NCBI GenBank assembly: GCA_965227295.1
Contig: OZ245742.1
Span: forward strand, 1 to 64,000
From: Leptonemataceae bacterium
GTDB lineage: Bacteria; Spirochaetota; Leptospiria; Leptospirales; Leptonemataceae
Length of the DNA stretch: 64,000 nt
Direction: 5' to 3'
Part shown: piece by piece, positions 1 through 64,000 of the stretch
Numbering within the stretch: position 1 is the first letter of the stretch
How the letters are laid out: each line of letters begins with the position of its first letter
Program-made: the position numbers and the translations under genes
Notes under the pieces: generated by a model
The model's input: the letters and a program-made list of their open reading frames with translations, nothing else
Told to the model about the DNA's origin: nothing
The model's database searches: none

Positions 1-63
1 GCAAACGCCTTGCCGTACTCCATGGATGAATGTGAATGAGTCATCAGCCGCCCCCAATTAAGT

Positions 64-894
64 TCAGTTAGCTAATTTTAGAATCCGTGTTGCTCCGCGA
101 AAAACAACGGCAAACACGATCGCGCCCACGACCAGATCCGGCCATTTGCTTTCCAGCCAGTAGACGAGAAGTCCGGCGAGGATGACCCCGCCGTTTACAA
201 TAATGTCATTCGACGTAAAGATCGCGCTGGCCTGCATATGGGCTTCTTTGCTTCGTGCTTTCGTTATTAGCCAGAGTGAGACAACATTCCCCAGGAGGGC
301 CACGCACGAAACGAGGATCATCCACCGAAAGAGCGGCGTATCACCTTCGCCAAAAAACCTTCTCACGACTTCCGAAAAACCCAGAATCGCCAGGCTTATT
401 TGAAAATAACCGCTAATCTTCGCGACTTGCTTCTGTCGAGACGCCGCCGCCCCAACGGCCATGAGGCTCAGGCCGTATACAATCGAATCGGCGAGCATAT
501 CGAGGGAGTCGGCGATCAATCCCAGCGAATTGGAAATCCAACCGGCGAGCATTTCCGCAATAAACAACGTAAAGTTTATGCCCAGAACAGACCACAGAAT
601 ACTTTTCTGGCGAACAGGGCCGGAATTAAGCAACGGCAAATCAGACGCAGAAGTATCTTGAAGCTCGTCCTGCAGGTCCAGCTCACTGATGGCCTGCTGA
701 ATGGGCAGCACGTCCCCGGTGTAAAAGACTTCCAGCGTCCGCGCCGGAATGTCAAACTCAAGACGCCGCACCCGGTCAAAACCGGCCAGCTTCATGCGAA
801 TCATTTGCTCCTCGGACAGGCAATCCATCTGGCGAATGATAAACTTGCTTTTTTGGACACGATCAGTCATAGGAGTCAACTCCTGCCTGCTCAA
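64..894 (-). CDS. Cation diffusion facilitator (CDF) transporter with N-terminal HMA-like domain
   Basis: MDCxxEE N-terminal motif, SLGLIADSLDMLAD and TSNDIIVN CDF motifs, several TM segments. Confidence 0.85.
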   Translation of the reverse strand: MSRQELTPMTDRVQKSKFIIRQMDCLSEEQMIRMKLAGFDRVRRLEFDIPARTLEVFYTGDVLPIQQAISELDLQDELQDTSASDLPLLNSGPVRQKSILWSVLGINFTLFIAEMLAGWISNSLGLIADSLDMLADSIVYGLSLMAVGAAASRQKQVAKISGYFQISLAILGFSEVVRRFFGEGDTPLFRWMILVSCVALLGNVVSLWLITKARSKEAHMQASAIFTSNDIIVNGGVILAGLLVYWLESKWPDLVVGAIVFAVVFRGATRILKLAN

Positions 895-1243
895 GAACGG
901 CGACGAGATCCGCTTCGATTTTCATATGTTGTAGCGCAGGCACATTCGCCCCGCCCGTGTTCCCGGTCGGATAATTGTTCACAAAGGACATCGCTCCGCC
1001 GACCAACAAGCGCGGGATTTGCCCGATCACTTCTTTCGCGTTTCGATTGCGCAGACCGAAAACCAGCATTCGCCAGTGCACATAAGTGTGCTGCCAGGGA
1101 TAGGCCTGCCCGATGATATGCGCTCGTTCGAGGTGACGCCACGCGGCGGGCGAATCGCCGGCCGCAAGCTGCTTGCGATACTCCTCAAGTTCGCTCTGAA
1201 AATAAGGCCGCAGGCCGGCCGGCATTCTTGTATTGAATCTCAT
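863..1243 (-). CDS. DUF3703-like protein
   Basis: WRHLERAHIIGQ...HT.VHW.ML and PTGNTGGANV motifs typical of this metal-cluster-associated family. Confidence 0.75.
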   Translation of the reverse strand: MRFNTRMPAGLRPYFQSELEEYRKQLAAGDSPAAWRHLERAHIIGQAYPWQHTYVHWRMLVFGLRNRNAKEVIGQIPRLLVGGAMSFVNNYPTGNTGGANVPALQHMKIEADLVAVLEQAGVDSYD

Positions 1244-1262
1244 ACACTTCTCCTTTACGCAG

Positions 1263-4200
1263 TTATTCTACATGGCTTTGCGGATCGCCGTCCCGATGCA
1301 GCCATGAGTAGGCCAGCGGAAGTAATGCGAGCGTTGCCACGGTGGCCGTAAAGATCCCACCGACGACGACTGTCGCGAGCGGGCGCTGGACCTCGGCCCC
1401 CATTCCCGTCGCCAGCATCATCGGGAAAAAGCCGAGGATGTCCGTAAACGCCGTCATCAACACCGCTCGCAAGCGCAGTGCGGCTCCGCGTCGAATCAAA
1501 GCGTTACCATCACTTTCTCCGCCGGCACGCAATTCATTGTAGAAGTTCACAAGGACGACCCCGTTCAGAACAGCAATCCCCGACAGAGCAATCAGACCGA
1601 CGCCGGCGGAAATGCTGAACGGTAGTCCCATCAGCTGCAGGCTAACGGCGCCTCCGGCCAGAGCGAAGGGCACCAGCGCGAAGATCAACACGGTCTGTTT
1701 TACGCTACGGAAGGCCGAAAAAATCATAAACGCGACAATCAATAAAGCCAGCGGTGCGACAATCAACAGGCGACTGCGCGCCTGCTCTAGATTGCGAAAG
1801 TTTCCGCCCCATTCCAGAAAGATTCCTTCCGGCAACCGCACCTTCGTTTCGATCGCACGCTGTGCGTCCTCGACGACGCTGGCCGTATCTCTGCCGCGCG
1901 GGTTTATCAACACGGCGGTGCGGCGCCGGGCGGACTCACGTTTAATCATGTCGAAGGCGTCGACGAATTCGATGCGTGCCAGAGAATGTAGCGGCGCCGT
2001 AAGGTTGTCCGCCACGCCGACCGGCAGATTGTAGATCGTCTCGAAGGAGCGCCGGGCATCGCCGTCCAGACGCAGCACGACGGGAAAACGTCGTACGCCG
2101 CGATAGAGATAGCCGACCTCGGTCCCACCCAGAGCCAGTTGCACCGTATCCAGAACTTCGTGCGCCGGGACGCCGAATTGACGCAGGCGCTGTAGGTCCG
2201 GAGTTACGCTGAGAATCGGAGACTTGCCCTGAAGTTCCGCTTCGACGTCGCCCGCGCCCGGAACGGAGGAAATCGCCGCGACGAGTTGCTCGCTGACCGA
2301 TTGCAGTTCGTCGAGATCTTCGCCGTAGACCTTGAGCGCGACGTCGGCCCGCGCGCCCTCCATTAATTCGTTGAAGCGCAGCTGAATGGGCTGACTCATC
2401 AGAATGCGCTGGCCGGGGATTTCCGCTTTCAGGCGCGCGGCCAGTTCTTCGCGTAGTTCGTCCGGCGTTCGGGGACGACCCGTATCCGGCACGACCGTCC
2501 AGTCCTCCGGAGCCTTGAGCATTACGATCGTATCGGCGGTGTTCACGCCCATTGGGTCCGTCGCGATTTCCGCGGTACCGATTCGCGAGAATACCCGGTG
2601 AACCTCAGGAAACTCTTTGATCAAATTCTGGGAAATCCTTTCCAGTTCGATCGAACGATCGATGCCGACCGTCACCGGGCGTACAAACTGCACGGCGATA
2701 GAACCTTCGTAAAGCCGCGGAATAAATTCGCTGCCGGCGCGCCAGAGCAGTAAGGCCCCGAGACCCGGTACGATCAGCGACGAGGCGAGAATTGGTCCGC
2801 GATAGCGGATCAGGAAAGTGAGCAAACGCTGATAGAGGGCTTCCAGCCGCTGCATCAACCAGTGCGGGCGGGCGCGCCGCCGGCCTGACAGGAGCGCCCC
2901 GGCGAGAGCCGGAACCAGCGTGAACGATAGCACGAAGGCGCAAAACAGTGCGAATACGAAAGCGATCGCCATAGGCCGGAACATTTTGCCTTCGATGCCG
3001 GTCAACGTCAGAATCGGAATGAATACAATCACGATAATCAACTGACCGAAACCGGCGGCGTTTCGAATCTCCACGGCCGCGTCGGCGACGACTTCGCGAA
3101 CTTCCGGGCGGCTCAGGGTTCGGCCGAGCTCCTCTCCGCGTGCTTCCACCCGCTGCATACAGTTGTCGATAACGATCACCGCTCCGTCGATGATGATGCC
3201 GAAATCCAGAGCGCCGAGTGACATCAGGTTGGCCGAATAGCCCGCCGCATCCATCAACGCCAGAGTACCCAGCATAGACAGCGGAATTACAAAGGCGCTG
3301 ATCAACGCGGCGCGAAAATTACCGGTCAGCACGAACAACACCACGATCACCAGCGCGGCGCCGAATATAAGATTTTCCCGCACGGTGGAGATGGTCGCGT
3401 CGACCAGCTCGGAACGATCATAAAGAATTTCAAGTTCCGCCCATTCCGGCAGATCGACCGCTATCGCTTCCAGCCGTGCGGCGGCGTCGGCGGCGACAGC
3501 GCGACTGTTCTCTCCAAGCAGCATGAAGACGGTGCCAAGCACGCCTTCCTGTCCATCGATCACCGCCGCCCCCGTGCGCAGCTCGCGGCCCGGCCGCACA
3601 ACGGCGACATCACCGACCGTGACCACCGTGAGATCCGGCAGGGTGGCCACGGGCAGCGCCCGAATCTGATCCAATGAGCGAAAAACACCGTCGGCCTGCA
3701 CCAGAAATTGTTCGGCAGTTTGCTGGACGTAAGCTCCGCCGGTGTTCTTGTTGCTCGCCTTGAGTGCCGCAGCGAATTCGTCGATGTGCAGACCGAAACG
3801 CGCCAGACGCGCCGGGGACGGCTGCACATGATATTCTTCTGGATAACCGCCGATCGTATTTACCTCAGCGACGCCCCGCGTCTGAAGTAGCCGCGGCTTA
3901 ATGTCCCATTCTTGCAGTGTGCGCAGGTCCATTAATTGCCGCAGACGTTGATCGGAATCCTCGGCGGGTTCTTTCGCGCGCACGGTATAATGGAGGATTT
4001 CGCCCAATCCCGTCGAGATCGGGCCGAGGCGCGGCTGCACGCCCTCGATCAATTCCACGGACTGGAGTTGTTCGGAGATCAATTGTCGCGCCCGATACAG
4101 ATCTGTGCCTTCTTCGAACTCCACGGTAACCTGAGAAAGGCCGTAGCGCGTGATTGAACGAACGCCGGCCACGCGCGGAATCGTGCGCATCGCGTTTTCG

Positions 4201-4454
4201 ATCGGATAGGTCACATTCATTTCAGCGGTCTCCGGCGTGAGCGCCGGCACCGCCGTGTTGACCTGCACCTGCACATTGGTAATATCCGGCACGGCGTCGA
4301 TGGGAATGGAATAGAACGCGGCGACGCCGGCCAGAATCAGGCACAACGTTCCAACGTATACGAACGCCGGAGTGTAGACAGATCGACGAATCATCGTGTC
4401 GAGAAAATTTCCGGCCGACCCGGCGCCGGGAGTAGATGGGGATGATGGAGACAT
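1263..4454 (-). CDS. czcA: CusA/CzcA family heavy-metal RND efflux transporter
   Basis: 1063 aa; IDAVPDITNVQVQV, GALDFGIIIDG, RLRAVLMTA, GAEVQRPLATVVVGG motifs. Confidence 0.93.
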   Translation of the reverse strand: MSPSSPSTPGAGSAGNFLDTMIRRSVYTPAFVYVGTLCLILAGVAAFYSIPIDAVPDITNVQVQVNTAVPALTPETAEMNVTYPIENAMRTIPRVAGVRSITRYGLSQVTVEFEEGTDLYRARQLISEQLQSVELIEGVQPRLGPISTGLGEILHYTVRAKEPAEDSDQRLRQLMDLRTLQEWDIKPRLLQTRGVAEVNTIGGYPEEYHVQPSPARLARFGLHIDEFAAALKASNKNTGGAYVQQTAEQFLVQADGVFRSLDQIRALPVATLPDLTVVTVGDVAVVRPGRELRTGAAVIDGQEGVLGTVFMLLGENSRAVAADAAARLEAIAVDLPEWAELEILYDRSELVDATISTVRENLIFGAALVIVVLFVLTGNFRAALISAFVIPLSMLGTLALMDAAGYSANLMSLGALDFGIIIDGAVIVIDNCMQRVEARGEELGRTLSRPEVREVVADAAVEIRNAAGFGQLIIVIVFIPILTLTGIEGKMFRPMAIAFVFALFCAFVLSFTLVPALAGALLSGRRRARPHWLMQRLEALYQRLLTFLIRYRGPILASSLIVPGLGALLLWRAGSEFIPRLYEGSIAVQFVRPVTVGIDRSIELERISQNLIKEFPEVHRVFSRIGTAEIATDPMGVNTADTIVMLKAPEDWTVVPDTGRPRTPDELREELAARLKAEIPGQRILMSQPIQLRFNELMEGARADVALKVYGEDLDELQSVSEQLVAAISSVPGAGDVEAELQGKSPILSVTPDLQRLRQFGVPAHEVLDTVQLALGGTEVGYLYRGVRRFPVVLRLDGDARRSFETIYNLPVGVADNLTAPLHSLARIEFVDAFDMIKRESARRRTAVLINPRGRDTASVVEDAQRAIETKVRLPEGIFLEWGGNFRNLEQARSRLLIVAPLALLIVAFMIFSAFRSVKQTVLIFALVPFALAGGAVSLQLMGLPFSISAGVGLIALSGIAVLNGVVLVNFYNELRAGGESDGNALIRRGAALRLRAVLMTAFTDILGFFPMMLATGMGAEVQRPLATVVVGGIFTATVATLALLPLAYSWLHRDGDPQSHVE

Positions 4455-4492
4455 GATATACCTCAGTCTTTCTAACTTTCCTTAGAGGGAGA

Positions 4493-5101
4493 TTAGTGTC
4501 CGTGACCGGAGCCGGTGGCGCCGAACGCAGTCAGATAGGCCAGGTGCAGCAGCGCCGCCCCGGAATGAACGAGTTCCGCTGTGGCCGGCGGCAGGCCGGG
4601 TCGCAGGCGTATGCGCCGTGCGCTGCCGTCACTCCCCGACACGGAAACTTCGAATTGCCGTATACGATTGCGAGAGCGCAGATACACGAAAATCCGGCGT
4701 TCCGAAAAAACCAGAGACTTCTCCGGCACGAGGAATTCCTCGCCACTGACTGCATACTTCTGTAGCGGAGCGAAACCGAGGCGCAGACGGCCGATAGCCG
4801 CCGGTGCGAGCTCGATACCTTCGACTTCGTCCGCGAACACCACGGCCATTTCGGGGCCGGCTGTCATGGCCTCGCCATGTTCGCCATGTTCGCCATGTTC
4901 GCCATGTTCGCCATGTTCGCCATGTTCGCCATGTTCGCCATGTTCGCCATGTTCGCCGTGCTCGCCGTGCTCGCCGTGCTCGCCGTGCTCGCCGTGTTCG
5001 CCGTGTTCGCCGTGTTCGCCGTGCTCGCCGTGCTCGCCGCCGCATGCGGCCAGAGCGCTACAGAGCAAAAGCGTCAAAACAACCACTTTAGAATATTCCA
5101 T
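4493..5101 (-). CDS. Short lipoprotein RND adaptor-like protein with (GEH)18 His-rich tract
   Basis: Start ATG at 5101 overlapping the TolC stop, lipobox-like LAAC, lies between TolC and RND genes. Confidence 0.65.
4872..5040. repeat. 9-bp coding tandem repeat (about 18 copies) encoding GEH
   Basis: tcgccRtgY units repeated in tandem. Confidence 0.95.
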
Positions 5102-6407
5102 CGCCTTCGACCTCCGATAAGAGTCGTCCGTCGATAACGTAAATCGACAGCAAAGCCAGTAGCGCGGCATCCTCACGTTCGTGATACTCATGTACGTATT
5201 CGATCATGCCGCGATGAAACTCGATCACCGTAGCCGCCGAAACTCGCCCGCGGGCTATGGCGGCACGCACCTGCCTGTGTTGGATTTCGAGGGCCGCAAA
5301 CGACAGGCTGCGCTGCAGGGCGCGGCGCGCACCGGTATACTCGCGGAGCAAACGGTCTCGCTCCAACTGGAGGCGATCCTGAACGGACGCCGCGCGGGCC
5401 TGCTCCGCGGCAACGGCAGCACGGGCCGCGTCCCGGCCGCCTTCGTTGGTATGGTAAAGCGGCAGTGTCATGCGAAAGCTGAGTCCCAGTTCCGCCTCGG
5501 AAGACGAAGTCGAGCCGCCGAAGATGCCTCCCGACGGTATCCGACCGCGCCGGTACTCCAGAGCCGGGCCGATGCTGAGGTTCGGATACGCTTCCGCATC
5601 TTCTTGTTGCATCGCTGCTCGCGCGCGCGCAACTCGCTCGCGGGCGAGCCGCAATTCGGCCGCCTTGTCTTCTGTCGGCGGCTCCTGTAGCGTCGCGGCC
5701 ACCGGCCAGCGCGGTTCGGGTATGCTTGCGGCGACCTGTGCGAAATCCGTGGCGGGAAGGCCGGTGGCGTAGCGCAATTCAATGACGAGTCGGTCTCGCT
5801 CCGCGTTAAGATGATCGATGCGCATACGAACCCGGGCGAGAGCTACTTCGTAGCTTGCGCGACTCGCCTGCTGTTCGCCGCTCAACGCAGGTCGACGGCT
5901 GTACTTCGATACGGCGTTACCAAAGGCACGCTCCGCTTCTCGTAGATGACCGATCTCGTCCGCGAGATGCCGGAGACTATGAAGCCGTAGAGCGCTCTCG
6001 ATGACGATCTCCATGCGACGCAGCTCCAGGCGGCTGCGGGCCAGAGCAAGGTTCTGCTCCGCCACATCCATGCGGGCCGCACGTTTACCTGCCGTCTCAA
6101 ACGTATGTTCAAATGAAGCTTCGGCCGTAAACGAATCCGGGCCGCCCAGCACACGCGAACCCAGTTCCGGGTTCGGATTCTGTTTCGCACGATCGACTTC
6201 GGCGGCGTACCGCTTCAATTCGACCGTCGCCGCCTGCAATTCGGGGTTGTGTTTCATTGCGCAACGCAGCACTTCGTTCGCGGTGCTTGCTCGACATTGC
6301 GTAGCATTTGTCTTTACCATATCGTCCGCTCGCAAGATTTCGGGTGCGGCGCTGAACGCGGCCCAGAATACGGCGGGGACAACAAACGCGTTCCAACGCA
6401 TTCGCAT
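5088..6407 (-). CDS. TolC/CzcC family outer membrane efflux protein
   Basis: Signal peptide, NPEL...NPNPEL motifs, helical character, operon position. Confidence 0.85.
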
Positions 6408-6521
6408 AGGTTTTCTCCAGTTCGTTTAATTCATACGACCGCGCACGACAACGGGTTGCGGTTGATGCTTGCGCCCCGGAAGACGGATCCAGGGCGACGA
6501 GACTGTATTTCCAGCGTCAGG

Positions 6522-6971
6522 TTAGAGAGGGGGAGCGCGGGGTGAGGTTGCTGTACGATAAAGTGAGAAGGGCGGCAAAGATGCCGCGATGAGAACCGTT
6601 CGAGCGCTAATCGTATGCACGACCGGCAAGCCTGGATACGTAGCGCAGCCGGACGCAACGGGACTCTGGGCCGGAGTGCCCGTGTCGGCGTCCGCGCGAT
6701 TGAGAGCGGCGATACCGAGGGTTTCCAGCACATGCTCGACTGGTGCTTCGGAAGGAGTCGCCGGACTTTCATGGCTTACGCAGGCCGGCTCGCTGTGAAC
6801 GGGAGCTATATGGGCGGCAGGACCGTGCGTGCTGCCATGATGGCAGTGCAGACCTATAAAGGATAAGGCCAGAGCCCATCCGAGGTGCAGAACCAACAGA
6901 CGAGCGGCAATCGACTGTGACCTCATTCCCCCCACGAAAGAAAGCTTCCCTGGATTAACCGCGTATGTCAA
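6522..6971 (-). CDS. Small His-rich hypothetical protein ending in RAPP
   Basis: Hydrophobic N-terminus, His cluster and C-terminal PRAPP as in leader-type ORFs upstream of metal transport operons; start uncertain. Confidence 0.5.
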   Translation of the reverse strand: MTYAVNPGKLSFVGGMRSQSIAARLLVLHLGWALALSFIGLHCHHGSTHGPAAHIAPVHSEPACVSHESPATPSEAPVEHVLETLGIAALNRADADTGTPAQSPVASGCATYPGLPVVHTISARTVLIAASLPPFSLYRTATSPRAPPL

Positions 6972-7255
6972 CTATAAGATTCGGATGCAAATCGTGAAAT
7001 TTTCGTTCTGGAGAAGCAGATAGGAACCCATGGTTGCCGCCAACAACTAATTTATCGGGATCGAGTCTGCGTCCTCCATAGCTGCCCGTTGCTCCAATCG
7101 AGTTCGATGTCAAGTAAAGACGAGCCCGTATTGCGCGGCTGCATGCTAACTTCAGTCTCTGTTCAAACTCTTGCGATCCTTAGTCCCCTTTATCATCCCG
7201 CAAGAATCCGACCTGTGGTTCGTGACGGAAAACACTGCGTCTGAGAGGGAAGCAA

Positions 7256-7732
7256 ATGATTGGCATTCAGAGAATCATCTTGAGCCACGAGGACCTGGCA
7301 GCTCTGCATCGCCACGAGCCCATCCGCGTGGAGCACGTAGAGTATGCACCGTTGGTGATTGAATTCCTGGGCAAAGGCCCCACGGATCGTTTTGCCATCG
7401 GTGTTTCGCAGTTCGTTCCGTACGGCGACAGCGGTCGCTTGCTCTGCGATCGTGAAAAGGGGTTCGAAATCTCGGCGAACGACGAGTGGCTGCTGTTAAC
7501 TTTCGAGCCAAACCACCGGCGAACTCAAGGAAGTCTATACACCCGTACGGCTTCCGAGGTCGTCGCGATTGAGTTCCCTATTAAAGAGGGACCGCAAGTT
7601 ATTTGTGGAGCTTCAGCAAGTCGCCTACGAGTGGGAGTAGGAAATCCGGCGCGCCGACTACCCCGGAGCGCTGAAAAAAGCCTGTAGTACCCGCTGTTCA
7701 ATGATCTCGACAAACAGGAGGCAGAGGCATGA
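7256..7732 (+). pseudogene. Diverged DUF6908-like ORF with premature TAG (module copy 1)
   Basis: Homologous to the 158-aa ORFs at 21260 and 29654; TAG at 7685-7687 replaces a Tyr codon and YPLFNDLD continues in frame after it. Confidence 0.65.
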
Positions 7733-7938
7733 GGGACCCGGGACGAAATCCTGTACAGTATCGCGTCGGCATCAGCGACGCGATGCGGAACGAAGTTCGA
7801 GCGCGTTTCGAAAACACTTCGCAGCACATCCATAATGTCATCGCGGCCGATTTTCGCAATCGTCCCCCGCTCATCGACTTGATCGGAAAGCCGCCGGAGA
7901 GGGTCTCGGTTGATGACGGCTGGGAAGAGGAGCGATAA
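7729..7938 (+). CDS. Small RHH/CopG-like protein (module copy 1)
   Basis: Clear homolog of 21057-21263; beta-strand then two helices pattern. Confidence 0.6.
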   Translation: MRDPGRNPVQYRVGISDAMRNEVRARFENTSQHIHNVIAADFRNRPPLIDLIGKPPERVSVDDGWEEER

Positions 7939-7946
7939 CGTTGTCG

Positions 7947-7987
7947 CCCATGCAGGCGAAGACCCGGTGGGTTTTCGCCTGCATGGG
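7947..7987. other. Conserved hairpin (also 21007-21049 and 31503-31545)
   Basis: cccatgcaggcgaagacccggtgggttttcgcctgcatggg, with compensatory changes relative to the other copies. Confidence 0.75.
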
Positions 7988-8295
7988 ATATTTGTATACG
8001 GCGGTTCCCAGGCGCAGCATGCGATAAGCAGAGACGCGTTGCCGACGAAACGCGGCGCGGAATCTCGGCGCTGGCTGTGAACTTCGACTTCCCGTGATTG
8101 CCTGGAAAAACCAATACGAGCTGGAGCGGCGGGGGTTAGGATTCGGCCGAAATTAGTTAGCACCGACGTCTTCGATTGCTGGAATCCACGTCCCGGAAAA
8201 GCGGCCGGATTTCTCCCGGGCAAGCTCATTGAATCCGGCGACGCCAGGCGCTCCGGATCTCTAAGTGTTCCTCATCTGATGTTTGCCCTCTTTGC

Positions 8296-8523
8296 GTGAT
8301 TCCTTTGCGTGATTCCTTTGCGTGATTCCTTTGCGTGATTCCTTTGCGTGATTCCTTTGCGTGATTCCTTTGCGTGATTCCTTTGCGTGATTCCTTTGCG
8401 TGATTCCTTTGCGTGATTCCTTTGCGTGATTCCTTTGCGTGATTCCTTTGCGTGATCGTCTTCCGTGATCGTCTTCCGTGATCGTCTTCCGTGATCGTCT
8501 TCCGTGATCGTCTTCCGTGATCG
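8296..8523 (+). repeat. 13-bp tandem repeats: 12x GTGATTCCTTTGC then 5x GTGATCGTCTTCC
   Basis: Counted directly. Confidence 0.97.
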
Positions 8524-8753
8524 CGAGTTAGTCTCTTTTCATCTCAAGCTTGTACAGTTTTCTGATTCCGTCGTCCGTGGTTCCCTTGCCGCTGATGATG
8601 TTCTTTACCTCTCTTCCGTTCTTGTGGCCACACGCCCCTCGCATTTGTGGCCACAAATCCACCGAGGCCGTTTTTGTGAATTTCTGCTGGACAGCTTCAC
8701 TGTACGTCATCGACCCTCGTTTCATGCCCGCAGCCGCTCGAAAATCCGCGCAT

Positions 8754-9999
8754 ATCTCCGGTCTACAATCCACACAGGCCCGCGAGCGCGCGCGCCGAGG
8801 TTCGGTAGCCTCGGCGCGCGCGTTCGCGGGGCGGACCGTGTCAGACTCGCAGCGGGGCGGCGAAATCGCGCGCGTTCTCGGGAGCCCCGCCCGTGAGACT
8901 CACAGCCGCGGCCCTCTTTCGCCCCCCTGCCGGACGCCCGCTGCGAAAACAAGATTCAATCGGCGATTTCCTCAGCTGAATCTGCTCTATTATACTGCGC
9001 TAGCGCAGGATGTTCTGGGCCGGGCGTATCCGAAGTTCTGTCCGCATTGTGATGTTGAAATGCACACGCCTGTGGCCGGGCGCGAGACCGCGGTGCGTTG
9101 CGAAACCTGTCACTACATGGGCTCGCGCACGGCGGGCACCCCGCTGGATCACTTAAAGTTACCTCTCTGGACGTTTAGCTATGTGCTTGGCGAGGCCGTG
9201 CAGACGTTCCCGCAGATGATCTCCGCGGCGCAGATTCAACGGCGGCTCGGATGTTCGAAACAGGCTTCGCTGAATCTCAAGCGGCGCCTGCAATTGTTCC
9301 TCACGGACCTCGTGCCGGCCGTCCGCGAACTGGTGAAGCGCGATCTTGAAGAGGCGTTTTCTGACCTGAAATTGCCGGAAAATCAAGACGTTTCGAAGTT
9401 TGTCGCGAATAAGCCCGTGGTGCACAGCGACACCCTCGCCTTGTTCTCGGCAACGCAGCGCAGTAACGGCGGTCGCGCAAGATGGAAACATACCGGACAG
9501 ACCGCAAGCATCTATCTTTCGGACAAAGTCGCGGAGCAACGTGGCAAAGTCCAGATCGGAACGCTCGCGCATACCGTTGCGATTATGAACGGGCCGGTGC
9601 TACTTACGTCCGTTCGCGATCAAACACAGAAGAGTCTTGAACCTTCTTTCAACTTCTTGCCGCGCCTGACGCCGATCATGACGGACGAAGGCACGCCGTG
9701 GCTGTCGCGTTACTTTCCGAATCATCGCGCCGTAAATCACAGCGCCCGCGCGAAGGACAAACAGCGCAGCAAGTGGGCGCGGGATCGCTGGAGCCGCAAC
9801 GGCGTCCACAATCAGGTCGCCGAAGGCAACCAGCGAATCGTTAAGATGAGTTTCCTCGCAGCTTACGGATACTTCGATCCGAAGTACTCGCAGTTGTATC
9901 TCAATGAATACTCCGCGCTCAAGGCCCTGAAGCTCCACGGCCTCGATAGTCTGCTTTCTCTATCAAATCCGACCGGTGTGGGGAATGTAGACCACAGAT
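8754..9999 (+). mobile_element. IS1595-like transposase unit 1 (leader type A)
   Basis: Imperfect terminal IRs atctccggtctacaatcc / ggaatgtagaccacagat; CPHC..CETC zinc ribbon, HTH, VHSDT / IMTDE / HRAVNHS / GVHNQVAEG / YLNEY motifs; ORF stop at 10005-10007. Confidence 0.8.
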
Positions 10000-10007
10000 T
10001 GTTCTAG

Positions 10008-11253
10008 ATCTCCGGTCTCGAATCCACACATAGCCGCCAGCCCGCGCGCGGCGGGCGCCGGTCCGCCGCGCGCGGGCTGGCGGCGACTGCTCCGCAACAA
10101 TCGCAGCGGGGCGGCGAAATCGCGCGCGTTCTCGGGAGCCCCGCCCGTGAGACTCACGGCCGCGCCCAAACAACGCCCCCCAGGCGAGCGCCCGCTGCGA
10201 AAACAAGATTCAATGCGCGATTTCCACAGCTGAATCTGTTCCATTATACGGCGCTCGCGCAGGATGTACTCGCGCGCACCTATCCGAGGTTCTGTTCGCA
10301 CTGCGAAACGGAAATGCGCACGCCCGTGGCCGGGCGCGAGACCGCGGTGCGTTGCGCAACCTGTCATCACATGGGCTCGCGCACGGCGGGCACACCCTTG
10401 GACCACTTAAAGTTACCTCTTTGGACGTTTAGCTACGTCCTCGGCGAGGCCGTACAGACGTTCCCGCAGATGATCTCCGCGGCGCAGATTCAAAGACGGC
10501 TCGGGTGTTCGAAACAGGCTTCGCTCAATCTCAAACGGCGGTTGCAGTTGTTCCTCACGGACCTCGTGCCCGCCGTTCGCGAACTGGTGAAGCGCGACCT
10601 TGAAGATGCGTTTTCGGACCTGAAATTGCCTGAGAATCAGGACGTTTCGAAGTTCGTCGCGAACAAGCCCGTAGTCCACAGTGACACCCTCGCCTTATTC
10701 TCGGCAACGCAACGTTCGAACGGCGGTCGTGCGAGATGGAAGCACACCGGACAAACTGCGAGCATTTATCTCTCGGATAAGGTCGCGGAGCAACGCGGCA
10801 AGGTTCAGATCGGAACGCTCGCACATACCGTTGCGATTAAGAACGGACCGGTGTTACTCACGTCCGTTCGCGATCAAACGCAGAAGAGTCTGGAGCCGGC
10901 TTTTAACTTCCTACCCCGCAACACTGCGATAATGACAGACGAAGGCACGCCGTGGCTTTCGCGTTACTTCCCGAATCATCGCGCCGTGAATCACTCAGCG
11001 CGTGCGAAAGACAAACAGCGCAGCAAGTGGGCGCGGGATCGCTGGAGTCGCAACGGCGTGCACAACCAGGTCGCCGAAGGCAACCAGCGCATCGTTAAGA
11101 TGTCTTTCCTGGCAGCTTACGGATACTTCGACCCGAAGCATTCGCAGTTGTATCTCAACGAATACTCCGCACTCAAGGCACTGAAGATCCACGGCCTCGA
11201 TAGCCTGCTTTCTTTATCAAATGCGGCCGATGTGCGGAATGTAGACCACAGAT
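10008..11253 (+). mobile_element. IS1595-like transposase unit 2 (leader type B)
   Basis: Same 1246-bp length and ends as unit 1; follows the spacer tgttctag. Confidence 0.8.
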
Positions 11254-11876
11254 ATAGCGCCCTGCCCGCCGGGACGCCCGTCGGCGCGGGGCTCAGCCCG
11301 TTTCGCCAAAAAGTGCTTCAAAACCTGTATCGGCCACCCGAATTGCACGAGCGCCGGGGCCTCGACTATAGCGATTCGCGGCGCCAGATCCGCGGAAATC
11401 TCAAGCTGATGCTGGATGAGCCGGACCTGTTCGCCGCGAAACAGGCGCACGTGGACTACCTGAACTCGTTTCAAAGCCTGCCACCGTTCCGGAAGCAGAA
11501 CGAAAAGAAGTACGCCGCGCAGGCGTCGGCGCTCTGGAACGCGCTTTCACGGCACGACGCGAAGCTCTCGGCCGATGTGGCCCGGACCGTGCGCGTCAAT
11601 CATCGCATGGTATTAAGGATGATTCGACTGTGGACGAAGCTCGGGCTCGTCGAGGCGCGGGAGATTCGAAACAGCAAGGACCGGCGCAAACAGTTCTGGG
11701 TCTCGCGGCGCGTATCGCTTTTGCCGGCGCTGCTGTATACCTGGGATCTCGACGGGTTTCGCAATCAAACCGAGGATAGCATGCCGGTCGAGTGCGTGAA
11801 GAAGACGCGGCGCGGCAAGCATGGAATGACCGGCAAAGAACGTTCTAAATTTATTCGGGAGATGTATGATGGGTAA
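10314..11876 (+). CDS. IS1595-like transposase reading through the right IR into a ~200-aa winged-HTH extension; true start upstream of 10314 and unclear
   Basis: No stop after DHR; ALWNALSRHDAKLSADVARTVRVNHRMVLRMIRLWTKLGLVE is wHTH-like. Confidence 0.65.
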   Translation: MRTPVAGRETAVRCATCHHMGSRTAGTPLDHLKLPLWTFSYVLGEAVQTFPQMISAAQIQRRLGCSKQASLNLKRRLQLFLTDLVPAVRELVKRDLEDAFSDLKLPENQDVSKFVANKPVVHSDTLALFSATQRSNGGRARWKHTGQTASIYLSDKVAEQRGKVQIGTLAHTVAIKNGPVLLTSVRDQTQKSLEPAFNFLPRNTAIMTDEGTPWLSRYFPNHRAVNHSARAKDKQRSKWARDRWSRNGVHNQVAEGNQRIVKMSFLAAYGYFDPKHSQLYLNEYSALKALKIHGLDSLLSLSNAADVRNVDHRYSALPAGTPVGAGLSPFRQKVLQNLYRPPELHERRGLDYSDSRRQIRGNLKLMLDEPDLFAAKQAHVDYLNSFQSLPPFRKQNEKKYAAQASALWNALSRHDAKLSADVARTVRVNHRMVLRMIRLWTKLGLVEAREIRNSKDRRKQFWVSRRVSLLPALLYTWDLDGFRNQTEDSMPVECVKKTRRGKHGMTGKERSKFIREMYDG

Positions 11877-12195
11877 AGTATCGAAGAAGAAGGTTAGCAA
11901 GAAAGCGAAGGAGGAACCGATGAAGTTCTTCGCACGCAATTTTTGGGAGTTGATGAAGGAACAGGACTACAAGTGCGCCCTCACCGGAAGAGAACTGACG
12001 CCGGACAATACGGAGGTCGAGCTACGTGTGCCGTTTAAGAGCGTGGGGCGCACGGAGCTTGCAAATCACTACATCGTCGTGCGGCAATTGGCGTATACAG
12101 CGCGGCATGTGAGCGAGGAAGAGATCGTCGAGCTTGCCGCCGACATCATCCGGTATCGCGGCAAGGAGTTCGGCTATGCGATCCGCAAAGCGTGA
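11866..12195 (+). CDS. Small degenerate HNH-like protein
   Basis: QDYKCALTGRELT...P...N pattern resembles HNH proteins but the catalytic His is absent; overlaps upstream stop. Confidence 0.5.
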   Translation: MMGKVSKKKVSKKAKEEPMKFFARNFWELMKEQDYKCALTGRELTPDNTEVELRVPFKSVGRTELANHYIVVRQLAYTARHVSEEEIVELAADIIRYRGKEFGYAIRKA

Positions 12196-12802
12196 GGATC
12201 TGTTTCCGGCGTGGGGCGTCGAGGCGGCGCTCTCACGCTTAAGAGGCCGGCAGAAGAAGTTTGCGGCATCGCCGATGGAATGTAAGCACGTCGCGCGCGG
12301 GGAGAGGTCGTGGAGCTACGCTTGCGTCGCCGCCGTGAACAAGATGCGCTACCGGCACCGCGCTGTCTTTCAGGAGGCCCGGGAGCCTGATGTGTGGGCG
12401 TGGGTGATTGCCGTGCAGAAGAAAAAGCTCGTGCGGCGAATTGATCCGGTCGCGGCGTGGCGGGATGCCGAGTATCGGATACTCGAACGTTACTACGGCC
12501 GGCTGAAGGAAAGTCGGTGGGAGCGGGAGGCCGACCGGTGGCGGTATGAGATTTTGCGGCAGCGGTCTTATCTACGACGGTTACGCCGACGTTCACCGGG
12601 CAAGACGACCGCTGGCGGTTGGAACCACGTGATCGAGAGGATGATTCAGATTCCCTTGCGGAGGCCGGATATCGCCACCAGTGAAGATTCTTGGGCGTGG
12701 CAACCCATCACAGCGTCCCAGAGGGAAAAAATTCGGATTCTTTGGAAGTCGCGGGGATGGGAGAACACCTTACTTCGAGTAAGAAAAGCAACGGGTGGGT
12801 AG
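12176..12802 (+). CDS. Hypothetical Arg/Trp-rich protein
   Basis: Long ORF overlapping the previous gene; start uncertain. Confidence 0.5.
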   Translation: MRSAKREDLFPAWGVEAALSRLRGRQKKFAASPMECKHVARGERSWSYACVAAVNKMRYRHRAVFQEAREPDVWAWVIAVQKKKLVRRIDPVAAWRDAEYRILERYYGRLKESRWEREADRWRYEILRQRSYLRRLRRRSPGKTTAGGWNHVIERMIQIPLRRPDIATSEDSWAWQPITASQREKIRILWKSRGWENTLLRVRKATGG

Positions 12803-13135
12803 ACACTATGTCGTCCGGATTTGCTGTGCGGAGAGGTACGATCTCAAGACTAACCTAAGTTGAGGCCCTTACCCCAGTTTATTCATGAAATTGGCCGTAA
12901 TCTCGATTTCCGGACGTGAATGAATCCGCGCACGGGCAAAGTCCGGCAGCCCAGATTCTAGTGCAGTGTAGATACATCAGCCAGAGACAGCTTTCTTGAT
13001 TGTGGGGCAACTGACATCGATTTCCTAACGAGATAATCAAAAGTTGACACATATATAGGAACGGATTGATTGGTTTCATTCGATCTATGTCTTGGTTCCT
13101 ACAATAGGACGGATAGATATACGGAGCAAAATTCC

Positions 13136-15388
13136 ATGAACTTATACGGGCTTGAAATCCGAAACTTTCGGCGCCTGAAGCATTGCTGGATTGACGTGGC
13201 AAAGGAAACGACCGTCTTTGTCGGGCCTAACAACAGCGGTAAGACTTCTGCCATGGAGGCGCTCATAAAGTTCCTCGGGAAACCGGACGACAGGAAGTTT
13301 CTCGTTACAGATTTCACAATCTCCAACTGGGATGAACTGAACAAGATCGGCGAACGCTGGACGGCGGAAGAAAATGGAGATGCCGATGACCTCGATGATC
13401 CATTGAGCCTGAAGCCTTGGTCCGCATGGCTTCCATCACTGGATATATGGATCGAGGTTAGTAAAACTGACATCCATCGAGTGGTACACTTGATTCCTAC
13501 TTTAGATTGGACCACTGAACGCATGGTCGGGATGAGACTCACTTTTGCGCCAAAACTGGAGGCGACGCAGCAGCGCGATGACGCTGAATCCGGCTCCATT
13601 CGAGTAAGCGAAGTTTTCTATAACGATTACCGCCGGGCATATCTTGCGGCCAGAGATGCCTTGAAGTCCGACAGCGCCAACCTTTGGCCTGAAAATCTCT
13701 ATGATTTTCTTTCAAAGAAAGGAAGGCTGGACGCGCACTTTCAGGTGCAGGCCTATCTACTTGATCATACAGCGAGGTTTGATGAAAAAAGAACACGACG
13801 ATTAGATTTTTCGCCGAGCCCGGGAACACTCCGCCCTCTGGATGGGGCCCCTCTCAAGGGCCTGTTTCAAGTCGATATCGTACGGGCCCAACGCAATCTT
13901 TCCAATACAGACAGCAGACTCTTCACTGAAAAACTGACGAAGTACCATAAAAGCCATCTGGATCCAGAAGACACTCCCGGACCACAAGATTCGGAAGCAC
14001 TTGAGGCCCTCGGCAAAGCCCGGGAAGATTTTAGCACGCTCCTGGGAACTCAATTCGGTCCGGCTATTAAAGACCTTGAGAAATTCGGATACCCAGGCTT
14101 CCGAGAGCCGAACATCCGGTTAGAGAGCCAACTCGGGCTCGGTGACGGATTGAACCATCCTTCTACGGTTCGACTGGCGTTAAGTCAGAATAAGGCTCAC
14201 AGTCTTCCAGCGGAGTACAACGGGCTTGGCTTCCAGAACCTTCTGATGCTCACATTCGATTTGATGAGCTTTCGAGACGGCTGGATGCGGGTAGGGAAAG
14301 CCGATCGCCCTCATCAAGATCCGATTGCGCCCATCCATATCGTCCTTCTCGAAGAACCGGAAGCCTACCTTCATGTCCAGGTTCAGCAAGTATTCATTGA
14401 TAAGGCTTACGGACTTCTACGGGGACACGAAAGCTTAAAAGGGGAAGATTCGCCTTTTACGAGCCATCTGATGATCAGCACACACTCTAGCGCTATCTCT
14501 CACCAGGTGGACTACGCCAGTTTACGCTACTTCAAGAAAAAAGCTCCAGAGGATTCCTCTGCTGTTCCCTACGCCGAAGTTGTCAGCCTAAGTGATGTCT
14601 TCGGCAAGAATCGGAAAACGACGAAATTCACTCGTCGGTATCTCAGAGCGACCCATTCAGATCTCTTTTTTGCAGATGCTGTCATCCTGGTTGAAGGCGC
14701 TGCGGAACAAATCTTGCTGCCGTTCATAATCCAGAATCACCACGCGGATCTTGCTTCCCGCTATGTGACGCTGCTTAATGTCGGGGGCAGCCACGCTCAT
14801 ACCCTGCGTAGATTGATTGAGCGTCTTGATATCCTGACGTTAATCGTCACGGATCTGGATGCATATAAGGAGGCACCAAAGGAGGTATCAAAGAAGAAAA
14901 CTGCCGAAACTCAACAGGGAAACAAAGTAAGGCCTGTTCCGGGGCAAAACCTTGTCACCAGCAATCCAGTACTCAAAACTTGGCTGCCTGGCAAAAAAGG
15001 ACTTGATGAAGTTCTGCATGCCGAAACCGAAAAGGAAAGTACCAAAGTTGCATTCCCCCAAAGCTTGACGTTCAAGTATAAAAATATATCCGGCAAGGTG
15101 ATCCCATATACTTTCGAAGATGCCCTGTACTATGAAAATGCCACGGTAATTGATGAAATCAAGGCATCCATGTGCAAAAAGCTTACGAAAGCGGGAAGCG
15201 GTGACTCAGTTGAAAAAATCGCGGAAGCTCTCTTCTTAGCAATCAATGCGGGGGGATTTAAAAAGGCGGAATTGGCGATTGAGTTGCTTTTCGAAGCAAA
15301 GACACCCGAGGAAATCCGGGCGCCCAAATACATCCAAGAGGGCTTCGTCTGGCTGGAGGAAAAACTTGTAGGGAGGGAAACCTCATGA
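13136..15388 (+). CDS. OLD-family ATP-dependent endonuclease (GajA-like)
   Basis: IRNFR, Walker A GPNNSGKTS, LEEPEAYLH, STHS, TOPRIM LVEG..E and TDLD. Confidence 0.88.
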   Translation: MNLYGLEIRNFRRLKHCWIDVAKETTVFVGPNNSGKTSAMEALIKFLGKPDDRKFLVTDFTISNWDELNKIGERWTAEENGDADDLDDPLSLKPWSAWLPSLDIWIEVSKTDIHRVVHLIPTLDWTTERMVGMRLTFAPKLEATQQRDDAESGSIRVSEVFYNDYRRAYLAARDALKSDSANLWPENLYDFLSKKGRLDAHFQVQAYLLDHTARFDEKRTRRLDFSPSPGTLRPLDGAPLKGLFQVDIVRAQRNLSNTDSRLFTEKLTKYHKSHLDPEDTPGPQDSEALEALGKAREDFSTLLGTQFGPAIKDLEKFGYPGFREPNIRLESQLGLGDGLNHPSTVRLALSQNKAHSLPAEYNGLGFQNLLMLTFDLMSFRDGWMRVGKADRPHQDPIAPIHIVLLEEPEAYLHVQVQQVFIDKAYGLLRGHESLKGEDSPFTSHLMISTHSSAISHQVDYASLRYFKKKAPEDSSAVPYAEVVSLSDVFGKNRKTTKFTRRYLRATHSDLFFADAVILVEGAAEQILLPFIIQNHHADLASRYVTLLNVGGSHAHTLRRLIERLDILTLIVTDLDAYKEAPKEVSKKKTAETQQGNKVRPVPGQNLVTSNPVLKTWLPGKKGLDEVLHAETEKESTKVAFPQSLTFKYKNISGKVIPYTFEDALYYENATVIDEIKASMCKKLTKAGSGDSVEKIAEALFLAINAGGFKKAELAIELLFEAKTPEEIRAPKYIQEGFVWLEEKLVGRETS

Positions 15389-17292
15389 TGCAACGACGAA
15401 CTGCGCGCCCGTGGACGAAGATCGACCAGGAAATTTATGCATGCCTTGAGGCGCCGCGCAGCTTCTTCCTGCGGGCGGCGGCTGGAGCGGGGAAAACCGG
15501 TTCGCTGACGGCAGTGCTCGATCGACTCCGGCAGGAACGCCGGGAAGAGTTCTATAAGAACGCTAGCGGCGTCGCTGTCATTACATTTACCAACGCGGCA
15601 GCGGATGAAATTCGTAATCGACTTCGCTTCGACGAAATTTTTCATATCACCACAATTCATAGCTTTTCGTGGGACCTCATTAAGCCCTTTCAAGACGACA
15701 TCCGTAAGTGGATCCGAAACCAAGAAAGCAGCAACGTTGAGAAGCTCGATACAAAGGAACGAGACAACAAGAAGAAGCTAAGCCAGACAGATACGAAATC
15801 CCGTGAGCGCAGCCAGACGCGCCTGGCCCGCCTGAATTCCATTCGACGATTTACGTACGAACCAAACGGTGCAAATTCCGACCGGGATTCCTTGAACCAT
15901 TCGGAAGTATTGAAGATTGCTGCCGAATTTCTTCAGGAGAAGCCGCTCATGTCCCAAGTCCTTGTACGTAAATACCCGATTCTCCTGATCGACGAGTGCC
16001 AGGATACGAACAAAGATTTGATAGAGGCGTTCCTGTCTATGCAGGTTACTCATGCAAAGGTCTTCACTCTCGGCCTGTTCGGGGACATGATGCAACGTAT
16101 ATTCCCAGGTGGTAAAAAAGATCTTGTAGACTCGCTTCCGGAAGACTGGGTTCAGCCCGAAAACCTCATGAACCACCGGTGTTCCCAGCGGGTGGTACGC
16201 CTCCTGAACAAAATCCGAGATGACGGTATCATCCAGAAACCACGCGCCGATGCTCCAAATGGATGCGTACGGATCTTTCTTTTACCAACGCAGAAAGACA
16301 ATGAGCTAGAAGCGAAACAGAAGCTTGAAATGCAAATTCAATTCAAAATGGCGGAAATTACTGATGATATCGGATGGCAACCGGCAGACGGAACTGTTAA
16401 GATCCTTGCACTGGAGCACCGGATGGCCGCAGCCCGACTGAGCTTTTCCCGTCTCTGGGACGCTCTGCAACCGGCTTACAGGGGTGAACGGAACTTCCTC
16501 GAGGGACGGACTCCTTGGGCTGCCTTTTTTCGCGACCAGCTATTCGCATTGATTGATGCTGTGCGAAACGACGACCAGTATCGGGTGGCTGAAATTGTTC
16601 GGAGGCATTCCCCTTTGCTTGATCGAAACAATGTGAGGGAGACCGAGAATCAAATGCAAAACATCCGGAAGGCTCGTGACGCCGTGACAGCATCAATCAC
16701 TGTCTTTGAATCTGAAGATACAGAATCCCTGCGGAGCATTCTACAGGCGATCATCAAATCCCGGCTACTGAACATCCCGGCAATCATTGAGGACGCTATG
16801 ATGATGGAGAATGCCTCGGAGGACAAGGACCCTCGAAAGGAATCCGCAAACAGCCGTGCCAGACAGATCACAGCGTGGGCGCAAGCTTTGGATCTTCCGA
16901 TGTCAGAAATGCGCAGGTTTATTGATTATGTGGCGGATCGATCCCGGTTCGGCACACATCAGGGAGTGAAAGGACTGGAGTTTCCTCGTGTGATGGTAAT
17001 TATGGACGACAGTGAGGCGAAAAGTAACCTCTTCAGTTTTGACAAACTTCACGGAGCACGAAAGCCCTCGGAGAAGGATCTCCAAAATCAGAAAATAGGA
17101 GAAGAGTGGACCGGGGATCGAACACAAAGGTTGTTGTACGTCACATGCAGCCGAGCCAGAGATAGTCTTGCACTGGTCTACTACTCAGAGAATCCTGATA
17201 AGGTTCGAGATTTTGTAACTAAGAACGAATGGTTTACCAACGATGAGATTTTGACTGGAGCGGATCTGCATGGCCTGCCGAAACCACGCTAA
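15385..17292 (+). CDS. UvrD-like helicase (GajB-like)
   Basis: AAAGAGKT, ITFTNAAA, TIHSF, IDECQD, THQGVKGLEF, LLYVTCSRA; overlaps the OLD gene stop. Confidence 0.88.
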   Translation: MMQRRTARPWTKIDQEIYACLEAPRSFFLRAAAGAGKTGSLTAVLDRLRQERREEFYKNASGVAVITFTNAAADEIRNRLRFDEIFHITTIHSFSWDLIKPFQDDIRKWIRNQESSNVEKLDTKERDNKKKLSQTDTKSRERSQTRLARLNSIRRFTYEPNGANSDRDSLNHSEVLKIAAEFLQEKPLMSQVLVRKYPILLIDECQDTNKDLIEAFLSMQVTHAKVFTLGLFGDMMQRIFPGGKKDLVDSLPEDWVQPENLMNHRCSQRVVRLLNKIRDDGIIQKPRADAPNGCVRIFLLPTQKDNELEAKQKLEMQIQFKMAEITDDIGWQPADGTVKILALEHRMAAARLSFSRLWDALQPAYRGERNFLEGRTPWAAFFRDQLFALIDAVRNDDQYRVAEIVRRHSPLLDRNNVRETENQMQNIRKARDAVTASITVFESEDTESLRSILQAIIKSRLLNIPAIIEDAMMMENASEDKDPRKESANSRARQITAWAQALDLPMSEMRRFIDYVADRSRFGTHQGVKGLEFPRVMVIMDDSEAKSNLFSFDKLHGARKPSEKDLQNQKIGEEWTGDRTQRLLYVTCSRARDSLALVYYSENPDKVRDFVTKNEWFTNDEILTGADLHGLPKPR

Positions 17293-17327
17293 TACCCAAG
17301 CTTTAGCACCAAGTCAGGCGATAAACT

Positions 17328-17627
17328 TCATTCGCACTGGAAATCTTGTTTCACCCATTTGTCGAGATTTCGGTCTATTTCCGGGATTAGAAAATCATCG
17401 ACTTCTTTGTCGCTCAGCTCAATACGCCAGCCACGGACCGCAATCGCCAAACCCGGCCTTATGTGGAAAGCTTCGTAGAATAAATCACCCGCAATCGGCT
17501 TTATCATTGGATCAAGAAGCCTGTTTTCTTCCATGTAGATCAGGATTTCGGAAGGCTTTTTTCCGGACAAATACAGCCTGCGCATCTCCTGAATAGCATT
17601 AGGATTCTGATGAATTTGAAGGCCCAT
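17328..17627 (-). CDS. Small hypothetical protein
   Basis: 99-aa plausible ORF from ATG at 17627. Confidence 0.5.
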   Translation of the reverse strand: MGLQIHQNPNAIQEMRRLYLSGKKPSEILIYMEENRLLDPMIKPIAGDLFYEAFHIRPGLAIAVRGWRIELSDKEVDDFLIPEIDRNLDKWVKQDFQCE

Positions 17628-17902
17628 TTCTGCAGATAACTTCCTGGCAGAACTCAAGACAACCATTCCTATGAGGATTCCTGACTCGAAAAAGATCACA
17701 GAAATTCCCGGTGGCAGCGTGGCGGGATGCGGAAAACAAGATTCTGGAGCGGAATCATGCCCGGCTTCTGTCACCTCATGTATAGGCGACAACTTTCCTG
17801 ATTGTGGGGGCAGTCTGGGAACAAACATCGAATAGCTCTTATAGTCCTCCACCAAATTGATAACGCTGGACAACGACGAGGGAGCTATCGTAACCTGGCC
17901 AG

Positions 17903-18871
17903 GTGAGATCTGCTTTACCTCTTTGTTTCTTCCTTCCGGCGATTCTGGGACTCGTCGACTGCGGGGAGCCGGAACCGGACATTTTCGAAAGAGATCATTA
18001 CCGCTTCAAACAACCCACTTCGACGGAAATTCAAGCCGCCCAAAATGCCTTCTTCACTGGCATCCAACTTTATCGTAAGCAGCGTCAGCCGGCGGAAGCC
18101 AGCAAACAATTTGAAGAAGCAGTAAAACTTGCGCCGAATTGGGAGTACTACTTCGAACTCGCTAACAGTTACGTCGATACAGATCGCCACGATGTAGCCA
18201 TGGCAGCTTACAACGTTGCCCTTGAACTCGGACCGGATGAACCAGCGGTGGTTTATTACAATATGGCCTGCGCAAAGTCCCTCGTCCGCAACCCTTCCTT
18301 TGCTTACGATTTGCTGGAAAAAGCACTGATAAAAGGATACGACAACTTTGCGCACATACGCAGCGACCCGGACTTAGAGTATCTACGAAAACATGATCCT
18401 CGGTTCGTCGATCTGATCACGAGGTACGACACTAACCTCACGACTTTTGAAAAGAATCTCATAGGCATCTGGCAGGTTGGCTCCCCAATAATGGCCGCCG
18501 GATGGGGCGCAAGTTATGCGTTCTTTCCAGATCGCGTCGTCATTTACAGACCAGGAGGAGCCGACTGCGCTCAGCGCCTTAAGGCAAACCGGGGAACGTG
18601 GATTGCAACCGGCACCAGGTTGGATATGGTTTTCGATTTCAAAGAAGTATTGGTCGGCGGAAAACTCGTAGAGGCTGTCGGCTCCTGTCTTTCTGAGTAT
18701 GAGATCGAGGGTGCAACTACTGACAGGGTCGCGATAGAACCACCGGAGTCGCATACCCTGCTAATCGAATCGCAAATAGCTCCAGATCCCGAATCGCCCG
18801 GAGCAAAATATCGAGTCGTATTGGACGGACGCACGCTCTGGCGAATGACGGACGACCCAGCGGACTACTGA
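17903..18871 (+). CDS. TPR-repeat lipoprotein
   Basis: Lipobox-like LVDC, TPR motifs, YYNMACAKSL...DPDLEYLR. Confidence 0.75.
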   Translation: MRSALPLCFFLPAILGLVDCGEPEPDIFERDHYRFKQPTSTEIQAAQNAFFTGIQLYRKQRQPAEASKQFEEAVKLAPNWEYYFELANSYVDTDRHDVAMAAYNVALELGPDEPAVVYYNMACAKSLVRNPSFAYDLLEKALIKGYDNFAHIRSDPDLEYLRKHDPRFVDLITRYDTNLTTFEKNLIGIWQVGSPIMAAGWGASYAFFPDRVVIYRPGGADCAQRLKANRGTWIATGTRLDMVFDFKEVLVGGKLVEAVGSCLSEYEIEGATTDRVAIEPPESHTLLIESQIAPDPESPGAKYRVVLDGRTLWRMTDDPADY

Positions 18872-18872
18872 A

Positions 18873-19544
18873 TCAGGAGTGAAAGGATAACGGGATTAAA
18901 TAGTGTGCCGTATAGAAGGACGCGGCTCCCACGCCGGCCCCGACCAAGAAGCCGATCAAAACTTGTCTCGTATAGAGCCGCTTTCTTAGATTCCGTATTA
19001 GAGCATTTCGTGAACGTTTCGCTCTGCGACGAGAAATTACCGCATGCTTCTCCATCTTTGCCGTGAGTCTTTCCTGCCAGAGAGTTATCTTTAAAAGCGC
19101 GGTATTTAAACGGTTCGGAATATTCCAATTTATGCGAAGCTTTCGCCCGGTTCCCGGCTCCTCTGCGGAAAGGGGGCCCTCTTTCCGTAAACTGACCAGT
19201 GCACTCAGTTCTGTACTTATTGAGGAGAGGATGAGTTGTTCGTTCAATGCATCGGCGGAACGGGCAAGTTCATCTCGCGTAAGTGTCAGCTCTCTTTGTT
19301 GCAATATGATGGCATAGATTGCACCTGCAAAGGCAAGCCCGGTAAACAGAGCATTAAGTCCACCGAACATGTCGCCAGCCGATCCTGCATTTTCAGGTCC
19401 CGCATAGAAGAAAGGCATGAGGATGAAATTCAAAGTCCATAGACCAAGTATGACCAAGACAATCCAAACGATCAATACCCGATCTCGGGATGTGTGGAGC
19501 GAATATTTAGGCTTTTTCATAGTTTCATGAATGTCATTGCTCAA
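18873..19544 (-). CDS. Membrane protein with putative-Abi-type N-terminus
   Basis: GDMFGGLNALFTGLAFAG..Y.I..Q..EL motif seen at the N-terminus of putative abortive infection proteins. Confidence 0.5.
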   Translation of the reverse strand: MSNDIHETMKKPKYSLHTSRDRVLIVWIVLVILGLWTLNFILMPFFYAGPENAGSAGDMFGGLNALFTGLAFAGAIYAIILQQRELTLTRDELARSADALNEQLILSSISTELSALVSLRKEGPLSAEEPGTGRKLRINWNIPNRLNTALLKITLWQERLTAKMEKHAVISRRRAKRSRNALIRNLRKRLYTRQVLIGFLVGAGVGAASFYTAHYLIPLSFHS

Positions 19545-20004
19545 CTAATTCACGGGGCAAGGTCAACGCGAAGAATTCTGCGTAAACTCAGGACAAGATC
19601 ATCCCTGACTTTTCGAATGCCCTCAGACCGCGAAACATAGAACCTAAGCTTCCTTCAGTCTAGCTTTAGAAGAAATCGCGCATTGAATCTTGTTTTCGCA
19701 GCGGGCGCTCGCCTGGGGGGCGTTGTTTGGGCGCGGCCGTGAGTCTCACGGGCGGGGCTCCCGAGAACGCGCGCGATTTCGCCGCCCCGCTGCGATTGTT
19801 GCGGAGCAGTCGCCGCCAGCCCGCGCGCGGCGGACCGGCGCCCGCCGCGCGCGGGCTGGCGGCTATGTGTGGATTCGAGACCGGAGATATGCGCGGAATT
19901 TCGAGCGGCTGCGGACATGAAACGAGGGTCGATGCCGTACAGTGAAGCTGTCCAGCAGAAATTCACAAAAAGGCTCGGTGGAGATTTGTGGCCACAAAGG
20001 CGGA

Positions 20005-20242
20005 GCATTTGTCGAGGCGTGCGGTGCGGTCGGGGGACGTCTGGCCGGCGGAAATCGGGCGCGTCCCGGAGATCACGGCCGGCTAGCGGATCTCGCGGGC
20101 GGTGCGGCCTGGTGTGAATACGGCGATTGAGAAAATCGGGGCGGTGGCGGTCGGATCGCGAGGGCGCGCGCCGCGGACAGACTTCGAAGGTGCCGCTGCG
20201 GAAATCGGCCTGCCGGCGAGCGCCGCGCGCCTCGACAAATGC
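20005..20242. mobile_element. 238-bp IR-bounded segment (MITE-like) present only in module copy 2
   Basis: Ends gcatttgtcgaggcg / cgcctcgacaaatgc; absent at the equivalent sites near 8640 and 34345. Confidence 0.55.
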
Positions 20243-20360
20243 GTGGGGCGTGTGGCCACAAGAACGAAAGAGAGACAAAGAACATCATCAGCGGCAAGAG
20301 AACCACGGACGGCCGAATCAGGAAACGGTACAAGCTTGAGATAAAGAGAGACTAACCCGC

Positions 20361-20457
20361 GATCACGGAAGACGATCACGGAAGACGATCACGGAAGACG
20401 ATCACGGAAGACGATCACGGAAGACGATCACGGAAGACGATCACGGAAGACGATCAC
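20361..20457 (-). repeat. 7x 13-bp repeat GTGATCGTCTTCC
   Basis: Counted directly. Confidence 0.97.
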
Positions 20458-20483
20458 GAGGACAAACATCATCTGAGAGTACA

Positions 20484-20981
20484 TTATAGATCGTACCGCA
20501 CCGCCAATCCGCCGTCGACAAGTTCCTGATTTAACTGCGAGCCGAATTCGAGAATTCCCTGAAAATCCGTGTATTTGCGATGATAGTAAACGTAAGCGAG
20601 ATACCGGCCGTACTTCTCCCGCTTTTGCGTCTCCACAATCAAAGACGACCGCGCTAACTTCTTCTGGATGTACTGTTGCACCCGCTTCCCTTTTCGCGTC
20701 GAAATCTCGGGCGAGTTCACCCCCGCCAGCCGTACGATGGCCGTCAGTGTAATTTCAAAACCCGCGTCGAGATCCAGGCGGAGCGTGTCGCCGTCGATGA
20801 CCTCTTTTAATGTGGCGTAATAGAAGTACGGCGTGCGCGGAACATCGCGCAGTTGCGGGTTTTCGTTGAGATCGGCGCGGATGAGCGCGCGCAGATAGCC
20901 GGACATGTTATCCGTGCGGTCTTTTAGAGATTCGAGGAGTTCGGAAGATACGCGGAGTTTCAGCAGTTCGTCTTTGGCCAT
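20484..20981 (-). CDS. Thermonuclease (SNase-like) with N-terminal RHH-like segment
   Basis: VIDGDT, VRLAGVNSPE, EKYGRYLAYVY motifs. Confidence 0.85.
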   Translation of the reverse strand: MAKDELLKLRVSSELLESLKDRTDNMSGYLRALIRADLNENPQLRDVPRTPYFYYATLKEVIDGDTLRLDLDAGFEITLTAIVRLAGVNSPEISTRKGKRVQQYIQKKLARSSLIVETQKREKYGRYLAYVYYHRKYTDFQGILEFGSQLNQELVDGGLAVRYDL

Positions 20982-21056
20982 GCCGCGAAAAAGCCGGGCG
21001 TCAGAAGCGCGTGCAAGCGAAAACCCACCGGGTCTTCGCTTGCACGCGCGGCATGG

Positions 21057-21263
21057 TCAGAGTTTTTTCCAGCCGTCATTGCACGGGACTTTTTCGCGGG
21101 GTTGGTTCCAGATGTCCACGAGCGGTTTGCGTTTACGCAGATCCTCCGCGATGAGATTGCGGATGTGCTGCGAAGCGTTTTCGAACCGGGTTACGAGTTC
21201 GTCGCGCATGGCGTCGCTTAAGCCCACGCGAAACTGAACTACTTTTTTTCCGGGGTCTTTCAT
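21057..21263 (-). CDS. Small RHH/CopG-like protein (intact copy)
   Basis: 68 aa MKDPGKKVVQFRVGLSD..., start overlaps the upstream stop, conserved in all three modules. Confidence 0.65.
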   Translation of the reverse strand: MKDPGKKVVQFRVGLSDAMRDELVTRFENASQHIRNLIAEDLRKRKPLVDIWNQPREKVPCNDGWKKL

Positions 21264-21736
21264 TCTTCGTCCTCCGGTTGGTCGAGATCGTCGAAGAGCG
21301 GGTAGTAGCGCGTGCTTTTGGGAGCGCCGCGATAACACGCGCTTTCCAGCTCGGCGTCCCACTCACAGGCGAGCTGCTGAAGTTCGAGAAACACTTTGCG
21401 ATTCACCCGCAAGAGTGCACGAAGCCGGGACGACCGCGGCACGGCGACCGCCTCGTAGACTTCTTTACGCTCACCGGTGGTTTCGCTGGACAACAGAAAC
21501 GGAAACCACTCGCGATCGACGGTGCGTTCGAACTGCATTTCCCGACAGCACAGCCAGCGGCCGTTGTCCTGCTTCACGAACTGCGAGACGGCGACGGCCT
21601 CGCAGTTTGTGGGCCCTTTGCCGAGATACTCGATGACGAGCAGCGGGTATTCTTCGTGCTCCACGCGGATGGATTCGCACTCTTTCAGAGCCTCCAGACC
21701 TTCGTGGGCTAAGATGATTTTCTCAACACTTTGCAT
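21260..21736 (-). CDS. DUF6908-like protein
   Basis: RBS GGAGG; L.IE..G.GP....VSQ...QDNG...EM.F pattern recalled from DUF6908. Confidence 0.6.
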   Translation of the reverse strand: MQSVEKIILAHEGLEALKECESIRVEHEEYPLLVIEYLGKGPTNCEAVAVSQFVKQDNGRWLCCREMQFERTVDREWFPFLLSSETTGERKEVYEAVAVPRSSRLRALLRVNRKVFLELQQLACEWDAELESACYRGAPKSTRYYPLFDDLDQPEDEE

Positions 21737-22043
21737 GTAAAAGCCTCCATAGGAAGGCGCAGCTTAACAAATGACGGCATAGATGCAAGCGAAAACAGGC
21801 GGACGGGATACTTTAACTTGCAAACAAGGAAGGTTAGTAGATCTGGAGCGTTCGAAAGATTTGCACGCGGGTTATCGAAGATGGTTCGTCGCTCGCGTGT
21901 CCGTAAGAATGTTCAGGGCCGATCTAACCTCTTCGGACTACTTTCTAGCCCGCGAAAGAAATACTAAAATTTCATTACGGAGTGATATTTCACTCGCGAG
22001 CCGGAGTCCTTTTCATGGAATGGTCATTCTGAGGAATCCCGCA

Positions 22044-25000
22044 ATGACCGCTAAAACGCCGCATTACGCCCAAATCCGCCGGAGGCCGCTGTTTCGCGGC
22101 TTTGCCGCGCTTACGGCCGTGGCCGTTTTTCTGGGGGCGATCGGACCGCTGCCGGCGCAGTCCGTGCCGGTGCCGAACGTTACATTCGATGCCTACAATC
22201 CCGGCGACTGGAACGCGATCTTCGACGCGGCGCGCTTAAGTTTCAATCAGCAACAGTTTGAGCAGATCATCGACGCGGGCACGTATACGCTGGCCGCGCA
22301 GTGGGAGGCAGCGGCCGAAACCCGGATCACCAACGAAACCCTGTCCGTTACCAACAGCGACGCCTTCAACAGCGTCAGCGAGTACCGCGAGTATCTGCGG
22401 GCCGAACTGGAGATTCAAAAACAGGACGCCTTCGCTACCTGGGAAGCCGCCGCGCTCACCGCCATCGATAACGAACGCGACGCCTTTCTCGCGGGCCTGA
22501 TCACCGCGCAAGAAGCGCAAACGTCAGCTCAGGCGCAGGATGATTTGCACGATGTCGACGCGGCGGACACGAGTGATGAATATCGCCGGCAACGCGATGA
22601 GTACGAAGCGAACTACCAGGCGAATATTGCGCAGGGGCTCGCCGAGTATCAGGCCGCCCTGAACGCGATCGCCGCCGATGCCGAAGCGTTTCAGCAGGAG
22701 ATGGCCGCCGCGGAACTGGAGTTCCAGCAGAACCTGGCGCAGATCGAAGCCTTCGAAGCGAACGTGCGCGCGAACATCGAATCGGCCGTGGATTCCCTTG
22801 AAAATCAGCTACAAAACAGCAGTTTCTTCTATGTACAGAACTGCGACAGCGAGAATGTCTGCACGGCGACCGCCGATTTAACTACGGCCGGTACGAACTT
22901 AGAGTTGATCATCGCCGATATGCGCGACGGTCTCGCGAACGATGCGGACCTAAGTACACTTGCGTTGACGTTAAGCACGTATCTGGCCGGGCGCGAGACC
23001 GAGGCGATCGACACGCGGGACTACTGGGCCGCTGAGGTCCTCACGCCGCGCAATATCCATACCGATGACGGCGGGCAGAACGTGGCCGGGGTCGGCGTCG
23101 CTTTCGATTTCGGAACGGCGTACGGCGGCACGCTGATCGGCGCCATGATCGAAGAGTTCGGCGGCAATACCGGCACGCTCGCGAATCACTTAAGCACGGG
23201 GCATTTGGTCGCGCAGAATTTTCAGAACCTGGACCTGTGCGGTTCGAGTACGCTGCACTGGCCCTATCCGCTCACCGGTCTGACTTCCAACACCAACGAA
23301 TGCTGGCACGGGAACAGCGCGGGCGTCGGCGCGTTTTCGTATAACGCGCAAGGTTGCGGTGGCCCGCCGTTAGTGTGCGTGTGGAATCCGCTCGCGCCGA
23401 ACGGTCATCCGGAAGCGCGCGTGGACGCCCACGGCACGTATGATCTGTATGATCCGAACGCCGACCACAACGAGGGCGTGTGGCAGGGTTACGTCGATAA
23501 CATCAACTTAGAGAAAGCTACGTGGGATGGGACGTTGATCCCGGCGCTGCAGGCCTGGGAAGCGCAGGTGGCGAGCTACACGGCGAACTACTCGGCCTGG
23601 CAGGCGCAGGTGCCCGCGTTGCTACAGCAAAACCAGGCGGCGTACGAGGCGCGGCTCGCGGCGATCAGCGAAGAGCGCACGGCGTTTTTGAACCGCACGC
23701 GCAGCGAGTACGAGGCGGGACTGCGGAAGATCGAGGCGCTGGAGTCGGCGAAGCTCGCGGGCGAAGAAGATCTCGCGCCTCTGGCCGAAGAAGCGGAGGC
23801 GGCACTTACGGCGTCGCGCAACCTGTCCGTAACTTCTGCCGCTGCGATATTAGACAACGACGTCGTGCTTTCGAATTTGCCGGATCGCGCGGAGCTGCGC
23901 GGCGTGGTGAGTCGGGCCCGGGAGTTGCTCCCGGATTTTTCGGCGACGGAGGCGGTGGTGCCGGCGTTCTACCGGACGCTCCAGGGCTCGTATAACGTGG
24001 CGCTCGGCGAACACATGCACGCCGAGGCGCTCAGTGTTGAAGCGGACATCTTAGCTGACATTCAAAAGCAGTTACAATCTTACAATGATCTCGAAGTGAG
24101 CGAGGCGGACGTGCACCGCCAGATGCTCGCGATCATGGCCGAGGAACAGGCGGAACGCGGGGAAGAGGCGCAGGATACCGACTCGATGTCCGATGAGGAC
24201 GTCCTGAACGTGGAGCTTAACTGGAGCCTGCTCGATGTTACGAGCGAGCTGGAACTCGAAGAGCTCCGTGAGTACGTGCGCGAGAGTCTGGAAGATCGGC
24301 GCGACCGGCTCAAGTTCGAGAAGATCGAAAAGCAGGCGGACGGATCGTATCTGGTGACGCGCAGGGTCAGCACGGGCGAGACGCGGCTGATGGCCGGCGG
24401 CGATGCGACCAATGAGGATCATTATATAGAAGAATTCGTCGAGACGACGTTTCGCATTGAAGGCGCGGGCTCGGTGAAACTCGCGGAGACCGGTGACCTG
24501 TTCGCGGACGACTTCAACGTGAACCAGGCGCTGGATGATTTTTACGGGAACATCAATTCGTACTACAAAGAGAACGTGACAAAGGCGTTCGAGCAGATGG
24601 CGGCGAAGCTCGATCAGCAGGATACGAACGCGATCACGATGCAGGAACGCGCGGAAGAATCCACCGAACGCCAGGTAGAGTTCGCTGAGGATGCCTTAAG
24701 CCTCGCGCAAACGCTCGTAACCGGCGGCACGCTCGCGACCTTCGGCGACAACATGATCCGCGGGCAGATGGCGGAGGTGCTCGGCCAGATCACCGGCATG
24801 CCGGCCGGTTTTTTAAGCGCGCTTTTCGGCAGCGGCGATCCGGGCCAGGCGGTGAAGAATTTCGTGGAGGGCGAGCTCTTAACTCAGTTTGATGCGGTGT
24901 TAGGACTGCCGGCGGGTTCGGGCTCGATGCTCTACGGCCTGGTGCAGGGCAATGATAAACGCAATACCGCCGAGTTCAAGATGGGGCGGGATATGTTCCG

Positions 25001-28000
25001 GAACGGATTCTCGCCGTCCTCGTTCGGATATTCCACTTTCGGGCCGGTTGCTTTCCTGCCGGGGATCGATCGGGCGATCGTCCAGCCGATGAGTCGGGCC
25101 GTCGATCGCATGGCGGATCGCGTGGGCGCGTTTACGGCGAATCATGCCGGAGCCATCAACAACGTGGCGCACCTCGGCGGCATCATCCCGCCGGAGCTGT
25201 CGCTCTATGGTTACTCGCAGCGCGTGTATGACTCGGGCGGATTCGGTAAATACTTCGGGCGCCCGAATACGGAGAGCACGGTTTCGCAGGAGGAGTTCGA
25301 GCGTAATCAACTGGAACGCGCGGCGTTGTTCGCGGTCGCCGATCAGTTCGGTCTGCCGCCGGGCTCGCTGCAAATGTTACAGGGAATCAACTTAAGCCCC
25401 GAAACCATGGAAGCGTTCGTGATAAACCAGGTCTCGACACTCTGGGAGACGGCCTTAGGATTGCCCACGGGAGTGTTAGGAACGATGCTCGCCTCGATCG
25501 AACAACACGACGCGCATAAGCGGGATCCGAACTACAAGCTCGGTCGCGATTTGGTGAACAACTTCGGGTTGAGTTTTCTGGGTATCAACATGCCCGGACT
25601 GGAGCGTGTCAGCGGCAACATCGGTGATCGAGTCGGCCGGTTGTTCGCACGCAATCCGATGATTCCGCAGTTGTTTTTTCCGATTGTGCACGGCTCGTAT
25701 CACGGCGGCACGCGCGGGGCGGTGACGTCCGGTGCTGGACTCGCGGCGACGGCACTGATCCGAGCCTTCAGCCTGGGCACCGTGGGTGTGAACGCCGGCT
25801 ATTCGTTTCAGGATGGTTACAGCGGCGGCGTGACGGTCGGCTTCGGTAAAGGTGATGTGAACTTAGGCGTGGGCCTGAATTACAGTGAGGTTGGTGGCTG
25901 GGGTGCTACGGCCGGTGTTACCGTGGGCGGCAATCTCGGTGGCACGTTGGGTTTAAGTTATAATGAGTTTACCGGGTTTGGTGTGCAGGCGGGCATCAGC
26001 GGGATTAACAGTCATGGGCAGACTGGTTCGTTTGGGGTGGGCTGGAATAAGCTCGAAGGTTACGGTGCGAATGTCGGCGTCGGCCAGGGTTCGGCGATTT
26101 TTCAGGCAACGTACTCGCAGAACAACGGCTTTGGTGCGGGGTTTCAGCTTTCGCATGCGGTGGGTGCGCAGAACGCGTTCGGTGATAGTGCGATTGCCGG
26201 TGGGCTAACGTTCAGTGCATCGACTTCGCAGTACGGTGGGAACACGTTCGGTGTGAACTATCAGCAGACGAATCAGTTCGCCGATGGGCCGGCGGCGTTC
26301 AGTGGCGGGTTGGTTTATAATACACTCGACGGATTAACCGGCACGTTTAATGCGAGCTACGACGGCATGAGCGCTAACTTCAGCGCAAATGAATTTACCG
26401 GCGGCGCCTTCGATGTGGCGTTCGGGGCACAGCCGAATTTTATTACTTCGCACGATCAGCTTACGGGTGCGCTTGCGGGGATGCAGCAGCAACAGCGCAG
26501 CGATTACGAACGTGAGCGTAACCTTAGATCGGAAGCCCTGGATATGGAGCGAGTCTTCGGCGCAGCGGGCATGACGGCCGAACGCTGGCTGGCCATGGAT
26601 GAGCTGGATCGGCAGAAGTTTCGCGAGCGGAACATCGAGCGGATTACTAAAGAGATGGAGAAGAACGGCGGCGAAGGGCTGACCGATGAAGAGATTGCCG
26701 GTTACAATGAATCTCAGGACGGCTGGTTGGGTGTGTTTTCGAGTCTCGGGGATACGCTGGCCGGTGTGTTTTCGAATGAGGTGTACGATCCTAACGGCTG
26801 GCGCGATGAAAACGGTAAGTGGCATCCGCGGACTTGTTTTCTCCCCGGCACGGTGTTTAGCGTCGAGGACGGTTTCTCTACGATTGAAAAAATCACCGTC
26901 GGTATGATGGTGCCTTCGTACGATCCGGTGACCGGTGAGATTTCCTCGAAGCCGGTGACGGAAGTTTTCAAAAACAAGACCGACATCATTTTCTGGATTG
27001 AATACGTCGACGGCACTCGCGTCGGTACGACGTGGAATCACCCGTTCCTGATCGAAGGCAAAGATTGGATCGAGGCGAAAGATCTGCGTCCGGGGGATCG
27101 TTCGGTTACGGCGAACGGAAGTTTAGAGATTGCAAAGATCGAGCAGGAACACGGGGAGTTTACCGTCTACAACGTTGAGGTGGCGGATAATCATACGTAT
27201 TTCGTGACCGAACAGATGGTTGTGGTGCATAACTATGAGCAGGGATTACTTCAGGATGCATATAAGTGGCACTTCGATAACAACACAGATCAGCAGGTTG
27301 GAACGACTTCCAACGAAGACGGCCTGTCGAACTTGATGCGAGATGGTCGCGTCGCCACTGACGAGATGGTCGATGAATACCTTTTAAGCGAAGAAGGTCA
27401 GGAATTTCTTGCGAGCGAAAAAGGTCAGGAATTTCTCGCAGGCGAGCACGGCCAGGCGTATCTCGAACGCACGGGTCAGGCCGACTCGCAAGATTCAACT
27501 GCCACTGCTTCGAATGCGCAGCAATCGTCTTCACAGCAGAGTATCGCCAATGCGACCATGGCCGATACGCCGCCTGAGATTGCGAACAACATCACGCCGC
27601 CGCCGGCCGGGCAGACCTGGGGCGATTGGGCGCTGGACAAGGTTAATGAAGGTTGGGAAATTGTTAAGGAATACGGCGGTAAATTCAAGGACGCCGTTTC
27701 AGAAGGCGTCGCGTCGCTTGGCAGAGGAATTGAGGGAGCTTATGATTTCGTGACGTCGGATCTCGGCGATTGGTTCGTGAACGATCTGCTCGCCGATATG
27801 ATTCCTGGGGTCCGCGAGTTTGTGACGTTCCTCAAGAATGTCCGCGATTGGGTGGACGGAAATGTGATCGGCGTCGTCGGCAATACGCTGGAGCGGGCCG
27901 TAGATTACATCGGGCCGTTCTTTGCGGCGGCGGGTTGGTTTAAGAAAGCGAGCGACGCCGCCGATGCCGCGAAGGCGGCGGATAAAGCCGGCGATGCTGC

Positions 28001-28337
28001 GAGAGCCGGGGATAATGCGGGTGACGCGGTGAAGACGGGGGATAATGTTGGGGATGCCGGGAAGGCTGCCATTGAGCATGTCAGCCCCTATAAATTGGAA
28101 CCGACGCATGGACTGACCCTGTCCCGAGCGGAATATGCAGCGCTCAAAGAGCAAATTCGGAATGAAGGAATTCAAGAATCGATAAAAATAGTTGAAAGCA
28201 ATGGGAAAAGATACATCGTTGATGGGCATCATAGACTTCAGATCGCCAAAGAACTTGGCATGGAAAGTGTGCCGATCGAAAAAGTTAAGTTACCGTATAA
28301 AGGGTATCAAACCGTCGAAGACTTGCGGTTTGAATAG
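22044..28337 (+). CDS. Giant secreted polymorphic toxin (Leptospira TIGR04388-like) with Hint domain and C-terminal ParB/Srx-like domain
   Basis: Signal peptide after ATG 22044, coiled-coil and Gly-rich beta regions, Hint CFLPGT...YNVEV..NHTYFV...VVHN (26835-27233), tip GIQESI...YIVDGHHRL. Confidence 0.8.
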   Translation: MTAKTPHYAQIRRRPLFRGFAALTAVAVFLGAIGPLPAQSVPVPNVTFDAYNPGDWNAIFDAARLSFNQQQFEQIIDAGTYTLAAQWEAAAETRITNETLSVTNSDAFNSVSEYREYLRAELEIQKQDAFATWEAAALTAIDNERDAFLAGLITAQEAQTSAQAQDDLHDVDAADTSDEYRRQRDEYEANYQANIAQGLAEYQAALNAIAADAEAFQQEMAAAELEFQQNLAQIEAFEANVRANIESAVDSLENQLQNSSFFYVQNCDSENVCTATADLTTAGTNLELIIADMRDGLANDADLSTLALTLSTYLAGRETEAIDTRDYWAAEVLTPRNIHTDDGGQNVAGVGVAFDFGTAYGGTLIGAMIEEFGGNTGTLANHLSTGHLVAQNFQNLDLCGSSTLHWPYPLTGLTSNTNECWHGNSAGVGAFSYNAQGCGGPPLVCVWNPLAPNGHPEARVDAHGTYDLYDPNADHNEGVWQGYVDNINLEKATWDGTLIPALQAWEAQVASYTANYSAWQAQVPALLQQNQAAYEARLAAISEERTAFLNRTRSEYEAGLRKIEALESAKLAGEEDLAPLAEEAEAALTASRNLSVTSAAAILDNDVVLSNLPDRAELRGVVSRARELLPDFSATEAVVPAFYRTLQGSYNVALGEHMHAEALSVEADILADIQKQLQSYNDLEVSEADVHRQMLAIMAEEQAERGEEAQDTDSMSDEDVLNVELNWSLLDVTSELELEELREYVRESLEDRRDRLKFEKIEKQADGSYLVTRRVSTGETRLMAGGDATNEDHYIEEFVETTFRIEGAGSVKLAETGDLFADDFNVNQALDDFYGNINSYYKENVTKAFEQMAAKLDQQDTNAITMQERAEESTERQVEFAEDALSLAQTLVTGGTLATFGDNMIRGQMAEVLGQITGMPAGFLSALFGSGDPGQAVKNFVEGELLTQFDAVLGLPAGSGSMLYGLVQGNDKRNTAEFKMGRDMFRNGFSPSSFGYSTFGPVAFLPGIDRAIVQPMSRAVDRMADRVGAFTANHAGAINNVAHLGGIIPPELSLYGYSQRVYDSGGFGKYFGRPNTESTVSQEEFERNQLERAALFAVADQFGLPPGSLQMLQGINLSPETMEAFVINQVSTLWETALGLPTGVLGTMLASIEQHDAHKRDPNYKLGRDLVNNFGLSFLGINMPGLERVSGNIGDRVGRLFARNPMIPQLFFPIVHGSYHGGTRGAVTSGAGLAATALIRAFSLGTVGVNAGYSFQDGYSGGVTVGFGKGDVNLGVGLNYSEVGGWGATAGVTVGGNLGGTLGLSYNEFTGFGVQAGISGINSHGQTGSFGVGWNKLEGYGANVGVGQGSAIFQATYSQNNGFGAGFQLSHAVGAQNAFGDSAIAGGLTFSASTSQYGGNTFGVNYQQTNQFADGPAAFSGGLVYNTLDGLTGTFNASYDGMSANFSANEFTGGAFDVAFGAQPNFITSHDQLTGALAGMQQQQRSDYERERNLRSEALDMERVFGAAGMTAERWLAMDELDRQKFRERNIERITKEMEKNGGEGLTDEEIAGYNESQDGWLGVFSSLGDTLAGVFSNEVYDPNGWRDENGKWHPRTCFLPGTVFSVEDGFSTIEKITVGMMVPSYDPVTGEISSKPVTEVFKNKTDIIFWIEYVDGTRVGTTWNHPFLIEGKDWIEAKDLRPGDRSVTANGSLEIAKIEQEHGEFTVYNVEVADNHTYFVTEQMVVVHNYEQGLLQDAYKWHFDNNTDQQVGTTSNEDGLSNLMRDGRVATDEMVDEYLLSEEGQEFLASEKGQEFLAGEHGQAYLERTGQADSQDSTATASNAQQSSSQQSIANATMADTPPEIANNITPPPAGQTWGDWALDKVNEGWEIVKEYGGKFKDAVSEGVASLGRGIEGAYDFVTSDLGDWFVNDLLADMIPGVREFVTFLKNVRDWVDGNVIGVVGNTLERAVDYIGPFFAAAGWFKKASDAADAAKAADKAGDAARAGDNAGDAVKTGDNVGDAGKAAIEHVSPYKLEPTHGLTLSRAEYAALKEQIRNEGIQESIKIVESNGKRYIVDGHHRLQIAKELGMESVPIEKVKLPYKGYQTVEDLRFE

Positions 28338-28343
28338 AAAAGT

Positions 28344-28805
28344 ATGGCAGTATGGCAAACTACATTTCGGTTGCTCCCGATCGCTTCTCTTGAAACAGAG
28401 CTAGGTCTAATCCCGCTGTCTCTAGATGAAAATGAATATGAAGCCCATCATTGGTGGCAGGATAGAGCATTGGTATCCAGGCTAAAGGCCAGTTTGGACT
28501 TTCTGCCAAATGTGCAAGCCTGGACTCCCGCCATCGAAGCATGGGGTCGTGAGGACAGCAATTACATGTATTTTTTCCACGACCAGGATGGGAAGGTTCT
28601 CTCGGTGCAAATTCGCATCGATTTGTATGACCCGAAGAGCTTTACCCGACACATTGTTTCAATTGCACAAAGAGAGAATCTCGCTTTTCTAACAGAGGAT
28701 GGCCGAGTGGTTCCAGCGCGGTGGGACCGCATTAACAAGGAACTTGAGAATTCACCGGCAGCTGCATTCATAAGAGACCCCGAAGGTTTCCTGAAAGATC
28801 GCTAG
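28344..28805 (+). CDS. Putative cognate immunity protein
   Basis: 153-aa ORF 6 bp downstream of the toxin stop, same AT-richer composition as the tip. Confidence 0.6.
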   Translation: MAVWQTTFRLLPIASLETELGLIPLSLDENEYEAHHWWQDRALVSRLKASLDFLPNVQAWTPAIEAWGREDSNYMYFFHDQDGKVLSVQIRIDLYDPKSFTRHIVSIAQRENLAFLTEDGRVVPARWDRINKELENSPAAAFIRDPEGFLKDR

Positions 28806-28884
28806 ATTCTCCTGGCCAGAGATGAGGTGAAATAGTCAAAGCAGATCGCTATCGCAAATCTGTTTACCTGAAATCGGTACTTTA

Positions 28885-29556
28885 ATGAACGATCTATTTA
28901 GGGCTTCTTTCATGCTTTGGAAAAGCTGTTTTTGGAGAGCCTTTTTATCGTTCGTTGGCTTCAGCGTATTGCAGGGCACGCTCGCGCTATTCGGTAATAC
29001 CTTGGTCAACCTCAGGCTTTCCGTGTTTGCGTTGATTATCGTTTCACTCGTGCTCCTCATTCCCCATGCCCTCGGATTCACACTCTTACTGCGTTACATT
29101 TTCCGCACTACCGGTCTTGATCGCGACGACGCTGCTCGGTCCTTGCCTTTCACCGTCAGTGTGCTCGGTTTGCCTGCGTTTAGAATGTGGCTATATTTGG
29201 TGATCGTTAACCTTGCCGCCATCCTTGCGATGTTGTCTGCCTCTCATTTGCAGGCAGGCGATGAACTCACTTCTACGAGTGGACCGGCAGTAGCCTTGTT
29301 TGTATTGCTCGGGACGTTTGCAGCGGCGGGCTTAATTGCAAGCGGGCGTGGTCTATTCGATAGCTTAAGGATTGCTCTCGTGATTACCACAAGGAACGCG
29401 CTCCATATTCCGGGATTCATGCTCTTTTCAGCATTCTTGATGCTCGCGGGTGGTCTTTGCCTGATCATTGGATACTTCTTCGCCGGCTCTTTTCTTGTCG
29501 TTGCATATTGTGTTCTTGTGCAGCGAATGAAGGAACAGTTACCATCGACTCCCTAA
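28885..29556 (+). CDS. Hypothetical multi-pass membrane protein
   Basis: Several hydrophobic segments; its stop overlaps the inverted-repeat boundary. Confidence 0.6.
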   Translation: MNDLFRASFMLWKSCFWRAFLSFVGFSVLQGTLALFGNTLVNLRLSVFALIIVSLVLLIPHALGFTLLLRYIFRTTGLDRDDAARSLPFTVSVLGLPAFRMWLYLVIVNLAAILAMLSASHLQAGDELTSTSGPAVALFVLLGTFAAAGLIASGRGLFDSLRIALVITTRNALHIPGFMLFSAFLMLAGGLCLIIGYFFAGSFLVVAYCVLVQRMKEQLPSTP

Positions 29557-29653
29557 CCTTGATTGTTTGCAAGTTAAAGTATCCCGTCCGCCTGTTTTCG
29601 CTTGCATCTATGCCGTCATTTGTTAAGCTGCGCCTTCCTATGGAGGCTTTTAC

Positions 29654-30130
29654 ATGCAAAGTGTTGAGAAAATCATCTTAGCCCACGAAGGTCTGGAGGC
29701 TCTGAAAGAGTGCGAATCCATCCGCGTGGAGCACGAAGAATACCCGCTGCTCGTCATCGAGTATCTCGGCAAAGGGCCCACAAACTGCGAGGCCGTCGCC
29801 GTCTCGCAGTTCGTGAAGCAGGACAACGGCCGCTGGCTGTGCTGTCGGGAAATGCAGTTCGAACGCACCGTCGATCGCGAGTGGTTTCCGTTTCTGTTGT
29901 CCAGCGAAACCACCGGTGAGCGTAAAGAAGTCTACGAGGCGGTCGCCGTGCCGCGGTCGTCCCGGCTTCGTGCACTCTTGCGGGTGAATCGCAAAGTGTT
30001 TCTCGAACTTCAGCAGCTCGCCTGTGAGTGGGACGCCGAGCTGGAAAGCGCGTGTTATCGCGGCGCTCCCAAAAGCACGCGCTACTACCCGCTCTTCGAC
30101 GATCTCGACCAACCGGAGGACGAAGAATGA
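29654..30130 (+). CDS. DUF6908-like protein (identical to 21260-21736)
   Basis: Identical translation. Confidence 0.6.
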   Translation: MQSVEKIILAHEGLEALKECESIRVEHEEYPLLVIEYLGKGPTNCEAVAVSQFVKQDNGRWLCCREMQFERTVDREWFPFLLSSETTGERKEVYEAVAVPRSSRLRALLRVNRKVFLELQQLACEWDAELESACYRGAPKSTRYYPLFDDLDQPEDEE

Positions 30131-30173
30131 AAGACCCCGGAAAAAAAGTAGTTCAGTTTCGCGTGGGCTTAAG

Positions 30174-31328
30174 TGTACTAGCCAACACCCGATCTGACAC
30201 TCCTGCCTGTCAGATATGATCAGGTCGATACCTGATGCTGTTTATGCAGCATCTTTTCACGCGCCACGGCGATGGATTCAGCGAACGTTTGCGCCGGCGT
30301 CTTGCCGAAGCAGTACTTGCCGCTGTGCGTCCGTTCCTGGTTATACTCGAGCATCCATTCATCCAGATCGGCTTGCAGCTCCTCGATGCTTGAGTAAAGT
30401 TTCTTGCGAAACGCGACGGCGTAGAATTCTTCCTGAATCGTCTTGTGAAAGCGTTCGCAGACGCCGTTCGTTTGCGGATGCCGCGCTTTGGTTTTGGTGT
30501 GATCGATGTCCTCCATCGCGAGGTACAACTCGTACTCGTGATTCTCCGGCTTGCCGCAGTACTCCGTGCCGCGATCGGTGAGCACGCGCAGCAGCGGGAT
30601 GTTGTAGTCCGCGTAGAACGGCAACACACGATCGTTCAGCAAGTCGGCCGCCGTCAGTGCGTTCTTGCGATCGTAAAGTTTTGCAAAGCCGACCTTAGCG
30701 TACGTGTCGATGAAGGTCTGCTGGTAGATCCGCCCCACGCCCTTGATATTGCCCACGTAATACGTGTCCTGCGAGCCCAGATAGCCGGGGTGGTGCGATT
30801 CGACCTCGCCGTGCGCTTCTTTGTCCTGGCGGCCTTTCTCAAGCGCCGCGACCTGTGCCTCGGTGAGAATGATCCCCTCTTGCGCGACGCGGGCTTCCAG
30901 GGCCTTCAGACGCTTCTTGAACGTCTCCATGTCGTGCCGCAACCAGACCTGACGCACGCCGCCCGGTGAGATCGAAACGCCGCGCTTGCGCAGCTCATTC
31001 GACACGCGCAATTGACCGTGCGCCGGCTTCTCGAACGTGAACTCGATCACCGCGTCTTCCACATCCGCCGGAATCCGGTTCTTCTTGTTCGGCTTGCGCC
31101 GCGTGAGATCCTTCAGGGCCTCTTCGCCTCCGGTCTCGTACAACCGCTGATACCGGTAGAACGTATCGCGTGATACGCCCATCACCCGGCAAGCTTCTGC
31201 AACGTTATTCAGAGTACGGGCCAGCCTCAAGATGCCCACCCGGTGCTTTACGATTTTTTGTTCTGCTGTCATCTCTTTCCTCCGATACAAATTATATCGG
31301 AGTGTCAGATGGAATCTTGACTATTTCA
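30174..31328 (-). mobile_element. IS481-family insertion sequence
   Basis: Imperfect 28-bp TIRs tgtactagccaacacccgatctgacact / agtgtcagatggaatcttgactatttca; 7-bp duplication gcttaag confirmed against the empty site near 21216. Confidence 0.92.
30220..31290 (-). CDS. IS481-family transposase
   Basis: HTH, GYLGSQDTYYVG, LTDRGTEY, PQTNG.CERFH. Confidence 0.92.
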   Translation of the reverse strand: MYRRKEMTAEQKIVKHRVGILRLARTLNNVAEACRVMGVSRDTFYRYQRLYETGGEEALKDLTRRKPNKKNRIPADVEDAVIEFTFEKPAHGQLRVSNELRKRGVSISPGGVRQVWLRHDMETFKKRLKALEARVAQEGIILTEAQVAALEKGRQDKEAHGEVESHHPGYLGSQDTYYVGNIKGVGRIYQQTFIDTYAKVGFAKLYDRKNALTAADLLNDRVLPFYADYNIPLLRVLTDRGTEYCGKPENHEYELYLAMEDIDHTKTKARHPQTNGVCERFHKTIQEEFYAVAFRKKLYSSIEELQADLDEWMLEYNQERTHSGKYCFGKTPAQTFAESIAVAREKMLHKQHQVST

Positions 31329-31570
31329 GCTTAAGCGACGCCATGCGCGACGAACTCGTAACCCGGTTCGAAAACGCTTCGCAGCACATCCGCAATCTCA
31401 TCGCGGAGGATCTGCGTAAACGCAAACCGCTCGTGGACATCTGGAACCAACCCCGCGAAAAAGTCCCGTGCAATGACGGCTGGAAAAAACTCTGACCATG
31501 CCGCGCGTGCAAGCGAAGACCCGGTGGGTTTTCGCTTGCACGCGCTTCTGACGCCCGGCTTTTTCGCGGC

Positions 31571-32068
31571 ATGGCCAAAGACGAACTGCTGAAACTCCGC
31601 GTATCTTCCGAACTCCTCGAATCTCTAAAAGACCGCACGGATAACATGTCCGGCTATCTGCGCGCGCTCATCCGCGCCGATCTCAACGAAAACCCGCAAC
31701 TGCGCGATGTTCCGCGCACGCCGTACTTCTATTACGCCACATTAAAAGAGGTCATCGACGGCGACACGCTCCGCCTGGATCTCGACGCGGGTTTTGAAAT
31801 TACACTGACGGCCATCGTACGGCTGGCGGGGGTGAACTCGCCCGAGATTTCGACGCGAAAAGGGAAGCGGGTGCAACAGTACATCCAGAAGAAGTTAGCG
31901 CGGTCGTCTTTGATTGTGGAGACGCAAAAGCGGGAGAAGTACGGCCGGTATCTCGCTTACGTTTACTATCATCGCAAATACACGGATTTTCAGGGAATTC
32001 TCGAATTCGGCTCGCAGTTAAATCAGGAACTTGTCGACGGCGGATTGGCGGTGCGGTACGATCTATAA
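31571..32068 (+). CDS. Thermonuclease with RHH-like N-terminus (identical to 20484-20981)
   Basis: Identical translation. Confidence 0.85.
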   Translation: MAKDELLKLRVSSELLESLKDRTDNMSGYLRALIRADLNENPQLRDVPRTPYFYYATLKEVIDGDTLRLDLDAGFEITLTAIVRLAGVNSPEISTRKGKRVQQYIQKKLARSSLIVETQKREKYGRYLAYVYYHRKYTDFQGILEFGSQLNQELVDGGLAVRYDL

Positions 32069-32094
32069 TGTACTCTCAGATGATGTTTGTCCTC

Positions 32095-32244
32095 GTGATC
32101 GTCTTCCGTGATCGTCTTCCGTGATCGTCTTCCGTGATCGTCTTCCGTGATCGTCTTCCGTGATCGTCTTCCGTGATCGTCTTCCGTGATCGTCTTCCGT
32201 GATCGTCTTCCGTGATCGTCTTCCGTGATCGTCTTCCGTGATCG
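32095..32244 (+). repeat. 11x 13-bp repeat GTGATCGTCTTCC
   Basis: Counted directly. Confidence 0.97.
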
Positions 32245-32345
32245 CGGGTTAGTCTCTCTTTATCTCAAGCTTGTACCGTTTCCTGATTCGGCCGTCCGTG
32301 GTTCTCTTGCCGCTGATGATGTTCTTTGTCTCTCTTTCGTTCTTG

Positions 32346-34329
32346 GTCGCGGTAGAACGGCCGGTTGCCCGGCCGCCCCCGCACAGATCCCGGCGTGCGG
32401 TATTCTCGCACCGGGCTCTTCGAAAGCACTCGCTTCCACATAAAGTCAATTCAGAGTAAGTCGCAACTGAGATACTGGTCGTTCCATGATGCGCGGTTTT
32501 TCGATCCGGTAGTGCGCCATCAGATCCCTCAGCCCCTGCCAGTCCAGACTCCGGCGCTGACTGCGCCGATTGAGCCACTTGTACAGATTCATTTCCACCT
32601 GATAGTAGAAGCTTCGTATACTCTTGTAGTTGCATTGGACGCCATAATAGTTATAGTATCCACGCAGCCGGGAGTTCAGAAGATTGAAGAACCTGCGCAT
32701 GGGTAGATGCCGATTCGCTTTAATCCACTGCTTCACATTCTGGATCGACGCATGCAATCGCTTTGGAGCGGTGCGACGCGGAACCCACCAGAACCCCTTT
32801 CGAGAACGAGCCCAGCGGTATTCAAAGCCTAGAAATACGAACGCCTCACGCCCGGTATTGAACTTCGCGCGGAAGCCCGGGCGCTCGAAACTTTTCACTC
32901 CTGACTTTTCCGGCGCCAGTTCCAGACCAAACTTTCGCAAACGTTTTCCAAGCGTCGCATAGAATTTCAGCGCATCGTCTTTGGATTCAAAGGCGCAAAC
33001 AAAATCGTCCGCGTATCGACACATATAGGCCGGTCTCTTGCAGTGCTTCTTCACCACTTTCTCGAACCAGAGGTCCAGTACGTAATGAAGATAGACGTTC
33101 GCCAGAACCGGACTGATCACGCCGCCTTGAGGAGTCCCAGCGGTCGGGCGCGAGACCTGACCGTTTACCTCCAGCACGCCTGCTTTCAGCCACTTGCGAA
33201 TCAGACCGAGAAAGGCCCGATCATCGATTCGTTGCTCCAGCATTCGCATCAACCAATCATGGTCAATGTTGTCGAAGAAACCCTTGATGTCGGCTTCCAC
33301 AATCCAGCCGAGCTTCCCCGGACTCAAAGTTGAACTCAGAGTCTTCGAAGCCTCACGCGGACCGGTGTTCGGCCGATAACCATACGAACACGACAGGAAG
33401 TCTTGCTCATAGATCGCTTCAAGGATACGCGTCGCGCATGTTTGTACCAGTTTGTCTTCGAGGGCCGGCAATCCAAGCGGACGTTGTTTTCCGTCCGCTT
33501 TCGGGATAAAGACCCTGCGAATCAGTTTTGTTCGGTATCGTTTCTGTTTTAAGCGTTCCACCAGATCCCCGACATTTTCCGTAAGGTTCGCTTCGTAGTC
33601 GCGAAACGTTTCACGGTCCACGCCCGGAGCCGCCCGGCGATTCATTCCTGCGAACGAATCTTCGAGATTCATCTGGTTGAGCATCCCATACAGATTACGA
33701 AACAGATGTTTCTTACTCCTCCTCGCTTTATTTGCTATTGCCCGTAGTGAGGTTTGCATCAGTTGTTCCGATCCTGCCGTCCGGCTGATGTTGACTCTGC
33801 GAGCTGCGTACTTTCGTCAGCCCCTTCCCCGATCATCGCGCATCGCACGCGAAGACCGAACCCGTCGAAACTCCATTCGAGTTTCATTCGATTCTGTGGA
33901 CGGCTCTCCCGCCCTCTGAGTACTATGGGCTGATCCGACTCCCCGTTGATCATCATTCTTCCTTGTTCATTCGGTCAGAATTACCTTCGCTATCGTCGAA
34001 GGAACCAACGGGGTCTCCCGGGTTCCACGATGTTTCTCTGCATACATGCCGCGCTCAAGCGACCCCGACAGACCTCCAGAATCTCGCTAAAACGATTCCT
34101 TTGTGCTGGTTTCCATCTGACCAATGATGTCACCGTCTGCATCTATGGCATTTTACGAGGCTCAACAGCTTCCGGGAGTGTGGACTCCCCTACGGCCTGC
34201 ATGCTTCCCTGTGTACGCTTCGTGTGGCGGTTACCCGCTTCCACGCAACACTCGGTAGAAGTTGTTCGCTAAACTTTACTTCATATGGACTTTCACCTTA
34301 TCAGAAACATCGGGCTTTGCCCGGCGCAC
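32346..34329 (-). mobile_element. Group II intron 1 (no endonuclease domain)
   Basis: Minus strand starts GTGCG and ends in D5 (AGC triad)/D6 ...cgAC; flanks rejoin to ttcttg|tggccaca as in the other modules. Confidence 0.93.
32446..33759 (-). CDS. ltrA: Group II intron reverse transcriptase/maturase
   Basis: PGVD, IPK..RPLG, GTPQGGVISP, RYADDF, FLGF, domain X GYYNYY. Confidence 0.93.
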   Translation of the reverse strand: MQTSLRAIANKARRSKKHLFRNLYGMLNQMNLEDSFAGMNRRAAPGVDRETFRDYEANLTENVGDLVERLKQKRYRTKLIRRVFIPKADGKQRPLGLPALEDKLVQTCATRILEAIYEQDFLSCSYGYRPNTGPREASKTLSSTLSPGKLGWIVEADIKGFFDNIDHDWLMRMLEQRIDDRAFLGLIRKWLKAGVLEVNGQVSRPTAGTPQGGVISPVLANVYLHYVLDLWFEKVVKKHCKRPAYMCRYADDFVCAFESKDDALKFYATLGKRLRKFGLELAPEKSGVKSFERPGFRAKFNTGREAFVFLGFEYRWARSRKGFWWVPRRTAPKRLHASIQNVKQWIKANRHLPMRRFFNLLNSRLRGYYNYYGVQCNYKSIRSFYYQVEMNLYKWLNRRSQRRSLDWQGLRDLMAHYRIEKPRIMERPVSQLRLTLN

Positions 34330-34458
34330 TGGCCACACGCCCCACGCATTTGTGGCCACAAATCTCCACCGAGCCTTTTTGTGAATTTCTGCTGGACAGC
34401 TTCACTGTACGGCATCGACCCTCGTTTCATGTCCGCAGCCGCTCGAAATTCCGCGCAT

Positions 34459-35704
34459 ATCTCCGGTCTCGAATCCACACATAGCCGCCAGCCCGCGCGC
34501 GGCGGGCGCCGGTCCGCCGCGCGCGGGCTGGCGGCGACTGCTCCGCAACAATCGCAGCGGGGCGGCGAAATCGCGCGCGTTCTCGGGAGCCCCGCCCGTG
34601 AGACTCACGGCCGCGCCCAAACAACGCCCCCCAGGCGAGCGCCCGCTGCGAAAACAAGATTCAATGCGCGATTTCCACAGCTGAATCTGTTCCATTATAC
34701 GGCGCTCGCGCAGGATGTACTCGCGCGCACCTATCCGAGGTTCTGTTCGCACTGCGAAACGGAAATGCGCACGCCCGTGGCCGGGCGCGAGACCGCGGTG
34801 CGTTGCGCAACCTGTCATCACATGGGCTCGCGCACGGCGGGCACACCCTTGGACCACTTAAAGTTACCTCTTTGGACGTTTAGCTACGTCCTCGGCGAGG
34901 CCGTACAGACGTTCCCGCAGATGATCTCCGCGGCGCAGATTCAAAGACGGCTCGGGTGTTCGAAACAGGCTTCGCTCAATCTCAAACGGCGGTTGCAGTT
35001 GTTCCTCACGGACCTCGTGCCCGCCGTTCGCGAACTGGTGAAGCGCGACCTTGAAGATGCGTTTTCGGACCTGAAATTGCCTGAGAATCAGGACGTTTCG
35101 AAGTTCGTCGCGAACAAGCCCGTAGTCCACAGTGACACCCTCGCCTTATTCTCGGCAACGCAACGTTCGAACGGCGGTCGTGCGAGATGGAAGCACACCG
35201 GACAAACTGCGAGCATTTATCTCTCGGATAAGGTCGCGGAGCAACGCGGCAAGGTTCAGATCGGAACGCTCGCACATACCGTTGCGATTAAGAACGGACC
35301 GGTGTTACTCACGTCCGTTCGCGATCAAACGCAGAAGAGTCTGGAGCCGGCTTTTAACTTCCTACCCCGCAACACTGCGATAATGACAGACGAAGGCACG
35401 CCGTGGCTTTCGCGTTACTTCCCGAATCATCGCGCCGTGAATCACTCAGCGCGTGCGAAAGACAAACAGCGCAGCAAGTGGGCGCGGGATCGCTGGAGTC
35501 GCAACGGCGTGCACAACCAGGTCGCCGAAGGCAACCAGCGCATCGTTAAGATGTCTTTCCTGGCAGCTTACGGATACTTCGACCCGAAGCATTCGCAGTT
35601 GTATCTCAACGAATACTCCGCACTCAAGGCACTGAAGATCCACGGCCTCGATAGCCTGCTTTCTTTATCAAATGCGGCCGATGTGCGGAATGTAGACCAC
35701 AGAT
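34459..35704 (+). mobile_element. IS1595-like unit 3 (type B; appears identical to unit 2)
   Basis: Same ends and translation; stop at 35710-35712 in the spacer. Confidence 0.8.
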
Positions 35705-35712
35705 TGTTCTAG

Positions 35713-36967
35713 ATCTCCGGTCTCGAATCCGCACAGGCCCGCGAGCGCGCGCACCGAGGTTCTGTAACCTCGGCGCGCGCGCTCGCGGGGCGGGCCGTGT
35801 CAGACTCGCAGCGGTGCGGCGAAATCGCGCGCGTTCTCGGCGGCCCCGCCCGTGAGACTCACGGCCGCGCCCAAAAAACGCCCCCCGCTGGCCGCAAAAG
35901 AAAGGGACCGGCCAAGGACCTCCGGTCCTCGCGATTCCCGCATGTTAACGTTCCGTACTTAACGGAATTTACGCAGGACGTCCTTGCGCGGGCGTATCCG
36001 AAATTCTGTCCGCACTGCGAAACGCAAATGCAAACGCCCGTGGCCGGGCGCGAGACGGCCGTACGCTGCGGCGAGTGTCATTTCATGGGCTCGCGCACGG
36101 CGGGCACGCCTCTTGACCATTTCAAGTTGCCGCTGTGGACCTTCGGCTATCTTCTCGGCGAATCGGTCCAGTTGTTCCCGCTCATGATCTCCGCCGCACA
36201 GATTCGCCGGCGGCTCGGTGTATCTAAGAGCACATCGCTGTTACTTAAGCGGCGCCTGCAATTGTTCCTCACGGATCTGCTTCCGGCCGTCCGCGAGATG
36301 ATGCGCCGCGATCTGGAAACTTCCTGGAATTGCGAGAAATTGCCTGAAAATGGCGACGTTTCAGAAGTCGTTGCGAACAAGCCCGTGGTGCATTCGGACA
36401 CGCTCGCGTTGTTCTCTGCCACGCAACGAAGCAACGGTGGCCGCGCTCGTTGGAAGCACACGGGGCAGACTGCGAGCATCTATCTTTCGGACAAGGTCGC
36501 GGAAGAGCGTGGCAAGCTTCAAATCGGAACGCTTGCGCACACTGTTGCGCTAAAGAACGGGCCGGTGTTGTTTACGTCCGTGCGTGATCAGACGCAGAAG
36601 AGTTTGCAACAATCGTTCGACTTCGTTCCGAAGAACTCAGTGATCATGACGGATGATGGCACACCGTGGTTGTCGCGCTACTTTCGGAATCACCGTGCAA
36701 TCAACCACAGTGCGCGAGCGAAAGACGGCAAGCGGTGTAAGTGGGCGCGTGATCGGTGGTGCAAGGACGGCGTGCACAACCAGGTCGCCGAAGGAAACCA
36801 GCGCATCCTTAAGATGTCTTTTCTGGCAGCTTATGGTTACTTCACGCCGGAGTACTCGCAGTTGTATCTCAACGAATACGCCGGACTGAAAGCGCTCAAG
36901 GTTCACGGTCTCGATGAACTCATTTCACCCGCGAATCGGCCAGTTGTGGGGATTGTAGACCCCAGAT
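35713..36967 (+). mobile_element. IS1595-like unit 4 (type A; most diverged, 1255 bp)
   Basis: ORF 35797-36975, same motifs with many substitutions, 9 bp longer so frame is kept. Confidence 0.8.
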
Positions 36968-36975
36968 TGTTCTAG

Positions 36976-38220
36976 ATCTCCGGTCTACAATCCACACATA
37001 GCCGCCAGCCCGCGCGCGGCGGGCGCCGGTCCGCCGCGCGCGGGCTGGCGGCGACTGCTCCGCAACAATCGCAGGGGGGCGGCGAAATCGCGCGCGTTCT
37101 CGGCAGCCCCGCCCGTGAGACTCACGGCCGCGCCCAAAAAACGCCCCCCCGCCAGGACCCCGCTGCGAAAACTAAATTCAATGCGCGATTTCCTCAGCTA
37201 AACTTAGGCTACTATACCGGGCTCGCGCAGGATGTTCTGGCGCGGACGTATCCGAAGTTCTGCCCGCATTGCGAAACCGAGATGCGCACGCCGGTGGCCG
37301 GGCGCGAGACCGCGGTACGCTGCGAAACCTGTCACTACATGGGCTCGCGCACGGCGGGAACGCCGCTGGATCACTTAAAGTTACCTCTGTGGACATTTGC
37401 GTATATCCTCGGCGAGGCCGTGCAAACATTTCCGCAGATGATCTCGGCCGCGCAGATTAAGCGGCGGCTCGGTTGCTCGAAACAGGCGTCGTTGAACCTC
37501 AAGCGGCGGTTGCAGTTGTTCCTCACGGACCTGCTGCCGGCCGTGCGGGAACTCGTGAAGCACGAACTCGAAGATGCGTTTTCGGAACTGAAATTGCCTG
37601 AAAATCAGGACATTTCGAAGATCGTCGCGAATAAGCCCGTGGTGCACAGCGATACGCTCGCGTTGTTCTCCGCGACGCAGCGCAGTAACGGCGGTCGTGC
37701 AAGATGGAAGCACACGGGACAAACCGCATCGATCTATCTTTCGGACAAAGTCGCGGAGCAGCGGGGCAAGGTTCAGATCGGAACGCTTGCGCATACCGTC
37801 GCGCTTAAGAACGGGCCGGTGTTACTTACGTCCGTTCGCGACCAAACACAGAAAAGTCTAAGCCGTCTTTTAACTTCATGCCGCGCTACACTGCGATTAT
37901 GACGGACGAAGGCACGCCGTGGCTCTCGCGCTACTTTCCGAACCACCGCGCGGTAAATCACAGCGCGCGGGCGAAAGACAAACAACGCAGCAAGTGGGCG
38001 CGGGATCGCTGGTGTAAGAACGGCGTGCACAATCAGGTCGCCGAAGGAAATCAGCGGATCGTTAAGATGAGTTTTCTCGCAGCTTACGGCTACTTTGACC
38101 CGAGGCACTCGCAGTTGTATCTCAACGAATACTCGACGCTCAAAGCACTGAAGATTCACGGCCTTGATTCTTTAGTTTCTTTAGCAAATGCGTCTGGTGT
38201 GCGGAATGTAGACCACAGAT
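36976..38220 (+). mobile_element. IS1595-like unit 5 (type B; 1-bp deletion frameshift near 37860)
   Basis: 1245 bp; split ORFs 37282-37902 and 37878-38228. Confidence 0.8.
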
Positions 38221-38228
38221 TGTACTAG

Positions 38229-39627
38229 CAGGCTGCTGAAAAAGTCGAAATTTCCTGGCGATTTCGCGGTGCCTGTTCAAATTCTGTCGCATGCGCGGCG
38301 AAGAGGAAAAGCAACCGAGTATCTGGAGTCACGTTTCGATGGAGGACCGGATTCCGGCAAACCATCCGTTGCGTGACATTCGCAAGCTGACGGATGCGGT
38401 CCTCGCGAAACTGAGCGATCGATTCGATGAAATGTATCCGGCCTTCGGTCGCCCATCGATTCCGCCAGAGTATTTGTTGCGCGCGCTTTTGCTGCAAGTG
38501 CTGTTCAGTGTACGCAGCGAACGTCAGTTGATGGAGCAAACGAACTACAATCTGCTCTATCGCTGGTTCATCGGGTTGAGCGCCGACGATCCCGTCTGGG
38601 ATGCGAGCGTCTTTTCAAAGAATCGTGATCGTCTGATGGAAGGCGGTATCGCCGACGAATTCTTTCGTGGCGTGCTGGAAGTGGCGGATGATCGCGGGCT
38701 GATCAGCGAAGAACATTTCACCGTGGATGCCACGTTGCTGGAGGCTGCGGCGAGCCTGAAGAGCTTCCAGAAAAAAGACGGTCGGCAATCCCCCTCGGAT
38801 GATGATCCGGGCAATCCGTTCGTGAGCTTTCACGGCGAAAAGCGCCGCAACGATACACATGAATCCACGACCGATCCAGATGCGAAGCTATTCCGCAAAG
38901 GCAACGGCAAAGAGGCCCGGCTGGTTTACATAGGGCATGTCCTTATGGAAAACCGTAACTGCCTCGCTGTGATGGCCGGCGTGACTCGCGCAACCGGAAC
39001 GGCGGAACGCGATGCGGCAGCCATCTTCATGAAGGAACTACGCCGAAGCAATCATCGGCCCCGCGTAACTCTGGGCGCCGACAAAGGCTACGATGCTAAA
39101 GCATTCGTAGAAGAACTTAAAGCGATCCGAATCGTGCCGCATATCGCGCAGAAGAGCCGGTCCAGTGCCGTCGATTATCGAACGGCCCGCAGCCCCGCCT
39201 ATGCCGTAAGTCAACGTCGACGCAAAGCCGTCGAAGAAATTTTCGGCTGGCTGAAGTCGGTCGGCCTGTGCAGGAAGATGCGCTTCCGCGGCCCGGATCG
39301 CGTTGGGTGGATCTTCCGCTTCGCTGTTGCCGTCTACAACTTGCTGCGAATCAGAAACCTGGAAGAGGGTACCGCATGATCGCAAATGCTAACTTGCGCA
39401 ATACAAGCGTTAGGGATGCGCAGGGGGCCGCGCAGCGGCAGTCCGGAGCGCGAAGCGCGGAGGACCGAAGCGAACGCAGAGCCCGGAGCAGCCCGGCGCC
39501 CGGCCGGCTTCAGAGGGGAAGGAGCGAACAGCGGCCCCGTCCAGCGGGGCCTTGTTGGCGCCGGCCGGGCGCAACGCCCAAATGAATTTCACAGATTCCG
39601 CTTTCGAATGACTTTTTCAGCAGCCTG
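38229..39627 (+). mobile_element. IS5-family insertion sequence in the unit 5/6 spacer
   Basis: 18-bp TIRs caggctgctgaaaaagtc; CTAG duplication at 38225-38228 and 39628-39631. Confidence 0.93.
38291..39379 (+). CDS. IS5-family transposase
   Basis: GRPSIPPE, HFTVDATL, TTDPDA, GADKGYD, R..VEE.FGW.K. Confidence 0.93.
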   Translation: MRGEEEKQPSIWSHVSMEDRIPANHPLRDIRKLTDAVLAKLSDRFDEMYPAFGRPSIPPEYLLRALLLQVLFSVRSERQLMEQTNYNLLYRWFIGLSADDPVWDASVFSKNRDRLMEGGIADEFFRGVLEVADDRGLISEEHFTVDATLLEAAASLKSFQKKDGRQSPSDDDPGNPFVSFHGEKRRNDTHESTTDPDAKLFRKGNGKEARLVYIGHVLMENRNCLAVMAGVTRATGTAERDAAAIFMKELRRSNHRPRVTLGADKGYDAKAFVEELKAIRIVPHIAQKSRSSAVDYRTARSPAYAVSQRRRKAVEEIFGWLKSVGLCRKMRFRGPDRVGWIFRFAVAVYNLLRIRNLEEGTA

Positions 39628-39631
39628 CTAG

Positions 39632-40062
39632 ATCTCCGGTCTCGAATCCGCACAGGCCCGCGAGCGCGCGCACCGAGGTTCTGTAACCTCGGCGCGCGCG
39701 CTCGCGGCAGGGGCCGTGTCAGACTCGCAGCGGGGCGGCGAAATCGCGCGCGTTCTCGGCGACCCCGCCCTTGAAAATCACGGCCGCGGCCCTCTTTCGC
39801 CCCCCTGCAACACACCCCCGGCCAAACTGCGATTCAATGCGCGATTTCCTCAGCTGAATTTGTTCTATTATAACGCGCTCGCGCAGGATGTTCTCGCGCG
39901 GGCGTATCCGAAGTTCTGTCCGCACTGTGAAACGGAGATGCGCACGCCGGTGGCCGGGCGCGAGACCGCGGTGCGGTGTGGTGAGTGTCACTTCATGGCG
40001 TCGCGCACGGCGGGCACGCCGCTGGATCACTTAAAGTTACCTCTGTGGACGTTTGCGTATGT
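39632..40062 (+). pseudogene. IS1595-like unit 6 (type A), 3'-truncated
   Basis: Homology stops at LWTFAY and does not resume after the intron. Confidence 0.8.
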
Positions 40063-40065
40063 TGT

Positions 40066-42410
40066 GTCGAGTAGGGTCAGCCCGTCACCGGGCCAACCCC
40101 CTCTAAGAACCGTACGTGCGAGTTTCCCCGCATACGGCTCAAGCAGTTCCCGCCTTACGATTCGCATGAATCTGCTGATGGCAGAAGAGATGTACAAGTT
40201 GAAGATTCAGGATGTGGCGTTCACCACCCTGCGAGAGCGGAACCTTGTGATGGATGTGCAGCTTTTCGCCGTTCTCCAGATCCGCGGCACAGAGCGGGCA
40301 AAGACCTTTCTGAATCATTGCGAGGGTACGATGATAGGGACGATCCATTTCCTTCACGGCCTTCAGGCGACGTTTTTCCCAGTATGATCTCAAATCGGGA
40401 TCATCGGGCGAAGCGTCACCACGCACCATAATGTGCGGTCGTTTTTTCACCCACGAGAGTTTTCTCAGTAAACGGAGTTTCCCTCGCGATGGATCAACGG
40501 TCGCGAACACCCAATGGTCAGAGCGTTCCGGATGGTGTCTTCCCCAATAGCGGGCTTTGGTCCAGCGTTTTCCCTTGTTGGAGTGTCGTCGGCGAGCCCA
40601 ACGCCAGAGGCGATGCCAGCAGAAGTGATCGACGCGTGCGAACACCTTGCTTGACGCACAGTGACGATAGTAATTTGCCCAGCCAATGAGCACGGGATTC
40701 AAAGCGTCGATCAGGGCGAGTTGGGGCGCGCCCTGGTATTGCCTGACAAGATCGCGAACGCGATCTCGCAGGCGACGCTCGTTGTCCCGGGAGGGACGAA
40801 TGAGAAGTTTCCGACCTTCGCGTGGATTGCGAAACATGGGATTCTTCGTCATTCGTTTCGTTCCCGATGCTTCCACCTGTTGGAGATGGAAACCCAGGAA
40901 TTCGAAACCGTCGCTGGCGTGAACAATCCGGGTTTTAGATTCCGATAATCGCAACCCGCGCCTGGAAAGCCAGTTCCCGAGCAACGGCAGTAACGCTTCC
41001 GCTTCGCTACGTGATCGGCAGAAGACCAGAAAGTCATCGGCGTAACGCACGAAGCGGTTGTTCGGAACGAACTCCTGCATACCATCGAGGGCGATATTGG
41101 CGAGCAAAGGAGAGATAACTCCCCCCTGAGGAGTACCGGATTCAGAATCCGAGAACACTTCGTTCTCAACCACTCCCGCCTTGAGCCATTGTTTGATCAG
41201 CTCGTATGCGGGGAATCGGTGAAGTTTGCGAAGCAGGAATTCATGGGAGATGCGGTCAAAGGCGCTTTCAATGTCGGCGTCAATGACCCACGGTGTGCGC
41301 GATGCTCCGCAGACCTGACGGAAGATCGTTTCGATAGCATCGTGAGCACTCCGGCCCGGACGAAATCCGTAGGATCGAGACTCGAATCGAGCTTCCCATT
41401 GAGGTTCCAACGCGTTTTTGACCATGGCCTGCATGGCCCGGTCCTGAATCGTTGGAATTCCCAGGGGTCTTTGTTTGCCGTTCGCTTTCGGGATGTAGAT
41501 TCTTCGTACCGGGGACGCCTTCCAGGGCTCGTGCAGAGCCAGGAAGTCAACCAGCTTTCCCCTCGCGGCCGGTGTCTTCAGGACGAGACCATCGACACCC
41601 GGCGTGAACTTGCCACGATTCTTCTGCGTCACCTGCCGCACGGCAAGCAGCCGATTGGAAAAGCTCCGCAGCATCAGTTTCTGCAGGGAGCGTACTTTGC
41701 GCACGTTGCCCTGTCTTTCGGCTCTGAATATTCGTTGCCGCAGACGACGTACTTCTTTCATGGCCCTCTGCCAGTCGACAGAGTTCCAGTCCGTAGCGGA
41801 CGCGTAATTCTCATCGCACGATGGTACGATGCCAGTCTCCGCATTTTCCTGAGTCGTCATTGCAAGTGTATTCAGTGAACTACCCTGTCGAAGTGGGCAC
41901 CCTTTCGAGTTGATCAAAAGATCTATTCGGCCGGTTATGATTTCCCGTTGCCTTTCGGCTGCCGACGTTCGCTTATTCGACAATCCCATACCCGCTGAGG
42001 AGTCCGGCCTTGTTTACACTCAGCTTGCCGGACATCGGTCCGGACCCCAACGGGCTTACCACGTTCCGCAGGTTGAAGATACGACGGGACAGGCACCCAA
42101 TATACCCCGGCGGCTGAGGTGGCTGCACCCGTGTGGTAGTATCACGGGTTCTCCTGTGCCGCGTTTCCTGGCATTCACCTCTGATCCAGGCGGTTTTTTA
42201 CGAAGGCTTACTCGGGTTCACTTACGTTTGCCATACCGTCTTTTCCGGTTGCCGGATCCAATGGAGGTTCATCGCGTCCGTTGCAACATCCCGGCAGCTT
42301 CGCACAGTCCGTTACCGTTCTGCGCGTGCCGGGCGGAAATGGAGCCAGCCACAGGCTCATCAGGTCAGTGTTCCACCTCCTGAACTTCTTCCAGCGACTT
42401 CGTGTCGCAC
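40066..42410 (-). mobile_element. Group II intron 2 (chloroplast-like type, with HNH domain)
   Basis: Minus strand starts GTGCGACACG, D5 gagccgtatgcggggaaactcgcacgtacggttc, ends ctcgAC. Confidence 0.92.
40139..41860 (-). CDS. ltrA: Group II intron RT/maturase/HNH endonuclease
   Basis: WNSVDW N-terminal domain, YADDF, CPLC..HIHH..NLQLVH..CH. Confidence 0.93.
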   Translation of the reverse strand: MTTQENAETGIVPSCDENYASATDWNSVDWQRAMKEVRRLRQRIFRAERQGNVRKVRSLQKLMLRSFSNRLLAVRQVTQKNRGKFTPGVDGLVLKTPAARGKLVDFLALHEPWKASPVRRIYIPKANGKQRPLGIPTIQDRAMQAMVKNALEPQWEARFESRSYGFRPGRSAHDAIETIFRQVCGASRTPWVIDADIESAFDRISHEFLLRKLHRFPAYELIKQWLKAGVVENEVFSDSESGTPQGGVISPLLANIALDGMQEFVPNNRFVRYADDFLVFCRSRSEAEALLPLLGNWLSRRGLRLSESKTRIVHASDGFEFLGFHLQQVEASGTKRMTKNPMFRNPREGRKLLIRPSRDNERRLRDRVRDLVRQYQGAPQLALIDALNPVLIGWANYYRHCASSKVFARVDHFCWHRLWRWARRRHSNKGKRWTKARYWGRHHPERSDHWVFATVDPSRGKLRLLRKLSWVKKRPHIMVRGDASPDDPDLRSYWEKRRLKAVKEMDRPYHRTLAMIQKGLCPLCAADLENGEKLHIHHKVPLSQGGERHILNLQLVHLFCHQQIHANRKAGTA

Positions 42411-42745
42411 ACTCCCGAAAAACCGATCTCATGCAACCTCCCGCCATTCAAAACGATGATGCAGCCCTCGCACACGCGGAATGGCAACGACTTTCGCGGA
42501 GGGCGACGGCCGGGAACGTGTCGCAGGTCATAATTACGAGTCCCTCAATATCCTCTCCGGGTATCAACAGTAACTTCCCGAACAACCAGCGTTAGTGATG
42601 CGAAGGGTGGCGCGCAGCGCCAGTCCGGAGCGCGAAGCGCGTAGGACCGCAGCGAAGCGGAGCCCGCAGCAGCACGACGGCCCGCCGCCTCCACGGCGCG
42701 GCGGGCCGGAACGCCCAAAAGAATTCCCAACTCCTGAGAGAATTC

Positions 42746-43188
42746 CTTAGGTTTACCCACGGGAGTGTTAGGAACGATGCTCGCGGCGATTGAGCAACAT
42801 GACGCGCATAAGCGGGATGCGAACTACAAGCTCGGTCGCGATTTGGTGAACAACTTCGGCACACCGTTCGGCGTGTTCGCCGATTACATTCCCGGCGTGG
42901 ATCGTTTTACCGATCTGATGGGCGATAAGGTCGGTCGCCTGTTCGCGCGCAATCCGATGATTCCGCAGTTGCTGATGCCGGTGGCGTATGGTTCGTATCA
43001 CGGCGGCACACGTGGGGCGGTGATGTCCGGTGTCGGGCTCGCGGCGACGGTGGCGAGTCGTTTTTTCAGCGCGGGCACAGTCGGCGTGAACGCCGGCTAT
43101 TCGTTTCAGGATGGTTACAGCGGCGGCGTGACGGTCGGCTTCGGTGAAGGTGATGTGAACTCAGACGTGGGCCTGAATTACAGTGAGG
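42746..43188 (+). pseudogene. Orphan diverged fragment of the giant toxin gene
   Basis: Matches about 25453-25890 (LGTML..IEQHDAHKRD...VGLNYSEV). Confidence 0.85.
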
Positions 43189-43277
43189 TCGAGGCGGGAC
43201 CTGATGTCGGGGGCAGCTCACCGCCAGTACACAAAAAAAACAACTTCCACAGAACAGGTCACATCTCCCAATGGGAC

Positions 43278-43793
43278 ATGCACATCGTCCGCTCCATCTT
43301 GACATCCGGATGCCTGACCTTACTCTCCGCAGTCGCTCTTCTCACATCCTGCATATACCTGACCCAAAGCTACAACGCAAGCGGACTGGAAGAGGACATG
43401 GAGCGACTGCTTGTACACACGGCCGGGTTGTCACCGCGCGACTTTGACTGCAAAATGATCGGAGCGTCGCGCGCGGGACTGTGCTTATTTCCATTGAACA
43501 GCACTGAGTTCGATGATCTCGCAAACCGCTTTGCACTGATCGCTCCGCCGGCTATCGAAAATCGCTACTTTGAAACCTGGGTGAACGCCGGTCACCCGGA
43601 ACCCGGCACAACGCGCGCCACGACGGAGCGCGGCTGCCGCTATCAATCCGGATTCGAGAACGCGCGGGTCGTGTTTACGCCCGAACCGAGAAAAGGCCCC
43701 ATCCGCGAACACATCCACTTCGAGTACTTCCTGCTCTTCCGAAACGCGACCACCGGCCAGGCCTGCGCACAAACATCTTACTCCTACGGATGA
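43278..43793 (+). CDS. Hypothetical lipoprotein
   Basis: MHIVRS... signal-like segment with LTSC. Confidence 0.55.
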   Translation: MHIVRSILTSGCLTLLSAVALLTSCIYLTQSYNASGLEEDMERLLVHTAGLSPRDFDCKMIGASRAGLCLFPLNSTEFDDLANRFALIAPPAIENRYFETWVNAGHPEPGTTRATTERGCRYQSGFENARVVFTPEPRKGPIREHIHFEYFLLFRNATTGQACAQTSYSYG

Positions 43794-43869
43794 GCCGGCG
43801 ACCAACAACGCAACGGCGCCTGCGGAGGATTGACGATTTCCGCCAGACTCATTACGTTACTGCATCACC

Positions 43870-44709
43870 ATGACCACGCCCCTCAAAGACACCACCACGC
43901 TCATCACCGGCATCACGGACGCCGGCTCCCTGGCCATGACCATCGCGAAGCAGGTCCTCGCCGAGGGCGGCAACATCATCTGCTCCGGCCTGGGACGCAC
44001 CGCGCATCATAGCGGGCTTTCCGACCGCGCCGCGGACTTTCTCGATACAACCTACGCCGCGTTCGAAGAAACGGTGCGGCAGGAACTCGGCGCCGACGTT
44101 CCGGCGTTCGCCCTGGACGTAACGCTGGACGGGAGCATCGAGGACTTCTGCAAAGCATTGCAGCAACGAAACATCACGCTCAACGGTTTGCTGCACAGCA
44201 TCGCCATGGATAAGACCATCAAAGCCGGCGTCGTCATCAAGTCCATCCTCGACGTAACGAAAGAAGAATTCTTCGGCGCCATGGACGTGTCCGCGTATTC
44301 CTTAGTTTCACTTACGCGAGGATTAGTGCACTCAAACATTTTGCAGAAGAATTCTTCGATCCTGGCGTTGAGTTACCTCGGCGCGGAAAAGGTCGCCTAT
44401 CATCCTTACAAAAACATCGGCGTGGCGAAGGCGGCGCTGGAACGCATCGTCGTGGAGCTGGCCCATGAACTCGGAATATCGCATCACATCAAAGTGAACG
44501 CCATTCGCTTTTCCCCGTACACGGGCAGCAAGGCGGGCAGCGCCATCCAGGGTCTCGCCGAGGCCGTAGAGTTTTGCGATCGCAACAGTCCGCTCGGAAA
44601 CGCGTTACCGGAGGACCTCGCCTACGAAGCCGCATATCTGTTGCGGCCCTACGGCCGCGTCACCGGAGAGATTCGCAACGTCGACGGCGGCTATCATATT
44701 CGCGGCTGA
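43870..44709 (+). CDS. fabI: Enoyl-ACP reductase
   Basis: LITGI...SLA, LHSIA, MDVSAYSL, LSYLGAE...Y..IGVAKAALE, VDGG. Confidence 0.85.
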   Translation: MTTPLKDTTTLITGITDAGSLAMTIAKQVLAEGGNIICSGLGRTAHHSGLSDRAADFLDTTYAAFEETVRQELGADVPAFALDVTLDGSIEDFCKALQQRNITLNGLLHSIAMDKTIKAGVVIKSILDVTKEEFFGAMDVSAYSLVSLTRGLVHSNILQKNSSILALSYLGAEKVAYHPYKNIGVAKAALERIVVELAHELGISHHIKVNAIRFSPYTGSKAGSAIQGLAEAVEFCDRNSPLGNALPEDLAYEAAYLLRPYGRVTGEIRNVDGGYHIRG

Positions 44710-44729
44710 ACGCGCAACGCATCAAATGA

Positions 44730-45263
44730 CTACAGACCCTCCGCCGCACTGCCGCCACGAAGCCGCCCGGCCCCAATCCAGCCGAACTCTCGCTCATCGT
44801 TCACAAAACCGGCGAACTCAAACGCGTCCGTCGACAAACCCTCGCTCAACGTAAGTTTACCCCGCACGCCCGCCCCCATGCGATACAGCACAATCGAGGG
44901 CGAGTCCTGCCAGGTCAGCGTATAATGAAAGGCGTCCACGATCACGTCGTCCCGCAGTTTCAGCGCGAGCAAATGCCGCACCGGCCGCCGGCCTTCCGAG
45001 GTGTCTCCCGTCGTGTCCGCGTAGTAACGACGCACGGTAAAGTCCCCCGGCACCGTCTTGAGGTTGCCGACCGGGTAGCCCTTCGCGCCGTCGAAGGTCG
45101 GCACCGGCGGCGGCGCGCCGTCAATCTCGCGCAACCAATCGTAACCAAAATCGGCGCGCGGCTCTGCCTGCACGAGGCGATACACGAGACCGGCCGCCTC
45201 CGGCTGCGCACCGGGCGAACACAAAGCAAAACCGAACAGAATCAGAACAATACTACGTTTCAT
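44730..45263 (-). CDS. Hypothetical exported protein
   Basis: Signal peptide, plausible ORF. Confidence 0.55.
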   Translation of the reverse strand: MKRSIVLILFGFALCSPGAQPEAAGLVYRLVQAEPRADFGYDWLREIDGAPPPVPTFDGAKGYPVGNLKTVPGDFTVRRYYADTTGDTSEGRRPVRHLLALKLRDDVIVDAFHYTLTWQDSPSIVLYRMGAGVRGKLTLSEGLSTDAFEFAGFVNDEREFGWIGAGRLRGGSAAEGL

Positions 45264-45434
45264 AAACCATGATCCTCGCCGCTACCTTGCCGACAACATC
45301 CTTTAAGAGCTTGCGCATCGCGTCGCGTCGCGAGACAGGATGATAGACGATGGCCTACAACCGCTGGTTCGTCGAGAAAAATAAATGAAGCCACAAAAAC
45401 TTGACCGGCGACACGTGCGCATACACAACAGTGT

Positions 45435-46448
45435 ATGCCCCGTCCCCCACGCATCGCCGTAATCATCGCCACCCTCCTGCTCATTAGCGCATCATCTTTC
45501 GCGCAAACTACCGATCTCGAAGCCGGCCTGCGCTATCGCACGTACGCCTCCGGCAGCGCGGACGAACCGTACCAGGAGTCCCCGCTCGGCGAAAACGTAC
45601 AGGAGTATGCGCCCCTCTTAGAACTATCCAACGCGCTCGTGCAGCAGGTCATTAACGGCGACTACGGAAAGATGTACGATCAACACTTCTCACCGCGCCT
45701 CAAAGAAGAAATGTCCCGCGAATGGTTGGTCGGCCGACTCAGCGAACTCACGGCCTTCGCCGGGCCGGCCCGGAAGTACAAACCGAAGCAATGGCGCTTC
45801 TCGTTGCGCAAACACCAGGGCCGCCGCATCCTGCTGAGCACGAAGATCGTCGAACACCAACGCACGAAAATCGTCTACCAGCTAACCGTATTTCCGAAAG
45901 ACTTAAAGCGCATCGTCGGCTTTCAGTTCACGCCGCTGGAAGGCGACACCCGGCCGCAACTGCGCGCCGCCTTTCATTCCCGGGACGTCGCCGCCCCGGG
46001 CATAGAACACGGCCAGTTTCCCCCGCCGGACGAGGAGACCGCGCAGGCATACGCGGGGCTTCTGAAACTCGCCAATACCATTCTCGAACTCCGCCGGAAA
46101 CAGGATCACGCCGCCGTCTACGAACGACACTTCTCAGCGCTCGCGAAACTCCTTGTCAGCCGCGGCGAGTACGAAGGCCAGGCCGCCCAGCTTACGAACC
46201 TGGCGGGGCCCATCCAACGCTTCGACCCCGCCGAATGGCACCTGGAAATCTTCGAATACCTGGGCCGGGAGGCCGCCATCCTCACGAAGACCGTGGAACA
46301 CGAACACGGCATCGTCCTCCATCGCTTCCACGTTTTCCCGGAAGATCCCACGAAGCTCGTCGGGATCCAGACGATTCCGCGCGAACTGCGGCCGCGGGCC
46401 CCGGAGTATTTCTTCGAAAAAGACGGTGAGATGGTTCCGGTAGATTAG
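45435..46448 (+). CDS. Exported protein with two tandem homologous domains
   Basis: Y..LL.L.N...Y..HFS...L...AGP...W...K.VEH motif occurs twice. Confidence 0.65.
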   Translation: MPRPPRIAVIIATLLLISASSFAQTTDLEAGLRYRTYASGSADEPYQESPLGENVQEYAPLLELSNALVQQVINGDYGKMYDQHFSPRLKEEMSREWLVGRLSELTAFAGPARKYKPKQWRFSLRKHQGRRILLSTKIVEHQRTKIVYQLTVFPKDLKRIVGFQFTPLEGDTRPQLRAAFHSRDVAAPGIEHGQFPPPDEETAQAYAGLLKLANTILELRRKQDHAAVYERHFSALAKLLVSRGEYEGQAAQLTNLAGPIQRFDPAEWHLEIFEYLGREAAILTKTVEHEHGIVLHRFHVFPEDPTKLVGIQTIPRELRPRAPEYFFEKDGEMVPVD

Positions 46449-46469
46449 TAACACAACAGACTCGCTTCC

Positions 46470-47414
46470 ATGCCCGACTTCCAGCACAGCCTCACCGAAA
46501 TTTACGAACGCTACCGCGGCGAAACCGGCGGCCGCGTCGCCACGTACATTCCGCAACTCGCGGAGGTCGATCCGAACCTCTACGCCGTCAGCGCGGTAAC
46601 ATGCGATGGGCGCACCTTTAGCATCGGAGACAGCGACGCCCGTTTCACCATCCAGTCCACATCAAAGCCGTTCAGCTATGCCCTCGCCCTGGAACATTAC
46701 GGCGAAGAGTACGTCCTTGCCCGCGTCGGCGTAGAACCCACCGGCGAGGACTACCATTCCATCACGAAGCTGGACCAAATGCAACGGCCCATGAATCCCA
46801 TGGTGAACAGCGGCGCCCTCGCCGTATGCAGCCTGCTCACGGCCGCGGGTGTAAGTATCGACGACGTCATCGCCCGCTACAGTGCCGCCGCCGGCGAGAG
46901 CGTTCGCGTCGATCAGGCAACCTACGCATCCGAAATGGGCACCACCGACGGCAACCGCGCCATCGTCTACCTGCTGCGCAAGTTCAACGTTCTCGCCGCC
47001 GACCCACTGGATACCCTGGAGCTCTACGTTAAGATCTGTTCCCTGCAAACTACGGCGAAGGGCCTGGCAACCATGGGCGCGACCCTGGCGAACGGCGGGC
47101 GGAATCCGCGGACCGGTAGCACCGCCCTGCCGCCGGAGCACGTCCGCGACGTGCTCAGCGTAATGCTCACGTGCGGCATGTACAACTATGCCGGCCAGTG
47201 GGTTTACGACGTCGGCGTTCCGGCGAAGAGCGGCGTCTCGGGCGCGGTGCTGATGATCGTACCGTCGGTCATGGCCGTGTGCGTGTATTCGCCGCGCCTG
47301 GACGAACGCGGCACGTCCGTGCGCGGCATCGCAACGTGCAAAGACATCTCCGCGCGCCACCGTCTGCATCTGCTGCACCCGGCGTGCCCTAAAGATCCAG
47401 GCGCCGTCACTTAG
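46470..47414 (+). CDS. glsA: Glutaminase A
   Basis: VATYIPQLA, FTIQSTSK, NPMVNSGA, TCGMYNYAG, PAKSGVSG. Confidence 0.95.
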   Translation: MPDFQHSLTEIYERYRGETGGRVATYIPQLAEVDPNLYAVSAVTCDGRTFSIGDSDARFTIQSTSKPFSYALALEHYGEEYVLARVGVEPTGEDYHSITKLDQMQRPMNPMVNSGALAVCSLLTAAGVSIDDVIARYSAAAGESVRVDQATYASEMGTTDGNRAIVYLLRKFNVLAADPLDTLELYVKICSLQTTAKGLATMGATLANGGRNPRTGSTALPPEHVRDVLSVMLTCGMYNYAGQWVYDVGVPAKSGVSGAVLMIVPSVMAVCVYSPRLDERGTSVRGIATCKDISARHRLHLLHPACPKDPGAVT

Positions 47415-47429
47415 GACACAGCCCCTCCG

Positions 47430-48128
47430 CGACTTACTTCATGCTTCTCACGGCAATCGCAACGAACCGCAGCTCTTGAATTACCGGAAACGCTCGGACA
47501 GTTCGCGCACGCCCCGGATCGTAGTGTAAGTGGCGGTCAGTTTGCATTAAGACTTTTTTGGGTACGGCTGGTTCCAGCAGACGGGCGGAGGTCATGCCGG
47601 GGAACGTGGTAAGGCGCACCGGAACGGCGTCTTCGTCGTAAGAAACGTTCCGATCGCTGAGTCGCACAACCGGCGCCCGGGTCGACTCTCGCGTTCTTTG
47701 CAAAACGAATCACCACAACTCCCGCAAAGCCGTAGCCAAATCAATCCCTTCACCATTGCGCAACTTACCTTGTGTGTCTCACGGTAAACGCCGCGAGATA
47801 CAGCTCTTGAACTACCGGAAACGTTTGATTCGTTCGAACACGCCCCGAATCGTAGTGTAAGTGGCGGCCGATGTATACTAAGCCTTTTATGGTTACAACT
47901 GGTTCCAGCTAACGAGCGGAGGTCATGCCGGGGAGCATGGTAAGGCGGACCGGAACGGCGTCTTCGGCGTGGGGAACGTTACGATACCTGAGTCGCACAA
48001 CCAGCGTCCGGGTCGACTTCAGCGTGCTTTGCCAAACGAAAATCCACAACTCCCGCTCAGCCGTAGCCAAAAAAGTCCTTTTACCATTGCGTAACTTACC
48101 TTGTGTGTCTCACGGCAAACGCCGCGAG
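47430..48128. repeat. ~331-bp tandem intergenic repeat, locus A (2 units plus partial)
   Basis: cagctcttgaa.taccggaaacg recurs at 47470 and 47801. Confidence 0.85.
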
Positions 48129-48174
48129 GACTTGCGGTTCATTTGCAAGCCCTCGAATCGTGCCGCCTGACGCA

Positions 48175-48663
48175 TCATTCAAAGCCGATCCAGGTTCCAC
48201 CGCAGTTCGCGGCGCAGCACGTCTGGCCCTCGGCGACCGTACTGAGGCCGTCGCACGAACTATCGCAGCGCGCGTAGCTCTCGTAGAAACGGAACTCGGA
48301 GTACAAAACGTGAAAAGGACCGGCTAACCGGGGAGGGTAGCCTTCGCGAGCACACCAGCCCACACCGGAAGTCACCCGCACCGTCGAGCAGGGCGCCGTT
48401 GAAATCGTCGTCTGAATCCAGCCGCGAGAAGACGGAGTCAGGTGATTCGGCGAAACACCGACCGGCGCAAAATAATCATAGCATTCATTATCGAAGAAAC
48501 CGGAGAGAAAGTACGTGGTACTCCCCACAAACACCCGGGGGCCGGCCAGGAAATTCAACTGCGTAATCAGAGCCAGCTCCACATCCCGCTCCCGATCCGA
48601 CATCCCACCGTTTGAGCAGGAAATCGTCAGCATTAAAGCAACCACCGCAATCTTGCACCGCAT
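48175..48663 (-). CDS. Cys-rich lipoprotein
   Basis: MRCKIAVVALMLTISC lipobox-like signal. Confidence 0.55.
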   Translation of the reverse strand: MRCKIAVVALMLTISCSNGGMSDRERDVELALITQLNFLAGPRVFVGSTTYFLSGFFDNECYDYFAPVGVSPNHLTPSSRGWIQTTISTAPCSTVRVTSGVGWCAREGYPPRLAGPFHVLYSEFRFYESYARCDSSCDGLSTVAEGQTCCAANCGGTWIGFE

Positions 48664-48831
48664 GATACACGTACCCGGGCTACGATCAGCCGGCCGCACA
48701 AAGCAGCAAGATCGCAGAGACAACCGCTCCGCCCATGAAAGGTCTCATCACACGCAATACACCCGGCAATGCGTTTCATCTCACACAATTTTTCGCTCGC
48801 GCGAACTGTGCCCGCCGCTATCATCGAGCCG

Positions 48832-50004
48832 ATGCCCGCCCCGCACCCGGCCCTCATCGCGTACGTCGCCCTGGTCTTCAGCGGCGCGGCCATCGCCTTG
48901 CTGCTCGCCGCGGGCCAGCTCTTAATCCGCAATCGCAATCCCGGCAACCGCCTGCTCTTCTACCTCTACGGCAGCATCGGCATCATCGAACTCCAGAGCG
49001 CGGTCTTCGCCGGCAGCCCGTACATACGCGAGGCCGCGCCCCATCTCATGCGCTACTCGTATCTGCTGCTGCTCTTACCGGGACCGCTCACGTTCGTATT
49101 TATTCGCGACATCCTGCTCATGCGCACGCTGCGCTACCCGCTCATCCACTTCGTCATCCCCGCCGTCTTTACCGCACTCATGCTGCCCTTCGGCGTCCTC
49201 GACGTGTTCAGCATGATGGGATTGCTCCAGTGCGCGGGCGCGTGCATCGCCATCAGCAACGCCTACATCACGGCAACGTACTATCTCGACCCGGTGGCGA
49301 ACCTCATCCTGCTCGCGTATCTCGGGCTCATCACCGTGCTCCTGCTGCGCAGCCACGCGGACTTTGTATCCGGCCGAAACACGGTCTATGCGGTCAGCAC
49401 GGTCCTTTTGTTATCCATCGGGGCGGTGCTCGCGAATCTCGCCGGCTTTCTCACCCGCGCGTTCATCGAGCCGGAGTCCCTGCTCTTCTCCGGCATCGGC
49501 TCAATCATGCTGACGCTCATCGTCTACCTGGTCCTGCTCTTCGCCCACGTCTTCCCGGAGCTGCTCTACGTCATGCGGCCCATGCAGGCCTACGACCGCG
49601 ACCGCGTCGCCTCCCCCGTGCGGGACCTGGACATCGAACGGCTCTACGGCGAACTCACACTATTAATGGAAGAAGAACGATTGTACCAGGACGAGGACCT
49701 CCAGCTCGGCCGCGTCGCGGATGCCCTGGAGGTACGCCCGAATCAGCTGACCTACTTTCTGAACCACGTCGTCGGCAAGAACTTCGCCGCCTACGTGAAC
49801 TCCTTTCGCGTCCGCGAGGCCCGGCGACTCCTCGTCGACGAGCCGGACCGGCCGGTCCTGAGCATCGGCTTTGCCGTGGGCTTCAACTCCAAGGCGGCCT
49901 TCTATCGGGCCTTTCAGCATCTCACCGGGCTCACCCCCGCCACCTACCGCCGCCGAAATCGGCACCGGGGTCAGAGGTCTCAAAAATCACATCCAGAAAA
50001 TTGA
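48832..50004 (+). CDS. Membrane-anchored AraC family regulator
   Basis: TM N-terminus; LYQDEDL..., NF..YVN.FRV, VGFNSK..FYRAF. Confidence 0.9.
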   Translation: MPAPHPALIAYVALVFSGAAIALLLAAGQLLIRNRNPGNRLLFYLYGSIGIIELQSAVFAGSPYIREAAPHLMRYSYLLLLLPGPLTFVFIRDILLMRTLRYPLIHFVIPAVFTALMLPFGVLDVFSMMGLLQCAGACIAISNAYITATYYLDPVANLILLAYLGLITVLLLRSHADFVSGRNTVYAVSTVLLLSIGAVLANLAGFLTRAFIEPESLLFSGIGSIMLTLIVYLVLLFAHVFPELLYVMRPMQAYDRDRVASPVRDLDIERLYGELTLLMEEERLYQDEDLQLGRVADALEVRPNQLTYFLNHVVGKNFAAYVNSFRVREARRLLVDEPDRPVLSIGFAVGFNSKAAFYRAFQHLTGLTPATYRRRNRHRGQRSQKSHPEN

Positions 50005-50090
50005 GACCGTCTCAAAATTCACGCGACATGCAATGAGGCGACCAGTATGATCAAACCGGCTACAATTCGCCAACAACTGGAGAAATCGCC

Positions 50091-51407
50091 ATGAACCTCA
50101 TCCTCTACGCCATTCCGTTTTTCCTCATCTCGATCCTCATCGAAATCGTCGTCGATCGTGTGAAAAAAGGCGGACGCTATCGTATCAACGACGCCGTGAA
50201 CAGCCTCAGCCTGGGCTCCATCTCGAGGACCATCGGCCTGTTCACCGCCCTTCTCCCGGCCTACTTCATGGGCCTGGCCGCGGAGAGCTTCGCCGTCATC
50301 GATCTCCCCGACCGGTACTTCGATCCCTCCACCCTGGCAGGCTTCGCCGGATTGTTCGCGGTCATCGTGGCCTACGACTTCACCTATTACTGGAAACATC
50401 GCTTCGGCCATGAGTTCGCGTTCTTCTGGGGCTCACACTCGGCGCATCATCAGAGCGAGGAGTACAATCTCACGACGGCCCTGCGCCAGACGTCCATGGG
50501 CTGGATTCTGCTGTGGCTCTTCAACCTGCCCATCATCCTCATGGGCGTCCCCATGGAGGCCTTCATCATCGCCGCCGCCATCAACCTCATCTACCAATTC
50601 TGGCCGCACACGCAGTACATCGATCGCATGCCGGAGTGGTTCGAGTACGTCTTCGTCACGCCCTCCAACCATCGTGTCCACCACGCACAGAACGACAAAT
50701 ACCTCGACAAGAACTACGGCGGCATCTTCATCCTCTGGGATCGCATGTTCGGCACATTCGTCGACGAGGACAAAAGCGAACCGCCGGTATTCGGCATCCG
50801 CAAGCCGCTGAAAAGCTGGAACCCCTTCTACGCGAACCTCCAGGTCTACCATCAAATGTTCCTGGATTCCTGGCGCACGCGCTCCTGGGCCGACAAGCTC
50901 CGCGTATGGTACGGCGCCACCGGCTGGCGCCCCGCCGACGTCGCCGAACAGTATCCCATTCAGTACACCGACGGCATCAACGTCACGAAGTACGATCCGC
51001 ACATCACCGGCCGGGCGTCGTACTACGCGCTCTTTCAGTTTATCCTGGGCATGCTGGCCACTGTGCCACTCATGCTATTCGCGAAGCAGTTTTCTCTGGC
51101 GGAGATCGCTCTGCTCTGCGTGCCGCAGTGGCTTACGCTCTACTCCGTGGGCATGCTCACCGAGGGCCGGAGCTACGCCGTAACATTCGAATGGTTTCGG
51201 TTAGCGCTCTTCGCCGCCGCGGCCACGGCGCTCGCCGTAACTCTGCCGGAAGGCACCGCGCTGATTGCAACGACGATCTCGGCATCGTATCTGTTGTTAT
51301 CGGCGCTGTGGTTGTCCCTCGTGCCGGCGCAGTTGCTGCTGCCCCAGGCGGCGAACGCCGTATCGCCCGCGGGCGGTACAAGCCCAACAAAAACCGCGGC
51401 GGCATAG
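50091..51407 (+). CDS. Sterol desaturase / alkylglycerol monooxygenase-like protein
   Basis: His boxes YWKHRFGH, HSAHHQSEEYNL, HRVHHA. Confidence 0.88.
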   Translation: MNLILYAIPFFLISILIEIVVDRVKKGGRYRINDAVNSLSLGSISRTIGLFTALLPAYFMGLAAESFAVIDLPDRYFDPSTLAGFAGLFAVIVAYDFTYYWKHRFGHEFAFFWGSHSAHHQSEEYNLTTALRQTSMGWILLWLFNLPIILMGVPMEAFIIAAAINLIYQFWPHTQYIDRMPEWFEYVFVTPSNHRVHHAQNDKYLDKNYGGIFILWDRMFGTFVDEDKSEPPVFGIRKPLKSWNPFYANLQVYHQMFLDSWRTRSWADKLRVWYGATGWRPADVAEQYPIQYTDGINVTKYDPHITGRASYYALFQFILGMLATVPLMLFAKQFSLAEIALLCVPQWLTLYSVGMLTEGRSYAVTFEWFRLALFAAAATALAVTLPEGTALIATTISASYLLLSALWLSLVPAQLLLPQAANAVSPAGGTSPTKTAAA

Positions 51408-51413
51408 TCTACT

Positions 51414-51537
51414 CCCCGAACCGTGGTCTAAGTGAAGGACGGCCGACGTTAAGAAGAATTTGGGTACAACTGGTTCCAGCTAACGAGCGGAGGTCAGGCA
51501 GGTGAATGTGGGACAGCGGACCGGAACGGCGTCTTCA
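51414..51537. repeat. Partial copy of the ~331-bp repeat (locus C)
   Basis: ctggttccagctaacgagcggaggtca...ggaccggaacggcgtcttc. Confidence 0.75.
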
Positions 51538-51562
51538 CTTTCAAATACATCAAGCGACCCCG

Positions 51563-51598
51563 CACCCGCTCCGCCCCGCGAATAGGGCGGAGCGGGTG
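51563..51598 (-). terminator. Hairpin downstream of dps, possible terminator
   Basis: cacccgctccgccc / gggcggagcgggtg stem; no clear U-tract. Confidence 0.45.
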
Positions 51599-51610
51599 AG
51601 ATTGCCCGGC

Positions 51611-52081
51611 TTACGCGGCCAGGTGGCTGCGCAGCATCCACGCGGTCTTCTCATGGACCTGGAGGCGCTGGACCAGGAGGTCCACGCTGGACTCGTCGCC
51701 GGACGCCTCCGCTTTCGGGAGCGCGGTACGGATCGTGCGCACCACGGCCTCGTGCCCCTCCACGAGTTTCTCGATCATCTCGGTCGCCGGCGGCACGCCG
51801 TCGTCCTCTCGAATGGTCGAAAGCTTCGCGTACTCACTGTACGTGGCCGGGGCAAATTCTCCCAGCGCCCGAATCCGCTCGGCGACTTCATCCGTGGCCT
51901 GCCAGAGTTCCGTGTACTGCTCCTGAAACAGGGCGTGCAGCGTCGAAAAAAACGGGCCGGTCACATTCCAGTGATAGCCGTGCGTCTTCAGATAGAGCAC
52001 GTAGGTATCCGCCAGGACCTTGCCGAGTTCCCCGGCTACTTCCAGGCGAGCGTCTTCTTTGATTCCAATATTTACTTTCAT
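51611..52081 (-). CDS. dps: Dps family ferritin-like protein
   Basis: KTHGYHWNVTGP.F..LH..F, DEVAERIRALG, HEKTAWML. Confidence 0.93.
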   Translation of the reverse strand: MKVNIGIKEDARLEVAGELGKVLADTYVLYLKTHGYHWNVTGPFFSTLHALFQEQYTELWQATDEVAERIRALGEFAPATYSEYAKLSTIREDDGVPPATEMIEKLVEGHEAVVRTIRTALPKAEASGDESSVDLLVQRLQVHEKTAWMLRSHLAA

Positions 52082-52279
52082 GATTGTACCCCTTCCGGCC
52101 GGGGCCGGTTTGTTAGATCGCCAGAGGCATACGAGAATCCCTCTAAATCTAGACGCAGTATAAAAAATAAACTGCCGGGAGGCCAGTCTTTTTTCGCGGC
52201 GCGGCATTCCCACCGAGGGCATTTTTTCGCTGGCGACCCCGCCAGGGATGCAGTAACCTTTCGGTAGTCGAGGGGCGCG

Positions 52280-52744
52280 TTGAATACATATCGAGACTAC
52301 AGCAAACAGGATCTCGCCAACTATCTGCGCAGTCATGGCCTGAGTGTAACGGCCAGCCGCGTGGAACTCGCCTATCGTATCTTACAGAACTACCATCACC
52401 TGACGTCCGAAGAGATAGCCAATCTCATCGCCGACGAGGACCTGCACGTCTCGCGGGCCACGGTCTACAACGCGCTCAACCTGTTCGTGGAGATCGGCCT
52501 GTTGTCCCGCATACGCACGGGGCGCAACTCCTTCATGTACGACGTGAACGTCGGCGATCACCATCACGCCGTGGACACCGAATCCGGCGAAATGATCGAC
52601 TTCGCCTTCGATGCGCGCACCGAGAAGCGCATTCGCGATCTGGTCTGCAAGGAACTCGGCGACGAACTCGGCTTCGAGATCGACGAACTCAGCCTGGTGG
52701 CCTACGGCCGCCGGGCCGGCAACTCCGCAAACCCGCCTGGTTGA
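52280..52744 (+). CDS. Fur/PerR family regulator
   Basis: T..R, H.T.EEI, SRATVYNAL, HHH; divergent from dps. Confidence 0.88.
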   Translation: MNTYRDYSKQDLANYLRSHGLSVTASRVELAYRILQNYHHLTSEEIANLIADEDLHVSRATVYNALNLFVEIGLLSRIRTGRNSFMYDVNVGDHHHAVDTESGEMIDFAFDARTEKRIRDLVCKELGDELGFEIDELSLVAYGRRAGNSANPPG

Positions 52745-52747
52745 TCG

Positions 52748-53470
52748 CACACGCCCCGAATCGTGGTGTAAGTTGCGGCCAGTGTGCATTAAGGCCTTTA
52801 TAGTTACGGCTGGTTCCAGCTAACGAGCGGAGGCCATGCCGGGGAACGGGGTAAGGCGGACCGGAACGGCGTCTTCATCGTAAAAATCCAGCCGACGCCC
52901 GGGTCGAACGCAGCATGCCTGGCAAAACGAATCACCACAACTCCCGCTTCGCCGTAGCCAAATCAAACCCTTAACCATTGCGCAACTTACCTTATGTGTC
53001 TCACGGTAAACGCCGCGAGCCACAGCTCTTGAACTACCGGAAACATTTTATGCATTCGAGCACGTCCCGAATCGTGGTGTAAATTGCGGCCAGTTAGGAT
53101 TCACACTCTTATGGTCACGGCTGGTTCCAGCAGATGAACGGAGGTTATGCCGGGGAATGTGGTAAGGCGCACCGGCAGAATTCTCGCTTCAGCGAGAGTT
53201 CTGAACCGCCGGCTTTCCGCATCGGCGGAAAGCATAAGTCCCCGGCGTCTTCGTCGGAAGATACGCAACGATAGCTGAGTCACAAACCGACGTCCGGGTC
53301 GAGGCGGACAATCTTTGCCAGACGAATTTCCACAACTCCCGCAAAGCCGTAGCCAAAAAGTCCCCTTCACCATTGCGCAACTTACTTCATATTTCTCACG
53401 GCAACCGTTACGAACCGCGGCTCTTGAACTAACGGAAACGTTTGATTCGTTCGAGTACGCCCGAATCACG
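52748..53470. repeat. ~331-bp tandem intergenic repeat, locus B
   Basis: Unit junctions near 53023 and 53419; second unit has an extra two-hairpin insert at 53176-53233. Confidence 0.85.
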
Positions 53471-53475
53471 GCTCC

Positions 53476-54138
53476 TCAAACGCCGACGTCGGTGTCGCCG
53501 GTTTTCAGAAGAATGCTGAACAACTCAATGCCCTCTTCCAGCGGCGCGGTGGAGTGGCCGGTGCGCAACACATCGCTCATCTCCAGAACAATGATGCCGT
53601 AGATCCAGGCCCACATGGTCCGGGCCACCGCGCGATAGCGGCTGCGATGAAAACGAATGTCCCCGCGCTGAATGCCGCGGCGGATCGTATCCAGAAAAAC
53701 ACGGTAAGCCGTGGGCAACGTCGGAAAGGCCTGGCGATGCAGCGAGACGCTGCCGTTGAACATGAGCTTGTGCAACTCGCGGTTGCTCGTCGAAAACGAC
53801 CAGTAGGTATGGGCAATGTCTTTCAGCTGTTGGAAGACCTCGTCCGATTGCGCCCGGGCCTTCTTGAGCATGTCCGTAAGCTCCCGCTCCCCTTCCAGAA
53901 TCAAAATTCGAATGATGGCATCGATGCCCTCGAAGTAAGCGTAGGGGCTCGCGATGCTGCATTCCAGACGATCGGAGATGCGGCGCATGCTCAGTTGATC
54001 GAGGCCCTCTTCCTGAAGGACCGAACGCGCCGCCTGGATGATCTCTTCGCGGCTCAGGCTGCCGCGCTTGCGCCGGGGACGCTTTTTGGCGGAGCCGTCT
54101 TTGGCCTCAGCGGATTTTGTAGAACGCGGCTTCGACAT
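53476..54138 (-). CDS. TetR family regulator
   Basis: I..A...L..EG...LSMR.I...L......Y.YF HTH. Confidence 0.88.
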   Translation of the reverse strand: MSKPRSTKSAEAKDGSAKKRPRRKRGSLSREEIIQAARSVLQEEGLDQLSMRRISDRLECSIASPYAYFEGIDAIIRILILEGERELTDMLKKARAQSDEVFQQLKDIAHTYWSFSTSNRELHKLMFNGSVSLHRQAFPTLPTAYRVFLDTIRRGIQRGDIRFHRSRYRAVARTMWAWIYGIIVLEMSDVLRTGHSTAPLEEGIELFSILLKTGDTDVGV

Positions 54139-54203
54139 CGATGAACGTAGAGTTCATCGGATGATCGAAGCCGCGCAAGAAAGTTTCGGACAATCTTCGA
54201 AGT

Positions 54204-55064
54204 TCAGCCCGCGCTGAGCGCCGCGCCGATCCCCGGGGTGGCGACTGTAGCGGCCGCGTGGGCCGGAACCAGCCCGTCGTCGGCGCCCTGTTCGGCAGTC
54301 TCGTCCTCGACGCGATGGACCGACGGGCGCACAATCTTAATGATGCCCACCAACTCGAGGAGACGCATCACCTGATACGCCGGGTCGATTTCGAACCAGC
54401 GCACGGCGAAGTTCGGCGAGGTGCCCCGGCCGTGATGGTTGTTCTGGAAGAGTTCGCCCATGGTCAGGATGTCCACCGGCAGCGTGTTCTTGCTGTGATC
54501 TTTCGTCTTCTTGAAGTTCACGTAGCCGTACATGTGCCCGCCCCAGTTGACGATGGCGCCGTGGATGGGTCCCATGAGCCAGTGGGCCGGCAGAAGCAGG
54601 TAAGGCCAGTAGACACCCTCGGGGACGAAAGCCAGGTAGAACAGGACGTAGAGCGCTCCCGTGCCGATGCGGAAGACCCAGGACTGGCCCAGGCGATCGA
54701 GGAAGTTCCAGCGCGGCGTGGCCGCATCGAATTCCTTCGGCGGCTGAACGCGGCCGTAAGCGTAGTCATCGTATTTGTGCTTCGTCTTGAGCATCATGTC
54801 GAAGAAGTTCTCGCTGTGATGCGGGGAATGCGGGTCATTCTCGGTGTCGCTGTAGGCGTGATGCATTCGGTGGAGCACGGCATAACCGTAGGGATTCAGG
54901 AACGAAGGCCCCTGCGCCACAATGGTGAAAATGTAGAAGAAGCGCTCCCAGAACGGGTGGCGGAATTCGAACATCTGATGCGCCGCGTAGCGGTGCAGAA
55001 AGAACGTCTGCGCGAAGATGCTGGTGAACCAGTGCGCAAAGAAGAAAATCAAGATCGCGGTCAT
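54204..55064 (-). CDS. Acyl-CoA (delta-9-like) desaturase
   Basis: HRYAAH, HRMHH, QNNHH boxes. Confidence 0.9.
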   Translation of the reverse strand: MTAILIFFFAHWFTSIFAQTFFLHRYAAHQMFEFRHPFWERFFYIFTIVAQGPSFLNPYGYAVLHRMHHAYSDTENDPHSPHHSENFFDMMLKTKHKYDDYAYGRVQPPKEFDAATPRWNFLDRLGQSWVFRIGTGALYVLFYLAFVPEGVYWPYLLLPAHWLMGPIHGAIVNWGGHMYGYVNFKKTKDHSKNTLPVDILTMGELFQNNHHGRGTSPNFAVRWFEIDPAYQVMRLLELVGIIKIVRPSVHRVEDETAEQGADDGLVPAHAAATVATPGIGAALSAG

Positions 55065-55245
55065 ATTGAACCTCCTGGGCCTTATCTATCTAAGCCCGTT
55101 AGATATAAAGCCATATTATCTAATTCAATTAGATACCGCAAGCAGGATTTTGTTGCAACGCACCAAAAAATTTTTGGGTGTTTGCAGGAGGTGTCTTTGT
55201 CTTCGCGGCGGGCCGGAGCGCCCGCATGGACCTTAGCCTGGCATC

Positions 55246-56382
55246 CTAAAACTCTTCCGTCCCCGTCGGCTCGCGGTGCCGCTCGCCATTCTGCTCCAGC
55301 CGATACGCCGACACCCGTTCGTACGCCAGCTTCCGCACCCGATTGATGCCGCCGAGCGGCCGGTGTTCTTCCAGGGAGTTCCAGGGATTGAACGTGAGAT
55401 TCTCGCAGAACGCGTGCTGCGCCGGGGTGTCGAAGGCCTGGTCCGGAATCTCGATGCGCGCCACGACCGTGAACGGCGCCGCCGTCTCGTCCCAGCGGAC
55501 GGCCGGGTCTTCGATGGGCTGTGCGACAGGATCCATCTGGGGCTGGACCAGAAACTCAAAGCAGGCCCCGCCGCTCTGTAACTGCCGCACCATGGCCTGG
55601 CGCAGATAGTCGTCGGCGGGATTTTCCGGCACGGCGTCCGGGACGTGGGCCGGCAGGTGACCCTCGTCGTCCGTACACGGCCGCGCGGAGTACTTCACGG
55701 CAGCTTCACCGAGACGATACGGTGTGGTGCTCCAGTAGCGAATGGCCAGCATGTTCGGGATCTTTTTACCACGAATGGCGGCGACTTTCCGGAAGGCGCT
55801 CAATTTCCAGTTCCAGGGCGCGCCGCCGAAGAAGTACGAAAACGGCCGGCCGCCCAGAGCCGCTTTGAACAGGGCCAGGTACTCGCCCGGATCCCCAACG
55901 GGCATGACCGGATGATTGATGAGCAGGAAGTCCTGGGTGGACTGTTCCACAGGGCCGAGCTTGGGCCCGGGCACGCCCGTGAGCTTCACCGCCATGCCGC
56001 GAATGTCGCCTTCGATGTCGGGCTTACGCTTCACGGCCCCGTTGGAGTACCGCAGCCAGGCCGCGTAGCTCTTCGGCCCGGCAAAAACACCGTGACGGAA
56101 CTCGCCGGGAAGGTCGGGCAGCACGGTAAACGTCCCGCGCACGCAGCCGTGAGCGTAGGGATGCGCGTCGCGCTGCACGGTTTTCCCGGCATCGCGCTCG
56201 GCGATGTGGTCCACCATCAACTGCGCGGTCTCTTCGGTAATGCGTGCCTCGTCCGGGGCGGGATACTCCTGACCCAGGGCTGCGTCGTCCGGGATCTCGA
56301 CGTAGGGACCGTGCCCCACATACAGCACAAAGCCGATCAACACCAGCACAGCAATCAGTACATAAGCGATTATTTTCAGCAC
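55246..56382 (-). CDS. Catalase-related heme protein, N-terminally anchored
   Basis: RDAH..HGC, RYSNG, DIRGMAVK, QDF, FNPW....HRPLG.INR.R..Y. Confidence 0.85.
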   Translation of the reverse strand: MLKIIAYVLIAVLVLIGFVLYVGHGPYVEIPDDAALGQEYPAPDEARITEETAQLMVDHIAERDAGKTVQRDAHPYAHGCVRGTFTVLPDLPGEFRHGVFAGPKSYAAWLRYSNGAVKRKPDIEGDIRGMAVKLTGVPGPKLGPVEQSTQDFLLINHPVMPVGDPGEYLALFKAALGGRPFSYFFGGAPWNWKLSAFRKVAAIRGKKIPNMLAIRYWSTTPYRLGEAAVKYSARPCTDDEGHLPAHVPDAVPENPADDYLRQAMVRQLQSGGACFEFLVQPQMDPVAQPIEDPAVRWDETAAPFTVVARIEIPDQAFDTPAQHAFCENLTFNPWNSLEEHRPLGGINRVRKLAYERVSAYRLEQNGERHREPTGTEEF

Positions 56383-56455
56383 GTCAGATCCCCCCGGCGA
56401 CTTTCGAGGGAGAAAGCGGAAAGATGATTCGTCTACTATAAAACCAGGTCCTCCG

Positions 56456-56737
56456 ATGCTCCCGAAACTCGAAATCCGCCCGGCCCGCCTCTGCTTTCGC
56501 GCCCGGGATGAACACAGCACCACCGTGGTGGAATTCGGCGGACGCTTGATCGGCACCGACTATGAGTTAGACGCCTGCGTGAGCGAGGATTCGGCCGTGC
56601 GCCACGACCAGGTTCGCCTGCGCATCACGAATCTACACCGTCTGGACGACCATCACGTCCGCGTGGAGGTCCGTCGGGAGGGAGCGAACACCGGCGGCGA
56701 CTTCGCTGAACTCAACGTCATCGCCCCGGTGGCGTAA
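56456..56737 (+). CDS. Small hypothetical protein
   Basis: 93-aa ORF filling the gap between genes. Confidence 0.35.
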   Translation: MLPKLEIRPARLCFRARDEHSTTVVEFGGRLIGTDYELDACVSEDSAVRHDQVRLRITNLHRLDDHHVRVEVRREGANTGGDFAELNVIAPVA

Positions 56738-56741
56738 GGCT

Positions 56742-57542
56742 TCAGGAATTGAGTCGGATCACCGCGCCCGCGTCCAACAACCGAAACGTAAACGATTCGG
56801 TGATGAACAAACGCACGGCCTCGGACGTATGCGATTCGTAGCCGATGCTGAAGTCCTGGCCCAGGCAAATCTGCAGATCCCCGCCGCGCGTGGAAATGAG
56901 ATAGGCCTCGTTTTGAATGGTCGGTGAGTAGATGACCGGACCGTCGATGAGCCGCTCCACGTGTTTGCGCAGCGGATAGCCGTTCGCGTGGGCCGCCAGG
57001 GTTCGCCAGGGTTTGGCACCGGCAATCAGAACATACGGGCCGGTTACGAGTTCGTCCTGAAAGCGCATGATGGCCGTGGAGATGGCTTCGAGCATTTCTT
57101 GATCGCTGGCGCCGAAGTTCACCGCGTCGTGGGCCCCCGCTTCGGCAATGCCCAGGACGCCGGCGTCTTTGTAGCCCTGAAAGATGATCCGGTCCTCGTA
57201 GTCCGCGGCCTTGCGTGCCGCCTCGGTGACCGGATCCAGGTTTACGTCGTCCGCGCCCCGCTCGATGTTGTCGAGTTCCCAGGTGTTCAACTCGAACGAT
57301 ACTCGAAACTCAATCAACGGCAGTACACGATAGATGCCGTGGCGCACCCCGTCTTCCCACTGCGTTCCGGGTACATCCAGACGGCCGGAACTTACGGCGG
57401 TGTACTGCCAGCCGTGCGGACCGTCGATGTCGGCAAAACGCCGGGCGGTCAGCCGGCTGCTCAGGGCCTGAGTGGCCTCATCATCAATGGCCCGCCACGC
57501 CGCGTCGGGGATGGGTGCTGCTTCGCGTTTTAATATGTCCAT
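56742..57542 (-). CDS. Family 1 encapsulin shell protein (Linocin M18)
   Basis: MD.L.RE.API...AW..ID, RR..D..GP.G, RGGD...GQD.SIGY, ESFTF. Confidence 0.93.
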   Translation of the reverse strand: MDILKREAAPIPDAAWRAIDDEATQALSSRLTARRFADIDGPHGWQYTAVSSGRLDVPGTQWEDGVRHGIYRVLPLIEFRVSFELNTWELDNIERGADDVNLDPVTEAARKAADYEDRIIFQGYKDAGVLGIAEAGAHDAVNFGASDQEMLEAISTAIMRFQDELVTGPYVLIAGAKPWRTLAAHANGYPLRKHVERLIDGPVIYSPTIQNEAYLISTRGGDLQICLGQDFSIGYESHTSEAVRLFITESFTFRLLDAGAVIRLNS

Positions 57543-57560
57543 AGTAATCTTGCTCCTTGA

Positions 57561-57929
57561 CTATTCGCTCGCCGGGCGTCCTTTGAGGCTGCCGATATCC
57601 AGCCCGCCGCCCTTCTCGGACGAACCATGACCGCCGGTGGCGCCTTCTTCCACTTCCGTGATGGGACCTTCGGTAAACAGATACGTGCGCAGTTCTTCGT
57701 CCCACTTCGGCATATTGCGGCGCAGCCATTCCAGAGACATACAGGCGTGTTCGATCTCTTCGTCGCGGTTGTGCGCGAGGATTTTTTTCAAATCGGGATC
57801 CGTGGTGAGATGCACGCGCTGGTGGTACCAGTCCACGGCTTCAATTTCTTCAATGAGACTCTTCATCGCACGATGAAAGTCCCGTACTTCGGCGCTGAGT
57901 TCTTCGGCCGGTTCGTGATAATCGGACAT
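57561..57929 (-). CDS. Encapsulated ferritin-like cargo protein
   Basis: SL.EE.EAVDWY.QR, HNRDEE.EH, C-terminal targeting peptide LDIGSLK. Confidence 0.93.
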   Translation of the reverse strand: MSDYHEPAEELSAEVRDFHRAMKSLIEEIEAVDWYHQRVHLTTDPDLKKILAHNRDEEIEHACMSLEWLRRNMPKWDEELRTYLFTEGPITEVEEGATGGHGSSEKGGGLDIGSLKGRPASE

Positions 57930-58055
57930 GCTTCCTCCGGTGTTTCGCTTCGTCTATCTTTCAAAAAATAGACATTGTATGGAATTGCCAAACGCTTTTG
58001 CAGTTTTTTCTGCGCAAGCTGAGGTCCGGGGATCGGTGAAAAAGAATTTGACCAG

Positions 58056-58799
58056 GTGCGGGATTCGAACACAATTCGGGATGTGAGCGCAACGGACGCA
58101 GTTCGGGAGGATGGCGGTGAGCGACGGCGGCGTCTTCGGCGGCCGGCGAGTCTTACCGTCTTCGGCGCCCTATTTCTCGGCCTGCCGCTGTTGAACTACG
58201 TGTCCATCGCCTATCGCCTGAGCATACCACTCACTCATGTTACGCTCATCTTCGCGAATCTGAACGCCCTGGAGATTATTCTGCTCCTCGGCGCCCTGCC
58301 GGTAGGAGCCGGTCTGCTCCTGGTGAAGAAATGGGGCTGGTGGTCCTTCCTGGCCTACTCGCTCATCCTCATCGCCTACAACGGCTTTGTGTTTCTTACG
58401 AAACCCTTCGGCGAAAACCTGGGCGCGCTGTTGCTTACCATCGTCGGTTGCGTCGCCATGGGCTGGTTCATGCGCCGGGATATTTCTGCCCCGTATTTGA
58501 AACTGTATCCTCGCGGCTGGCGCATGCAAAGACGCCGGCCCCTGGTTTTTGAGATCGAAGTGGACGGCATCGTCCGACGCACAAAGGACGCCGGGCAGCG
58601 CGGGGTTTACGTGGACTGGCCGCACTGTCGCCAGAACCCCGGCGACGCGGTAGACGTGGCTTTTCGCTTAAACAACAATCAATACAGGTTAACGGGAGGC
58701 GTGGTTCGCGTGGACGAAGACGGCGCCGGCATCGCCTTTCGGGACCTGGACGCATCTACCGCTCGCCGCCTGTCCCGGGATCTGCAAAACCAGGGATGA
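58056..58799 (+). CDS. Membrane protein with C-terminal PilZ-like domain
   Basis: TM segments then R...R and D....G motifs, G.VVR....GI.F. Confidence 0.7.
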   Translation: MRDSNTIRDVSATDAVREDGGERRRRLRRPASLTVFGALFLGLPLLNYVSIAYRLSIPLTHVTLIFANLNALEIILLLGALPVGAGLLLVKKWGWWSFLAYSLILIAYNGFVFLTKPFGENLGALLLTIVGCVAMGWFMRRDISAPYLKLYPRGWRMQRRRPLVFEIEVDGIVRRTKDAGQRGVYVDWPHCRQNPGDAVDVAFRLNNNQYRLTGGVVRVDEDGAGIAFRDLDASTARRLSRDLQNQG

Positions 58800-58833
58800 C
58801 ACTTCCGCATCGCGTCGATACACTGATCGCACT

Positions 58834-59043
58834 ATGAGCGACGACCGTGCCATCAGTTCTCCCTGTACCGGGGTGTGCAACATCCATGCACAAACACAGC
58901 TCTGTGAAGGTTGTCTGCGTACGTTGGATGAGATCGCGGGATGGTCCTCGTTCGATTCCAAAACACAGCTGCAGGTGTTGCGCACTCTCAAGGGCCGCCG
59001 CCTGGCAGGTGAAAGTGCAGCAACATACCGCGAAAAGGATTGA
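58834..59043 (+). CDS. DUF1289 family small protein
   Basis: SPC.GVC...C.GC.RT.DEI..W. Confidence 0.85.
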   Translation: MSDDRAISSPCTGVCNIHAQTQLCEGCLRTLDEIAGWSSFDSKTQLQVLRTLKGRRLAGESAATYREKD

Positions 59044-59059
59044 CAAAATTCGCCCCCTT

Positions 59060-59168
59060 CCGGTAGTAACTCTGTTACGTCTCCAGGGAGGAAGCGGGTG
59101 AGATTCCCGCGCTGACGCGCAACTGTGAAGAGAGCGTACTTACGTTCTTGAAGCCAGATCTTCCCCGG
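59060..59168 (+). promoter_or_regulatory. Cobalamin riboswitch (short form)
   Basis: ggaagcgggtgagattcccgcgctgacgcgcaactgtga...aagccaga B12-box-like motifs upstream of cob genes; boundaries approximate. Confidence 0.8.
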
Positions 59169-59365
59169 CGTATCGATCTCGCGTTACGATCGTTCGCAAC
59201 TCGCCGCACATTCGCAGCGAAGGGGCCCCGGAGATTACAGGACCGTCGTACGGGGCTGCCTGAGCGCTTTTCTTGTCATCCACTGCCGCAAACAGTGCAT
59301 ACGTCGATGACGAACTACGTGCCATCGCATCTTCCCGCGACGCGAATGACGACAACTAAACGGAG

Positions 59366-59908
59366 ATGCAAATGCACAAAACCAACGCAAGCGAATATCG
59401 AAAGATGCTCGCCACACTCTTCATTGCGACCACGCTCGCTTTTTCCCAGACCGCCTGCGCCCTGAACGAAGACACCGGCGACGCCGACGACGAGCGAATC
59501 GCGTTACTGGGATTGGCCGCTTATGCGGCCAACGTCCTCACCTTCGAACTCAACGGAACCTGGACCACGAACTTCGGTGCCGTGAATTCTTACACCAACA
59601 CCGCCTCGCAGTCGGTCAGCTCGTTCGGTACGACCACGGAAACCATCGTCGCCTTCGACAACGCTTCCAACGTCTACTACTCGCTGACGTCCCCGTCGGC
59701 GTCGTTCAACCCTAACACGTATTCAAAGAATGTTTACGTCGGGCCGTTTACCTCCGGTTCGGTGACGGAGTCGGCATTCTGCACTGTGGCCTTCGGGTTC
59801 AGCAGCCTGGCCGAAGCCCAGGCGGACACCACCACGGCCAATACCGCCACGCCGGGAGAGTCCGGCTCCTGCGGTTCGTTCACGTTTACGTTCATGGTGA
59901 AGCAGTAA
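59366..59908 (+). CDS. Lipoprotein under the cobalamin riboswitch
   Basis: Signal ending QTAC; first gene of the operon. Confidence 0.65.
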   Translation: MQMHKTNASEYRKMLATLFIATTLAFSQTACALNEDTGDADDERIALLGLAAYAANVLTFELNGTWTTNFGAVNSYTNTASQSVSSFGTTTETIVAFDNASNVYYSLTSPSASFNPNTYSKNVYVGPFTSGSVTESAFCTVAFGFSSLAEAQADTTTANTATPGESGSCGSFTFTFMVKQ

Positions 59909-59909
59909 G

Positions 59910-60800
59910 ATGATGCGGACGTATCCGAAACAGTTCCATCGCTGGACCATGATCGCACTGACCTGCGCCCTCACGGCCGGCCGCTGCTTTTCCACTGGCG
60001 GCGGTACGAGTATGGATGCGTCCGCGCTTCTACCCGTTCTGGCCCTGGGCCCGTTGGTCAGCGCAAACACGACGACCTCGACGTGCCCGGCGAATGCCGT
60101 GGCCCTGCCGGACAGCACCGCCATCGCGGACGCCGTCAACAGCGCCCCGGGGGCCGGGAGCGGGTCCTACTCCGACAGCAGTCTCGCCGTCAACGCGGTC
60201 TGCGGCGGCGGGAGCAGTAGCGGCTCCTTCGACGTCTTTCAGCTGGATGCCACCGAAAGCGGCTCCGTGATCATCCTGGAATGGTCCGGGCGTAAGGTAA
60301 ACAACGGCAGCGGCATCGACTTCGTGGTGTACGAGAATGCCTTCAACTACGGAGACGGCACGCGCTTCATGGAGCCCATTGTCGTCGACGTGCGCGACGA
60401 CATCAGCGGCAACTATTGCGGTTTTGCGGCGAACTATACGAACGGCGACGAAACCGTTTACAGCAACGATCCGTCGCTCTGGACGAACTTCGCCGGCATT
60501 ACGCCGGTACTGATCAATCAACGCAACACGCTGACCGAGGCACAGATCTTTGACACGTCGGTCGGGGGCGGCGACGGCTTCGACCTGGATAACCTGAACA
60601 ACACGGCGGAATTCGGCAACGGCTGCGACGCGACCGCCCGGGCCAACATACTCGCCAACGGTTTCACGCTCGTTCGTTTGCAATCCGCATCCAGCGTAAC
60701 CAACGCCGACTCCGGCAGCAACTTCCCGGTCGACTCCGGCGCCTTCGGCGGCGGCCCGGACATTGACGGAGTCATCGCGCGCAATATTACGGCGCGGTGA
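59910..60800 (+). CDS. Cell-surface lipoprotein, candidate cobamide-binding protein
   Basis: DFVVYENAF...EP..V, GGDGFDL, PDIDGV motifs; operon context. Confidence 0.6.
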   Translation: MMRTYPKQFHRWTMIALTCALTAGRCFSTGGGTSMDASALLPVLALGPLVSANTTTSTCPANAVALPDSTAIADAVNSAPGAGSGSYSDSSLAVNAVCGGGSSSGSFDVFQLDATESGSVIILEWSGRKVNNGSGIDFVVYENAFNYGDGTRFMEPIVVDVRDDISGNYCGFAANYTNGDETVYSNDPSLWTNFAGITPVLINQRNTLTEAQIFDTSVGGGDGFDLDNLNNTAEFGNGCDATARANILANGFTLVRLQSASSVTNADSGSNFPVDSGAFGGGPDIDGVIARNITAR

Positions 60801-60810
60801 ACATCAGGTC

Positions 60811-61929
60811 ATGGAAAGTCCTCCGGCGAAGGATCCACGGCTCGCGTCGGAACTCCGACGCCGCATCGATCAAAAAACCAAGCCGCCCGGTTCTCTCGGC
60901 GCCCTGGAAGACCTGGCCCTACAACTGGGCCTGATCCAGGAAACACTCCGGCCGGAGATTCGGCAGCCCGCGGTAACGATCTTCGCCGGCGATCACGGCA
61001 TTGCGGCGGAAGGGGTGAGCCCGTATCCGCAAGAAGTCACCGCTCAAATGGTGGAGAACTTTCGGCGGGGCGGCGCCGCCATCAACGCCTTCGGACGCGC
61101 AAGCCAGGCTGCGGTCTTCATAATCGACACCGGCACGGCCGTAGAATTTGCGCCGGAGACTAAGTTACTCTTAAATGATTTTAGTCGCCTGCCACCGAAC
61201 GAGCGCGAAAGTGATCGACGCATCGTCGATGCAAGGGTTCGCGCCGGCAGCCGTAACGCCCTGCGCGAGAATGCGCTTCGCCCGGAAGAAGTCGACACGG
61301 CCTTTGCGCACGGTGCGCAGCTCATCGAAGCCCTGCACCGTGCCGGAACCAATACGATTCTCCCCGGCGAAATGGGCATCGGCAACACTTCCAGCGCGTC
61401 TCTGTTGCACGCTCTCTTGACGGCCGTGCCCGTGGCGGAGTGCGCCGGCCGCGGTACCGGCCTCGACGACGCCGGCCTCGCCCGGAAGATTGAAGTCCTG
61501 GCACGCGCGGAGGCACGCATCCGCGAAGAGCACAAAGCACCACCGGGAACCCGAATGCCCGCCCGCGCCGCCATAGAGGCCGTCGCCGGCTGCGAAATCG
61601 CCGTGATGATCGGCGCGATGCTTGCCGCCGCGGAACGGCGCATGATCATCGTCGTGGACGGTTACATCGCCGGGGCCGCGGCCCTCGCCGCCGTCCGACT
61701 GGAACCGCAGGTGCGCCCGTGCTGCGTTTTTTCCCATCGCTCCGCCGAACAGGGACACGCGCGGTTGCTGGATGAACTCCAGGCCCGGCCGCTGCTGGAC
61801 CTCGGTCTGCGCCTGGGCGAAGGCACCGGCGCCGCGCTGGCCCTGCCGCTTTTACGCGCGGCTACGGCCTTCTTGAATGAGATGGCTTCTTTCGAAGAAG
61901 CGGGGGTGAGCGAGCGCCCGTCACGCTAA
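60811..61929 (+). CDS. cobT: Nicotinate-nucleotide-DMB phosphoribosyltransferase
   Basis: KTKPPGSLG.LE, FAGDHG, GEMGIGNT, RLGEGTGA. Confidence 0.95.
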   Translation: MESPPAKDPRLASELRRRIDQKTKPPGSLGALEDLALQLGLIQETLRPEIRQPAVTIFAGDHGIAAEGVSPYPQEVTAQMVENFRRGGAAINAFGRASQAAVFIIDTGTAVEFAPETKLLLNDFSRLPPNERESDRRIVDARVRAGSRNALRENALRPEEVDTAFAHGAQLIEALHRAGTNTILPGEMGIGNTSSASLLHALLTAVPVAECAGRGTGLDDAGLARKIEVLARAEARIREEHKAPPGTRMPARAAIEAVAGCEIAVMIGAMLAAAERRMIIVVDGYIAGAAALAAVRLEPQVRPCCVFSHRSAEQGHARLLDELQARPLLDLGLRLGEGTGAALALPLLRAATAFLNEMASFEEAGVSERPSR

Positions 61930-61940
61930 GTGAGTTTCAT

Positions 61941-62744
61941 ATGAAGTTATCCCTGCAACGCGAGCTGCATGTCCTGTACACGGCCGTTTCGTTTCTCACC
62001 CGCATCCCTGTTCCCGAGTTTCCGTTTCGCGACGAGTATCTTTCCGCCGCGGCACGTTACTCACCGCTCGTCGGGGCCCTGGTAGGCACGATCGGCGCCG
62101 GCGTGTATGCCGCCGCGACCTTGCTCTGGCCACCGGAAATTGCCGTCGCCCTGTGCCTTGCGACCACAGTATACGTCACCGGCGCTTTTCACGAAGACGG
62201 TTTCGCCGACTTCTGCGACGGCTTCGGCGGCGGCTGGACCAAAGAGCGCATTCTGGAAATCATGAAGGATTCGCGCACGGGCGCCTACGGGGTCGTCGGC
62301 GCCGCGCTCATGCTGCTCGTGCGCTGGGCCGGCCTGGTAACGCTTGCGCAACATCACGTGGTTGTTCTGGACCGGAATGTTTCGCTGGCGATCTGCGCGC
62401 TGGTCGGCGGGCATAGCATCAGCCGATTCTTTAGTGCGACCTACATCTACACTCACGAATACGTCCGGGAGAACGAGGACAGCCGGGCCAAACCCATGGC
62501 AAAATCCATGACGGGCCTTAGCTTTTTGTTCGCAGCAGTTACGACCAGTCCGGCGCTACTGCTGTTGCCGCTTCCGTATTATTTTGCCGCGGTACCGCTG
62601 CTGATCTTCTACGTCTGGTTCGGCCGTCTGCTGGTCCGGCGCATCGGCGGCTACACCGGCGACTGCCTCGGGGCCGCGCAGCAAATTTCGGAAGCGTTGT
62701 TTTATCTGAGCCTGGCGGCCGTGGCCCGGCACATTTCCGCATAG
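61941..62744 (+). CDS. cobS: Cobalamin synthase
   Basis: FLTRIP, TGAFHEDG.AD..DG, IMKDSR.G, GGYTGD.LGA. Confidence 0.95.
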   Translation: MKLSLQRELHVLYTAVSFLTRIPVPEFPFRDEYLSAAARYSPLVGALVGTIGAGVYAAATLLWPPEIAVALCLATTVYVTGAFHEDGFADFCDGFGGGWTKERILEIMKDSRTGAYGVVGAALMLLVRWAGLVTLAQHHVVVLDRNVSLAICALVGGHSISRFFSATYIYTHEYVRENEDSRAKPMAKSMTGLSFLFAAVTTSPALLLLPLPYYFAAVPLLIFYVWFGRLLVRRIGGYTGDCLGAAQQISEALFYLSLAAVARHISA

Positions 62745-62745
62745 C

Positions 62746-63369
62746 ATGTACGTCTATCTCATTCGCCATACGAGCACCGACACCCCGCGCGGCCTGTGCT
62801 ACGGCCGCACGGATGTCCCGCTCACCGCAAACTACACGGCGGAACGCGACGATGTATTACGACGCTTACGAGGCCTGCGCGCGGACCTGGATCGCCCGGA
62901 ACCACGGCGCATCTATGCCAGCCCGAGCACGCGCTGCCGACTTCTCGCAAAAGATTTATCGCAAGAATTTAGTACCGCCAAGCTAACAGAAGACCCACGC
63001 CTCATGGAACTGAACTTCGGTGCCTGGGAAAACCGTATGTGGGATGAGATCCAGACGAACGACGGTGAGCGACTGCGTGCCTGGGGCGATGATTTCGTGA
63101 ACACGCGCTGCCCGGGCGGCGAGTCCACGGCGGATCTACAGAGGCGTGCTACGGCGGCCTGGTCGGAAATAATCGCAACGAGCACGGGAAACACGGGCGA
63201 AGAATCGGATGCGATCCTTGTAGCTCATGGTGGATCGATTCGCGCGATCCTGGTAAACATCCTCGGCATGCGTCCGAAAGACGGCTTTGCGCTTGCAATC
63301 GAACGCGGTCGCATTGCGGCGATCCGCGCAGATGGCGCCGGAGTAAAACTTCTGCGCCTCAATGTGTAG
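62746..63369 (+). CDS. cobC: Alpha-ribazole phosphatase
   Basis: LIRH, CYG.TD, E.NFG.WE, PGGES, AHGG; follows cobS. Confidence 0.85.
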   Translation: MYVYLIRHTSTDTPRGLCYGRTDVPLTANYTAERDDVLRRLRGLRADLDRPEPRRIYASPSTRCRLLAKDLSQEFSTAKLTEDPRLMELNFGAWENRMWDEIQTNDGERLRAWGDDFVNTRCPGGESTADLQRRATAAWSEIIATSTGNTGEESDAILVAHGGSIRAILVNILGMRPKDGFALAIERGRIAAIRADGAGVKLLRLNV

Positions 63370-63378
63370 TAGCGCCGT

Positions 63379-64000
63379 TCAGTGTTGATGGTCCACGAAC
63401 ACGATGCCCGCCGGCTCGAATCCGAGCCAGGACGAGCCGAGTTGATACCAGGTCACACCGTCCGTGGAATAGGCCCCGTATCGCCCACCGTCCTGGTGCA
63501 GAATAAAACGTCCACCGAAGAACTTCATTTTGCCGTAGTACGTCCGGTCCAGGTTATCATAGCCGGGATCGTTCCAGGTTTTGCCGCCGTCCGTGCTCAC
63601 GAAAGTCCGATCTCCCATGGACAGAACAAAACGACCGTGGCCGTATGCCACCGCGCCCGTCCAGGAACCTTGATGGATCAGGTCGGTCCAGGTCTGCCCG
63701 CCGTCCGTCGACCGCATTGTATAGGCACCACCGGCAGCTACGAAGACCCCGTCTCCGTAGGTTACGGAAGCGAAATCGGCGGCCGCCGGAGCACCGGCCG
63801 TTTGGTCATGAGTCCAGGTAATGCCGTCTTCACTGCGAACCCGACGGCCGTCGTCTCCTACGGCGACAAACACACCGCCGCCGTACGCAATGTCGTTCAG
63901 GTCGGGGCCGCCGCTGATCAGCGCGCTGTGATACGCGTTGCCGTCGAAAATGAGGCGTAGCCCGGCGTCACCGACGGCCACAAACTTATGTTCGCCGTAC
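63379..64000 (-). CDS. Beta-propeller/BNR-repeat protein, 5' end outside window
   Basis: Repeated S.DG.TW and YG.G.FVA motifs. Confidence 0.75.
   Translation of the reverse strand, partial: YGEHKFVAVGDAGLRLIFDGNAYHSALISGGPDLNDIAYGGGVFVAVGDDGRRVRSEDGITWTHDQTAGAPAAADFASVTYGDGVFVAAGGAYTMRSTDGGQTWTDLIHQGSWTGAVAYGHGRFVLSMGDRTFVSTDGGKTWNDPGYDNLDRTYYGKMKFFGGRFILHQDGGRYGAYSTDGVTWYQLGSSWLGFEPAGIVFVDHQH

Follow-up and report, generated by a model that had tools for sequence, protein, structure and literature searches.

Long and short copies of a distant IS1595-like transposase unit bound large blocks behind an MBOAT stop codon in a Leptonemataceae genome

Transposase units, spacers and flanks

The window, which comprises the first 64,000 nt of contig OZ245742.1 from a Leptonemataceae bacterium (GCA_965227295.1), carries two arrays of forward-strand transposase units (8754–11253 and 34459–40062). 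A first-pass annotation had described six units with inverted-repeat ends, and all six were upheld together with every coordinate it reported. The first array consists of U1 (8754–9999), a short unit with an ORF that stops at the TAG in the adjoining spacer, and U2 (10008–11253). The second contains the short unit U3 (34459–35704), which is 100% identical to U2 over 1246 bp, the solo short unit U4 (35713–36967), and a further solo short unit, U5 (36976–38220; 1245 bp), in which a frameshift splits the tblastn match into two pieces in different frames. It ends with U6 (39632–40062), the initial 431 bp of a unit whose remainder is cut off by a group II intron. A seventh piece, beyond the six noted earlier, is an inverted copy of the initial 217–220 bp of U2 (19888–19669, reverse strand; 100% identical to 10008–10224).

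The units terminate in a 23-nt inverted repeat (83% complementary) and are joined by an 8-bp spacer. Three spacers on the forward strand read TGTTCTAG (10000–10007 between U1 and U2, 35705–35712 between U3 and U4, and 36968–36975 between U4 and U5), and a fourth, TGTACTAG (38221–38228), carries one mismatch. The 18-nt junction word occurs three times, compared with 0.00 expected from 100 shuffles. The fourth junction is broken up by a forward-strand IS5-family element (38229–39627; Pfam DUF772 and DDE_Tnp_1) with 18-bp perfect inverted repeats, which inserted in the CTAG of the spacer and duplicated it. As described before, unit plus spacer measures 1254 bp for U1, U2 and U3 and 1263 bp for U4, and the reading frame, already open 5′ of the left end, continues through to the TAG in the spacer (ORFs 8550–10007 and 34285–35712). 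The in-frame ATG at 8724 is likewise present, in the left flank; U2-type units have no in-frame ATG, GTG or TTG 5′ of the zinc ribbon.

The claim that the units are diverged was borne out in part. Neighbouring units are only 74–86% alike, and U4 shares 76% identity with U1, whereas U2 equals U3 and, towards the opposite contig end, U1 recurs three times at 100% identity (5896423–5897668, 5924296–5925541 and 5925550–5926795); not all units are therefore diverged.

To the left of U1 lies a conserved module that includes two 13-bp tandem repeat arrays (8290–8523; identified with TRF) and a conserved non-coding flank, here called (ii) (8524–8753, forward strand), which ends in GCGCAT and directly precedes each short unit that terminates a block. 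The repeat module recurs at 32094–32244 and, inverted, at 20360–20458; flank (ii) recurs at 34330–34458 and 5924066–5924295 and, inverted, at 20002–19889. Flank (ii) can also be aligned with four flanks of a metagenome-assembled genome (MAG) of the same genus, its final ~45 nt being nearly invariant. The in-frame ATG is invariant in all seven aligned flanks, but it sits in a CATG palindrome, so that its conservation does not indicate a strand. A direct copy of the left-flank module (29654–34458, forward strand) is split by an rve-type IS (30220–31290) and a group II intron (32346–34329). An inverted copy (19889–21736, reverse strand), comprising (ii), 13-bp repeats, SNase and DUF6908, is 95–100% identical to 29553–34458 and adjoins the inverted start of U2. 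Every block of the window's clade contains such an inverted 217–386-bp unit start with a left-flank module.

The unit proteins belong at best to a distant branch of the IS1595 family, as judged from sequence comparison. All three that were scanned exceeded the cut-off of Pfam DDE_Tnp_IS1595 (PF12762; 31.7, 37.6 and 35.0 bits versus 27), in line with the profile check proposed in the first-pass annotation, with matches spanning only profile positions 47–148 of 153. The NCBIfam IS1595 model NF033547 gave 19.5–20.8 bits, below its cut-off of 75. PF12762 was the sole Pfam transposase family for the units, and no IS6/IS26-family transposase was found. Four residues, D226, D311, E357 and K364, do not vary among 17 sequences. 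IS1595 transposases have a basic residue seven positions past the third catalytic residue, a spacing that E357 and K364 satisfy. A CxxC..CxxC zinc-ribbon region lies N-terminally, 5′ of a helix-turn-helix-like region; it returned no Pfam match, and the AF2 model of this N-terminal part (residues 60–200) reached a pLDDT of 74–92.

The long gene, its companions and the cargo

The last unit of the first array reads in frame across its right end into a conserved C-terminal extension of ~205 aa (11253–11876), giving a long gene at 10008–11876 on the forward strand of which U2 forms the N-terminal part. The extension is kept at the amino-acid level at a second locus of this genome, at 5.03 Mb, and in 16 homologues. 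Its AF2 model is confident for residues 460–580, which are predicted to be helical and winged-helix-like.

Two small forward-strand ORFs follow. sORF1 (11866–12195) encodes a small HNH-like protein; it scored 0.96 against HNH clusters in Atlas features, which we treat as a lead only, and searches of Pfam and NCBIfam gave no match. It is found 3′ of the long gene in related loci, with tblastn matches directly behind that gene at 20 of 51 loci, including Leptospira records. sORF2 (12134–12802) is a second conserved accessory ORF, with tblastn matches at 12 of the 51 loci; the Pfam search was without a match. The genes adjoining the long gene gave no Pfam match. The two sORFs are its only conserved companions, and no conserved recombinase gene was found beside it.

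Besides a defence pair, the islands in the window carry an efflux pump and a polymorphic toxin. In block 2, the block bounded by U2 and U3, Pfam identified an AAA_15 and OLD-TOPRIM pair, which we take to be Gabija-like, followed by a UvrD-type helicase (13070–17292, forward strand). Further along lies a polymorphic-toxin-like protein of 2184 aa (21783–28337, forward strand), in which Pfam recognised a PT-HINT domain and, weakly, a ParB-like C-terminus. Among 27 ORFs of the window scanned with Pfam, no phage-integrase or other integrase-type recombinase domain came up. Integrons have an IntI tyrosine recombinase next to attI, and their cassettes end in attC, whereas the 'cassettes' of the window are ISs with inverted-repeat ends.

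Target site and pairing of the units

The spacer is the end of a host gene. At 5.896 Mb on the same contig, before the whole series, a 620-codon MBOAT-like ORF is closed by TGTTCTAG (5896415–5896422), so the 8-mer is the final 8 nt of the MBOAT gene, stop codon included. At the 5.03 Mb locus, AGTTTTAG both closes the MBOAT gene and separates units A and B. Across loci and genomes the 8-mer changes with the site (AGTTTTAG, TGTTTTAG, TGTTTTAA and unrelated 8-mers elsewhere). Because the spacer matches the MBOAT end and follows the local target in this way, it is a target duplication. The first-pass annotation had proposed a constant junction carried by the element, which is contradicted by the local target sequence found at every other locus and genome examined.

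In the window's clade the element inserts exactly 3′ of the stop codon of an MBOAT (AlgI/DltB-like) gene. The left-most units begin directly after this codon in all seven cases examined (two in this genome, two in the same-genus MAG and three in another MAG), with at least four different 8-mers, and all 11 profile matches in this genome fall at the two MBOAT loci. Two MBOAT paralogues here have near-identical 15-mers at their ends, yet are empty. An empty site, with both flanks and a single copy of the 8-mer, was found in 2 of 156 genomes searched, within the genus of the occupied sites.

Solo units with a spacer copy at either end, which the first-pass annotation had itself named as evidence against its reading, do exist: U4 (8/8 bases), U5 (7/8) and unit A at 5.03 Mb (8/8), as well as all three solo units of the same-genus MAG (8/8), in which all 11 spacers read TGTTTTAG. 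It had argued against a target duplication from the outer flanks of the arrays, which are unlike the spacer. They differ because they are the inside of 17–29 kb blocks. Both are conserved sequence: the left outer flank is the non-coding region described above, which recurs at several loci in direct or inverted orientation, and the right one is coding, being the C-terminal third of the transposase gene.

A block opens with a long unit and closes with a short copy of it; each array of the window is therefore a seam, where one block's short end meets the long start of its successor, with solo units in addition. U1 is the right-terminal copy of a block starting at contig position 5925550, the spacer at 10000–10007 is common to that block and block 2, and U2 and U3 are the left- and right-terminal copies of block 2. 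In all three blocks of this series the terminal units (5896423/5924296, 5925550/8754 and 10008/34459) are 100% identical, with matching 8-mers outside. In the same-genus MAG, the terminal units are 100% identical in 4/4 blocks, and units of different blocks, like neighbouring units, are only 78–83% alike. There are exceptions: the block at 5.03 Mb lacks a short copy at its end, and one block of the same-genus MAG closes with a truncated copy that is only 77% alike.

The long/short architecture recurs across Leptospirales, where the profile matched 79 of 121 genomes searched. The first-pass annotation had considered that such arrays might be missing from relatives; they recur in the same-genus MAG and in other Leptospirales. 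Four long/short pairs on single contigs of other lineages are 100, 99.9, 100 and 98.6% identical, and 8-bp direct repeats (TGTTTTAA, GCACCGGC and GTCAGTGC) flank all three that could be tested. Thirteen further pairs were chosen with the short form 3′ of the long form on one strand, and ten were fetched. Seven of these are 100% identical and the others 99.8, 99.0 and 92.1%, the last being one Leptospira-type pair. Direct repeats of 8 bp, read by eye with a one-base register shift allowed, surround 7/10; one pair lies at a contig end and two were ambiguous. Altogether, 14 pairs from other genomes were examined, and 9 of them are 100% identical. The interior of at least one block, from a draft genome of Leptospira, is labelled in GenBank as a complete phage (KF114878.1), a designation that may need review.

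Route of integration and relation to known systems

We consider serial, site-specific, cointegrate-type integration by the distant IS1595-family transposase the probable origin of this architecture. The units are copies of a distant IS1595-family IS of ~1.25 kb with 23-nt terminal inverted repeats and an 8-bp target duplication. Insertion behind the MBOAT stop codon duplicates 8 bp, stop codon included; each insertion regenerates the target, so that elements stack head to tail with a single 8-mer between them. Most inserts are a 17–29 kb block instead of a bare IS, in the order long-form unit with extension, sORF1, sORF2, cargo and identical, directly repeated short-form unit, in which the duplicated target supplies the TAG that ends the ORF. 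The most likely route to such a block is cointegrate-type integration of a circular element with one unit, either by IS26-like copy-in replicative transposition or by IS insertion followed by homologous recombination. Both routes would duplicate the unit and the 8-bp target, and recombination between the two unit copies would free a circle, leaving a solo short unit like U4 or U5. The model leaves the inverted unit start and left-flank module within the blocks unexplained. The blocks lacking an identical pair, the missing start codon of U2-type units, the low NCBIfam score and the two empty MBOAT paralogues also count against it, and circles, excision products or transposition events were not seen, the contigs of public runs being short and broken in the repeats.

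The same end structure, with 8-bp direct repeats around a block, direct unit copies and proper transposon ends at both outer ends, would also be produced by a compound transposon, a permanent composite of two direct IS copies that moves by its outer ends and has no one-unit circle. Permanent copies should, however, drift apart unless homogenised, and the terminal copies are 100% identical in most blocks (3/3 here, 4/4 in the MAG and 9/14 elsewhere), although the divergence between blocks is ~20% and block 2 is old enough to have acquired an IS and an intron. The long gene also requires sequence beyond the right-hand end of the left copy. We regard this explanation as unlikely.

The first-pass annotation observed the units correctly, and what it made of them was mostly wrong, with partial support. 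It had suggested a docking site for ~1254-bp cassette circles with a constant 8-bp junction, the promoter-proximal cassette being an exchangeable expressed allele. Such uptake could be integron-like or use an abutted-end junction. One site does gather many diverged insertions, the sequence of right end, 8 bp and left end looks like an abutted-end junction, and the in-frame ATG is invariant in 7/7 flanks. The spacer is an ordinary target duplication that differs between loci and genomes, however, units pair across 17–29 kb and not with their neighbours, the ATG belongs to a strandless palindrome, and the scanned window ORFs include no integrase-type recombinase. Nothing was found in support of 1254-bp circles or expressed alleles, and we judge this reading very improbable.

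Two further explanations are even less probable, to about the same degree. In-place tandem duplication of the transposase gene by unequal crossing-over, followed by divergence, would account for head-to-tail units of constant period and for a 13-kb stretch that is duplicated at 100% identity 29 kb apart. It is contradicted by the pairing pattern, in which neighbours are the most different units and identical ones lie 17–29 kb apart; in addition, the inverted-repeat tips coincide exactly with the array ends, the duplicated segments begin exactly at the 8-mer, and another lineage has the empty site with a single 8-mer. The seam, with its 13-nt inverted arms around an asymmetric 8-bp core, also resembles a lox/FRT-like site, in which two 13-nt arms enclose an 8-nt core and which an unrecognised recombinase could use, but cores vary widely by lineage (for example GCACCGGC, GTCAGTGC and CACTACTC), the enzyme that is conserved is a DDE transposase whose family is known to make 8-bp duplications, and only sORF1 and sORF2 are conserved beside the long gene. 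An assembly artefact, which the position at a repeat-rich contig start and the large near-identical segments at both contig ends might suggest, has a negligible probability given that at least 12 other genomes, assembled independently and in several cases into few contigs, show the same architecture, and given that the contig's final bases are not a copy of its initial ones.

Under cointegrate-type integration, a stronger and doubtful variant is possible, in which the blocks are obligate translocatable units: circles of 17–70 kb in which alone the transposase gene is full, and on whose integration it is split. The full gene would start with the conserved 5′ region (ii), continue through the unit and end with the winged-helix extension. 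On copy-in at the MBOAT stop codon, two differently incomplete copies would remain, a long left one without its native 5′ region and a right one that has this region and is shortened by the target TAG. Integration and excision would then switch the form of enzyme made, the extension or the HNH-like sORF1 would confer site specificity, and the inverted 217–386-bp unit start might act as an inversion switch, bringing the long gene back behind the 5′ region.

Several known systems share parts of this architecture. IS21, IS30 and IS911 form tandem dimers in which the right end is followed by a few bp and the left end of the next copy; the junctions here look alike, but their spacer is a full target duplication and the neighbours are different elements. 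Tn7-like elements, which have a TnsA/TnsB/TnsC core and a target selector, insert behind a conserved host gene that stays intact, reuse the site to form tandem elements and generate a 5-bp duplication. Site position and tandem reuse are the same here, whereas the duplication is 8 bp and the machinery comprises one DDE protein, extended by a winged-helix-like part, together with a small HNH-like protein.

The IS1595 relatives MTnSag1 and tISCpe8 likewise combine a DDE_Tnp_IS1595 domain with an N-terminal zinc ribbon. According to PMC5704250, they have ~25-bp inverted repeats and 8-bp duplications, and the family includes carriers of passenger genes and a circular form. The 23-nt repeats and the 8-bp duplications around solos and blocks agree with this description, as does the single 8-mer of the empty site. 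The present element differs in being distant (below the NCBIfam cut-off), in a transposase ORF without a stop inside the element, in a long form that crosses the right end into the ~205-aa extension, in two direct copies 17–70 kb apart when integrated, and, in one clade, in a target that is strictly the MBOAT stop codon. In pseudo-compound transposons of the IS26/IS6 type, as described in PMC4196232, PMC6952201 and PMC7986276, identical direct IS copies bound cargo with an 8-bp duplication outside, entry is by cointegrate formation, the mobile form is proposed to be a circle with a single IS and the cargo, and IS arrays are interspersed with cargo. Here, too, cargo lies between identical direct copies with an 8-bp duplication around the whole, but the transposase family differs, the gene extends beyond the IS and the target is site-specific. 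Neighbouring blocks each own a pair with a target copy between them and share no IS copy, which is why a targeted conservative route does not fit.

The long/short island architecture was not found described in the literature searched, a scope beyond which supplements and most subscription journals lay. Same-strand pairs of long and short transposase genes offer a simple marker for 17–70 kb islands in Leptospirales, Leptospira genera included, and the block pairs are indirect evidence for cointegrate-type products of an IS1595-family enzyme. With a DDE element aimed so precisely at a stop codon, the host gene and the truncated transposase copy both keep a stop. If the circles are indeed the obligate form, they would represent a widespread, undescribed island-building system of Leptospirales.

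Transposase units and the target of insertion

The DNA examined here, the window, spans the first 64 kb of one contig of 5.94 Mb. All six IS1595-like transposase units were found where the first-pass annotation had placed them: U1 (8754-9999), U2 (10008-11253), U3 (34459-35704), U4 (35713-36967), the frameshifted U5 (36976-38220) and U6 (39632-40062), which is truncated by a group II intron. U3 is identical to U2, and U1 to 5925550-5926795. The unit proteins score just above the Pfam cut-off for DDE_Tnp_IS1595, the unit ends carry a 23-nt inverted repeat (83% complementary), and the reading frame, as previously claimed, stays open from the left tip through to the TAG of the 8-bp spacer between neighbouring units. 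This spacer is TGTTCTAG at three and TGTACTAG at one of the four junctions of the window, and an 18-nt junction word occurs three times compared with none in 100 shuffles. At the fourth junction, an IS5-family element (38229-39627) has inserted into the spacer, duplicating its CTAG. Contigs of public runs X1-X3 are short and break in repeats, with no listed piece covering a unit; their loose ends show TGTTCTAG before 8754 and ATAGCGCCCTGC behind 9999, both contexts that occur elsewhere in the contig.

The unit copies of this genome are confined to two loci. The main series begins outside the window at 5896423, near the opposite end of the contig, and the 8 nt preceding this position are TGTTCTAG, which forms the end of a 620-codon MBOAT-like ORF (..FIYFVF-stop). 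An MBOAT paralogue at 5.03 Mb ends in AGTTTTAG, and the identical 8-mer separates units A and B at that locus, so that unit A lies between perfect 8-bp direct repeats. In a MAG of the same genus (CBDEUV010000002.1), the 8-mer is TGTTTTAG at the MBOAT end as well as in all 11 spacers. A third MAG has three units that each directly follow an MBOAT stop codon, the 8-mers being AGTTTTAG, AGTTTTGA and AGTTCTGA. The left-most unit sits exactly behind an MBOAT stop codon in 7/7 cases examined; two further MBOAT paralogues in this genome have nearly the same end sequence and no insertion.

The spacer is a target duplication of 8 bp, the length reported for the IS1595 family (PMC5704250). It had been described as no ordinary target duplication, possibly deriving from cassette circles with a constant junction. 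A circle-borne junction would be constant, whereas the spacer varies with the local target; its constancy within the arrays of the window is real, but reflects duplication of a preferred target. The units do not form the undescribed cassette-docking system that was proposed.

The combined length of unit and spacer is divisible by three because unit lengths are 1 mod 3 and the spacer adds 8. This holds in the MBOAT clade (units of 1246, 1255, 1315, 1234-1276 and 1237 bp) and fails for the 1112- and 1188-bp units of two distant lineages; we read this divisibility as a by-product, though it gives the short form, the ORF closed by the spacer TAG, a tidy stop. An in-frame start before the zinc ribbon is absent in U2-type units, and a GTG lies 28 codons in for U1, U4 and U6. 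The in-frame ATG of the left flank (8524-8753) is invariant in 7/7 aligned flanks but falls within a CATG palindrome, and a sigma-70 consensus scan of 8300-10400 returned 0 sites (0.7 expected).

The long gene and its C-terminal extension

At 5.03 Mb of the same contig, the second unit of a diverged tandem pair (~69% DNA identity) continues in frame for ~210 residues, and this continuation is a protein-level homologue of the sequence that follows U2 (11253-11876). An alignment of 17 proteins (A1), drawn from several Leptospirales genomes, shows the transposase part and the extension as one conserved protein of ~520-620 aa with a conserved seam between them, in which D226, D311, E357 and K364 are invariant. 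Since the extension is coding, in frame and conserved in homologues, the final unit in an array forms the 5' two-thirds of a long gene, and the preceding units are short forms closed by the spacer TAG.

A search with a single protein as query found no relatives, and A1 was used as query instead; by profile search, the family is present in 79/121 genomes of the order. An AF2 model of the 622-aa long form reached a mean pLDDT of 61.5 (catalytic core <50), the confident regions being the N-terminal zinc-ribbon/HTH part and a predicted helical, winged-helix-like part of the extension. Atlas feature matches for the extension were weak (score ≤0.80) and fell on HTH-type clusters. Behind the long gene lie two small ORFs, the HNH-like sORF1 (20/51 loci) and sORF2 (12/51). 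One record each matched in the plasmid and phage collections, the former yielding no plasmid that carries just one long gene.

Four Leptospira contigs (L019, L023, L031 and L040; 1153-1220 bp each) hold one unit and nothing else, the usual sign of a multicopy IS collapsing in short-read assemblies.

Blocks bounded by identical units

In each array, the first short unit is identical in sequence to the preceding element's long unit rather than to its own neighbour; the arrays are seams between large blocks. Along the chromosome, the MBOAT gene is followed by block 1 (5896423-5925541), block 1' (5925550 to window 9999), block 2 (window 10008-35704), U4 and U5, each preceded by the 8-mer, and then, behind an 8-mer with one mismatch, by U6. 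Every block of this series has a long unit at its start and a 100% identical short copy at its end. A 13,011-bp stretch (5896415-5909425) has a 100% identical second copy 29 kb away (5925542 to window 2), and a 12.5-kb stretch with an AcrB/OEP efflux pump (window 1-12570) has a 96% duplicate at 5915634-5928112; we read these duplications as two sister blocks.

As arrays join the end of one block to the start of the next, their outer flanks are block interiors. These flanks do differ from the spacer, as the first-pass annotation noted, but are not arbitrary outside DNA. The left flank is non-coding and conserved, being alignable between two genomes and nearly invariant over its last ~45 nt, and the right flank is the C-terminal extension. 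We do not accept a small minus-strand ORF of the left flank (8528-8773) as a conserved protein, since alignment to the same-genus MAG requires a 1-nt gap close to its start and the residues disagree.

Identical long/short ends were predicted beforehand for the same-genus MAG and found in 4/4 blocks, with units of different blocks only 78-83% alike; three solo units, single short forms behind blocks, each have the 8-mer on both sides. Among the loci retrieved, four same-contig long/short pairs from other MAGs were 100, 99.9, 100 and 98.6% identical, and all three blocks testable for flanks had 8-bp direct repeats (TGTTTTAA, GCACCGGC and GTCAGTGC, the last two unrelated to MBOAT ends). Thirteen further pairs were chosen from the profile matches by the feature itself (short form 20-70 kb downstream of the long, same strand), of which 10 were analysed: seven were 100% identical and the rest 99.8, 99.0 and 92.1%. 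Direct repeats of 8 bp, scored by eye with a one-base register shift allowed, flanked 7/10, with one pair at a contig end and two ambiguous. Two of the chosen genomes share a common site, occupied by one block in one and by two stacked blocks in the other. The uninterrupted form of this site with a single 8-mer, as predicted, was found in two of the 156 genomes searched, both of the same genus as the occupied sites.

KF114878.1 (L072, 1-47417), deposited as a complete Leptospira phage genome, has incomplete ORFs at both ends. At least the final ORF (46617-47417) is a match to the transposase unit, and the record holds a second match elsewhere. The stretch between the two matches contains genes for an RHS protein and a family-B DNA polymerase as well as two integrase-family genes, and the annotation names no virion structural protein. 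The record looks like the interior of a block.

Block interiors and a model of integration

Inside each block of this clade, the first 217-386 bp of that block's long unit recur in inverted orientation at 95-100% identity; behind them comes an inverted left-flank module comprising the conserved flank, 13-bp repeats, SNase and DUF6908. Because unit start and module recur inverted inside the block, its interior holds a core between ~2.5-kb inverted repeats. We weighed the segment from the unit's left end to the inverted 217-bp copy (10008-19888) as a separate transposon and reject this for now, no copy having been seen with 8-bp direct repeats around it; among the copies seen, the inverted module always stands behind this segment.

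Modules of ~1.5-2.5 kb (DUF6908, SNase homologue, 13-bp tandem repeats) form inverted pairs around variable cores, at window 7245-8970, 19669-21837 and 29553-34675 and at 4545999-4552353; the pair at 4.55 Mb, 100% identical over 1516 bp, has no transposase unit. In the direct module, an rve-type (HTH + integrase core) IS transposase (30220-31290) separates the DUF6908 and SNase genes. Group II introns interrupt a left-flank module (32346-34329) and U6 (40063 to at least 41989); the RT ORF of a further intron at 5028407-5029720 shares its first 60 residues with that of the first window intron, both being 437 aa.

The cargo of block 2 includes an AAA_15/OLD-TOPRIM protein and, behind it, a UvrD-type helicase (13070-17292), a pair that we take to resemble the Gabija defence system. 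In the region 21783-29556, a 2184-aa protein combines a pretoxin-HINT domain with a weak ParB-like nuclease C-terminus, and two small ORFs without a family come after it; the arrangement resembles a polymorphic toxin with putative immunity genes. Elsewhere in the window lie a 331-bp tandem repeat (47470-48128; 2 copies, 83% matches) and a 9-bp repeat (4872-5039; 18.7 copies) within a collagen-like ORF.

We regard as established a distant element of the IS1595 family that duplicates 8 bp of its target, the MBOAT stop codon as a strict target in one clade, blocks bounded by identical direct copies, and the stacking of insertions at the site, since each insertion regenerates the target. Blocks most probably arise by cointegrate-type integration of a circular element carrying one unit between left flank and extension, which would duplicate both unit and target. 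IS26 and its translocatable units behave in this way. A solo unit would be either a simple insertion or the remnant of recombination between two copies of a block. A compound transposon moving as a whole would produce the same picture, but we consider it improbable: the near-universal identity of both copies, set against ~20% divergence between blocks, favours duplication at each entry. Cointegrate-type duplication does not account for the inverted unit-start and module copies.

A literature search, with supplements and most subscription journals outside its reach, found no description of the long/short island architecture. Across Leptospirales, these elements, which are IS1595-like and site-specific, occur as identical long/short pairs at the ends of large cargo islands.
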